Below are positions 1-64,000 of a DNA stretch of 64,000 nt, piece by piece. Source of the DNA: Phoronis australis (taxonomy: Eukaryota > Animalia > Phoronida); NCBI GenBank assembly GCA_002633005.1, contig NMRA01000022.1:1718639-1782638 (forward strand), given 5' to 3'. Each line of letters begins with the position of its first letter. Position 1 is the stretch's first letter. Made by a program: the position numbers and the translations under genes. The notes under the pieces are model-generated. The model was not told the origin of the DNA and did not search any database. It was given only the letters and a program-made list of their open reading frames with translations.

Positions 1-1843
1 ATTATCGCTGTGCAAACATGTTCCGCGCCTGTATTACGTAGAATTATCAGTTAAATTGATTTGATGGACCTAAATATTTTTCCTTTCGTCAAAAAAATGG
101 AATGGTAAACTGCCATTGACTTGGAAAGGCCCAATTATGAATAGGTTGGCCAATGCATCTAATCCAAAAATCATTTTGTGTCATGGTCTACGCCCCCATT
201 ATCTTTCAACGGCCCATAAACTCAGGATAATAATCGCACGTCCGCACCATTTGTTTGCTAAAGCTCTTAATTTTTTCAAATTCACGTATCCTAGTTTCTG
301 ACGTAGTGATTTGGGAAGTGAGTTGTAATCATTGTCTTGAATGACCACGAATCAGTGACGAACAAAAATTTTCTTCTGCTCATGTAATTGCGTCACCTCC
401 TGATCAACACAGACCCCAGTTCGAGTGGCTGATTTTAACGTTATCACTGGTCTGAGTAAACGAATAACCCTTTTATGCACCCAGGTTTCAATGCACCTGA
501 CAAAATAAGTGACTGAAAGTACACTTTTGGGCTTTCTCAAATACGGAAAAATTTAACAATGCCATGCCCACCGGAAAAAATAGGATGTTAAAGATCAATA
601 AAAAGTGCGACTTTGGCCCATTTCAATTAAAATAAATTCACTACTGACCCGGTGCAAGAGAAGAGACCATGTTCTTTCAATCTAGATTCCAGAAATTCAA
701 GTTAAAATATTTCATTACCAACCAGACTTTTGACAATTGAAGGGTACGTGGATTCGCGCCAAGAATTTAACACTCAACACTCAATATGATCCCTAACAGG
801 TATAAAAGGGCTAAAATCAAAGGCCAGCAGTAACATACAATCTACAGTAATAAACAAATAATGATACAAGACAGATGAAACGTGCTGGTGAACAAAAACA
901 TTAAACACTCGTAACACTCTGGCCTGACCGTTACTTTACGACAACTTATTTTACATTTCAGCACCAGTAACAACTACGCCTACAGTTGTGTACAACCCTC
1001 CAGGTACAAGTTATGGAGTCTGATATGTTCCTCGTTTAGTTGACGGTTCTTAAAAGCTAACACCGTCAGTGTGCGGTTGTTGTACTAATGCCGATATAAA
1101 CCATGACCTGCTGTTTAAAAACATCACCGACCCCTCCAATTGAAGGTCTGTACGACCGATCTTGGTAAGTTGGTCGTAACAAAGTTCATTAACGTGACTG
1201 GTAAAGACTGTAGTTAAGTGTAAACAAGAAAAACTATCAACTTGACGCCAGTTGGAAAGTTTCACTCATATAAAAAACGCGGCGCCGCGTTGACAATAGC
1301 GTGCAGTAACAGATCTTTGCGAGAAATATGAATTCAAACGGCAAGACTCTGTCAGCTGATTTCCTGCAGGTGGTTAATCAAAAACCTCATAGTCAAACAA
1401 AGTGCATAGAAGAGTACATGCTGGGTACAGGCGACCCTAGGTGTGAGACACCTGGCGGAAAAAAGCACTAAGGTGATCGTAAATAATGAGCTGAGCTTCA
1501 TTTGAAAGGTTTTTGGGGATTCCTAGACTATTGTTTACTTAAATATGGATTTGTCGCACTGAAAAGTCGCAAAATATGACGAAGTACTTTTATTTGACGT
1601 TGCAGCGACGCTAAGATGACCCATTTGCAACAATCGTGTAATTTATTTATTATTTATTTATTTATTTTATTATTATTATTAATGTAATATTTACAATGAG
1701 GGTAGCCCCATCACTTCACACTGCTTTCCATGGTCGGGGGCCCTCAGTAACTGTAATGAAGTACGCTTCACGATAACCTTAGTTGCGGCACGCCATAAAT
1801 TAAAGCGGCTTCAGCTTAGTAACCCTTAGCTTGTTGCTTCCAG

Positions 1844-2173
1844 TTGGTCCGTGGTCAGTGAACATAACTGACTTGAGCAACAACTTGACTATACAACGTG
1901 GCACAGACCTTTTGCTCGTCTACAACATTCCACGCAGCCTGGATTGCTTTACCAGTGGCGTTTACCCGAACGCCACCGTCGATTGGGGGACTTTGAAAGA
2001 GCAGGGCGTTAAACGCGAAATTGATTCAGGACCAAATCAGCATAGGAAGTTCGCAAAGAAGTTGACCGTTACTCCAACGACAGCGCTGCACAATAAGACA
2101 GCCACCTGTACTGCAAACAACACTCTCAACAAAACGCTTTCGGCAAGCAGCTGGCTCATTTTTAAAGTTGCAT
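1844..2173 (+). CDS. Ig-like domain exon 1 (of those in window)
   Basis: cag|TTGGTCCG acceptor, T|gtgagt donor, 330 nt; GPWSV...LDCFTSGVYPNATVDW...LTVTPTTALHNKTATCTANN. Confidence 0.88.
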
Positions 2174-5100
2174 GTGAGTAAGATCGTAATTGGTCGCAGA
2201 CTGAACCTGGACCTACCGTATGTTTGTACAGCGAGCCATGGGTTATGATCAAGAGTGTTTAGAATATAAAAAACGACTCTATAAATCACTCAATTATATT
2301 ACAAAACAAATATAAAATATATTGGATAAAACAAAATTTCAAGCAGTTTTAAAATCCCTAGGAAATATCAAATCGAAATGAAGCTCAGGATTTGACAACA
2401 TTTCCACCAAACTTATGGCCGGAATGAACTGGACTACTCCGGTAATTATAAACCCACTCGCTACCATCATAAATCAATGTTCTGCAAAAGGTTGTTTTAC
2501 AAGTGGATTTGAAAATTGCCACGGCTGTGCATTTATACATAGCAATTGAAATAGATGAACATAATTTAACTACTACAAGCCTAATCTCTCTAATTCTTGC
2601 TTCTCAACATTGTTTGAAAAAATGCCTATGATCTACCTTACTGCCAGCAATCTCTCTCTAATATTGAGTTAACGATGTGTTCATATGATAGAAAGATTCC
2701 AGGGAAAACGAAAACAAGTTGTTTGATCCTAAGAGAGTTTCGTGGGCGGTGCACCATAGGAGGCTGGGGGGCTATAGCCCCCACTTTTTTCAGTGCTGCG
2801 CCACACATGGTTCTGCGTGTGCATGCATACGACCGTTGAGAACGAACAATGCTTTGAGTCGCCGCACGCCTTTGTAGCTTAGTGTTCACGAACACAGCAA
2901 ATTGTGGAAGGGGAAAATCGTCGTTCAAATTCTTTGATTTGATAGGTACCTCCGTCGACATTTCGCTGTTTCGATATCCATTTCTTACTAACGGCTTCAT
3001 ATCAGTCTCTCGGCGCGTGGTGTGTATAATAATGTCGACCTACTTTTAAGTAGGTGAACCCGCGAGAGTATCCGGTTGATATGGCGAACCCTCGAGGCGT
3101 GTAAATTGTTCTCTCCGCTGTGTGACTGCGCTTCATGGCTGACAGTTGACCTATCATAAGCTCTGCCACTTGCGTAATGTCGACAAACAAACAATAAGTT
3201 TTACCCGCCATCGTCTTGTTTGCCGGGTAAAATGCTGCGTTCTGATTGGTCACTTAAGCAGTCACTCGAAATCGATAGGTCAAATTAGAACTGCAAGTAA
3301 ATACGGGCAAGAGAAAACAGCTCAGAAGTACTACAAACGTTACAAATGCTGCTAGTGGCGTAACTGGGGGCAGCGGGTCCAGTTCCAAAAAACGAAGTTG
3401 ATCGGCAACCGAAATGGGTCAAATCCCTGAGAGAAGACATATCGACCATGCGGTATTAATATTTCCGCCAACTTGGATGACATGATCAAACTTAATACGA
3501 TATGAAAATACAAGAAGCCAATTAACTTATCGAGATGTGATCTAGAAGGCAACTTACTGTCCTTGGTCGTATAACAGTAGTAAAATCATTCATTTTATGC
3601 ATACATATGCATATGCATACATGCATGCATGCATGTACATACAAGCATGCATGTATGTATATATATATATTCCACTGTGCTTTTTCTTTATTATATTTCA
3701 TCAATTTGTTATATACGTTATTAAACACTACCTCTCCTTCTCCATATTTCAGCCGGACCTAGGGTGGTAACTCTGTACTTCGAAGATTCCGTACAACAAA
3801 ATAGAAGCGTCCTGTGGAAGATTGCTGGGATAAACGTTACCATTGACTGTCGAACAGATGAGGTGTACCCAAACGCCACTATGGGCTGGTCCGTATCACA
3901 GGTGCAGAGCAATATAAGAGTGAATGGAACAGAGCCCAACCAAGTGTTCTCAATGGCTCTTACGTTCGTCACGACTCCACAGCCACGTCAGCGGAGGTAC
4001 ACGTGCTCTGCCAACAACACGCGCGCCCCGTCTCTTTCGACTTGGGCTTTCTTCACACTGAAGATACTGTGTGAGTTGACGTAGGTTTAAACATTGTTAC
4101 TCTTGAATGAATCAGCAAGTACGCCAGAGGTATTCTCACCCTTATAGCTAAGGTTATGTGAAAACCCAGAAAAATGTTCCATATCAGCATGTCTTAGAGA
4201 TTCAAACACAAACCTTTCAGAGACTGTACGTTGTCCATTGCTATCTAGAATCGTTTTAGATTATTGTTTTAAAATGTTNNNNNNNNNNNNNNNNNNNNNN
4301 NNNNNNNNNNNNNNNNNNNNNNNNNNNNNNNNNNNNNNNNNNNNNNNNNNNNNNNNNNNNNNNNNNNNNNNNAGGGGGGGGGGGGCTATCAAAATTGGTA
4401 CTTCCATGTACGGATTTGATTAAAGACCAAAATTTTGTCCAAGTTAAGACCAAAATCGGGCTAAGTAAAAACTGAAGAGGAAAATTCAGGAAAGACCATT
4501 TCACTAACTTAAGTCCGATTTTGGTCTTCAGTCTTAACTTAGACAGAAATGAAGACGGGATTTCACATAGGTGAGCATACAAGCTACGCTTTCACCACCT
4601 TTTGCAAATCCACATAACTAAGCGAGGCAGTGTGTGAAATACGGTTTCAAGAATCATCTTGGCCGTGAAACTCTAAACTGGGGTTTATTTACAACAATTT
4701 GGACACAATTGAAATCTCGTTTACGTGCAACGATCCTGTTGTGGGTGGAAAATATTTCACATGTGCGAGTAAGTCGCAATATATTGTCACTTCAAATCTA
4801 CGCCACTTTGCCAGGTCTCAAATGGCAAGTAGACTATCTTCAATTTGACATTATTTAGGGATATTAGATTGTGAAAATATCAACGGATGCTTTTCCTCAA
4901 CAGTTAGAAATGATAATCATAAACTTTGGTCACTTAGACAAAAAATCTTCTAAGTCTTAGCTTAGACCGATTTCTGTCTTAATTTTGGTCTTAAGATGCT
5001 TGATGAAACGACCTCAGACATTTTGATCTTGAGTTAACCCGATTTCGGTTTTAGTTACGACAGAAAAGGTTTCCTGAACTTGGCCGTGTGACCCAATTTA

Positions 5101-8100
5101 TTGGCAGGCTGGCGTTAGTCAAAAAATTCTTCAGATTTATGGTTTCAAGAAATTCTGACAATATTTAAACTCCATAATTTCTATGTCATTTGCCCAGCTG
5201 CGCTGACTTGTTGATACAGTGCTTGGCGCTTAGCTTGACGCCATAAGTTGCATTTGGGACTGTTATTGTCTTATTATAAGTCAGAAATAAAATGACACAC
5301 TGAGGCAAGAATATGTTACGAAAGGTCATGAGTCACTCAGATGCAAGTTAACAACAGTGATGAAATATTCGCAAACTAGGAAAACAGAACCAGAATACGG
5401 CGCATCCCCGTGGGCTGCTCATTCAACGCAGGTGGCGAAGGGTTATAACCCACCCAGTTCAATCATTCAGTTTTAGGGTCAGCTATTTGAGAGTCTTCTC
5501 ACCACCTTCATATTTCAGCTGGCCCTACGATACTAACTATTTCCTCCGAAAATTCCTTGATACCCAATAACAGCATCCTGTGGAAGATTGCAGGCCTAAA
5601 TGTCACCGTAGACTGTGAAACGGACAATGTGACCGGAAACGCCAGCATCGCTTGGTCCACAGCGCAGGGGCAGGGCAATGTAAGAGAAATCGGAACACAA
5701 CCCAATAAAAGATTTTCAGTAGCTCTTACTTTCGTTACGACTCCACATCCACATCTTCGAAGGTACACGTGCTCTGCCAACAACACGCGCGCCCCGTCTC
5801 TTTCTACTTGGGCTTTCTTCACACTGAAGATACTGTGTGAGTTGACGTAGGTTTTAACATTAATACTTACGAATGAATCAAAAAGTACGCCAGAGGTATT
5901 TTCACCCTTATAGCTAAGGTAATGTGAAAACTCAGAAAAATGTTCCATAACATCAGGTCTTAGAGATTCAAACAAACCTTTCAGATAAGATTCTTCGTCC
6001 ATTGTTCTCTAGAATCGTTTTAGATTATTGTTTTAAAACGCTCCACTATGGCAGGGGGGTATCAAATTTGGAACTTCCATGCACGGTTTTGATTAAAGAG
6101 CAGAAGTTTTGTCAAAGTTAAGACCGAAATTGGCCTAAGTTAAGACTGAAGACGAAAATTCAAAAAGACCGTTTCACTAACGTAAAGTCCGTTTTTGGTC
6201 TTCAGTCTTAGACAGAAATGAAGACGGGATTTCATATAGGTGAGCATATAAACTACGCTTTCACCACCTTTTGTAAATCCACATAACTAAGCGAGGCAGT
6301 GTTTGAAATACGGTTTCAAGAATCATCTTGGCCGTGAAACTCTAAATTGGGGTTTATTTACAACAATTTGGACCCAATTGAAATCTCGTTTAAGTGCGGA
6401 GACCCTGTCGTGGGTGAAAAATATCATTTCACATGTGCAAGTTAGTCACCATATATTGTCTGTTCGAATCTACGCCACTTTGCCAGGTCTCAAATGGCAA
6501 GTAGACTATCTTCAATTTGGCATTATTTAGGGATATTAGATTGTGAAAATATCAACGGACGTTTTTCCTCAACAGTTAGAAAGGATAATCGTAAACTTTG
6601 GTCACTTAGACAAAATATTAAAAGTCCTAGCTCAGACCGATTTCTGTCTTTATTTTGGTCTAAGAAGTTTGATAAAAAGGCTTTAGACATTTTGGTCTTG
6701 AGTTATCCTGATTTCGGTTTAAGTTACGACAGAAAAGGTTTCATGAAACGGGCCGTGTGACCCAATTAATTGACAGGCTGATGTTAGTCAAATTAAATTC
6801 TACAGATTTATGGTTTCAAGAAATTCTGACAATATTTAAGCTTAATAATTTCTAGCCATTTACCCAAATGCACTAACTTGTTGATGCAGTTCTTGACGCT
6901 TAGTTTGACGCCATAAGTTGCATTTGGGACTGTTATTATCTTATTAGAAGTCAGAAATAGAATGACACACTGTGGCAAGAATATGTTACGAAGGGTCATG
7001 AGACACTCAGATGCAAGTTAACAGCAATGATGAAATATTCCTAAACCCACTCAGCTATAAGTTCAATAATTCGATTTTAGGGTCAGTTATTCGAGAGTAT
7101 TCTTACCACCTTCATATTTCAGCTGGCCCTACGATACTGACTATTACCTCTGAAAATTCCTTGATACCCAATAACAGCATCATGTGGAAGATGCCAGGCC
7201 TTAATGTCACCGTAGACTGTGAAACAGACGACATGTTCGGAAACGCCAGCATCGGCTGGTCCAGAGCACAAGAGCAGGGCAATGTAAGAGAAATCGGAAC
7301 AGAACCACATAAAAGATTTTTAGCATCTCTTACGTTCGTCACGACTCCACATCCACATCTTCGAAGGTACACGTGCTCTGCCAACAACACGCGCGCCCCG
7401 TCTCTTTCGACTTGGGCATTCTTCACACTGAAGATACTGTGTGAGTTGACGTAGGTTTTAACATTGTTACTCATGAATGAATCAGTGAGTACGGATTAAT
7501 GCTACGTGAGAACCCAAAATATGTTCCGATTTGGCTAACGTCGGAACATCATATCTTAGAGGTTCTTAAGCGAAACTTCCAGATATTGCAATGTTCACGA
7601 TTTATAATTTCAGCGATATTCGCTTGAGCTCTATGCATCTTCTACCGTCTCTCGCAGCGCAACAGTAAGAGAAAAAAGAAAACTGATTAAAATGACTGGT
7701 ACTTATCGTGACTGTTCTTGTCTTAATTATCATAAGTCAGAAATAACACGACTCACTGTAAGAATATGTTGCAAAAGGGCACGACCCTCAGATGCAACCC
7801 AATAGCAGTGCTGAAATATACACACAAATGTTCTTGGAAAGCAGAGGGAGAGTGCGGAACACCGCTGTGAGCTGCTTATTCAACACAGGTGGCGAAGGGT
7901 CATGACTCATTCAGGTATGACTTACTTGACTTATGCCTATGGACACCTTAAGGGGCATAGGGGCTCCGTGTCTGCTCGCCATCTGATCCGGTTGGTAGCC
8001 TTTGTTAGGATCTTGTTCCATGACATGGAAATAGAGAGGTGTACCGATGATACAGTTCTTCTCAATTTTTTGCACAGGTCTGCCTCGCTTCTGTCTCCCT

Positions 8101-11100
8101 TGTGTGTTCCAGTTTAGGTGCATGCTTGGTGATATTTGTATTCGGCTTTCGCAGAGTGTGAGCAATCCAACTCCACTTCCTTCCCTTAATGTGGATCTCT
8201 ATGGCTTCTTGCCTGACTCAGTTCCACACACTTTCATTTGTTACTCCGTCAGACCACTTGATTTGCAGGATGTGATGCAAACATACGTTTGTTAACACTT
8301 AATGCTTGGTTAGAGTTTCATTTTCATGGCCCTCTTCACCACATCCAACAGAACGAACTTGCCAGATGGCCATTTTTAGGGATACCCATGGATCACTGTT
8401 GTATCGATTACCTTTTCATGCCCAAAAAATCGCTGGAATCCTGGTCTGTTACCTTCATATTTTAGCCGGCCCTACGGTGCTCACTATGCGCTTTGAAAAT
8501 TCCGAGCTACCAAACAACTTTGAGAAATTGGAAAGTCTGACTAAGTAACTTGGAGCTTAAGCAAATGACTCTAAGCAAGAGTCAACGACTTAATGTCCAA
8601 GCCATCCGATGAAGTAACAACACGACCGCTTTCGTTACGATAGGGTATAGGTTCCACAACTGGTGTACAAGTATCCGAAGCAACTTTAGGATCATCTTGT
8701 CCGGGTCAGAGACAACGTGACAGCTCAAACTCACACAAACAGATTTCACGTGTGTTGGCTTTGTCGGTCTACTTTCGTACATGAACACGACTACGACAGA
8801 TCAGATGATTGTCCTTAATTTCTAACACATGCGATCGGGTGCGCAACTGTTTTTACACTTTAGCCTTCTTTCACGCATTTCGTAAGTGATGCAGTTTTTG
8901 TACATGCACTGGCGTTCCCTCTCGGATTTCAGCACTCGGGGTTTTCACATGTTTGTCGTAGTAGCTTTGCGTGATTTGACGTTTGCGAATTTTCTCGGAA
9001 AGTTCCACCCTCGACTGTTTTGGGGTACACTTAGCAGCAGGTAAGAAGGACCGGATTTTGCGTAGTATCGGCCGTTCGATTGGACTTGTCCTCAGTAACT
9101 GAGTTTCTGTACTCCAACAGCGCGAGTTGTAGGTCGGGAGACCTTTTAAGTAACAATTTCAGAACCTATGGAACCAAAAATAAATTCTACATGACCTGTT
9201 ACAGAATTGGGTGAAACTTAACCAGCGGATTCATATCCACCTCAAACGACACGAACCACCGTAATACACTCATTGACCTCTCCATCTATTTTGATACCCC
9301 CTGAATTTTTTACTTGAAACATACAAAAAATTCAGCTTAAAATGACCTCTTTTGGTAATGGAACTATTCGTTGTAGACTGAGGACTGATATTTGCTACTG
9401 TGCAGGCAGGTATGATGTTCATTCCCCAGTCCATGAATATAATTTTCAAAGAAATAAAACTACCCCTTTCGCTGGGGTACTCGTTTTGTCGTACCACCTT
9501 TTAAGTACCCAAACTCAAACTAAGTTATTGGTAAATATATAGCAAGCTGTAACAAAGTGACTCTTTTAATCTGTAGACCATGAATAAAAGTTACAACAAT
9601 AAAGGCCAGATGTCTTAGTCTTTTTCGACTTGATGGTCAGAAATTTAACTGGAAGTGTGCATTTTTGGTTGTCAGGTGTCAAGTACCTGTTGTAATTGCT
9701 CATTAATATAAAATACCAACAGTGACTGAAACTTTTAAATGGGCAGTAGAAACATTATTTCACTTGCAGAATTATTGTTATTACATATTTCATTACATAT
9801 GGCCCAAAATACATGTATGAAGTTACAAATAACATTATACAGTGTCGCCCTTCTCTTCAATGATAAATAGGCAAGTGTAAACTAAGCAAGTTGATGAACC
9901 TATGGAGAGTGGAGAAATTCCAAGAATGACCACCGGTCTGATTAAGCCTCACACTCCATTAAAAGGAAATTCGTCTTCAATGGCAATGGCATTGCATCAT
10001 TTACAAATTCTTTCACTGTATTCAATGAACACATGATATTGACGACTCCATAATACAATTCGGTTACTGGTCCGATCATTAAATGGTGACGGCTTTTTTA
10101 AAAGTGCTGTTTCCAGAAGGAGGAAATCATTTTGGAAGTTTAATAACTCTCTCTTAAAAACTGAGTATATTGCTGCGGTCAAGGATACTATTAAATTAGT
10201 TAAACAGCAGGATATGAGTGACGACATACAGACAGTCGATAGGACAAGTGATTCAGATTTGACAAATATCTATAAATAATCAACATTTTCTTGAAACGGT
10301 GTTGTTGGAGATTCGCGGCAAAACAATTTCATTTCCTACTTACTTAAAAAGAAAGAGTGAAAGAGCTGAACAGCAACTTATCAAAGAAATAAGCTTGTTG
10401 AAAAAAGTCTAAGCCTTGATAGGGGACTACTGGAACAAAAAACAATCAACTTGCCGACCTAAGGCAGAATAAGTTTAGGGGTCTTGTAACTAGGTCGAGA
10501 GTAAGATGGATTGAAGAGGGTAAAAAGCTTTCCAACTATTTTCTTCACTTGGAATATAGGCATTACACAAGTAAGTTAATGTCCTTTTTGTGGACAACGC
10601 TAACTCGATTTTGAAGAAGCATTTGATTCATTGTCGTGCAATTTTAGTCAAAAAAAACTTTTAATTATCTTTTCTTAATTTTGGTTGGTCGATCAGAAGG
10701 TGGGTATAAGTATTTTATAGTAATATTATGTCGTGTGTTGTCGTAAATGGTCACCAATCTTCCTGGTTCATTATTTCGCGTGGCTGCAGTCAAGGTAATC
10801 CTTCGTCTCCCTACATTTTCATATTCTGCGCGAAGATTTGGGCGTATTTAATCAAGAATAATAAAAATATTGCAGGTATAGTTGCAGTAAACAAAAAATG
10901 TTTGATTTTAAAATATGCGGACGACACATCAATTACTTTGGTAGGGTCAAATTTGTCGTTGACTACCACATTGAATGTACCACATTTGTTTGCTAGCGTC
11001 TCCGGTCTCCAAGTAAATGTGGATGAAACAAAAACCATATGGTTTGGATGTAAAACCGGTAGTGACGATGTGATTCCTACAAAAGAAAGTCTGTCTTGGA

Positions 11101-14100
11101 CAAAAATCTTTTATAATGTTGGGGTTGGATTTTGACACTCAATTGGATAGAATGACGTATAAAATCTTCACTGTAAGAATGACTGAACTTAAGTCTTTAT
11201 TAAAAAGTTGGAGTCAACGAAATTTAGCGCCGTTTGGTAGAGTAACTATAATGAAACGTTAGCTGTTTCTAAACTTAGTTTTTGTTGTCAATTTTACCAA
11301 ATCCACCAGTAAGCCTTGGATGAATTGAATACGATAATCTTTAGATTTGTATGGCGCGCTTTAAATGGTAAAATTTAACGAACTACGTCCTATTTAGTAC
11401 TAGATCAACGGGGACCTCAAATGGTGAATATACATACTTTCAGCAAAGCTTTATAAAAATTGCCATGGCCCATAGATATCTTGAAAGCCCTGCGTCTAAA
11501 TGTGGTCAATCACTATACTCACACTACCCGTTCTGAAAGAATTTTTCTTCATTTGGAGATAACTTTATTAAGTCGAAGTTAACTCTAACTGATAATTCCT
11601 ACTGGCGCAAAGTACTTGGAAGTATGACATCTCTATAAGAAAATAATTCTTGCGAGTAAGAAGACTTTTAGAATCAACCTTTAGTAGTAACTTGGGGATC
11701 GGAGGCTCAAGTGTTTTTTATACATGTAAGTCTTGGTTTGTAAAAGGCATAAGATTCGTCAAAGATATGTATACGTCTGATGGCAATTTCGTTAGTTTAG
11801 AGCATATGATAAATGTGTTTGATGTAAAAATCAGCTTAATGTTTGTAGAATATAATGGTGTTGTTTCTGTTCAAAGAAGGTTCCAAAAAGTCTATTTCAA
11901 AGTAAATTTAATAGGTTTAATGTCTGTTCTCCTTGCATGCCTTTAGCAATGACTTTACTTACGGAAAGATGTGAAGGGTTGTAGTCATATTTGCTCTATC
12001 TTTAACAACATTAAGAAACCTTATAAGTATAAAGGGAAAATAGTGTTTGGAGCTAGTTTGGACTGGAAGAAAATATACGTAATGCCTTATGAAATTACAA
12101 AGGATCCTAACATTAGATGGTTCCAATTTAGAATAAGACACAGGCTTATTGCAAAAATGCTTTTTAGTCAAAATCCAATTCGGTATTCTAAATTATATTC
12201 CTTTTGTAATAAAGCTCCAAAGACGCTGTCACATCTTTTTGCGTATGTCGCCCTGTATATGATTTTTGTAAGAAATTCAGAAAACCACTTCAAATGTGTC
12301 TCATTCAGCTTCCCAGCTGCATCTCTTACAAACGTGTTATTCTCGGACTTTATGAGACACATGATTTTCTATTTTAAATTTTGTTATTACCAGCCAAACA
12401 GTACATTTACAAGGAGTGATGTTACAAAAACATACCTAACATTTACAAGTTTGTACTTATGAGTACTATAATGTTGAAAATTTTGTATATGACAGTTTCT
12501 CTGGGAAATGGGAAAATTTATTGTTGAGTTAATTCCACGTAGCAGTTGAAACGATATACGAGAATGGTCTCTCCTGAGGTGTGCATGCGTGAATGAATGG
12601 ATGTACTTATTTGCTTGTTTGTTTTGTATATATGATAATAAATATCTGAAAAAGCTAGTCAGAATATGTGAATGAATCCTTGGAATCGGGGCCTAAAACA
12701 GCATAACACGGTGGAGGCATATAGTCGGAGCAATGAGGGATAACCCTAGACCGAACCTTGAATGAACCGCGGTTGACGGCTTACAGTCCGAAGCAAGTGC
12801 AGCGATGCGATATCCTTGTTGTTTCCAAGTACATCAGCAGGGACCTCGATGTCGAAGCTGACTCCTGGCCATGCCACAGCGGCTGAAGGAGGGGATCGCA
12901 GAAAGTGTGTCCTATGGACAAGTGGCTGTCGTGACAAAGCGATCATAGCGATAGACACCGACTTCTCCTACACCAGCCTCTTTCTTGTCTGAGTGCTCAC
13001 GGACGTTGTTTCTCACCATAAATGGGGTAGAAGCAAGGACATCAACGTCTAGTGTCTTAATGGCAAGGCCCTCGGAGACCAATTTGTGGCAACCAAGCAT
13101 GATATTGGTCTTGGTTTCGCCGACATCAAGTGTGGAGAGAACATCATCTTGTAAAGCATGCTGGGTGTTGGGGACGATAGGTGCACCGAGTGATTGGGCA
13201 CAAGTTTCGCGTATCATATTTCCTGTAGTACCTACCACAATCGAGAGTAAACCATACCGGTTGATTGTTACACACAGCCTCGATGAAAGGTGACTGGATA
13301 ATGTGCACTCGGGTCGCTATGGACTCTTCGGGTTCGAAAATCTCGTCGGGATACTCTGAGAGACTGGGATCATCAACCTTGGAGAAGCAGGCCTTCGTGA
13401 AATAGCGTCTGTCTTCTGCGAATAAGTAGGGACGCTGAGACAAGTAGTGGTGAAACTGAGCGATGAGCTTGCTTACACAGTGGACAAGACTTTGCTGGGC
13501 TTCAGCGAGGGACCAAGGTTGCCTTGCGAGGTAGTGCCAGCATCGCTTTGACATCTTGAAGTGTTTGTAACTCATCAACCAATGGTTGAAGTGCCTTGAT
13601 GCGCCGTGAAATGTAACAATTTTGTGAAATGTAACAAGTTGTTACATTTTATGTCACTGTTACATTTTACGTCGAATGCTCAAGCGATAAATGTACTATT
13701 GTTACATTTTACGAAAGCGACGTCATATTTCATGAGTTTGCTTGGTATTTGTCACAGGGAGGAAAACGGTTTACGCACTTAACGGATTTTTTTTTCTCAA
13801 ATGGCTTGAATGAAATTCTGTCAAATGAACAGCTCAAATGTGTCCCTATGGGCTCTACATAGTCTTTTGTTTTTCTGTTTTGTCTTATTTTTTTGAACAC
13901 GAATAGTTTCTTAGTATCGTCAAAAAATGAACCCCTTGCAGTTTCAACTCAAATTTTTCTCCCACCCCATCAGCCCCCCTACACGACTGTTGGCATCTCC
14001 AATTTCAAACACTACCATTCAACCCCCGCTACCCTTCACATTCCTTCCTCTACCTCTCCTTATTGTCCCGTTGCCCACCTCCGGACCTATCTGGCCTTAT

Positions 14101-17100
14101 CCGTCCATTTTTACGGCCCCCTGTTCCGTCTCGCCGACTCCTCACCAGTCACACGTTCCTTCTTCACTCAAATACTCAATGCCGTCATAATATCTGCCTC
14201 CCTTGACTCGCACTCTACAATTCTCACAGCTTTGGCATCGGCAGCGCCACCTCTGCTGCTGCTCTCGGCATCCCGGGGACTATCATCCAACGCATGGGCC
14301 GCTGGAAGACTGACGCCGTCAAGGGGTAAATCCGCGTGTCAGTTTTCCCCCACCTCGTCCCTAATTTCCCCCTCCAATTCTCCATCTCTTGTCTCCCCCA
14401 TCCCCTTCCTTCCCCACACCACCCTTTACCTCCCCTCAGGTGTCAGTATTGTCTGCACCTCCCACCCTGGTGTCCGTACTGCCTACGCCTCTTCCCTGCC
14501 CTGGTTCTCCTTCACCCCCCACTCACATCCGCGGGGTCAGTATTACCTGCACCTTCCCTATTAACACCATCCGCTTCGTGTCCGTACATTGTTAGTCTCA
14601 TCAGTAGTTTAATTCTTCGGTTACCTTACTAGTCCTTATCTACGCCATTTTGTTAGGCATTCATTTACCTTTGCCTTGTTACTCTACCTCGTTTAGTTAA
14701 ACTATTGTTAGCTATATTTCCATTATGTCAGCTATTTTGTTATTCCCTGTTAGCCGTTTTGATTCTATTGGTCATTGTCTTTTATTTTTTAGTTTCTCTT
14801 CCGTTTCATTTGCGTTTCCGTATCCCTCCTTCCATGTTTCCTCTGTTTCTCAGTTTTCATTATTTTTCAAGTTCTAGCTTACCTTTTAGGTTTTTGTATC
14901 ATATTTTCGTTCTTTATCACTTTTTTGCGTTATTAATATCCATTTCTTCCCGCCACGACACGGGGTGAGACAACACCGGCACCTGTTCCAGCCCTGGGCA
15001 ACCGTACCCCCCTCCGGTTTGGCACCCGGAGTTAGGGTTGGGTATCCGGCACATCTTTTCTTTCATTTATTTCCTTTCGTGCGTCCTTGCGGATGGGCAT
15101 GAGCTCTCTTACAACGTCTCTTGTGGCGCATTCTTATTGCCCCTCTTACCAAAAATTACCATTTTTACGTAACTTATCTGTATTCATTAGTCAATAAATG
15201 ACCTTATATCGCCTACCTCGGTCTCCTTTTATCTCTGGTAACGAGCTGCGACGCACGTATTATTCAGGACATAAGTCGATCACAAAGCAGTTTCCAGGAT
15301 CAAGTAACAAGTGTGTTATTGTTAAAGTGTCCTTGCAATAAACCAATCCGGCATTGCAGTAAACATGCTGTCCTTGGTAAGCACAGCAGAATAAATAACA
15401 TCATATTTTGGCTAATATTTATCGTATTTTTCACAAAGAATTCAGTTACGGAAGCCAATTTTGATAGAAAAATCAACCGTTTTAGTCTAATTAGTTATAT
15501 CACAAACAATACGGTGCTTGCACACAGTACAGAATTAATCCATTTTTGAAGATGACGGAAATCTAAAAAAAATTTCAAATATCAGCCTCCTCGTTTCCAA
15601 AACGTAGGCCTACTCTACATCCGCAGCGGCCACAACATCGTGGAGGCTAAACCTAGGAACCTCTTTAAATCCTTTTGAAACAGCACTCGCTGTCCATTAT
15701 GGGAAGCCCGGTGGAAACATTGAACCATAAATGAAATGATTTTAAAATCTATGAGGACCATGATGTACATGTATTAGAAACTTTGCAAAGCATGTATTGT
15801 GTATATTGCACTCTGTCCTTGTTAAATAAATTCAATAGTAATAACAACAACAGCAACAATAGTAATAATAATAACAACACTAATAATGGTTAGCCCAATT
15901 CATGCCATGTCAGCCCGGGAGTATTCCTATAGAAGAGGTATACGAACAGTGCCGGCTAAAAGGGTTATTTTTCACAGCAAAAAAGGTTCTCCAAAATGGA
16001 GACATTTTCGACAAAGTACTTATATTTCTGAATTTCTGGAAAAGAATTGTGCAAAAATGTGAATTTTTACACAAAAAAACTCTTTAAATGTGTATGGTAT
16101 CCAAATTTTCGGGCGGCACCCCTCGTCCAAAAAATACTCGAGAACCCCCGGCCGTGTCATACAACACTTGTTCGTGATTTTGGTCGCTTACTTTGTGATA
16201 TGATCTAGGTTTCGTAAAATGTAGAAATGGTACATTTTTGCATGTGCCTTCGACGAAAAATGCAACAATTACGTAAATTACTAGTTACATTTTAGGAGAG
16301 GCTTAGCAACGTAAAATGTAACAATGACGTAAAATGTAANCAATATTAGGGTCCCTGGTTCGACCCCGTCCTCGGTTTCCCGCCAAATCGTTATCTCACT
16401 AGTGAGATAACTTTATGGGTTATTACACGGTTGTATCTGCCATTCGACGTTAATATTGTGGTATAACAGTTGTTACACTTTACAAAATTGTTACATTGTA
16501 CGGCGTATTAGTGCCTGCGAAATCTCGGATTTGATGGATGCAAGTGACTTACTTCGGAGTTCGGGACCAAATCGCTGTTGGACGAGATGCGGTAAATCAG
16601 GCTTAATAAAGCGTAACCGAGTGAGGACTGCTAAATTTTCTAAGGTCGGGACCATCTCATCCTCGTCTGTGACAAGCACGCCATGGTGTAGAATGGTGTT
16701 GTCCGGGCCGAGCAAATTGTCTTCGATTAGTGACATTATTTGCTTATATGGATCTTCATTGCGCTCGTCGGGTTAGAGGTGATAATCCGGGAGCCAGGGG
16801 GGTTGAGCCTGGTTTTGCCGGATAAAGTTTTTTTCTTTGCTGTTTCATGTAACCTAGGGTTAAGTTACCATGATTTAGGGGGGGGGGGTGACCGTTCGCA
16901 ACCCTTGAGCATTTTTAAATATGCAAATTTAGGTCGCCATACCAAGTAGTGCAGCCAGATAATTTTGACGCTTTTACCCATGTTTTCATGGTCAATGAAT
17001 TTAATAGTGCAAGTCTTTTGGTGAATACACTGTCAATTTTCATAATTTATGCAAATTAAGGCCGTCATTATGCAAAATTCTATTTTTGCCTATAATTTCC

Positions 17101-20100
17101 TTACCAATCACTGCAGGCAGGTTATTTTGATGCTTTCACCCATGTTTCCATGGTCAACGAATTTAATAGTGGAAGTGTTTTGGTGAATACATTGTCAATC
17201 TGCATAATTTATGCAAATTAAGGCCGCCATTATTCAAAATTCTTGTGCTTATAACTACTGTACCAGGCACCACAGATGAACTATCATGATTTTTGGACCT
17301 ATAATCTTTTGGTCAATTAGTTTAATAAAATCGGTTTGCACATTGTTGCATGATAAATTTGCATAACTAATGCAAATTAAGGGCGCCATTATTCAAAATT
17401 CTAATTGTGCTTATAGCTGCGGTACCAAGCATCACAGTTAAACTCTGATGATATTTGAACCTAATTCCTATGGTCAGTTAGATTAATGAAATCAGTTTGC
17501 AAGTTGCATGATAAATTAGCATAATTTATGAAAATAAAAGCGGCAATTATTAAACATTCTATTTCAGCTCGTAACTTTCTTACAGGTAGATTATTTTGGT
17601 ATTTTGCTGATTAATTTTAGGTAATCTGTCATTACATAAAAATGACCGGTAATTTATTTCACAACAATACAAATTCTAGGTTTGTCTGATAACCACGGTA
17701 TGTGTAGTAGATAAACAAATTGTTTAATTGCATAAACCCAGGACACAACCTATCTAATGGACACCAGTCACAAGAAGTTTCAAATTCTAATTCAACACTT
17801 GGAACGTGAGCACACTACAATATAGCGTGCCCAAAATATTGTGCCGGGTAGAAAGACACTGCAATTCATGGAATCTGACCTTTGCAGTCACACCTAATCA
17901 TCACCAGTATGCAATATAGGAGCGAGTTGAACACCATGCAGAATTATAGATGGTGAGAGTGATTTCTTCATGACATCTTTCTTCCATCCATAGTCCTCTG
18001 GATCTAGTGCTGGTGATATTCCACCACGTGACTGACTGGTATTGGGCTCTGTTTACGTTTACATTCTCTCTGAATGTCTCTGTTGTCGGTGACAGTTTGG
18101 GGGCGGACATATATTTCTCATTTCTCTTCCCCATACCAGTAGTCTGGTTTCTGACATCTTCCTGATTCTCTTCATTCCATAACAGGCACACATACATTTA
18201 GTTGCCTGTTTCATGACATCAGAAAAATGTGCATTAAAAGTGCCGATGGCAGACAGGTCATGTCCAGCCTTCAATATTTTAACGATGGATGCCTTTCCAA
18301 CTCCATAGTAGCATGCCATCGCGTTACAACCCTACAGCACATGGGCAGGGAGGAGACCTTCACAATATCGCTACATGTTTCCACTGTTAACTTTATGTCT
18401 ATGACTGTTCTACGCTTACTAGGTGATTTCATGATTGTGGTATTTGAAACTGTTTCAGTTAGTAATGCAGGCGAAGGACAAAATACATTTTTGTCATCCG
18501 AAACAACCTAAAATTTGTTAAGTTCATATCCATATTTCATGTCTTGTTGCACAATAATGGAGCTAGCTTCTTCGTGAGATATCTCCAATGTCCTTGTACT
18601 GTATTAAGGGAAAAGAATCTTCATCAGTGATTACTTACTTGTGTTCCGTACCTACTACGTGCCTTTCTCGAAGGCTGATAACATTGCCTGCCCAATGCTT
18701 GTTTCATGTAGGCTTACGTTAACTGTTGGAGTAGCAATCCTGTCACCGCGAATGTTCACTACTGCGTCTTTGGGATGGACCTTGGGATCCAATAGATCGA
18801 TGCTGGTATCTACTTTTGACATATTCGTGCAATATCCTGAGCATGTGCATCAAGAAGTGCCTTACTTTCTTCCGTGTGATAGGTTTTAGTCCAAGAACTA
18901 ATGTTACCGCCCTCCATCTCGCCAAGATCTGTTTTAATCTTGTAGGATAAATGGCAACTTGTGCCCAAAGCCTAAGAGTCTCGTCTTTGAGGGCAATTCC
19001 CTACTATTCCCTCACTACTGTTTTCGTACCTCATGAATGTGGTCCCTATAAACTGATCGCTCCGAGCCCCATTCCAGCATTCACCCAAGTCACTAAACTA
19101 ATCTGCGTTTTTTTCTATGGTCTGTGGGAGCGCAGGAAATAGGCAATATCTTTTTTTTGAATTTAAAGTCTCAAACTTCAGAACACACACTACACAAAAT
19201 ATTCTCTTACTTCATCTTCAAAAAGGAGATTTTACAATTTATCATGCTACAACCTGCAAACAGATTTCTTTAAATTCATTGACCACTGAAACATGGGTGC
19301 AAATATTTATTAATCTCTGGTGTCTGATGCAGCACTTATAAGCATATTAAATATTTGAACATGGCAGTTGTGTAAATTATCAATTATGCAAATTCATGAA
19401 AATATGAGATAAATTTGAAAATAATCTACATGTAATACGAAAAGCAGAAACAGTATTTGGAATACTGGTGTCCTTTATTTGCATAAAATTTGTCCGCTAC
19501 TCCGGAAGTGACGTTTTAGGAGGCAAGCATTTCGCTCCAATTTCTTTCTATACAGTCTGACTGTGAGAGCTGCCGACTCAGTCATTGTTCTACCTCGGTT
19601 GTGTTAAGTTCCGTCGTCGTTTGCTTTCATTTACTAGTCAGTCAACATGCCACACTGTTGCTGCGTACCGGCTAGGACCAATATATATATTACTCCCAGG
19701 TACCGGGATGTACTAATTATCGTCTCACGCGCGCTTTTGGAGTACCTTCGCATAGCTTTCCGATGGATGACAGACTTCGCCGTACTTGGCTCGTTCGTGT
19801 GAAGAGCGCAGCGTTACCCGTCCACGCAACGTACAAAGCAGTCGAGAATTACCGTGTGTGTGGCAAACACTTTCTGCCGTCCGATTACGAAAAGGATTTG
19901 TACGCTGAACTGATGAAGGTCCCTGCGAAACAACGCCTGAAGCAGGATGCCATTCCGTCCGTGTTGATTCCTGACGGTGCCCCGTCGCCATCCCCGAGAT
20001 GTGTGTTTTCGCGAGCTGTGGCCAGTACAGTGACTGGAGCCAGTGGAGGCACTTCATCTACTGTCACCCGTGCCTCCGAACGTACCCCAGAGCGTGCCAT

Positions 20101-23100
20101 TCCTGGAACCAGTAGTGATTCGCCCTGTGCTGTTTTCTCCAGCCCAGAGCCTCTAAGCAGCCCTGCAGCGATATTGAGTAGTGGGAGTGATTACAGGCCC
20201 AGTTCGACACCCAGTGAAGAGGACAGTTCGTCGTCCAGTGAACAGATCGGTGAGCCAAACTTTGATAAGTTTATTGTGGACTTGTCTAAAGTGTTGGAGC
20301 TATTTAGAAGGTGCCAGGTGTGTGGCGAGGGAGTCACACGACACGATGTAAGCAGTTTGGGTGCTCAGGTCACCATCCAGTGGGAGTGTGTCGCGGGACA
20401 CTCTGGCAAGTGGGACAGTTGTTCCTCTGTCCGTGGTATGCCGGAGGTCCACTTAACCATGTCCAGTAGTGGCTTGGCCTCGTCGAACTCTGAACAGCAC
20501 AAGCATTCCATTGAGGTAGGCATAACAACGCACACAGTGCATTTGCACCAAGATGTGTCACCACGTCTGTCCTCAGTAGACGCCTCGTTTCTCTCAACAG
20601 CTGTCTGTGCCTGTGCGTACTCTGCCTCGTTATACTCGGGCTCAAACATGTACCCACCCACTGAATGTCCGTGAAAAAATTCCTCGTCACCACTGCTGTG
20701 AACAAGGTCTCCGTCACTCACACTACTGTTACTGTGATACGGGTCACCGAGTCCAGCCATTTTCAGTTTACAACACTCTAAACAATCCCTAAATCCAACG
20801 TAGTTGAGTTCTCTACTAACCTACGTTGCCGCAGAATACTCGCCGATGGAAAGTGGTGGCGACAATTGTTGAAAAACAGCAAAAAACAAAAGTAGAGCAG
20901 AACAGATTCGCACGGTAAACTCAACGCAAAACCAAGTGGCGGGAAATGCTTGCCTCCTAAAACGTCACTTCCGGAGTAGCTATTAGAACAAGTAAACTTT
21001 TGAATAATGGCGGCCTTAATTTATATTAATTATGCAAACTGACGATGTATCCACCCAAAAAATTCGCTATTAAATTCGTTGACCATGGAAACATGGGTGA
21101 AAGCATCAAAATAACCTGCCTGCAATGATTGGTAAGGAAATTACAAGAAAAAATAGAATTTTGCATAATGACGGCCTTTTAGCACTACTAAATTCATTAA
21201 CCATGAAAACATGGGTAAAAACGTCAAAATTATCTGGCTGCATTGCTTGGTAAGGAAAATAAAAGCAAAAATTGAATTTTGCATAATGGCGACGGCATAT
21301 TTTAAAAAATGCTCAAAGGTTGCGAACGGTCACCTCCCTAAATCATGATCAACTATGCCTAGGCTACATGAAACAGCAAAGAAAAATCTTTATCCGACAA
21401 ATCCAGGTTAAGTAAAAAACAGCATTTGGCTCCCAAAAAACCAATCAAATATCCTCCAGATGTCTGAAAGCCGTAAGGTCTTCTCAAAACTTTGTCATAT
21501 ACCGGCAAGTGAGGTGGACTGTTTGACAGTAACACTACGAGCAATCACAAGACCTAACAAGGCCAATTGGCTTAACATGAGGTTTAAGTGGGTTAGTTTC
21601 TGACTGACTGTGCGTCGCCGGAGCACAGGTACAGCATCTATATCGCCATTTAAGCCCCTCAATGGGACTTTGGGTTTTTGCAACACAAAATCAGCTTGCA
21701 GGAAGGTCGCAAAATTTGGGTCGAGTGACAGGACATAAGTAATGTTATTTTTCCAGTTATCAAAACATTTTATGGTTTGGCATTTAGATAAACACCACTG
21801 ATTCGGTGCTTTTTGTATGATTCGAGTAAGACTGCCACCACGCCAGTAACAATAAAGTTTGACTACATGAAAAACTGTATGTTTACCGAACAATAACTGC
21901 AGAAGAAGTGCAACAGAGCATGTACGATCTACCTGTAATGTGAGAGAAAGTTTTGAATATGAACTCACCCTGGCCAGAGTAGGCGGGTTTGGTGTACTGC
22001 GCGGTGTGCGTTTGCGCAATACATTTTATTCCCGTGTGATCTGGTGAGTGAGGTACCGGTAAGCTGCATTTGATGACACTGTCCCAAATGCATTTGAATC
22101 TTCGGCACTTCCATCGGCTTCTTATGTAGAAAGCTGGCCACGGTTATTTTCTAATGAAATAGAGCCTTGGTGGACGATACAAACGGAGCTCCAGATTTGC
22201 TTATGATGTGAAAGTGTTCTTGACGAAAGTTTGCATCTGGACAAAGTACTGGTGTCAAGTGTACTTGCAGGGCCTACCCCTGCAGTCGTGAGGTAAGGTT
22301 AGCGAAGAATCGGCAGAAAAATGAGGTGACTGGCTAATCGAGGCCCAGATCACTAGCTTCTTTTCTCCCATGGCTGCCTCCTTTAAAGCTGACTGGGGGA
22401 TTGAGACGCGCAAACGGTAGGTGGAGAACTCCTAGGATCCGAACAGTTAAATGAAGTTCTGTAAGATCTAGGTTAATGCGCAGTCCGTTCTACGGGGAAG
22501 TTCTGTCAACACCTTTTCTGTTAGATGGTTGCCAAGACTAAAAAATTCAAAAGTCATTTTTGATGTTTTATGTTCATACATTTTGATTTGGTCAGTACTT
22601 TATATCGGCACATGAGTCTATTCAGCTATGGAAATCATTGACAATTATTTGACATACATCACAATGCACAGTTTCTAAAATGGCATATATACTCATTTTA
22701 GAAAGACCAAGGTAATTGGGTTCAATAATGACGTCCTGCAGCATTTTTACATATTACAAGCTCTCACTATAACATATGTAGCACAACTTTTGAAGCAGGG
22801 ATTCTTGTGCTGTAAACAATGTCCTATTTGCAAATTGAATGCAGGCAGAAGTGTCGTTGCGTCGATGCTCATGCTCAAATAAATGGAAGTAGGACGTTTT
22901 ATACAATGGGCATTTTTTGATTTTCTCGCCAGTTATGTGAAAATTATCTAACAAAGGCATCTTCTTGGGCATATCATAATGGCAAAATATTGGTTTCTTT
23001 TTTCCGTGTGGCCACTCGAGCAGACATTGTCAACAGTTCGTTAGGTTAAATTTCTTTTTCGATGAACTAACGAGCAACACAACTTTAAAAAAATCACAAG

Positions 23101-26100
23101 AGTCCATTTCATAACCCGTGCCCTAGCCTGTAAGCTAGCCATCTTTATTAGCACTCTCTCATGCGGCCCATTACTACGATCAGCGCCACTATTGACATGC
23201 ATCATCTTGGAACTTAAGATGGGATTCTAGGTAAGATTAACGACGCATAGTCTCATTAAATTGTGAATATGCAAATGAACTACCAATGTACAATCAACCC
23301 CGTGTCCTCCAGTGTGCTGAAACTATCTGAGAACCAGTTACCATTACAATCTCGCGTAAGTCTCGTTTTGCTAGACTATTTTTATGTGAATAAGTATCAT
23401 AAATGGTAATTTCATTTTGCCGTCACCTTGGACAATGTTCAACATCACGTCACTTTGCGTGTCTAGTAGTGCAAGTTCTAGGTATTTGCATACATTCCTC
23501 GTCCAGGACAACACGGGAATCCCTAGGAAACCCCCGCAGCATTGTCGTTACCCGGGTGATTTTCTTTAGCGTAGCTGTTAATTTGCAATGAAGGCAGGGA
23601 ATAAGCAGAGCTTATAATTCCAAACAACGCAACACGTCTGTTGGAAACGATGTATCAAACACGCACACGGCATACATACCACCACGGTCACTTGAGCCCC
23701 ATTTGAACCATTTTCACAGCAGGTGTAAAAATATCGTCCAGAAAATCAGAATATTGTGTGTATTTAGTATTTGTTAACCGTCTGGAATGTACTTGAAAAA
23801 TGAAATATTCATTTCATTTTAGCCGGCCCCAGACTTGTGACAGTACATCGTTCGTCAGATAGCGGCAGCGAACAGGTTTTGCACGGCCAAACGGTAGTAG
23901 TACAGGAAGGTATTCCGCAAGAATTCACTTGTTTAACAGGCGAAGTCTGGGGAGGAGCACGCGTGAGTTGGTCGACGACGGGAACGTGGAATATGAATAC
24001 GATGAAGAGCCAAGAAGTTATTGGACATGGAATGAAATATAGGAATACGGTGACTTTTACTCCTCGAGTAGTAAAACTTGGCGTCACAGTTGAATGCAGA
24101 GCGGTGAATAACCGCGCAACAAGTCTGGCGGCGGTTTTATCATTCACAGTTCACGTTGTGAGTAAGTGAGTTATATTTGAATTAGGCAACTCACTTGGCT
24201 TAGTTTGGCGTGCGCAGGCCGCTCAGGTGGGCCTATTGTTTTTATCACCTAGAAGCATTTTTATGCGCCAACATATACATATATGGGTGGATATTGTCGT
24301 CATCTCTGCCAGAGCGTCCGGTTTTCCGTGTCTGCGCCGGTTTCTACTAAACCCCTTAGAGGATCATAATTGGATTTGGCAGATGTCTTCCTATGAGTTG
24401 ACGACAGACGACTACAAGTTTCGGACCTTTTTGCCCCCAAGTGGCAATTTTATATTTTGCAGTTGCCATTGTATCTTTGCAGTCCTTGATGGATTTTCAT
24501 GAAACTTGGCAAATGTGTCTCTATTAAAGGTAGGTCCTGTAATACTAATGAATACCCCTAAAAGCACACCGTTTGCTTTGCTCTGCCTTGTTCGTGTTAT
24601 ACTTTTTTAGTATATAGTTAAAACCGAACCGAGAAGCTAGAGAGCTGACACAAGTGCCTAGCCGTCTGACTCAGTGGGATTCGAACTGACGACGTTGAAT
24701 AAAGGACGTGGTTCACTAGCGTGCAGAAGGGGGCGGGGCGGCGGGGCGACGGCTCGGGGTATCCACATCGGGGGCATCCAATAACTATAAATTTTGAGAT
24801 TGTGACTGATTTGTAGTTAAATTGAATAAATTTTCTAGGTTATGTATCATCTTTTTACTTTCTAGGATCATGCATTTGAGTAGAGAGAGATTCATCCAAT
24901 AATAATTGCCCCGGACATCACCAAACCTCTGCACGCTAGGTTTAATTAAACCAGTAGACCACACTGTCTCCTCCCATGCGTAGTGTTGTGTATATCGCAT
25001 ATTTCCAACTTTCAAAAGCTCGTGTACAGTACCGTGTTCATTACCGCCCATTTGCATTACCCAACATTGAATTAAAATGTCTTAGTACTAGCGACGAATT
25101 TGGTATGCATTTAGCATGGAAGTTAAGCATTCTAAGCCAGCCTCCCGTTCATTAACGCTAGGACCTTGCTATAAGCTAAGACTTCGCGAGATTATGTGAG
25201 ATATTGCCGTGTATTTCGAATCAAAACACGTGACTTTGTCTAGCTTTTAGCTAGGTCCTAGCGCTCGCTGGTTCCCTGCGTGCCGCTAGATGGGGCGGTA
25301 GCCGCGCCAGCACGCAGGTATCACTTAAATTTCCTCTGTAAATTTTTTTACACCGGCGTTTCTGATTGGCTAGTCGAATTCTCAACAGGCAGCGCTTTGC
25401 GCAAACAAACTGGCATGACTGATGGACTGAAGTGTAAATGTGGTCTGTTGTACAGACAAATCGGTGCTTAAAATTATGTTCAGGAAATGTGAAGCCTAGA
25501 AATTGTAATATTGAGCCTTTTCGGAATACATCTTTCTACTGTCGATGACTTTTGTTTACGATAGTGTCCTTATACAGTATGAATAACACACCGGTTAAAT
25601 CGGCCACATAATATGTGTTTATTGTGCATGTATGTGCTTCAAGCACGCGGCTATTAAACATCACTTCAGAAACGAAGGCTAAAAATCGTTCACAGTCCGC
25701 CATTTTTTCACGGTGTTGTAAAGCTAACCAATGACTGCCAAGATTACATCGACCAATGCTAAAGCACGTGCCACTAGGTGATACCTGCGTGCTGGCTGGG
25801 CTAAGCACGCAGGGAACCAGCGAGGGTCCTAGCGTAGGTCCTAGCGTTACTGAACGGGAGGCAGGATCGCAGTTTGGACACATTCCCCGGCGTCGTTGCA
25901 TCTACATGTACCTTAGTATATGATTCAAGATTCAAGAAGCTTTATTTATCGTCGTTCAGAGAACAGATTAACTTAAGCCAGGGGGGCTATTACGACGACA
26001 GAAAACATGAAGAAAATGGAACTTAAGCTAGAGGTGGAGAATAACACAGAGATATAATTGTACAGAAATGTTGTCGTAATCGCTAAACTATATACTAGTT

Positions 26101-29100
26101 AGGGTCAAGTGAGCATAAACAATAATGGCTACACGTGTAAATGCTATAATCTAGATAAATCATAAGAGAAACACTAATTATAGCATAACTTGGAGTGTGT
26201 ACAAAGAGAACAGCTGCATTTAGGGCCTGTCCTGGTACGAATCAGTCCACGGAAAATGGTGAAAGACTCTGTTGTGCGCAACAGATTTGGTACACTGTTC
26301 CAGACCCGTGCAGCCACGAAGCGAAAAGATTGTTTTCCATATTTAACAGATTTGACTTGAGGAAAAGCTAGAACTGCGAAAGGATCTTTTCCTGCTTCTT
26401 TACAAGTGAAGAAAGTTTCTTGGTTGATTCACCATGAAGGATTTTAAGTACTTGTATTGCAATAAGTCGAAGTCTGTTTAGGTGAAGGGGTGGTTTGTTA
26501 GCTAGATAGAGTAGTTGGTCGTGCGTCATAACGGCTAAATCGTCGTGAGAGACCGTCCGGAGTTGGTATATGGTGCAACTCCGGGCGGTCTGGGGTCAAC
26601 AGAAAACCACAGTTCAATTGTGAGTCTACACCAATGTGATAAATGAGAGTAGTTCGACTGTGACTGGGCAAAGCGTTTTCAAAATAATGTGGATAAATCA
26701 CTGAAGTGTGAGACCCCTGAGGTCCCTGTCAACTCCTCACAACAATTCTACGTTATGTGCTAATGTCGTCATTGCAAACAAATCGTAGGGCTCTGAGCTG
26801 AAGTTTTTCTAGTTTGAGTTTATTTTCTTTCGAGCACAAATGCCATGAGAGTGGGCAGTAGTTGAAATTTGAAAGGACAAAGAAGTGAAAGACGGCAAGT
26901 CTACCCTTTATCGTAAGATGGTGTCCAATTCTTCTTAGATAGTTTATTTGTTGTGAGGCTCTTTTGCAAATGTTCGAAATATGGGAGTCAAAAGTTAGGT
27001 TGGTATCAATGGCTATTTCTAGAAGTTTAACTTTCGGTTCACAAGGTATTTCGCAATTTCCAATAGAGAGGGTTTTACAGAATGTGTTCATTTTTCCCCT
27101 ATGCAGATTGCTTGGAATTTGTCAGGATTTGCTTGCATGCCATTTACAGCGAACCAACTGATGAGTGATTCACTATCTTGTCTTAGGGTTTCAGTAACGG
27201 AGAGTGGGTTGTTGTCGGACAAGGAGATGGTGTTGTCATCTGCGTAGTTGACCAGTGTAGATTTTTCCACAAAGAAGAAGATGTAATTGATGAAAGTATT
27301 AAAGAAATAGGGGTCCCAAGATGGATCCTTGAGGTACTCCCTTGTATACATGGCTCCATTCACTTGAGTGTTGGCCTAGTTTCACTTGTTGTTTTCTGTT
27401 GGAGAGATAATTCCCAAGAAGGGCTAAGGCATTGTCATCAAATTTGTAAGCTTTAAGTTTGGAGATCAAAAGGGAGTGAGGGAGGCAGTCGAAAGCTTTA
27501 GAAAGATCCATGGGTACTGCTGCAGTGTATTTTTGTTCATCTTTGGCTTTACGCCAGTCTTCAAGTAGGCGAAGTAAGGCAGTGCTGCAACTAAAGCCAG
27601 CACGGAAGGCACCAAGGTAGTCATTAAAAAGATTATTGGATTCAAAGTGGTTGGACATTTGGTTAAAAATTTCATAAAGTTTTGAAATTATTGGTAATAT
27701 ACTGACGTGTCTATAGTTTGAGATGGAGAGGGTGTCATTTTTCTTGTGAATGGGGGTAACGCGAGCTTGTTTGAGACTGTCGGGTATTTGTGAGCAAGAG
27801 AAACTTGCGTTTATGAGATTGGCGATAGGTAGACAGAGGACGGATTTGCTGCACATTTAAGAAGTCTGGCTGGTATGTTATCGATACTAGTAGCTTTCCG
27901 AGAACTCAAGGAGTTAATGTAGTCCAATATACATTTTGCAGACACCTTTTTAAAATGAAAATCGTCAGCGTCTTTTGCTATGTTAGAAATAACGTGGAGG
28001 CTGGGGTGTTTCTCTTTAGTGGGGTCGGTCATATTTCCAAAATCTTTGGCTACGTTGATGAAAAAGTTATTGAAGACTGAGCATATTTTTGTTTGGTCTG
28101 AAAAAGTTTGATTTTCATGGGAGATTATGGTCGTGGTGTCGGTTGTATAGTCTTTTTTGAGAGGAAAGGTTTGATTGTGGGCCATAAATTTTTGTAGTTG
28201 GGGCCTTCGCTACATCTGTCTGAGAAATATGATCGTAGGCTGGCTCGTTTCATTTTCGTAGCTAAATTCCGCTGTTTACGGTAGGCTTCCCAGTTTCTTG
28301 TACTCCTGTCATGCGTATATTTGTTGAAGAGCATACGTTTTATGTAACTTGTCTTACGTAGTTTGCCGTTGAGGAAAGGTGGAGAAGATTTCGGATACTT
28401 GAGCCTAAGTGGGGCATATGAGTGGGTTTCGTACAGAGTCTGGAAATACGTTTTTCTACTTACTCGTCCGAATCTTCTATGAACGCCCATTTTGACAACT
28501 TCACTCTGAGTCCGATTGTTCGAATCTTTCCAACACACGTTTCAAGTTACGATAGTCTTCCTCGTCATCGCTTCCCGTAACTAAGACATCATCCAACATG
28601 ACACTGACACGGAAAACTCCCACAAGAACAGTTTTCAAGCGTTGAGAAATCGCCGGTCTAGCTGGAATGCCGAAGGGCAATCTCTTGTAGCGAAACAGAC
28701 TCTTGTGCGTGGCTATCGTACACAATTCCTGTGCTTTCATAGCGAGGAGTAGGTTACCTGTTGATATGCCCTCGGCATGTCGATATCTGACCATTTCTGA
28801 CCACCTGCTAAATCCTTACACAAGTCATTAGTTGTAGGTAACGAGTACTGGTCAGCGTAGATTCTCTTGTTGACAGTGATGCGGTAATCCCCGTACAAAC
28901 GCACATTATCGGCTATCTTCGAAACGCAAACCAATGGCGTAGCCCTTTCACTATAACTAACGGGCCAAATGATTCCCTCCGCCTCCATGCGTTCTAACTC
29001 CTTCTCGACCGCGGGTCGCAACACAAACAGCACATGTGCGTTGCAAAATACGGGCTAAGAATCCGACTTGATATTAAGTTGAGCGCTCATACTCGTAACT

Positions 29101-32100
29101 ATTTCTAACCCTTCTTTAAACACGTCCGGTAACGCTTGATGAGGTCGTAAATGGACTTCACGTTTGACATCAGCCTTGTTAATGATTGACATGTATAATC
29201 CCGTGCCCAATGCCATGTCGAAATCATGATAATTCAGTTTTCATTAGTTTGAAAGGGGATGCTTCGTGAATGTGGAGTACTGACCCGCATTAATTCACTT
29301 CATCCTCCGAGTCCGAATTTCCATTCCGATCACCCGACTCAGAATCCGAGACAATTCATTTTCTCGAATGTTTTTAACGTGCGTTTCTGGTTCCCGAAAT
29401 AAAAGTAGGCCTACTGTGTCCCAGGTACATTTGTTTTTGCGTTCTACTTTTTTGGTTTTATGGCTCTTATCAGAATCCGTTTGTTGACACATAGATTTGA
29501 AATGACCTCCTCCAGCATTTATTGTCGTTAAATCTCCAAACATCAGCACTATGATTCCGGAATCCAGAACGAAAACATTTTCCGGCTTTACTTCTCTGTG
29601 TGCTAACCTTTGCAACGGATTCTGCAGAATCCTTCGAGCTCAACTTCATGGACAGTATTTGTAATTTTGCCACTTCTTTTGCACGCGCATAATTTAACAA
29701 TTGTGTCAATATCAAACGGTGAATCAGCGCTTTTTGGCCAACCTGATTATTCGTACGAAACAAAAATATTTGTGAGCGTATTCCCTGATCTGGGTCAGCA
29801 AGCTCACACCTATTAGTAATGTCTCTTAACCTGATATAAAAATTATCTAAAATCTCCTCCTCAGTTTGCACCGTCTTCCTAAAAAGGAATTCATCGTTAT
29901 CCGTATTCGACCGTGGTTTAACTTGAAAATTTTGTCAGCGCATTTGTCCTATGCATGTACGTCCAAGCGATTTTGTTGGTCGTATTATTTGTTTGCTCGA
30001 CATGAAATTTGTGTGCGCATAAGCGAACGCAAGGTGATGCTGTAGCGGCCATTTTTTAAATAATCGTTTGCGGAACTTCAGCTACATGTATGTTGTCCTT
30101 CGAGGCAATCATCTGAAATTTAGCACGCCGGTACATCTCACCAGTAAAGGGATATCTGAAGTGTCATCTGTTCATCGCTGTACCTTACTGCTCTGAATTT
30201 TGGCATATTCGAGATTTTCCGAAGAGTACTGTTTCATTATTTAACTCCTCGTTTCTTTTTTCCGGCGTCCCTTGATAAACCTTTAGTTTCACAAACAATA
30301 AACTGATTTGGTGGTAGTTTCATATAAGCAACGTTGTCAATGGTGGCTTTGTGAGTGTTGTTGGTGCCTTATTATTGGCACCAGTGTTGGTGACGACGTT
30401 GTCGTTTTCGTTGGTGCTGTTGTTGGTGGTAACAGTGGTGGTGGCGATATTATGGTCACTGAGGTCATGTTTTGTGTCATCAGTAGTGACGAGATTGTTG
30501 TCGTCTCAGAAAACGTTGCTTCTGCCGTCGCTCGTGTACTCTCTGTTACAGTAAGCAGTAGGTTTGACCTCCATCTTGATGGGGAAAACCAGTTAAGGGA
30601 CAACCGTCACGAGCTCGGTTGATAAAACACCGGAAGCTGATAAGTAGCTATCCATATTGAGAACTAGTTGAAATGCACTTGGCAAGCGACGTAAAACATT
30701 GTTAGTGTTGTTATTATTATTACTATAATTATTGTTGCTTTGTTATAATATTTTTGAAAAATGTCATTGTGTATGCACTCTCAGGTGGACCCTCTTCCTT
30801 GACGTTGGTTGACATGACTACAAGGACGCGCCTGCCCTGGAATCAACCAATAGTTATCAGCGAAAAGCGAAATCCCCGCCTCTACCTCAAGTGCATTACG
30901 GACCTCTCTTTCCCAAACGTCAATATGAACTGGACGAATGAGGATGTCAGTATGACACATAGTTATCTGGCCCGACTCCAAACTCGTCAACCAGGCAAGA
31001 ACACGTTCAGTACTGTAATTCAATTGGAGCCCACACGTGCATTGCACATGTCTAGCCTGATATGCAACGCCAGTAACTCGTTGGCTCCTTGGATTAAGAA
31101 GATTGATCGCGTGCTGCTAAATATTCGATGTAAGTACTTAAATTAATACAAAGAGAAGGACTGTGACAAGCAAGATTATTCTCCTTTCCAACCTCCATTA
31201 CCATTAGACTGTATTGCAGCAATACCACATTGCACCAGGATAGATGACTTCTCCGGCCCCCTGTGTACATCTAGGGGCACTTTCAGTTGGCTACAACGTG
31301 TGTGAGGGATAAACAACACCGCTGCTTTGTGCCACTACTTTGCGGTAAAATGACAAACTTGAATTTGTTTAAGTCACGTTTCACCTTAGTTGTTTTACAT
31401 CAAATTTAACTTTTTAGCAACATAAATGAAATGCATTAGGGAACCGTTGCCGCTTTTTTGAGAACGTGAAATGGCACATTATATGTGCGGCTGCTGGAGC
31501 TAAAAATAAGTTGGTGACACTAGTTTTATTCCATAACCAACACAAGGTTCATCAAAAAAATAACGTTAAACATTCAAAGACCTAAATTTTCATTTCAAAA
31601 AAATTAAAATACTTAAGTTGCCCAAAAGACCAAATCCATTTTTTGTGTTGGCATTAACCACGCGCTTGCTTTGCAAATGACTTTAATTTAAATGCTTGAC
31701 AAAGAAACAATTATGAGTTTCTGAGTGATTCATTAAGGCTTCAATTAAAATTTACATCTCACCAACAGCTTCTACTTCTCCATCGACACTCAGCTGCCGT
31801 TTTCTTTGAAAAAAAATAGTTAATTTTCTTCGTTCTTTTGCACAATGGCGCAAGCTTCCGAAACGAAGTGATAGCGCGCAGCGCCACTGCCGACCGCCTG
31901 GGATATTACTTGTATATCGACCGGGAGTTACCGTTACGATTGCGCTGGTTGTCTGAATCGGACACTTGAAATCGGGTCTGACCCACCCCCACATGCACAC
32001 ACAAATTAAAGCTAAACACATTGTCAAATCTTGTTTCGTCTGTATAATGTTAATTACCGCGGTTAATATAGTTATTTAACCTAATATCTCCTCACGCTTT

Positions 32101-35100
32101 CGCTGTTTTGTTTTTGCTCCCCCAACATCCGCCTATGGTTTCACAGAAGTTTCCTATGTAGCCTTGATTGTGTTTGATACTTGCTGATACTGCTCAGTTT
32201 TAAAGTTTCCAAGCAAAATTACGTAAAAAGTCCTACAAACTACATTCAAAACACCGAATTTAGGCTCATGCGGCTGTGTCCCATATTGGCAAACTCCAAA
32301 GAGGGTGTACCATTGGGAATTATTCGTGAAATTTCACATTATTACTCAGGTTCCAAATGTTTTTCCATATGTGGTAAGACTTGTACTTTATTGTTGGCTT
32401 TCCTGCTCCAAGTCCTAATATTAAGGTGGTTAATAAGTTAACAAAGTTTATAAATATTATATATTATAAGGAGCTGTGTCTTTGTTGTGCTATTTCTGTA
32501 TTCGAAAGACTGGCGTCAATGTTTGTCGCGGACTTGTAATGGTTGTTGTCAATTCTTACATGTATTTCAGTTGGGCCTGACACCGTCACCGTAGCTGATC
32601 TTAAACAAGTCATCTCTGATGGACATAAAGTAAACGTAGTAGCAGGCGATCAGCAGTCGTTTAAATGCACAAGCAGCGAAACTTGGGAAATTGCTTCTGT
32701 GTCATGGTCCATTTCTGGGTTAGAAACCAAGTCTGAAGAAAATGGAGTAATAGCGAAAAAGTACACAAACATCATATCATTCACACCAAACGCCGAACAG
32801 CATAACACTAACGTGAAGTGCAGTGCACATAATCAATATCACCCCACATTTACAGCATCCTTAAGCTTCACCATGATGGTTGTCCGTGAGTGTTTCCTTA
32901 AAATTGTGCGTTACGTACTATATTAGATAGAAATCGAACGACGACTGCTTGTTACATTTTTGAAACGTAAGAAGTTGAGGAGATTGATCATGAATAAAAA
33001 GTTAGTAACTGTATGTCGAGGAAAAGTTATTCATAAATGTCCATTCAGTATGGTGATTGACGTCCAGTGACGATGGGTGCATGTTTGGTGTCGTACTTTT
33101 TAATCTAAAGAATGTCGTTGAAGCAGTAGCCACGGGTGTAGGCGCGAACTTAAAGCGTAAATAGTCAGAAGTTAGTCGAACATAAGTTGACAGGTCTAAA
33201 GATCTCTCCACTCACTCTGTCTGTGACTCTTAAGTTGTCTGTGTACAAACTCAGGGCTACAGTGGTTGTCAGAATACAGAATACAAGTAACGTTTACATT
33301 TTATCAGACAAACCTTATAATAAACCAACTTTTCGGTCAATTTAACCCATGTGTGTCTCGTAGGATGTACTGATAAACGAAGCTCGAAGGTCTCAGTGAT
33401 TTTCTTGAACGGGATTGGGCGTTATTCGCCTAGGTGTGAAGAATAACAATTTCAGCTATAGCGACCGTAAATTTCCCAGATGTAGAAACCGATGAACTTC
33501 GTCGTGTTTACGGTGTTATTTGGGAATTCCATCACACAAAAAGAATTTTAAGTTGAAACTCTCACCGGTCAAAATAGGGCAACTCGACCGGTGCGCTTAT
33601 CGAGAAATCCGCGGCAATATTCAAAGATACATGTACCATGCAGTTGTAGGCAATTACATCGCCTGTGGATGCCGCAAGGTGCTGATGTTATCGTTCCTTA
33701 GATAACCAGACCCATTATAAACACACTGGACATGGTGTGGACATTAATAATATTTTTTAATTTTACTTTTGACTGTTTTTAAAGCGTCCCTACAATTGTT
33801 CTTGCACTTTTTGAGATTTTAGACCGTGTATAATAATTTTATAACTCAAAATCTAACCAAACAATCAGTAATTTTGGGAAATAATTGAGGAAATTTCGAA
33901 ATAAAGAATAATTACGTTTTTTGGTTTTTCGCCACATGATGTCATCAATGGAAGACGCTGATCAGTTGACAGTATATATGCAATAGCGGATGGTAGTGAT
34001 TTTGAAAGTTACTAAGACATAAAGAGCGACCTCGACGAGAATTATGAAGACACTTATGGAGGTGTGGGGGGGCGGCAGGGGGGGGGGGGGAANGGGGTAA
34101 AAAGACACTCAGGCCACACATTAGGTGAATCAGGTAATGAATTAGACTCCGCCATATCGACTGACTGCGTGTGTGAGGCCGCACGAACACAACCCTCCCG
34201 CACCGGCGTCTTCAGTGGCTTACATAAGTCGAGTTGGACCTTACTCAGTCTGCGTACAGTCGTTTTACTGAATCACAATTTAATCTTACCTGTTCGATGT
34301 CGTGTAATACGTGTCCCGTACGGTAAATCTAACCGAAGTTTTTACCCTGACTGAGCCCAGTAACAAATAGCGGACATTGATTTCCTTTCATCAAATGCCG
34401 AGTGCGTTTGACAGGAAAGGTCATATCTAATTGTAGAGATGCTAACTGGATTTTATTTCTATTAAACAATACTGGTTTCTATCGTGCCTGTTCCAAAACC
34501 ATGAAACCTTTGTGTCGTTGTGATTCGTCGATTATTTCTTTCGGGGGTCCGACTCCAGCCTCTGTGCCAGCTGCGGTCGTGACCTAAAAGTATTTGCGTG
34601 GCATCTACGTCCCCTTTTCTAGTATTTGGTATTGACGTATATGTGGAAAACATGTATACCCACAAAAGCTTGAACAAGAATAGACTGATGAAATCACATT
34701 CATTATCTCGGTCACAATTTGATGTTGAGGATCCTACTCAAAATTGGCCTGACAACTACGTTTCCAGCAATGTTACAGCATAACACACTTTCTCTCCCTC
34801 AAATACAATAGAGAAACCTGCATCAAATCTCCATTTCTGAGACGGATCGAAGCACGATTCTTCAAAATGAGCTGCGCACAGTGTTGCTCCTGAACTGATC
34901 GCTTGCTCCATCGTGCACTGCCATACCCGTGTCCGACCCACGAATATGTGCTATTTCTGCGATCTTTGGGTTTTTTGGAAAAGCAAAAAACTGAAATAAT
35001 GTCAGACCGATTGCTATTACTACGTCCTCTCCATATGCAACTTTTCATAATACGTCTAATTCATGCTAACATGAAGCTCGCTCCAAAACGAGACTTACTT

Positions 35101-38100
35101 CGATAGCCCCGTTAAAAGGCTAATCGGCATAGTTGTGTTCTACGTTGTTCGAACGGTGATAGAAAAAAATACGGGCATTCAACTGTCTTTTTTACCATCT
35201 CTAATGACGTTGAGATTCGGAAGCGTTGGGTCGTTGCCATACGCCGCGACAAAGGAAAATATTTCAGGGTAAAATTTATAAATGTTTTCAAAAGTTTTAT
35301 CACATTTTGTCGCATCTCGATTGCAGAGCATAGCAACGACCGGTGAATCTTCGTCCAGCCAGGGTGTATTTTCCTGTCTACGGGTAAAAACATGATGCAT
35401 TTGTTTCCAAACAATTACAGGACCTTCAATCCCTTGATTTTGGGGTCGAATATCGGCCCTATTCCCCTCTCAAAAATATTGAAAATCACGCGAAATTCCC
35501 CTCACGAGGCCTAAAAATTCTCCCAAAGGGATTGAAAATTTTCCCTCGAAGTTCAAATCACTTGTAACCACACAGGTGATAATTTGAAAGAGCACAAAAT
35601 GTTACTTGAGGCAGAGCCTATGAGAGCTTGTAACAGGGCGGGGGTGATATTGATGGTGATTGGGAGGTAGATATTCTTCTTCACTCGGCGGTTGAAAATA
35701 TTCCCCTCTCAGAAGGCACAGACACCTTCCCCTCGGATGAACGAGGCCCCTGAAGGAACATGATAACGATGCTTGTTCTGCTCAGTAAACTGAAATTAAG
35801 CTTTAAAACGAGGTGCTATTTCAGATTATGCTTTGAACGAACGAACTAGGTGTTTTGATTTTAAATTATAACTTGGTCCAGAGTGATATTTGAAACCTAA
35901 CACATGAAATAGATGTAAGAATTAATCATTAATCATTCTTGCAGGTTAATGACAAATCAACTGTTAGTCCCAGTAGTCCCTAACTCACTACCAGGATCTA
36001 GGCTATGCTTGATATTAATATTCTTGATCAACAAATTAAACCAGATTTGACTTCATGCACATAACAGCAAAGTGCGATGAGCCACCACTGTCAAATATAT
36101 CTTCAACTCGTCAAAAATACGAGCAGATGACCTGGTTCGTGTAGAAAGCATTTTTATCAACAATTTACAAGAAGAAACGTAACCCTGCGTTCAGCATATG
36201 CCTTATCCTGTAACAAGATCGCCGCAATTTGGTCGTATTTACTTTTCATGTTTCTAACGTAGTTTTCCGAAAAAAATATACCCTTTCGTCAGACAACTCT
36301 TTGGTGCATTGACTTGTTCTCTAATGTATTTTTCTATGTCTCTGTATTTAATTATTGACACTTTATTAAGATTTAATATCCAGGTTGGACTCGAAAGACC
36401 AGCCATTTGACTCACGCAATGTCAACTTTCGCTTTTTTACCAGTGAGCCTCGCTTTGAATTTTAATGTCTGTTAAGTTAGGGTCTGATGACGATGATTCT
36501 TAGTCAATCAAGAGAAAAACAACACCATAGATAGCCGGAGCTGTATATTGGAACGAACAGACAGCCGCCGAATCCCACGCCGTGGTCGGCAATAATGATA
36601 ACTACTCTACACTACTCAACATCCTCACTCTTTTAAGTAACTTATCTGCCGAATATAACGTAAAACTTATAATCTAACTTAAAGTAATACACATCACGAT
36701 AGTCCCTAAGTAGCCACACTATACTGTCACTTGGTATCGTAGTCCTTTAAATGCGTAGGAGCTCGACGAATTCGTTCGCTTCTCCTGATCGACCGTCGCT
36801 GGATCGGCCTGCACTCGGAACGTCCGTTTGAGTTGGTATACACGGAACGCTCAGAATATCGGAAAATTCTTGAGGTACGTTTGGCATTACATCTGGGAGC
36901 TCAACATCTGCATGGTAACGGTTGAAAAGGCACTCAAGTTGGGCGTATTTGGACTCGGTTTCTCCGATATACTCCTCCATGGAAGATTCCACCACGTAGC
37001 CTACAAGCCAAAGCGAAGGATTGAAAACTTTAATGTGAACATCGGAGAAAATGCACGTTAATTACCGAAAATACGTAGCATTTTAGCGCAACGCCGTGGC
37101 ACTACAGAAACGGCAAGCACGTAATGGGTACTAAATGCGCAGTGCCCACACTGGTTGGAAATGTACAGTGTACGTAGCATATGACTTAGATTGGCAACAG
37201 TCCGCAGTCGGCAAGTGGGCTTCGTTTAGTCTGTCTTCGGAGGTCATAATCACGGTCACCACTCAAGTACTGACCGGGTTAGGCTGGTGTTGCTTCATCA
37301 AAATCACTACCTTTAAAATGTTAACTTGAATGGTTAGTGGGACTCCGAATTTCGACTTGTTACGTGTGTCTGTCACGGCGCCGGCTCAACCATCGGCGAT
37401 CACTGGACTCGAAATTCTCGGGCTAAACTTACAGTTACAGCTCAGTAGGTTTCTTGATCCGCTAAATATTTTAGTAAACGTTCATTTTGCTTTGAGGGAA
37501 GAATTTTTATTCATTAAGGATTTCAGCTATTATTTTTAATCGCATTCGTGCAGTTTTTGTCGACGCTGATGTCAACTCGATCTATGAGGCTCGTAGGTGG
37601 GATGTGCGTAGGCAATGACCATCGCCTCTGTTGGCCGAACCAGAGGCGATGTAGAGGCTATAGGCGCTCTGTACGCCGGAAGCTTTTCGGCGAATTATGC
37701 CTCGCACCGACTGAAACCATCAAAGCCACGTTGTTATAACTACCTTTTGCGCATAGACGAACACCTTAGGAGGTTGTCGATGTGTTTAAGTTCTTCCAAC
37801 TCGAACAAATACTCCCGTTATGAAACTTTTTCTTCGAGCAGTCCCTATTTCAGTTCCCAAAATCGTGAAATCAAAATTTTCATTTTTTTTAACCAGGCCG
37901 AAGGTCAGAAGTTGCGATCCTACCGGCGAACTTTGAAAGCTGAAGTTCCCGCCCTTTGCGTACGTGCTGCCGGGAACCAGCCGTGCATTTGCCGTGTTGT
38001 TAAACATTAAAATGTCAAATATGTGCACAAAGACTTTTAAATGTCATATCAACAGCATTTATTTTTATCAAATACAAACAATAATTCATTGAAATACAAA

Positions 38101-41100
38101 CAGTTTCAAGTAACGCCAATTAAAGACAAGTATAAGTGGTGGCATTTTGGAAACGAACATTTGACTGACAAGACCGCAATGGCTCACCTTTGGCCTATTT
38201 AAAAATTATTGAGGTTATGAAGTCACATCACCTAGCGAGCGCGGTAAAAGTTGGAGCGTGCGCAGTACAAAAATTTTGATTTCACGATTTTGGGAACTGA
38301 AATAGGGACTGCTCGAAGAAAAAGTTTCATAACGGGAGTATTTGTTCGAGTTGGAAGAACTTAAACACATCGACAACCTCCTAAGGTGTTCGTCTATGCG
38401 CAAAAGGTAGTTATAACAACGTGACTTTGATGGTTTAGTCGGTGCGAGGCATAATTCGCCGAAAAGCTTCCGGCGTACAGAGCGCCTATAGCCTCTACAT
38501 CGCCTCTGGTTCGGCCAACAGAGGCAATGGTCATTGCCTAGGATGTGCGTTGACTTCTGAAACATCCGCGGGCGGTTTACGTCACGTGTTCTCGACATAA
38601 ATCTTCACCCCGTTCCCGTAGGAACTTTTTCTGAAGGCTGTTGCCTTTTGTCTTTGTCATGGCGAGATTCATAGGGAAGATAATGTTCACCAAGTCTGCG
38701 TGAATATCAGTTAGCACACCGGTCTTGCTTGACGAAGCCATTCTCTGATGTCGGTCTTCCGCATCACGTGACATCATAGGCGGAGCCATCTTCTGCTGGC
38801 GTAAGGTCAATAGCAACGCCACCTGGTAATCCCTGGGATGCTTGTCCAGCTGGCCATTAACGCTATAATTCTGTCACTTTTGCTTAAACAACTTCCAGCT
38901 TTCCTTAGAGGCTGGGCCAGAAAAGTCCGGGGCAGACGGAAGGTGAATTCCTGGCACAGGTTTCGGTTTTGGGGGCATGTTGCAAAGTCAGCACGCAGCG
39001 AAGTTACAGGGACAGAGGCCTGCGAGAGGTCAGATCGGTGGCGTGTAAGATTGCCAGTAAAACTGGAAGTCCGGCACAACCGGTTCAAAAAGGCACTACG
39101 ACTGTTCGCTAAACGCTTCACACGATGATTCTCAAGAGAAAAACAACACCATACATGTAGATAGCCGGAGCAGCATATTGGAACGAACAGACAGACGCCG
39201 AATCCCACGCCGTGATTGGGAACAATACTAACTACTCTACACTACTCAACAATGTTCGCCCGAGAATTACAAATAAATTATACTCAGTCGAACTCAATCG
39301 AGTTTTTGAGACCACTACAGCTCGCGGCTGATGTAGAACAACACAAAGACCGGAACCGCTGATTACGTCACACAAAAGTTTAATTTTTGCTTTTATTTCT
39401 TTATTAAAAGCATACAATTTGAAGAAGAAATACTTAAAACATCATACCAAAATTTTTGGTAACTGAATTCATGGACTTATGACCATGGTGTGAGGGGTTA
39501 AACAACGGAATTGGTTAGTCAGTGAAAAGTACACGTGGTTAAGATTTTGAATTTTGAAAATCAGGCAAGAAATATGACTTCCATAAGCTAAAACAATGTT
39601 TGTAGTGTCCTGTTTCTCGTTAATTCCAGTGGGTGTGCAACATAATTGCACCAGTTACCAAACTAGCAGGCAGCACTTGAAATTGAGGTAAGTCAAGTGT
39701 CCAATTCCTGGCATGATAGTAAAGATGAGAAAGGTTTTATCATATTGCTAACAAGAGACTTGAAGTTTCTTGTACATGTTTTTACAGATGGCCCCACTTC
39801 GCTTTCCCTCAGGCCTGGAAATATTGTCGATGTTATTCACGGCAAAAACGTGACTATTGACTGTTTCACGCCTCTACTTTATCCCGACGCCACCATTCAA
39901 TGGAACAGGTCCCAGGGTCAAGGCGTTAAACGTGTTACAGCAGGCACCGGCGGCAGGAAGTCGCTGTTGATTAATTTAACGATAACAGGCACGCCCGCTC
40001 TAAACTTTGCCAGCTACAAATGTTCAGCCAAAAACACCCAACCAGGAGTATCTATTGCTGCAAAGACAAGTGTACACATTCGAGTCATTTGTAAGTAAGT
40101 TTTGTCACTAAAAGACAGAAAGATATATATGTTTATTTAGAATGTAAAAACACTCGGCGACGCTTCCGACACTGGGTGTTCGGAAGGTTTTGTCAGATAT
40201 TACTACATTTATCACAAAAACGTATTCTTTAATTCAAAATTTGACTATTTTGAGTTGTGGTTTTTACTGTTGACAGCACTTAACTGACTTCTCCAGTTCT
40301 GCGGAGTAAAACATCTGATATGTTCTCGGTGATAACTTCCGGCTTGCAAACCAACGAGACGACATAGCGGCGAAGTTAAATTTAAATGATGTTGGCGCAA
40401 ACGCAAAAAGTACGTAATTTCCGTGTAACGTTATCGCGTATTTGTACAGCAGCTTTCAAGTTTGTGCAGGCGTTTTCCATCCAAATCTACGCTCGTGTAT
40501 TCTGACGGGCGTTTATGCTCGAGTGTAGGAACATTTTTCTCGAACGTGAGACCATGCAGACGCTTTAAAGTGCTTACCGCTACTGTGCCAGTTGCCTGGA
40601 CGCCGCGGTATTTAAGCCACCATTGGGCAAAATTTAATTTTTTTGAACAACAATAAACGTCTTGGCTACTTTTGATTGTCTGATATTTGTAACATCACTT
40701 GTATGTAGCAAACACACCTCAAAACTAGTCAAGAATCATATCATCCTTACCTTGAATTCCAGATGAAGGATTGACCATTTTCTCTGACATAATGTTTCCA
40801 CATCTCCATCACAAATTATTAAGTTTTCCAGGCTCGTCACCCAAGTGAGAACACATTTGTGTCTTGAAGACACGTAGATGTTAATGTCCCTGGTGGGAAT
40901 TTGTGACTTAATTAATATCGAATGACAAGGTTAGATTCGTAGAACAAGACTGATTTAATAAGATAGTGTGTATGAAGGAACACTAGGAAGAGCCAAGTGG
41001 TTGACAATCACAGTGGTCGCTATTAATACTAACAAGATACAAGTCTCTACAATCGGACGTTTTGTACTACTCGTAATTTCAAGCGCACGCGATAACGCAA

Positions 41101-44100
41101 AAAATTCATACGTACAGTATTGGCGGTGTTGGATCAAATAGGTCGTGTTTTGAGATTGGAATATTTAGATGGAAGTGTGTGAACTTGTAGTACAGGAATA
41201 AACAAGGAATTCCGAGTTTCTTCAATTGTCGTTCGAACTTTGCGTAGCTCCACATGGGTATGGTATATGTGTGACTAGCTTTGCATGTGGTTAGCTAAGA
41301 TGGCCACTGACAAGTAAACGCGACCCTCTCTTTCAATACATTTTCACACTCACTACGTGTGTGAGCCTGTCCGACAGAGAGAAATGTGTTTTTGGGATCA
41401 GCCCTACTGCAAATTCAAATGTGAAACCTTCGCACTGAGTCACTGTCAAATAGTCTACACGTGGAGGTCAATCCCACTCACTAAATGACAGAGTATTTTA
41501 AGCACGTTTAAATGGTAAAGTTACCGGCCTTGATTTCGGTAAATGTGCAGTCAAACGGCAACGACCACGAATGACGACTTTGTTGTTGTCAAAAATACGT
41601 AACTTCAAAAAATCTATCTCATCCCACAACAGTCCCCGTGTTTGGGCGTCAAAGCGACAATTTCCCTTTATTCTGGAAAATTTACAGATATGTCCCTATC
41701 ATGGATCGGATGGCACGAGCAATTGTTGGAACATATCCCACAACCACTGTGCCCCCTATTGACAATTTGCGTTTTTCACAAAGCAATTTCATCAGGTTTA
41801 AACAATGACATACAGTAGACATTTGTTCAAAAATCCAGGATATTAACCATTAAACTGCAGAAGTTTTCGAAAGTTGATGTTGACTGCTTCCTTCTTCAGT
41901 GTGACTCTGTGACGTACATGTAGTGGGGATCAAGATGACGTCATATACGCGGGAAAGTTTAAATGCACCATCGTCTCTATTCAAGACATTTAATGGAGAT
42001 GGATTCCCTTATTCTTCTTGTTCTAGTGTCCCTTTCACTATCGATTATTTTTGCATTATCCCAGTCAATCACATAATTGTTTTTTTTTTCTTGCGTGATC
42101 AATGATAGCTGATTTGTTAAATTCACTGACAATCCGACCTGGTGAAAGCTCTATATACTGATGATGTTTAGTCACACTATAATCAAAATTTCTACCAGTT
42201 GCAGCAATATAAATTTTCTTCCACGAAGCACAAGGAATGTTGTATAAACAATAGCACGCGAATCTATCGGATGTACCAATAACGTACGTAGAGTAAAAAT
42301 AGCTTTGAGCACAGACCTGATATCCTAGGAAAGTAGTAGCATGGACTCGTGACTAATGTTCACAGAAGGTCCCGAGTCTACTATGAATTCTACCGATGTA
42401 CCAAGGAGTGAAAGGTTAACTTTGGGGTTGTTGTTCTTGACAGTTTCAGCGGTGAATAAATATTCAGTCAGAATTCGCTGTCGTGTTCAACAAAGTCTTC
42501 TTGAAAGGGCGAATATAATTTGCACTGGTGTAATGCGAGTGAGTTGACACCATTTTATCACTGGCACGCTGTTTGGGGACTTCAAGTGCGTGGGCTTCGT
42601 CTAGTGCCAGCGTCATGTTGTCGCGGAGGCCACGACAGCGAAGTTGAGTGGACAAGCATCCATGAAACTGTGTTAGGATCTCACGATCTGTATCATGGAA
42701 GTTGCATGCGGCTGCTACTGTTCTCAAGCTAGTATGAAATGAGTCGATTGTTTCCCGATGGTTCTTGCACTGCCTGTCTAAATGTGTAAGTTTCGTATGT
42801 AGCGTCTTGCTTAGGAATGAAGCAAGTAGTGAAGTTTTGTTTCACAGGAACATATGCATCTTATTCCACTTGCTGATCGACCGACATTCTATCGTAAGTG
42901 TTGAACCCATTATCGCTTATGTAATGCAGCAAGAGGGCTTTCTTTCTTTTGGGATCAGTAATTTCTAAGCGACAAAGCATGTTTTCAAATTTGGTCAACC
43001 ATTTCAGCCACCTAGTACCAGTTTATTGTACATTTGCATGTACTGGAAATAGGCGGAAACTGGTAGGGATATCATATCGGCAATGGGACTGACCGCTGTC
43101 ACACAGGGCCAAGGTCACGTACAGTGAAAAATGCACTTCAAATGGCAATTTTGACAGTTCATGCGGGGAGAACAAGAATTCCCGGATTTCTCGATTGTTG
43201 TTGGGGTCTTGTTGATCCTCGCCGCCAGTAGTGTATCGCTATTTTTACTAATGAAAACAAAGATTAATCAGGAGCCAACGTGTATTGTTTTTGTCACCCA
43301 ATAACTGTACCGGGAGTGTGCCATACATTTATTCCAATAGGGCAACACTACAAAATCGTCTGGCATCTTGTACTCAGATTTTGACTTAGGGCATCATATT
43401 ATAATTAGTAGTGACACAAATGGCAGATACTGAGAGAGACAGGCGTCAAAAACATACGCGAATTCTTAATGGCCACCAGGTGGCGCAGAAAATATCAAGT
43501 CTGTGCAAAAATGGGAAAGCCTTGTCGTCTCCTCAATAGAAACCGATTTTCCAAATTTCATGAAAATGTATGGATGAACTCTGAAGATACAGAGGAAAAC
43601 GCAAAAAAAAAAATTCGCCACTAGGGGACACTGTGGTATGGTATTGGGATTAGTTTGACATTTGTCACCTTTTGTCGTCGGCTCCACGGGAACGCATCTT
43701 TCAAAGTTTACAAAGCTCATTCAGAGGGTAAAGGTGATTCGGCCGTAAATTAAAAAACAAAATCGCCACTAGGGGGAGACACAGTTGTCGAATCCGTCAG
43801 AAAGTCAATCTCAGTCGGGGCCTTCTTCTCAGTAACACATCTGTAAATTTTCTTAATGAAGCGCGATATGGCAGCTAAAAAGGCAGACGCTAGAAAACGG
43901 ACGCAAAAATAACAGAAATGGCCACAAGGTGGTGTCAGATCCGTCGAATCCGTCCGAAAATGGAATCGCATCGTCGTCTCCTTACTAAAAACTACTTGCT
44001 GAATTTCATGAAAATCCATCAAAAATCCCCAAATACAGAGGCAAACGTAACAATTAAAATTATCACTAGGGGGCACCGCGGTATTCGTGTCGGCGCGAAA

Positions 44101-47100
44101 CTCATCCTCCACTGTCTTCAGCCACGTTGGAACACACCTGCCAAATTTCAACAACATCCTGAAAGGAATTTAGAAGATTCAGCCGCGGACACCGGAAGCC
44201 CTAATAGAGATGACGGCAATATACACCCGCATGATTCTGGGCGCATAAAAATGATTTGTCTTTATCCAGTGGTAATATTTTAAATCAGTGACGTCATTTC
44301 CCAATTGGCTGAATGGATTAGTCTGTCAGCACGTAAAAGGTTTGATTACTACACTCTGTCATTTTTCATATTTTGGTTTTTAAGACTAAGCATATTTTTG
44401 TGACCTGTTAGATATGCGAAATAACAATTATCAAATTATTAACCCTTTTCTTGTAGTGTTATCAAACACCATCAAGATCTCGTCAAAGGCTTTCTATTGA
44501 TATGACTTACGCAATTCGGTTGAAAAATGGCGGAGTTACGAACAGTTTTAGTGACAGTAAGTATAGTAAACACACTTTGCCCATTAGGATAGTGCTTCGA
44601 AAATGTAAATGATCCTACGTACATGATCTTAGAACTCAGAAGGTGGTTGTTCATGCGAATGTATCTTCAAGGATATTAAATTGTTGCAACATGCCTCTAG
44701 AGACGACTTCACATGTACGTTACGCCTTTCAACTAGGCAACGACTGGCATCCTGAAGTGAGAATGCTTGGGGACATTAATTAGCCTGGAAGAAATATGAA
44801 AATATTGGGATACTTTCAGTGATAAAAGTTTTAAACACATTAACAAAAAATCCTCCCCGTAATCCATAGCAAGAAACAACATAGGAACAAAGAAATGCAA
44901 ACAACAACTCACTGAACTCAGTATGCATAAGATCGCGGTTGACATTCAAATCCTGGAATTCTATGATATCGAGCCTTGATGAGCGTTCATAAAAGTTGTC
45001 AAAAAGGTTACTATGACGTAGACCAGCCCCGTTTCAGACGGATTTGACCCACCTTGCGTCTCCTAGTAGCGTTCACTGTAGATGTACTATGCGCGCACCC
45101 AGCCTAAAATATAGGGAGGTTCGAATTCTTCGATATGCGGACCTTTATCTGAAACAAATCAACGATCGTATCTAGCCTGACTGGGCTGGGCTGATAAAAA
45201 TGAAAGTTAAGTTATAACGTATTTGAGCTTAAACTAATAGCATTTCTGATTTCCTCGTCAAATGTTGATCATGTTCCGTTTTTGAATCACCAAAATCGCC
45301 CAACTACAAGAGAATTTAAGACAATCTATTCTGTCCAAACGGATTACCAACGTACTGAGCAAAAGCCTGAGCTGGGCAGTTAACAAAAGAGCCAGATGTT
45401 ATCGCACGTTCAGCACCCCTCACGTCTGGAAAAGTTACTGAACGACAGAACGCTGTAATGTGTAACAGCTAAAAGTGAATTATCGAAGCTCTTTAAACAT
45501 TTTTGACATAAAGGATTAATTTTGGGTTGGTGAAATGATTTATTATATGGAGTTTATCGGGTGAACGTTGTACTGAGAAGAGCTGACCAAAAAGTTCGTT
45601 CAAAAACTGGTCGATTGAAGAGCAAAAATCGGTTTATTTGTCGCCTGGTCACCATGGTCACATTCATTGAATCTATAATTTACCCCAGCGTTTAGGGTGA
45701 GCAACCACAACACTGAGCGTAGATTAACTGAACACTTTCATCTTAATTCTTATATGTTATAAATATTTATTACAAAAGGGGTTTTAAACAAGGAGTTGAT
45801 TCAACATCGGACACAAAGTTTTCTTTTCCACACGAATTCGCCACTCATCAGGACATACACTTTTCTGGTTCATGAATTCTCGTGACCTGTGGTTAATGTC
45901 AGCAGCAAAATGAGAATATAGGTCAAGGTGTTTGATCAAAATTCTCTGGGAGACAGTCTTATCTGAGTCCCTTAGCGATAAATTGACACGTGATTGGTGA
46001 GAAGCGCCATCTGTTTGTGGTAAAGGTATTGGATGAGCGGGTACCTTTTGCAGCCGCGCCAGCACGCATAATTTTCCTCAGGAACTGTTTTTACACCGGC
46101 GTTTCTGATTGACTAGTCGAATTCTCAACAGGCAGCGTTTTACGCAAACAAACTGGCATGTGACTGAAGTGTAAATGTGGTCTGTTTGTGTAGACAAATT
46201 GGTGCTTAAAATTTATATTCAGGAAATGTGAAGCCTAGAAATTGTGATTGCGCCTTTTCGGAATGCATCTGTCTACTGTCGATGACTTTTGTTTACAATA
46301 GTGTCCTGTATTCATACAGTATGAATAACACACCGGTTAAATCGGCCAGGTGTGTTATGTGCTTCAAGCACGCGGCTATTAAACATCACTGCGGAAACGA
46401 AATAATTTCTGCGACGCCACTTGCTTGACAAGACTAAAAATCGCTCACAATCCGCCATTTTTTCACAGTGTTGTAAAGCTAACCAATGACTGCTGAGGTT
46501 ACCGGTACATCAACCAATGCTAAAGCGCGTGCCACTGCGTGATACCTGGGTGCTGGCTAGGCACGTGGGGGACCAACGAGAGTTTGTATGCTCAACTGTT
46601 TCAAAACTCGACTTAAATTTCTGTCTAACTTACGGCCGAAGACCAAAAACGGACTAAACGCTCATGAAACTTCCTTTTGTCAAATATTGAACCTTGTACA
46701 TTTCGTCTTATGTTTCATGAAAGTTACTGTTAACAAGATTTTCTGAATTTGAGGGAAAATCTCTTGAGGTGAAATCAAATACGGAACATAAACTTTTTTA
46801 TTTTGTTTTAGTGAAAAGGAATTAGCTTTCTTGACGACCGTTCATTTGAATGAATAATGGTGCCACTGATAGTGTACCGGTAGTTATTTGTGTTATTGTT
46901 CTGGTGGAAACAAGCTAACATGTATTCAAAATTATAAAAACAACCGGGACATTCAAGGCTCGACGTGATTTTAGGTGCAATCCTTCTCCGCTGGCGAGCG
47001 GTCCCACGGCCGAGCTGTCAACGTCAAAGCTAAGCGCCACTACATGCGCGCACCCAGCCTAAAAATGGGGGGAGAGCTCCAATTGTTGAGAATGTGGACC

Positions 47101-50100
47101 TTTTACAAAGAATTCAAGGGGTATATTCAGAGCAATGAATTGTGCATTCGCCGAATTTTTGTAGTTCCTGCCTTTTTGCTGCACTTTTGTCTCGTTTTCT
47201 ATTTTTTTCGCAATTTTTGTTTCTCTAAGACGGACTTTTTGCTTACTTCGTTCTAGACCCTCGACCCCCCGGGTGCGCGCATGTACTACTGTATCGCCTG
47301 TGTACGTGGAAACATAATCTATGGTGGAAATAAGTGAGCACATGTCAAGAAATTGGCAAAAATAAAAACCTGTCGAAATGAATGAAAATCTCACAATTTG
47401 GAGCGTATATACTATATTGCATGTGACTACAGACCTGAAAAGCCGCAGTCTAGTGCAAAATAATGGGCAATTTTGGCGTTTTTAGACGGACCAACGCTCG
47501 TGTTTGTCACCCACAACATTAGCAATCAATACATTCGAAATGTGACGAACAAGACTGTGGAAGTATTGAGCGGCAAAACACAGCTATTGACTTGCACAAC
47601 AGACATGTCTTGGAAAACAGTTGACATCCTGTGGACGTACGCAAGCGCACGCGTAGTGGAAACCAAACAAATCTGGCAACTCGGCAGAACGTTCACGAAA
47701 AGCCTGGTGCTCAAACCTCAGTCTACATGGCATGGAGACGTCGTCACCTGCAGTGCTTTCAACGTAGCTCACAATGCATTTATAGCCAACTCCTCCTACA
47801 CTCTTAAGGTTGTAGGTGAGTGCAGCATCTGCGAAACCACCTTAATTGTTCACGTCAAATCATCTCTGGTTTACTCTAGTCGGACGGTATTCACCGTGTG
47901 AGTTGTGATGTCTACATGTAAATGTCAGCCCGATCCGTCGACGATGCGAGCAGTAAATTTTTAAAGCACTGAAATTACCTTTGATTTGATTGAGGAAAAT
48001 TTGAGACCATTTATAACAGTCTGTCGTATGAATCAATACTATGAAGTCGCTTTAGAGGAATTTTGAACCTGCGTTCATGGGTTTTTGGTAACGAACCCTC
48101 GGCTTTGCATCCCTGTTATTGTAACGAAGAGGTAGAAATCAAGTAACGATTGAGATTAAAGAGTTGGATCACTAGCGATATCGATTAACTTCATCTTGAC
48201 CATTTTTTGCAGATGGGCCGAGTCGGGTGCATATAACTATATCGGACGGGCAGGATGTGGTGAAGGAAGTGAAGATGTACTCCGGTCAACCAGATTTGAC
48301 ACTCTCCTGTACAACGGACTATGTCTACCCTTGGGCGGATTTAGTATGGCAGCCTGCCGGTGAAGTCTCCCAAAGTGTTAGACTTGGAAATACGTTCCAA
48401 CGAAACACGATTATTAACGTTGATAATTTTACCGACGTCATAGTGAAGACTTGCGTGGCTACACGCACAAACCATCCACTTAACTTTCACTTGACGCCTT
48501 CGGCCAATGCTTCCGTAACCATCAGGAATACTCGTGAGTGAGGCTCCAACTATGATCGTTCCTTTTGTTGGTCAGAGCAGCCACTTGTGACATAGGGGGG
48601 ATAATATATGTCGACTGAGACAACGTATGCAGTCACTTTGTGATGCTACGTATTGTGACTACCTAAAAGCGTCCATCTTCAACAAAAATGTTTTGCTGTA
48701 TTCATGATGTAGGCCTACGCAATACTGCGTGTAACCATAGGTTAAGGTAACGGCAAATAAAAACTTCGACGAAGAACTCTCCTGGTAGATATGGTGGATG
48801 TTTCAAGGATCTCAATGAAGATCCAAGGTCAAAGTTGGAGGATTACTGAGAAAAACAGGCATTTACAATTCCAAATGTTAAAGTTTACAAATCAACGTGA
48901 CCGCAAACGAGGCTCGCGTCAGACATGGTTAGTATTATCTCCAACCATGCAATCCTGAACTTTCCGCGTTTAACTTCCTACTACCTCGTTTTGGTTTTTC
49001 ACAATTTCCTGAATCCCCGCTAGACTCTGGATCCGCCTATGCCCCAAAAAGCCTAGTGTACAGACTACCTTTCAACACACCGGGGGGAAAATGCATCGCC
49101 AGTGTTTATTGCACATAGTGTTGCATCCGACATGTATTGTCGCCCGGCTGACAATGTGTTAAAGGCATGCAGGCCTATCGTCGCGTTGGTCCTGTATTGT
49201 CGCTCCAACAGCGTTCTCTTTAACAGCATCCTTTTCCCCCTTTCTGCTGTTGTTTTTTCATCAGCTCGAATTCAGTTCTTAATAAGTAAATTCAACCGTT
49301 CCGCTAATTTTAATGAGTGAAATCGCCTGTTCGGCGGCCATTGATCGCTCTAACGTACGAGCGGCTGAAAAGAATGCCTGTCATACATGTACATGTATGT
49401 TTGCATGTACGTTTATAGTGAACGTCATTGGACTCCGTTCTCACCACGATTGGGGTATTTCAGACGGACCGCGCGTTGTGCAAATATACATAAGAAATCG
49501 GCCAATCGGCTACGAGGACAAGCATATTGATGAGGGTATGACCTTGGACGCCAGATGTGTTGCCGAAGATTACTCACCAGGTGTTACAATTGATTGGATT
49601 ATGCTGACAACTCCTGACGACGTGTATGAGCATTCGGAAGTCGGACAATTTAGGACGATAAAATCTGAAAGTTCCCTTAGGTCCTTCGTAGATTTCCAGT
49701 TGCACGGATCCAAGGTTACATGCAAGGCGACGAATACGGGAAACTTGGCTCAAGTCAATGCATCATTTAGGTTATTGGTTCATTGTAAGTAAATCTGGGA
49801 ATTCAAAACGCCCCTTCCTTAGATTTTTTTGGTGTACCAACTTGTCGCAGTCATGCATTTTCAAATAATACTTTCGGGACATAAAATGCTTCTTGACTGA
49901 CTGAGATTGTTTAACTTGTACTATCTGGTGCACAAAATTTGAGTCATAATCACTCCTAATTTTCTCTTGAGTAATACCCATACCCGTATTCTACACAAGA
50001 CAACTGCGTAAGGTTTGATAAGCGGGGGAAAAATGCGAGCTCGACCCCCTCCTTCAGTCGGCTTTAGTCTCACCGCGACTGCCACCACCCATTTTAGCCC

Positions 50101-53100
50101 GGAGGTCCGACACCATAATTTCCCCCCGTCATCTTCGGTCGACAACCTAGTACTTGTCCATGCACCTCCATCGTCACTAATTGTACCACTTGACAACACC
50201 TTTACCTCCGCTCGTAGGAAAGTACACATTGTTGGGCAATGAAGCCGGCATCAGTCCATCGTCCATGGTCGTCGCCTATTTCGCATCTTGCTCCATCGCC
50301 ATCATAGGCACGCAGAGTTTACTGCTAGGGGAGCAAATAGTGTACAGGCAGCCTCCAAAAACTTACCTTTCCACGCTTCAACAAAATTACGTAAAAAAGT
50401 TGTCCGCTTATTTTTGTACTTTTTCACTTCATTACAGAACCAAAAACATGGGCTGCCCGAATCATTTTTTGAGCCATGTACAAAAGTAAGGTAAGATACC
50501 CCTACTGCGGGCTGTAAAATCTGGAGAAACGTGAGGAGGAGGATCATCACCTCAGAATCCGGCCCTTAGGAAAGTAAACATTATTGAAGGGGAGGGGGAG
50601 ACCCAGCTGAGACTTTTGCGCCCCTTCCCCATTGGCACCATTGCCCCTTCCCTCCATTCTCCAGATGTCGCCCTATTCCACCCGCCATACGTCGCGCGGA
50701 AGCAAACATCAGTATTGATAGGGACCACAACACCCCACAAACGACACAACCGTACACCCTACAAACTTGACTGTTTACAAAACTGTATTCTCACAATCAT
50801 CACAAACACCCCCACAAACTCTCCACAAGACACCTCCACAAATTCACAACTCTTCACAAGCCACCAGAGAAGCCACAACACAACAGAGATAGGTGTCGCT
50901 TGTAACTAGTTACATACCAGGCGGGTGTTCAGTTGGCCCAAGGACCTATGCTAGGACCTAGCTAAAATCTAGTCAAAGTCACGTGTTCATTTAAAGTACA
51001 CGGCAATATCTCACGTAATCCCGCGAAGTCTTGCTTTTTAACGAGGTCCTAGCGTTGCTGAACGGGAGGCAGCATTAGTAAACACTAGCCGGTCAAGTTC
51101 AATACAGGAACACAGGGGCATTACTGGAATAATTTTTCCCAAACAAAGGCGCCGACTCTCTAGGTGAAGGCTGCGTGCAGAATAAATTGATTGGCACCAG
51201 GCCCGACTGTGCCGCCGATAACAAGCCTACAATTGGAAAGATAAGTTACCCTGAAGTACTGGGCGTGTATTCGGTGGTCGGTGCCAAAATCTGTTGAAAC
51301 TGTGGAAACACAGGACATGTGTTGGCAGTGAGCAGTATGAGAGAACCACTGTACCTACAAGCATTTCTCAGTTAAAAACTGGACTCGGCAAAGTAAATGC
51401 TGATATCCAGTGCACAGAGCACCAAAAAGGTGACAAACCATAATGACACCGAGCAACGCAGTTCCCATGTGACATTCATCCTACTTATAGAGTGAAGTCG
51501 GGGAAAACCATGAGAACTATTCTCGCCAGTCTATGTACATGTACTAGTCACCATCGGTATGAGCGACATCATAAATGTGCTATTCGACATACAACCTCCG
51601 AGGAACCCTAACCGTTCATGTACCATCAGTAAATACGACCACATACAGACTTCATAGTTTCAAACATGTCTCCTCTTAGTGACGGAACCCTCCAGACGGT
51701 GCCATTAAAAGTTTATATGAGCTTTATGAGCTTATCATCCTTCAAGTGTCTTAACAGAATATTAAAACCGGATTCTCTGCTGCAAGTATGTGTATACGTT
51801 CCTTAGTTAGTCTTTGTAAACTTCATGTAATGAATGTCCCTGCTCTCAATCCTTTTTTCGTGTATAGTTATCACATAATACTACTTTGTGATGCTGACCT
51901 AATTGTATCACAACTTCTTCTAAATACTGTAAATATTTTAATGCAACTCTTGCTTTAGATCGACTACCTACGGGCTAGTGTTCACCGTTCGTGTTGCTTT
52001 GAGTATAAATAAACAGACTATGTATGTATGATGTACCAACATGTATGTAAAACCTAACTTGCTAATGCCTAAGTCACGCCCACATACGTATCTCTCACAT
52101 GATTCTCGTAATCATACCTACTGAGATAGCGACACCTGTTTCTGGTGTGTTGTGGAATTTGTAGTGTTATGTATTGTGTAGGGGTGGTGTTGTCAGAATA
52201 TGGGGAAAGTGTGTGAATTGTGGGATGTTGTTTCGATTGTGGGGGATGTTGTAGATGGTTTTAGAGTGTTGTAGTCATTGTTTGTGTGCGGAGGGGTGGG
52301 GGGGGGGTTGTGGTGTGTGTGGGGTGTTGTTGGACCTATACGCTTCCATACATCATAACCCGAGTAACCATGTTACAACTAAGTTTGTAGTCATGGAAAG
52401 CGAGAATGAGAGCTAAAGGCTGAGATTTCATGTCTGTATTTCTCAAGTGAACTATGGCTGTAAGCTACATGTAGCAGCTGAACGTGTGAAAATATGAATT
52501 GGATAGACCAGGGTAGCCGCTGCTTAGCTATGATTTACTTGAGCCAGGAAGCTCAGCTCTTTCCTATCTATCGGTACTGGCCATAAGGTAACAACAACCA
52601 TTCGGTAACAGCAGTGCTACGGTGACTGTTCCGATTCATTTCTAGTTGGCCCTAAAAGAGCAGATGCCTTAGTCGACGACAAGCAAGTAAGTCTCGTCCG
52701 CGTAAACGAAAGCGACTCAATCACATTGTCGTGTAGAACCGATGACGTATTCCCCTCGGCCGTAGTGGAGTGGTCGCACGGGACTGATAAGGCCTCGTAT
52801 CGCCAGGGTATGCGATATTATTCACGCACGACGCTATCCGAGGTATCCAAGGGAATGAACCGCCGCAATGTTACCTGCACTGCAAAGCGTCCTGATTCAG
52901 TCAGTTCAGTTAAGGCAGAGGTTACACTATACGTTACACGTACGTAATGCGGTGTGCGCTAATCTGAAAAAGTTTCGAATGTTCGCTGTATTTCCGTATC
53001 GTGTGCATAGTTTAGACATAGCTGCTCAAATATTTTCACGCTCATCAAAATTCTAGAAATGCCCAACTTTTCTGGATTTTCTTCTTTTGAAAATTGTGTG

Positions 53101-56100
53101 CACTTTGCTAAAAATGTGAATTGCTCTTCTTTCGTTGTGGTACGAATCTCATGACTCCAATGCGTCGACACATCTGAAGTAACGTGTTAGCCCGCAGATG
53201 AGTCACTTACCCAGAAGCAGATAGAAAAGCTCTTGCTATTTCACATTGCATCATTAGGTGAATGAGGACTTGATCTTTGTAGGACTTCTCAAAAAGTTTT
53301 AGCATCACTATAATATAATCTTTTCTTACGCCACCATTTTCACATTGATAAAAGGTGTTCAAAATTTGAGGATATTGCCGAAAATTGAAAATAAGTCTCC
53401 AAACAAGATGTACATGTTTAATAAGAGAAGTTAATTGCGTGTCTCATCATAAATCTTGCGAATCAAATAGCAAGTTCAATTAAGAAAAAAACATAACGAA
53501 ATTAAATTATAAAAATTAAAGTTGTGTGCCACCTAGTGGAAGAATTAAGTAGTGGCCTTTTACATTGTACAACAGACACTGCATCTCTTTGTTTTTTTAA
53601 TGACATAGTTGGGAATATTATTTAGGAATTCATTCAGGATATTAAATGTGGAGTACTGGTGTGCCACAAATTCACATAATTAATATACAAGGACACAAGA
53701 GCTAACTTTGTGTAAAAAAAACAAGGAAACAAGATTTTCAGATTTATTGAATAAAAAACATTTCATCTCAAGAAATCAATTCAACGTTTGCAGATCATCC
53801 TCCAGGGCTCTGGATCCCTAGAAATTGGGGCCGAATATCGACCCCATTCTCTTCACAAAAATATTCAAAACTCACACGAAATTACCCTCATCAGGTCGAA
53901 AAATTCGCCTGCGAACAATCAAACATTCCCCTCATGCTTTGAGACAACCTCAAAAATATCGTGATGACTTTAGTCACGAGGCCGCCCGACACCAGAAACG
54001 TCATAAACTGGTTTCCTTATAAAACAAGTGTCACTTACAGGAGTGTTAGAACCATTTTTGTGATATTACACTCTCGCGTATTGACACGCAAAACCAAAAA
54101 CCTCCATGTGTCCTTGGCTGAAAGTGGCACCCAAACAAGTTCTACAAGAGGAGAAATATGAAAAACCATGCAGTAGAGCACAGAAACATACAGAAAAGTG
54201 TCTTTTCAATGGTGCACTTTTCTTAGAAACAGTCCCAAGTCAGACCGCACTTGAAATCATCTCGGAAGTATTTGTGTTCTTCTGACGGTGACTAGAGGTT
54301 GGTACTTCATAATGACTTAATGTTATATACAGTGTACATACTGATTAGTGAATTCATAAAAGAGTTTAGAATCCCCTCTGAGTAAAAAACGCCGCGAAAA
54401 CTTACCTTTTAGGCGGTACAGGCAGCGTTCCATCGGGTGAGTGAGGGCACTGTTGCTCGTGCAACTTGTGTCTTAAAGAATTTTAGCAAGAGCACAGGGT
54501 AGTGCCATCCACTGTATGCTGATCCTACAATGCTCCACGTTCCATCTAAATCCCTTTAGGGACGGCGCATACATGAACTGACTACTATAGGAGAATAAAG
54601 CCTAATTAGATTTTTGTTCATTAACGTTAACTAAAAGGATACTAGGCCCTGTTTTGATGACTTCAATCGATGATCGTTCTGTCACCTGCTGATGCATGGT
54701 CGGCGCACTATAGGAGGCTGGGGAGCTACACCCCCACTTTTTTCACTGCTGCGCCGCCCATGTGATGCAACATTGGCGCCAATCGTGGAAATCAAAGACA
54801 TGAATCAACTAAAACTCATCCTCCCCATGTCACAGATTGGACCTAATGGTCCTTGGTGGGTGGCATTTTCCCACAGTTTCCGCGAAATTCGCTAAAAGCA
54901 TAGGACACGCTTTCCGGTTTAGCAAACTTTGAAAGGTTGCTGAGGATCGGTTACAGAACATTATTTTGTGTCGGAGAACTGGATGTGAAAGCCGCTTTTA
55001 GAATCTGTTAATAAGCCAAAACCATGGGCTGCGCAGCACTGAAAAATGTGGAGGCTAAATCCCCCACCCTCTGTGGTGCACCAGCGATAGACCATGGGCG
55101 GTGCAGTACCGAAAAAAATGGTGCTATATCCCCCAGTCAACTATGGTGCGCTGCCCAGGAAAACCAGGTTTGGTATCCTTTCAAGCAGAAGTGCGCGTTG
55201 AATAAGTCANAACATTGGCGCCAATCGTGGAAACCAAAGACATGAATCAACTAAAACTCATCCTCCCCATGTCACAGATTGGACCTAATGGTCCTTGGTG
55301 GGTGGCATTTTCCCACAGTTTCCGCGAAATTCGCTAAAAGCATAGGACACGCTTTCCGGTTTGGCAAACTTTGAAAGGTTGCTGAGGATCGGTTACAGAA
55401 CATTATTTTGTGTCGGAGAACTGGATGTGAAAGCCGCTTTTAGAATCTGTTAATAAGCCAAAACCATGGGCTGCGCAGCACTGAAAAATGTGGAGGCTAA
55501 ATCCCCCACCCTCTGTGGTGCACCAGCGATAGACCATGGGCGGTGCAGTACCGAAAAAAATGGTGCTATATCCCCCAGTCAACTATGGTGCGCTGCCCAG
55601 GAAAACCAGGTTTGGTATCCTTTCAAGCAGAAGTGCGCGTTGAATAAGTCAAAGCAGAATGAAGTTCATTAACGAACTAATTCAGCGCGTTGATTAATCA
55701 CATGTCAACAAGCAGAAAGGCACTCGTTTAAGAACCCATTGGCTCTTTATATGGTAGACCTCACAGTCAGTTGAATATATGCACAGTAATATGCGACACG
55801 ATAAACAAGCTCCGCCTATTACGAAATAAAGCCCACACTCATAACGTTTCGACAATATTTTCTTTCAGATTAGAACATGCTGTTATAAGTGCCTTTTGCA
55901 CTTAGAGGGACACCTTAGGAGGCCGTTGATATCTTTAATTCCTTCCAACCCGAATAAATACTTCCGTAATCAAACTTCGTTCAGTTCCTCAAATCGGCAA
56001 ATGCACATTTTTACACTGTGCTCCCTCCTATTTTACCGCGCCCGGCATGAGCGGGCGCAGTGTTAAAATGGCCAGTTGCCAATTTGGGCAACTGAACGAA

Positions 56101-59100
56101 GGTCAGCCAAAATGTTTGAGTATTCATTAGGGTTGGAAGGAATCAAAGACATGGACGGCCTCCTAAGGTGTCTTCCTGTGCGCAAATGCTACTTATGAAA
56201 ACGCGACTTTGATATTTTAATCAGATTGAGCCATAATTCGTCGAAAAGCTTCCAGCGTATGAAGCTCATGCTATAAGATCTTCATCGTCTCTACTGGGGC
56301 CAGCGAGAGACAACGGTCACTATCTACTATACGACTGTCAGAACTATCCATTATTCGCTTGCTTAATTATTCCTTTTACAAGTAAATGGATTCCTTCTTT
56401 GATGCAGTATTGTCCGTTGCAGATGGCCCCAAGTCAGTGATAGTAACTGATGACAAGCAACGGAAATTCAGCGAAAACGCTGACATGGATGTCATCACGG
56501 GAGTAACGTACACTCTGAATTGCCTCACTGATGACGTGTGGCCTGGAGTGCACATTGAATGGCACGGGGCGTCTGGTCTGGGCGAGCAGATGGATGTGAG
56601 ATCGCAACAGTCGAAGACCGGAATACGAGTATCAACGCAACTGAGCATGGAGCCAAACATTTCAAGTGACGAGCAGGTGTTGTGGTGCATCGCCGTAAAC
56701 TCTGACAATGCTGGCATATCAGCAAAAGCAAAACTTACGCTGAAAATAATACGTGAGTGAAATAATATTTCAGTAAGAAAACAATGAGAAATTGGTCAAG
56801 CGTATTTTAAAAAGCCAAGGCCAAATGTGTTGTCCTTGCGGACTTTACTGGCGAATGAATGCATGCGGCAAAGTACAACGATGTTAAAACTATCCAACGC
56901 ATGACGATACTATGTGCTAAAAGGGACACCGAGAAATGTATACGGATGTTTGATTAGGCCACGGGTTCACAGATATCGAGGTACATAGCCACAAATCGAC
57001 CAGCTCGTTTTAGGTCGTAGGTGTGGGCTCGATAATGACTTCCTTTCTAGCACACAGCATCATCTGATGTTAGATTGTTTTGTATTGTTGTATTCTGTTC
57101 CTTGCTACGTCCTCAACGAAACTTTCATTGCCAGTTCTAGAACTGAATGTCAGATATATGCTAACCTATTTTTAAACTGGTAGAAAAGTTTTCATAAAGA
57201 GAATGAAAATTTCGATTTTCAGGAAACGCATCGTCAGTCAACGAGTTAGATATTAAACATGCTGGACAATAAATAACTGGATGTCTTTGTTCTACTGAGA
57301 ACGTAAACCACTTGGCTGGAATAATTTCTTGTACCATAACGATACCTGTAACAAAAAAGAAAGTGAAACTTAAAGGTCGTTGCAATAAGGCTGCAATAAC
57401 ATCAGCAACTACTTACGTAGGTAACTAAGCACCAGAAATTACTTACTGGTATGTAAACAAGGCAAAAAAACGCTTTCCTTGAAATGGTAGAGTTCTTTCC
57501 ATGAAAATGTTTGTTTCAGTGCCTACAACGTGAAAATACGTACACCTTGCGAATGCTTTTATCTTACTCAATAACTCGAGTTAAAAGGATAATAAACCCT
57601 GTTTTGACGATTTCAACCATTACCGTCATTCTGTCACCTGATGCATCGTTGACGTCAATCTTGAAAGCTAGAGGCAAGAAACAACTAAAAACACACACCC
57701 CGTATCTCACGTGATATTGTTAGATATCGTGTTCCTTGTTGGGTGGTCTTTTCCCACAGTTGCCCTGCATTTCGCTAAAACCCCATTTAGCAGACTTTGA
57801 AATTAGTTTTCAAATTTTTGGCCAAATATTTGAGGGTCACAGTATTGTTTTGTTTCTGGGAACTGGATGAGAAAGTAGCTTTTAGTATCTGTTTTAAAAT
57901 TTAAAATGGGCCAAAAGAGCGGATTTGGTATTTTAAGCAACAGGTACCAAAATGTCCAAAAGAAGTTATTAATGATGCAAAATGTTGTTATTATGAAATT
58001 ATCTTTTATTCAATCGTGACATCACTGGCAGATTTGATTTTAAAGGAAATTATTACCTTTTCAAGGTATAATGGACAATTAGAAAAAATGAGCAACTAAA
58101 AATACTGCAGACCAGAATCAACTATGCTTTTGACCTATATTCCTTTTCTCCACATGGCCATCGCTACCTGCCTACGCCCCTGCCTCCCTCCCTCACTCCC
58201 TCCGTCCTTCCTTCCCTCCGATTTTGTCTGTCGCACTCTCCGTGCCTCCCTCCCTCCTTCAAGCTGCCTGCCTCTCCCACGCCTCATCCACTCTTCTATC
58301 ATACTTTCATCCCTCTCTACTATAGGAAAAAAATTCTGATAATCTCTCGTCCTAACAGACTAACCTCAAGAGTGTAATGTATGGACGAACTCCAGATAAG
58401 CTCTTCTCTTCAAGCTTCTCTGGTGGCTCTGGGAATATCTCAGTTTTATAAAGCATATTTCCATATGTTGCAGAGTCAGAAGATGTGCTCATGCACGCTG
58501 ATCTTCAAAACTGGGCCGTCCCTTTGTCCGTGTTCCCGGCCGTTGCGCTGCTTTTGGGGGTGCTCGTAGCTGTGTACAAGCGCATGAAAGTGAAGAACAT
58601 ACTGCGGCGGCATGGTCAACTCGAACATGAGTTACAGCAATGTTTGAAAGAAGGAGATGATGAGACTGCAGACGTTGCAATGAATAAGTACAAGGCGTTA
58701 TTGAGTAAAAACAAGACACTGGTTAGACCCAATGAAGAACTGGTCAAAAAGGTTGAGGACAAACTGGAGACGTCAAACACTGAAGTAAACGACCTCTTGA
58801 CCAAGGTTAAGAAGGACATCGGTGTAGCAGTGGCTAGCGGTGACGCCACACAGATGGAAGCAGTGCTGAGAGGTCTGAAGCAGTTCTGCACCGACCAAGG
58901 AAGTCACTTGAGTATGCAGAAAGTAAAAAAGGAAATGTACAAGCTTCAAGACGAGATCGAGAAAGTGAAACCGACGGCAATCAAATTCAACGAAGTGGAT
59001 TTCCCCCAGCCTGAAAAGAAAACGGTGTTCACGCCAGACGTTGGAGCTGTAAAGAGACCGTCATCAACATCGGGTCGGGAGCCGGGTCAACTTGACTTAA

Positions 59101-60056
59101 AAACACAGTGTGATGCTCTAGTGAAGGGATTGTACGCAGCTATCAAGGGCGGTGACCAGACTGCAATAAAGGAATCATTAGCTAACTACCTGGAGTTTGT
59201 TCAGGAAAATAAAGGAGCGGTGAGGAGGGATGAATATTTGATAGCGCGTGCAAAGGCGTGTTCGAGCCAACAGTTACAGGATTTACACCAAGAACTCGTG
59301 TGCCGCCTGAGGGAATCCATGGCCGCAGCGCAACCTGCGGGGTCAGATATTGCCTCTGGACTCCAGTCTTACAAGGATTTCGTTCGCAAAAACGAGCGCT
59401 ATATCCCAGCGAACACAGGTCTTATTGCTGAGGCTGAAAGCATGCTTACTCGTTGCAGGAGTGACGCAAAGAGGCAAGCGATGTCTTCCAGATCGAAAAC
59501 AGAAGGAACGTCTGGCGGTTCTTTGTTAGAGCCAGAGCGCGAATTAAGGAAACATGTACTAAACATAGACACAGTGACGTTTTCATCTATGAAAGATTAC
59601 AAGAAACCACCCCAAATTGTGCACAGGGTCGTCAAAGCTACTTTACTTATACTGGGAGACTCCGAACAGGATATCGAGAACTGGGAAACGTGCCAAGATC
59701 GGCTTGCCGTAGTTCCTTCGCCCAACAATCGCGGTGGTTTGTTCAACCGCATAACACAGTTCAAGGTACAGTCAGTTAGTCCCGAAATTGCTGCCAGAGC
59801 AAGATGGTACTTAAAAGGTCTTTCAAAAGAGTTCGTTGAAATGGTCAACTCCGGAGCAACAATTTTTTACGAATGGGTGATGGCTGTGTGCCAAAGTTGC
59901 GGCAGTCAGTCTCCAGGAGATTATCAGGCAAAGAAACGAAACAGAAATAAGTCAGATAGTCCGAGTGATAATTATAAGTCTTTACATCCTGAGCATAAAA
60001 AACGACCTAGTGGGCACAGTCCACCTCGTCGTCGAAGCAACGTGCCCTCAATATAA
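1844..60056 (+). CDS. Multi-exon gene (5' end outside window) for a giant type-I membrane protein: at least 13 Ig-like domains, TM helix, helical repeats, dynein-MTBD-like C-terminal domain. Exons: 1844-2173, 3753-4070, 5519-5836, 7123-7440, 23823-24161, 30785-31129, 32571-32885, 39788-40090, 47486-47815, 48213-48533, 49464-49784, 52646-52939, 56423-56752, 58474-60056
   Basis: All 13 internal exons have YAG acceptors, GT donors (GTGAGT, GTAAGT or GTACGT), lengths divisible by 3 and phase 1 at both ends. Each begins with xGP and carries the Ig pattern C-x-T/S...P/G-x-A/V-x-I/V-x-W...LT...C-x-A-x-N. The terminal exon is also phase 1 and in frame. Joining of all exons into one mRNA is inferred. 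Confidence 0.85.
2310..2690 (+). mobile_element. Decayed CR1/L2-like LINE fragment (N-terminal RT region)
   Basis: Frameshifted remnants resembling SSGFDNISTKL, IINPLATIINQC, LKIA, PISL and LFEK. Confidence 0.5.
3596..3670. repeat. Low-complexity (CATA/TGCA/TA) microsatellite
   Basis: atgcatacatatgcatatgcatacatgcatgcat...tatatatat seen directly. Confidence 0.8.
3753..4070 (+). CDS. Ig-like domain exon 2
   Basis: tttcag|CCGGACCT, T|gtgagt, 318 nt; VTIDCRTDEVYPNATMGW...YTCSANN. Confidence 0.9.
4279..4372. other. Assembly gap (run of N)
   Basis: 94 N; single Ns also occur at 16340, 34093 and 55210. Confidence 0.98.
4430..5085. mobile_element. MITE-like element with imperfect inverted ends, duplicated with the intron (second copy about 6105-6755; related fragment about 46610-46670)
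   Basis: aagttaagaccaaaatcgggctaag at the left and its imperfect reverse complement ttaacccgatttcggttttagttacgacagaaa at the right; dispersed copy elsewhere in the window. Confidence 0.45.
5519..5836 (+). CDS. Ig-like domain exon 3
   Basis: tttcag|CTGGCCCT, T|gtgagt, 318 nt; VTVDCETDNVTGNASIAW...YTCSANN. Confidence 0.9.
7123..7440 (+). CDS. Ig-like domain exon 4
   Basis: tttcag|CTGGCCCT, T|gtgagt, 318 nt; paralog of exon 3. Confidence 0.9.
7917..8300 (-). mobile_element. 3' fragment of RTE-clade LINE
   Basis: Minus strand reads RKWSWIAHTLRK...LNWNTQGRQKRGRP, the typical RTE C-terminal motif, with a short taagtcaagtaagtca tail. Confidence 0.75.
8466..8548 (+). pseudogene. Truncated Ig exon (5' part only) with intact acceptor
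   Basis: ccttcatattttag|CCGGCCCT matches acceptors of exons 2-4; GPTVLTMRFENSELPNN is homologous to exon 3/4 starts, similarity stops at about 8518 and the frame ends at TAA 8546-8548. Confidence 0.75.
10020..12655 (+). mobile_element. Decayed L1/Tx1-clade LINE ORF2 (APE end, RT, C-terminal Cys/His region)
   Basis: GYWSDH, FWKFNNSLL, EIRGKTIS, RSRVRWIEEG, DFEEAFDS, GCSQGNPSSPYIF, YADDT, FQFRIRHR, FCNKAPKTLSHLF; many stops and frameshifts; A-rich end. Confidence 0.85.
13597..16510. mobile_element. Non-autonomous TIR DNA element with 6-bp target-site duplication (GTGCCT)
   Basis: Left tgatgcgccgtgaaatgtaacaattttgt vs right reverse complement taatacgccgtacaatgtaacaattttgt; GTGCCT at 13591-13596 and 16511-16516; subterminal aatgtaaca repeats. 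Confidence 0.75.
13960..15260 (+). mobile_element. DIRS/Ngaro-type retroelement 3' fragment with tyrosine recombinase C-terminus (about 13975-14337)
   Basis: CPVAHLRTYL...GPLF, then after a frameshift YNSHSFGIGSATSAAALG...IQRMGRWKTDAV, matching HSFRIGxAT and GRWxSxA YR motifs; pyrimidine-rich downstream region; 3' boundary approximate. Confidence 0.75.
16789..21434 (-). mobile_element. TIR DNA transposon with long subterminal repeats and a decayed PIN/5'-nuclease-like + Cys-rich ORF (about 17830-18950)
   Basis: Ends GGGAGCC...GGCTCCC with several hundred bp of inverted similarity; minus-strand remnants HEEASSIIVQQ, VSDDKNVF, HVL*GCNAMACYYGVGK, LSPTTETFREN..RAQYQ..W, CDCKG. Confidence 0.75.
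19496..20980. mobile_element. Internally deleted Kolobok-like element: THAP-transposase 5' part (+, about 19647-20450) facing a KolX/P2X7-ballast-like ORF (-, 20760 to about 20450)
   Basis: Perfect 38-bp TIR gctactccggaagtgacgttttaggaggcaagcatttc at 19496-19533 and 20943-20980; THAP motifs FP..W..VCGKHF..LKQDAIPS; KFIV..CQVC..CVAGH..W zinc ribbon; minus strand YMFEP..WCKCTVCVVMPTSMECLCCSE. Confidence 0.75.
23823..24161 (+). CDS. Ig-like domain exon 5
   Basis: ttttag|CCGGCCCC, A|gtaagt, 339 nt; FTCLTGEVWGGARVSW...VTFTP...VECRAVN. Confidence 0.88.
24258..24530 (+). mobile_element. Partial HINE (Helentron-type) copy
   Basis: Begins ttttatgcgccaacatatacatatatgggt, homologous to the element at 60704; contains the cccaagtggcaatttt repeat motif. 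Confidence 0.55.
25141..25861. mobile_element. Harbinger-like MITE with 3-bp TSD CAG (related partial copies at about 46090-46580 and 50920-51069)
   Basis: TIR cctcccgttca(t/g)taacgctaggacc at both ends, flanked by CAG at 25138-25140 and 25862-25864; internal segment repeated at 46.1-46.6 kb. Confidence 0.75.
25921..28435 (-). mobile_element. 5'-truncated CR1/L2-group LINE (RT pseudogene)
   Basis: MDLSKAFDCLPHSLLISKL, GVPQGSILGPL, YADDNT, NPDKFQ, NLTFDSHISNICKRAS; minus-strand aataaa plus (cttgaat)n tail near 25921-25950. Confidence 0.88.
28450..30000 (-). mobile_element. Decayed Ty3/Gypsy gag-pol fragment
   Basis: Gag LDNFYIRLRDITNRCE; RT VEKELERMEAEGII, VRLYGDYRITVN, IDMPRAYQQ, LFRYKRLPFGI, MLDDVLVTG. 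Confidence 0.85.
30785..31129 (+). CDS. Ig-like domain exon 6
   Basis: ctctcag|GTGGACCC, T|gtaagt, 345 nt; LKCITDLSFPNVNMNW...LEPTRALH..LICNASN. Confidence 0.87.
32571..32885 (+). CDS. Ig-like domain exon 7
   Basis: tttcag|TTGGGCCT, C|gtgagt, 315 nt; FKCTSSETWEIASVSW...ISFTPNAEQHNTNVKCSAHN. Confidence 0.9.
34756..35270. mobile_element. Two decayed, head-to-head THAP-domain starts (DNA transposon remnant)
   Basis: Minus strand MKSCIWRG.SNS...F...LCAAHFEESCF; plus strand SCVLRCSN...IRKRWVVAIRRDKGKYFRV. Confidence 0.55.
36491..39251 (-). repeat. About 130-bp direct repeats (36491-36621, 39123-39251) flanking about 2.5 kb; possible decayed LTR element
   Basis: tcaagagaaaaacaacaccat...actactctacactactcaaca occurs twice in the same orientation and starts TGTTG on the minus strand; internal coding remnants not confidently recognised. 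Confidence 0.4.
37609..38540. mobile_element. Young MULE-like foldback MITE: about 270-bp near-perfect TIRs and 9-bp TSD GGATGTGCG (older relative at about 55830-56327)
   Basis: 37609-37880 is the reverse complement of about 38272-38540; GGATGTGCG at 37600-37608 and 38541-38549. Confidence 0.88.
39788..40090 (+). CDS. Ig-like domain exon 8
   Basis: tttacag|ATGGCCCC, T|gtaagt, 303 nt; VTIDCFTPLLYPDATIQW...YKCSAKN. Confidence 0.9.
41000..43352 (-). mobile_element. Highly decayed Ty3/Gypsy element (5' LTR-like segment, PBS, gag remnant)
   Basis: Minus strand starts TGTAGTG at 43352; PBS-like TGGCGGCGAGG near 43228; gag LRTVAAACNFHDTDREILTQ..GCLSTQLR; left boundary uncertain. Confidence 0.55.
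43450..44251 (-). mobile_element. HINE (Helentron-type) element with about 145-bp internal tandem repeats
   Basis: Minus strand begins tttttatgcgccc like the 60704 element; periodic gccactagggg/gccaccaggtgg motifs. Confidence 0.65.
47486..47815 (+). CDS. Ig-like domain exon 9
   Basis: ttttag|ACGGACCA, G|gtgagt, 330 nt; LTCTTDMSWKTVDILW...LVLKPQSTWHGDVVTCSAFN. Confidence 0.9.
48213..48533 (+). CDS. Ig-like domain exon 10
   Basis: ttttgcag|ATGGGCCG, C|gtgagt, 321 nt; LSCTTDYVYPWADLVW...KTCVAT. Confidence 0.85.
49464..49784 (+). CDS. Ig-like domain exon 11
   Basis: tttcag|ACGGACCG, T|gtaagt, 321 nt; ARCVAEDYSPGVTIDW...LHGSKVTCKATN. Confidence 0.9.
50719..52339. mobile_element. Element bounded by degenerate CA-rich/TG-rich inverted repeats
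   Basis: tagggaccacaacaccccacaaac...taggtgtcgct at the left and agcgacacctg...gtgtggggtgttgttggaccta at the right. Confidence 0.45.
52646..52939 (+). CDS. Ig-like domain exon 12
   Basis: ttctag|TTGGCCCT, C|gtacgt, 294 nt; ITLSCRTDDVFPSAVVEW...NVTCTA. Confidence 0.87.
54769..55651 (+). repeat. 441-bp direct duplication separated by a single N (probable assembly overlap artefact)
   Basis: 54769-55209 and 55211-55651 differ at only about 2 positions; N at 55210. Confidence 0.85.
56423..56752 (+). CDS. Ig-like domain exon 13 (membrane-proximal)
   Basis: gttgcag|ATGGCCCC, C|gtgagt, 330 nt; TLNCLTDDVWPGVHIEW...LSMEP...LWCIAVN. Confidence 0.9.
58170..58320. repeat. CT-rich low-complexity tract
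   Basis: cctccctccctcactccctccgtccttccttccc seen directly. Confidence 0.7.
58474..60056 (+). CDS. Terminal exon: TM helix (about 58512-58577), helical repeats (about 58620-59450), dynein-MTBD-like domain (about 59541-59894), basic/Ser-rich tail
   Basis: gttgcag|AGTCAGAA phase-1 acceptor in frame with the 523-aa ORF; WAVPLSVFPAVALLLGVLVAVY followed by KRMKVK (positive-inside); stop TAA at 60054-60056. Confidence 0.9.
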
Positions 60057-60656
60057 CCTGCTTTCAGTTACTGAGGCATTTTGAGCATAAATGAGTTTTG
60101 ACAATTTTTATTGTTATTCGGTATTTTAAGGTTATGCAAAGCTTTACTGACAAGTGTATGATTTAGCCAAATACCCCGAAAATTTAGAATTTAATTTAAG
60201 TGTACATTTTCTGCAACTGGAAAGCCTGTAGAATTTGATTTTTAAGTTTTTACCAAACTGGCCATATTTTTTAGGAAACCTAAGCGAAAAAGAAAGGCAC
60301 ATTTGTAACCAAACCGGTGTATCAATAGCACGACCAAATTTTGCTGAATGCACAAACTTAAGTCCTACATGACCTGAAGTGGGAAGGCGTTACCCCTTCA
60401 ACTTCACGGGGAAAAGATCTGGCCCCCGCTTCATACAGCACTTTCATGACTAGATGCGTCTACATAAACAGAGAGGTCTAGTTACTAGGTAGTGCGGAGA
60501 TTTCGGAAAAAAATCCCGTAACAGAACAACAATTGACGGTGTTTCAGAAATTTTCCGCAAAAGCTCCCATGGTCGTCCTTTTGCCACCATTTTCTCCAAA
60601 GGAGCGCCCAGCAAATGGAATATTTAAAAGCTAAGAATAGAAATGATGATATTATC

Positions 60657-60662
60657 AATAAA
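60657..60662 (+). promoter_or_regulatory. Candidate polyadenylation signal
   Basis: First AATAAA I found downstream of the stop codon, about 600 nt away; no transcript evidence. Confidence 0.25.
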
Positions 60663-60703
60663 TTGCTTTACAAGTTGAAATCCTTTTATGAAGAATGGTC
60701 TCA

Positions 60704-61759
60704 TTTTTATGCGCCCACATATTTATATGTGGACGCATTATGCCGTCATCTCCGTCCGTCCGTCCGTCCGTCCGGGCGGCGTCCGGCGTCCGGTGCTTTA
60801 TCTCCAAAACCCTTTGACATTCGTTCATGAAATTTGGCACATATGTTCCATTCATGAATGAGACGGCATGTGCGAACTTTCGGACGGATCCGACTACCGG
60901 TGTGCCCCCTAGTGGCAATTTTAGTTTTTTACGCTTACCTTTGTATCTTCAAAAGTCATGAACGGATTTTCATGAAATTTGGTATGTAGGCACCTATTAG
61001 TGAGATGACGCTGTCCTTCCGTTTCCAGATGGATTCGACATAGTTTGCGCCACCTAGTGGCCATTTTTAGTGTTTTCGAGTCTGTATTTTTGCGTCCACC
61101 CCTCTATCAACCAAACCGCTCAAAGGATGATTGTGAAAATTGGCATGTATGTTCTTACTATGAAGAGGACGGTTGACGCTGAATTTCCCCTGACTTTGAT
61201 TACTGTGGCGCCTCCTAGTGGCAGTTTTTTTGCGCCCATGGCTGTATCTCCCAAACCGTTTGCAGGATCTTTACTAAATTTAGCAAGTGTATTTATTTGA
61301 TGCTGACAACGGACGATGACGACTTTAGGATGATTCTGACTACCGGTATGCCTCTAGTGGCAATTTTAGTATTTTACATTGACCTCTGTATTTTCATAGG
61401 TCTTCAGATGTATACTTTGTGCTACTTAGTGACTATGAAGGAAAAGTTCCAAGTAGAAATTTGTTTCTGGCAATCTAATGCTGTGCTAATCTCGTATGTT
61501 GGTAAATTTGTTTTTAATTCTATGTTTCTGTGGTGCTTTAAACAACTGATGTATAGGATGTGCTTGTATTATGAAGATTACTCACATTTTGCCCCTAGCC
61601 TATTGAGGAGACAATGACCACGCCTTTCCATTTTGCTAAGTACAACATACTACATATATGCCCTCTACTGGCCACTTTATGGTACCAATAAACAACCCTA
61701 GAAGGATACCGTATGCGGTGCAATTGTGGGCGCATTTCAACGCTCTGCGTTGCTCTTGT
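60704..61759 (+). mobile_element. Apparently full-length HINE (Helentron-associated, DINE-1/Pearl-like) element
   Basis: 5' tttttatgcgcccac, (GTCC)n microsatellite, about 145-bp tandem repeats, 3' subterminal inverted repeat gtgggcgcat followed by hairpin caacgc-tct-gcgttg and ctcttgt. Confidence 0.75.
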
Positions 61760-64000
61760 ATGAATAGACGTCGTAGGCGCGAATACCTTTGATTTTACTC
61801 GAGCAATTTACGGTTTTAAGTAGTCTTTAAAGTAACACGGTGAGACTTACCGGAAGTAACTAAAAACAAATACCAAGATATCTTCAGTTAATTTATGCAA
61901 AGTAGTTCCCATTAAATACATGCTCATTTAAAATTACAAGGGACGAAAATATCGACAAATGCGTGAAAAGAGGCGTTTGACTGATTAACCTTAAAGCAAC
62001 ACGTTTTTAAGAGGAAGGCAAGGAAATGGAAGTTTTGATCAACATTTCAAACTACAACTTTCAGTTTTGTCACGTGTTTGTTCATTTTTGAAAAGTTTGT
62101 TGAATTCTTCTATATTCAACAGTTTTGTGAAGAAAAAATATCTTATCGAAAACACGGTTTATGTAAATAATTGAGTAAGATGTGTCTCTGGTACATGACA
62201 ATTCGTTATTGTTGGGTATATGGACTGTTCAGCAACATTTTTAGTGAAAGATAAATTACAACTAGTGACGCTTTTTCTTTTAATTAACCTTGATCGCCAA
62301 TATCAGTGACACAAACATGTATGTCGCGGAGGGAGGTTAATGGTGCGAACGCCCGCGATTATTAGCAAAAGGTCGAAGGGGCCTACGCGCCATCAGACCG
62401 TGACAAAAATAAAAAGTGGACATGATTGTATCCAATTTTTAAGTGAGGGGAACAACTGACGAATTAAATGTAAGCGTACCCATAATCGACATCAGTCTCT
62501 CCCCTTCCCCACCAGTATTGCCGCCTCTATCCCCCTGATAATGGTAAATCGTCAGAAGTCTGTCTTTTGAGGAGACAGTGTCACTTTGTAAGAAGGCGGC
62601 CTCTGTTTCGTGCTTTTACGAATAAGATACATGTCCGCTTTTAACCCTAAGCACGATATGCCGTGCGTGGATTCTACCTTTCTCAGTCTTCTCATATACT
62701 CGGAAAGACACACGCAATTGTATAGTCACACGATGCAACAGCTGCCCAATATCCCGTCGCGAAAACGAAGAGGACATAATACTTGTAACCAAGAGACCAA
62801 TGAACAGGTGCAAGTTACAAGAAAATCACCTTGACATACGTTGAGACGTCTCATGGCACGACAATACCGCTGCATAAAAAGTAATAAGTACTGCGCAGAG
62901 CGTCTTTTGAGTTGATTGTAGGTTTCTAAATTCCAAGGCGTTTTAAAATCCGTAATTCACTGTATGGGAAGTGTAGAAAATTCTCGAAGGCATGCACGTA
63001 AATACTTCAAGAACAACCCGGAGAGTATAGGAGGTAGGGCGACCCTCGGAATTCATAATTTATTAGTGTTAACATGACTACCGCTTCGTTGCTGTCTTAA
63101 CCTGTTACGAGAATGGTTTATGAGATAATTTGCGCTAAAAAATTGCAAATGCCGTTGTTACCATTGCTAGTTGACGTACATAAAGCGGAACTTTCACGCT
63201 AATTCTTACCTCTGAGATTGCTTGTTCAAATTAGTTAGAAACAACATATAGCGACGATGCGAATATGAAGTACGTTGAAAATTGACAAATGTTTTTAAGA
63301 GCGAGTTTTGAGTCGAAAATAATCCACTTCAAATCATGCAAATGTGTCCAGTAAGTGTTGGGGAATAACACTGCATGATGCGGGCTATGTGAGCCCCCAA
63401 GGCACGTCACTTGTGCGAAGGTCCGTTTATTTGCAGAATTTTTTGTTTTCACTTTTACATGTTGTCATTGATTACAACTATGCTTTTGTTTAGCGTAGAT
63501 GTACTACAGTGTACTTCATATTTACCCCGTCGCTATATGTTGTGTTTCTAATTCTACCATGCAATCACAAAGATAAGGAATTAGCGGGCAAGTTCCACGG
63601 TGGCCCTTAAGAAAAAAAAAGATAATAATAAAAACGAAAAAGCATCACCGATAGACGCAAACAACGAACCCGGCCTCCAAGGATTTGGGCCCCCTGATAC
63701 GAAAAGAATGAGCAGCGACTGATGCTATCTCCGTAATTAAAGTTTCCACTTCATGTTAAGTTATATACAATTTCAAAAAACCGAAGAAAGAAATAGATAG
63801 CTGACTCTGCTATCCTTTGCCAGAAGGGAGAGCTTGGAGATATATAGTTTAAGAATCGGAATCAACGTGCTCTTAAAAATCTGCGCACAGCAAATTATCT
63901 CGAACTTTTTCGAAGTTTGTGTGGTTTTACGAGCAGTTAATTATTCGAGGAATCTGTAGAGTAAAACAAGTGCCCCGTCAAATGCTCTGGCCAGTGTCTC

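Follow-up and report, generated by a model that had tools for sequence, protein, structure and literature searches.

A predicted multi-Ig transmembrane receptor of Phoronis australis with a C-terminal domain homologous to the dynein microtubule-binding domain

A 64-kb stretch of the Phoronis australis genome, hereafter the window, contains an expressed gene for a predicted single-pass receptor in which at least 13 immunoglobulin (Ig)-like domains precede a transmembrane (TM) helix and a cytoplasmic tail. The last folded domain of that tail is homologous to the microtubule-binding domain (MTBD) of dynein, as established by profile searches and by the predicted structure. The Ig+TM+MTBD architecture has no counterpart among 150 relatives of the domain that were examined, and the copy in the window has lost most of the tubulin contacts that could be mapped from yeast dynein.

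Gene structure, transcripts and surrounding DNA

The + strand carries thirteen intact Ig-like exons, from 1844 to 56752. All 13 are bounded by AG..GT, are in phase 1/1 and have lengths that are multiples of three; joined to the terminal exon (58474-60056), they form a frame of 1,920 aa with zero internal stops. The initial annotation had proposed at least 13 Ig exons in frame with a TM helix and a cytoplasmic region of about 490 residues, and the model agrees with it on each count. The features, numbered from the first letter of the window, are:

962-1003, + strand: candidate 42-nt phase-1/1 exon, Thr/Pro-rich (AG..GT, open frame)
1844-2173, + strand: Ig exon 1, C1/C2-set-like (Pfam, splice sites, frame)
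3753-4070, + strand: Ig exon 2 (Pfam, splice sites; 79% identical to exons 3 and 4 at the nucleotide level)
5519-5836, + strand: Ig exon 3 (Pfam, splice sites; 92% identity to exon 4)
7123-7440, + strand: Ig exon 4 (Pfam, splice sites, identity to exons 2-3)
8466-8545, + strand: decayed 5' piece of an Ig exon, a pseudo-exon (52-68 nt are 78-79% identical to the beginning of exons 2-4; stop at 8546)
23823-24161, + strand: Ig exon 5 (no Pfam Ig match; G-P/C/W/C pattern, splice sites)
30785-31129, + strand: Ig exon 6 (C2-set_2, E 4.4e-6, above the cut-off)
32571-32885, + strand: Ig exon 7 (Pfam, splice sites)
39788-40090, + strand: Ig exon 8 (Pfam, splice sites)
47486-47815, + strand: Ig exon 9 (Pfam, splice sites)
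48213-48533, + strand: Ig exon 10 (no Pfam match; pattern, splice sites)
49464-49784, + strand: Ig exon 11 (Pfam, splice sites)
52646-52939, + strand: Ig exon 12 (Pfam; 3' end coincides with the loose end of reads entering exon 13)
56423-56752, + strand: Ig exon 13 (joined to 58474 by RNA reads; depth of 10-18 in X1 and X2)
58474-60056, + strand: terminal exon, coding part, which encodes the TM helix and all of the cytoplasmic tail (RNA joint, open frame)
58518-58574, + strand: predicted single TM helix, followed by basic residues (KD 19-residue mean 2.5)
58593-59498, + strand: four predicted helical repeats of ~60 aa in two pairs, with a low-confidence linker between them (AF2 helices)
59535-59906, + strand: MTBD-fold domain with short flanking helices (family search, profile, AF2, structure comparisons)
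59907-60053, + strand: basic, Ser-rich C-terminal tail, probably disordered (net +8 over the last 52 aa; one degenerate S-x-V-P motif)
60057-60680, + strand: 3' UTR, end approximate (AATAAA at 60657; stranded depth 7-22 in X1 and X2 to the bin ending at 60693)

Each phase-1 exon encodes one canonical Cys-Trp-Cys Ig domain (13/13): two Cys are found in every exon, and the G-P, C, W, C pattern is invariant across the set. Pfam Ig families match 11 of the 13 at E<=1, with one passing the curated cut-off. A joint profile of the 13 exons matches 2,088 PDB sequences at E<=0.01, titin and neurofascin included, and its best match is C. elegans SYG-2 (E 2e-19). A six-frame search with the same profile found no further intact Ig exon copy in the window. 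The likeness to nephrin/SYG-2 and Kirre-type receptors, which derives from the best PDB match, consists in a type I layout and a chain of CD80-like C2-set Ig domains. Nephrin has an Ig+FnIII layout and a Tyr/PDZ tail. The protein of the window differs from nephrin/SYG-2 in its at least 13 Ig domains and its folded tail of 492 aa, and in that no FnIII domain follows its last Ig exon, which RNA reads join directly to the exon with the TM helix.

No signal peptide or start codon exon of the receptor gene was found within the 64-kb window. Together with the candidate exon at 962-1003, this suggests that the gene likely begins upstream. Exons 2-4 (window 3732-7493) are recent tandem duplicates of 79-92% identity, and the duplication includes about 1 kb of intron at 89% (4381-5376 versus 6054-7046). 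Judged from these sequences, the Ig ectodomain seems to be changing in length through exon duplication.

Raw RNA reads of P. australis from runs X1, X2 and X3 were aligned to the locus, 18-19% of each run being read. The joint 56752->58474 (GT..AG), for which a check against RNA had been proposed, is carried by 16 stranded reads in X1 and 19 in X2. It was the sole joint listed, and its intron has zero RNA depth outside repeats. At 52939->56423, the loose ends of reads entering exon 13 coincide with the end of exon 12 (4 in X1, 5 in X2). By these two junctions, the tail and the TM helix share one transcript with no fewer than two Ig domains. The earlier proposal of a single spliced Ig, TM and tail protein is thereby borne out at both of the junctions open to testing. 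In X1 and X2 the sense-strand depth over exon 13 and the terminal exon is 10-40; X3 gave no coverage of the gene, and a further run, X4, gave repeats only. Since X1 and X2 are positive and X3, from the same study, is not, tissue- or stage-specific expression is suggested.

With RNA covering 2 of the 13 introns, one may ask whether only the last few Ig exons are spliced to the tail, the upstream ones forming a separate tandem gene or belonging to other isoforms. Introns of up to 16 kb full of transposon debris, the recent duplication of exons 2-4 and the pseudo-exon at 8466 would all fit such a mosaic. All exons nevertheless have strand, phase and the G-P start in common, and no TM, stop or signal-peptide exon intervenes among the listed open reading frames of at least 60-70 aa, so that we consider a mosaic very improbable; even then, RNA would link the MTBD and the TM helix to two Ig domains.

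The window as a whole is animal-like, with 41% G+C, long introns and transposon debris. A THAP-domain open reading frame at 19676-20671 (+ strand; Pfam E 3.4e-11) is overlapped by a P2RX7_C-like frame at 20368-20820 (- strand; E 4.8e-5), and the pair is likely a DNA transposon inside a 16-kb intron; a second THAP remnant lies at 35116-35343. A broken LINE-like reverse-transcriptase element occupies 10000-12459 (+ strand), with RVT_1 at 10710-11132 (E 7.5e-8). Two 442-bp copies that are 99% identical occupy 54769-55653; one N (55210) stands close to where they meet, and the arrangement may be an artefact of assembly. A high-copy repeat directly behind the 3' UTR (60700-61760) reaches an RNA depth of about 2,800, strongly on one strand and in all runs, and related pieces occur at 43468-44200. 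An imperfect palindrome of about 310 bp (70%), MITE-like, lies at 55885-56196, with related copies at 37600-38540.

The cytoplasmic tail and its dynein-related domain

The frame of the terminal exon is open over 534 codons. Apart from the predicted TM helix, no window of this frame exceeds 1.6 in hydropathy, and 492 cytoplasmic residues follow the helix. Three of the six pairwise comparisons among the four helical repeats reach p<=0.001. The repeats have no specific structural relative, the matches being generic helical bundles at Z<=8.3. Compared with the repeat found upstream of the domain in the motor-less family described below, they give a weak match by hhalign (E 0.001, probability 21%), scoring 20.1 where none of 30 column shuffles exceeded 10.7; by hmmsearch the same comparison gives 3.1 bits, which is not above shuffles (11 of 270 scored shuffles were as high). 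Strict ITIM and class I PDZ motifs are absent from the cytoplasmic tail, and Rfam gave no match.

The peptide at 59541-59894, in which the initial annotation had recognized the residue spacing of a dynein MTBD, is present in the terminal-exon translation. As a single sequence the domain has no Pfam MT match at E<=1 and no dynein match in the PDB at E<=10; PDB matches to cytochrome b562 fusions were rejected as chance. A profile built from 70 short relatives together with the window domain, by comparison, matches the yeast dynein MTBD across the whole domain (E 1.3e-15). All 60 profile matches listed are dynein-sized chains or dynein fragments, one row of 4,583 aa being differently named. Contamination of this 71-member profile by dynein fragments was rejected by a control: a profile of 27 KY-like proteins that omits the window sequence matches the yeast dynein MTBD at E 1.4e-9. 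PF12777 is matched by 28 of the 71 members of the first alignment at E<=0.05. The Pfam comparison proposed at the outset fails for the single sequence; the homology emerges from profiles of homologues.

Structure prediction leads to the same result. The AF2 model of the domain has a pLDDT of 88.9. Foldseek, which had been suggested as a further check, aligns the model to mouse dynein 3err with a TM-score of 0.78 and an rmsd of 2.0, the top three matches having TM-scores of 0.76-0.79. With VIA, mouse dynein 5ayh is matched at Z 17.5 and rmsd 1.9 over 123 residues; the first unrelated row has Z 5.2. By Atlas features the domain reaches 0.96 with clusters in which PF12777 makes up 50%; the recognition value, 1553, is low. 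The core P, W, F and W residues of the MTBD fold are retained. The resemblance exceeds chance because of the intermediate homologues and the structure.

Like the dynein MTBD (PF12777 MT; mouse 3err/5ayh, yeast 6kjn, human 8i3j), the window copy has six helices in the same fold and both flanking helices, and the P-P, L-L-G, W and Y-x-W pattern is common to the two. It differs from dynein in having no AAA ring and no long coiled-coil stalk, in its low identity (14-19%), in the missing Pfam MT match, in an insertion after helix 3, in keeping one of five mapped contacts and in being part of a membrane protein. The description of a motor-less protein therefore holds: the spliced model runs from the Ig exons to the TM helix, the 492-aa tail and the stop, with the AAA+ motor ring and linker absent, and Pfam finds no dynein families in the terminal exon. 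The antiparallel coiled-coil stalk (CC1/CC2) is also absent around the domain. In the AF2 model a 10-residue entry helix follows a low-confidence spacer, an exit helix of about 19 residues comes after the domain, and the protein ends about 50 residues further on. The spacer, which is Gly/Ser-rich, interrupts the helix leading into the domain, and 2 of 123 relatives have an equally rich one.

Similar folds occur in other solved structures: 9ya2_L, a chain of the Toxoplasma intraconoidal microtubules (Z 9.7), 7jrj_I (and 7jtk_C) of the Chlamydomonas radial spoke head (Z 7.6 and 22% identity, with 74 residues superposed at rmsd 1.7) and 9e5c_2e, a T. brucei doublet chain (Z 7.4). By their modelled likeness, these chains may be solved motor-less MTBDs. 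In the accessible portion of one report, ICMAP2 is a globular domain bound between protofilaments, and the word dynein is used twice there, both times in the reference list (PMC12819142). By its size 9ya2_L may be ICMAP2, as a lead only; the order of codes in the same portion gives 9YA2 as ICMT-2 (PMC12819142), and the entry title reads ICMT1.

A motor-less family carrying the domain

A phmmer scan of 1.84 billion representative proteins with the MTBD-like domain as query gave 207 relatives at E<=1e-3 and 21 at 1e-10. The best identity was 52%, reached by a fragment of 69 aa; for relatives aligned along most of the domain it was 38-39%. The 150 relatives examined, with Pfam thresholds of 1e-5 and 1e-4, are at most 2,303 aa long, and none has a dynein motor family in Pfam; PF12777 is above the thresholds in 11 of them. 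In 127 of 149 relatives no more than 60 aa separate the end of the domain from the C-terminus; in the window copy the distance is 50 residues. The window copy scores 121 bits with the family profile, a value that is not independent because the profile was seeded with the window sequence. Named sources among 30 relatives checked were molluscs, annelids, a flatworm, amphioxus, tunicates and one glaucophyte. Eight of the 149 relatives with a profile match have two or more matched stretches, with up to five tandem MTBD-like copies (P0012, P0108).

The closest sequence relatives, at up to 38% identity, are hillarin/KY-like proteins (Transglut_core PF01841 and Ig-like_KY PF23265), in which an MTBD-like domain is likewise C-terminal with helical repeats in front. 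KY-type Ig-like repeats occur in 41 of the 150 relatives, often along with a transglutaminase-like core. A link to KY/hillarin proteins had been suggested in the initial annotation, and both this count and the dynein match of the profile made from KY-like proteins alone (E 1.4e-9) bear it out. The hillarin/KY-like proteins differ from the window protein in lacking a TM helix, many of them starting with Met-Gly, in having their own transglutaminase-like core and KY-type Ig-like repeats, and in the equivalent of yeast E3122, which is present in 41/41 and lost in the window copy. Neither Transglut_core nor Ig-like_KY is matched by Pfam in the 13 Ig exons or the terminal exon. The transglutaminase-like region of KY-like relatives also matches FAP246 (7n6g, E 2.6e-16), a Chlamydomonas central-apparatus protein, as a second ciliary link for the family.

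A predicted TM helix is found in 10 of the 150 relatives (hydropathy and inspection), with CLCA/VWA, CD20-like, mucin-like or Cys-rich ectodomains. Examples with a predicted TM helix, repeats and a C-terminal MTBD-like domain are the Branchiostoma CLCA-like XP_078700756.1, CD20/MS4A-like XP_066272931.1 and mucin-like XP_066263927.1, and Phallusia CAB3263194.1. Their ectodomains are not of the Ig superfamily, and they keep 2-4 of the five contacts. A search for other Ig+TM+MTBD proteins had been called for, and by Pfam none of the 150 carries Ig-superfamily domains. The initial annotation knew of no characterised Ig-superfamily receptor with such a tail. Among the relatives the Ig ectodomain is indeed unmatched; the membrane-anchored MTBD tail as such is less singular than that remark implies, being found in those 10.

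Another 35 of the 150 start with Met-Gly, many with Met-Gly-Cys, and 28 of these 35 have S/T/A/C at position 6, which after Met-Gly is a myristoylation signal. The sequences suggest that these relatives are lipid-anchored. The recurrence of TM and Met-Gly relatives makes a membrane anchor with a C-terminal MTBD a recurring design. On a quick tree of 126 columns, in which 62 of 140 branches were open, the 10 TM relatives require at least 2 and at best 4 label changes. The window domain falls in no supported group and has an end branch of 0.83, so the tree does not show the donor of the window copy.

Word-index searches with the domain, the 71-member alignment and the terminal exon found no orthologue of the receptor, negatives that are weak because one such search missed family members known from phmmer. 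In the literature covered, from which subscription journals are largely absent, we found neither motor-less dynein MTBDs of animals nor the dynein-like domain of hillarin/KY-like proteins described, nor any Ig receptor with an MTBD-like domain. The wider animal family of motor-less MTBDs appears to be undescribed.

The tubulin-contact face and the possible role of the receptor

In yeast dynein, K3117, E3122, R3124, R3152, R3159 and R3201 form salt bridges, and changing each of the positive residues lowers affinity more than two-fold, according to the available part of that study (PMC7042235). These positions were placed in the window copy by counting along the profile alignment, at 16-19% identity, and the spacing agrees with the numbers given in the same part (PMC7042235). 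K3117, E3122, R3124, R3152 and R3201 correspond to T, S, K, E and M, so that one of the five is kept; the position of R3159 falls inside the insertion and is ambiguous, with an Arg nearby. Among 142 relatives (8 of the 150 were omitted, their aligned stretch being <85 aa), a mean of 2.6 of the five is kept and 11 score 1; P0056, for example, retains four and P0029 three. The equivalent of E3122 is present in 137 and that of R3124 in 120. The net charge of the H1/H3/H6 face is 0 in the window copy against a family median of +4, and 6 of the 142 are as low. The RNA reads list no variant at the mapped contact codons, which makes an assembly error unlikely.

The available text of another study describes the yeast mutant K3116A/K3117A/E3122A/R3124A as weak-binding (PMC4046564); three of these four positions (K3116, K3117, E3122, R3124) differ in the window copy. 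Dyneins differ among themselves at the contact positions. Dictyostelium dynein uses other H3 residues, according to the part cited above (PMC7042235). DNAH6 retains four of the five mapped contacts in the profile alignment. On this residue mapping, the case for direct microtubule tethering is weaker for the window copy than for most relatives. The initial annotation had proposed such tethering, and this part of its proposal is weakened because one of five contacts is kept and the face has a charge of 0 rather than +4.

Clustered receptors could still act as a passive tether, holding cortical or ciliary microtubules through weak MTBD contacts and the basic tail. The family-wide retention of the E3122 (137/142) and R3124 (120/142) equivalents speaks for this, as do the repeated joining of the domain to membrane anchors (10/150 TM, 35/150 Met-Gly), the similar fold of the non-dynein chain 9ya2_L on a Toxoplasma microtubule (Z 9.7, rmsd 3.4 over 123 residues) and the net charge of +8 in the C-terminal tail. 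The Met-Gly relatives are not independent cases because they are largely related to each other. At its contact face the window copy itself ranks with the most eroded members, a stalk that would set a high-affinity state is missing, and the Gly/Ser-rich spacer breaks the helix into the domain. A tether is possible in our view, if doubtful.

At the other extreme, the terminal exon may have been captured for its TM helix and repeats, the MTBD-like part being a functionless, decaying passenger. The long end branch, the loss of a nearly invariant glutamate and the negative word-index searches for an orthologue are consistent with decay. So are the RNA variants of the terminal exon, 4 of 7 of which change a residue; all four lie outside the domain, however, and none is listed inside it, in what is a small sample. 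The open frame of 534 codons, the retained core residues and the confident AF2 model also argue against an inert passenger, which we regard as improbable.

The reading that we place first, with the balance for and against it about even, is an expressed nephrin/SYG-2-like receptor with a captured family cassette, the last domain likely docking a partner other than tubulin. The chain of at least 13 Ig domains would provide adhesion or recognition and would cluster the single-pass protein at cell contacts. The tail would have arrived as a one-exon cassette of repeats and MTBD from the motor-less family, whose domains lie at the C-terminal ends of hillarin/KY-like proteins and of other membrane-anchored proteins of invertebrates, rather than directly from a dynein gene. 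The fold would have been kept as a protein-docking module for cortical scaffold or signalling proteins as its tubulin face drifted. By analogy with 6l4p, by its entry title an MTBD in complex with light chain 1, the fold can bind proteins other than tubulin. Receptor clustering and the +8 charge of the tail could restore weak microtubule binding.

A broader proposal, which we consider rather unlikely as a whole, is that an overlooked family of motor-less dynein tips was repeatedly added to membrane anchors as direct membrane-to-microtubule linkers, and that the Ig receptor itself grips microtubules. If so, the anchors used would be N-terminal acylation, CLCA-like, MS4A-like and mucin-like proteins and a giant Ig receptor, and the engagement of the cytoskeleton by hillarin/KY-like proteins would be explained.

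The dynein MTBD, which is usually regarded as belonging to the motor, is found here as a mobile module of invertebrate proteins, tied by RNA to a predicted cell-surface Ig receptor. The domain, of about 125 residues, is easily expressed, and the family offers a natural series with one to five retained contacts for defining what the isolated fold requires to bind tubulin. If the window copy does not bind, the fold has been reused for docking; if family members bind microtubules, they would constitute a new class of membrane-microtubule linkers and provide a testable lead for the hillarin/KY-like proteins.
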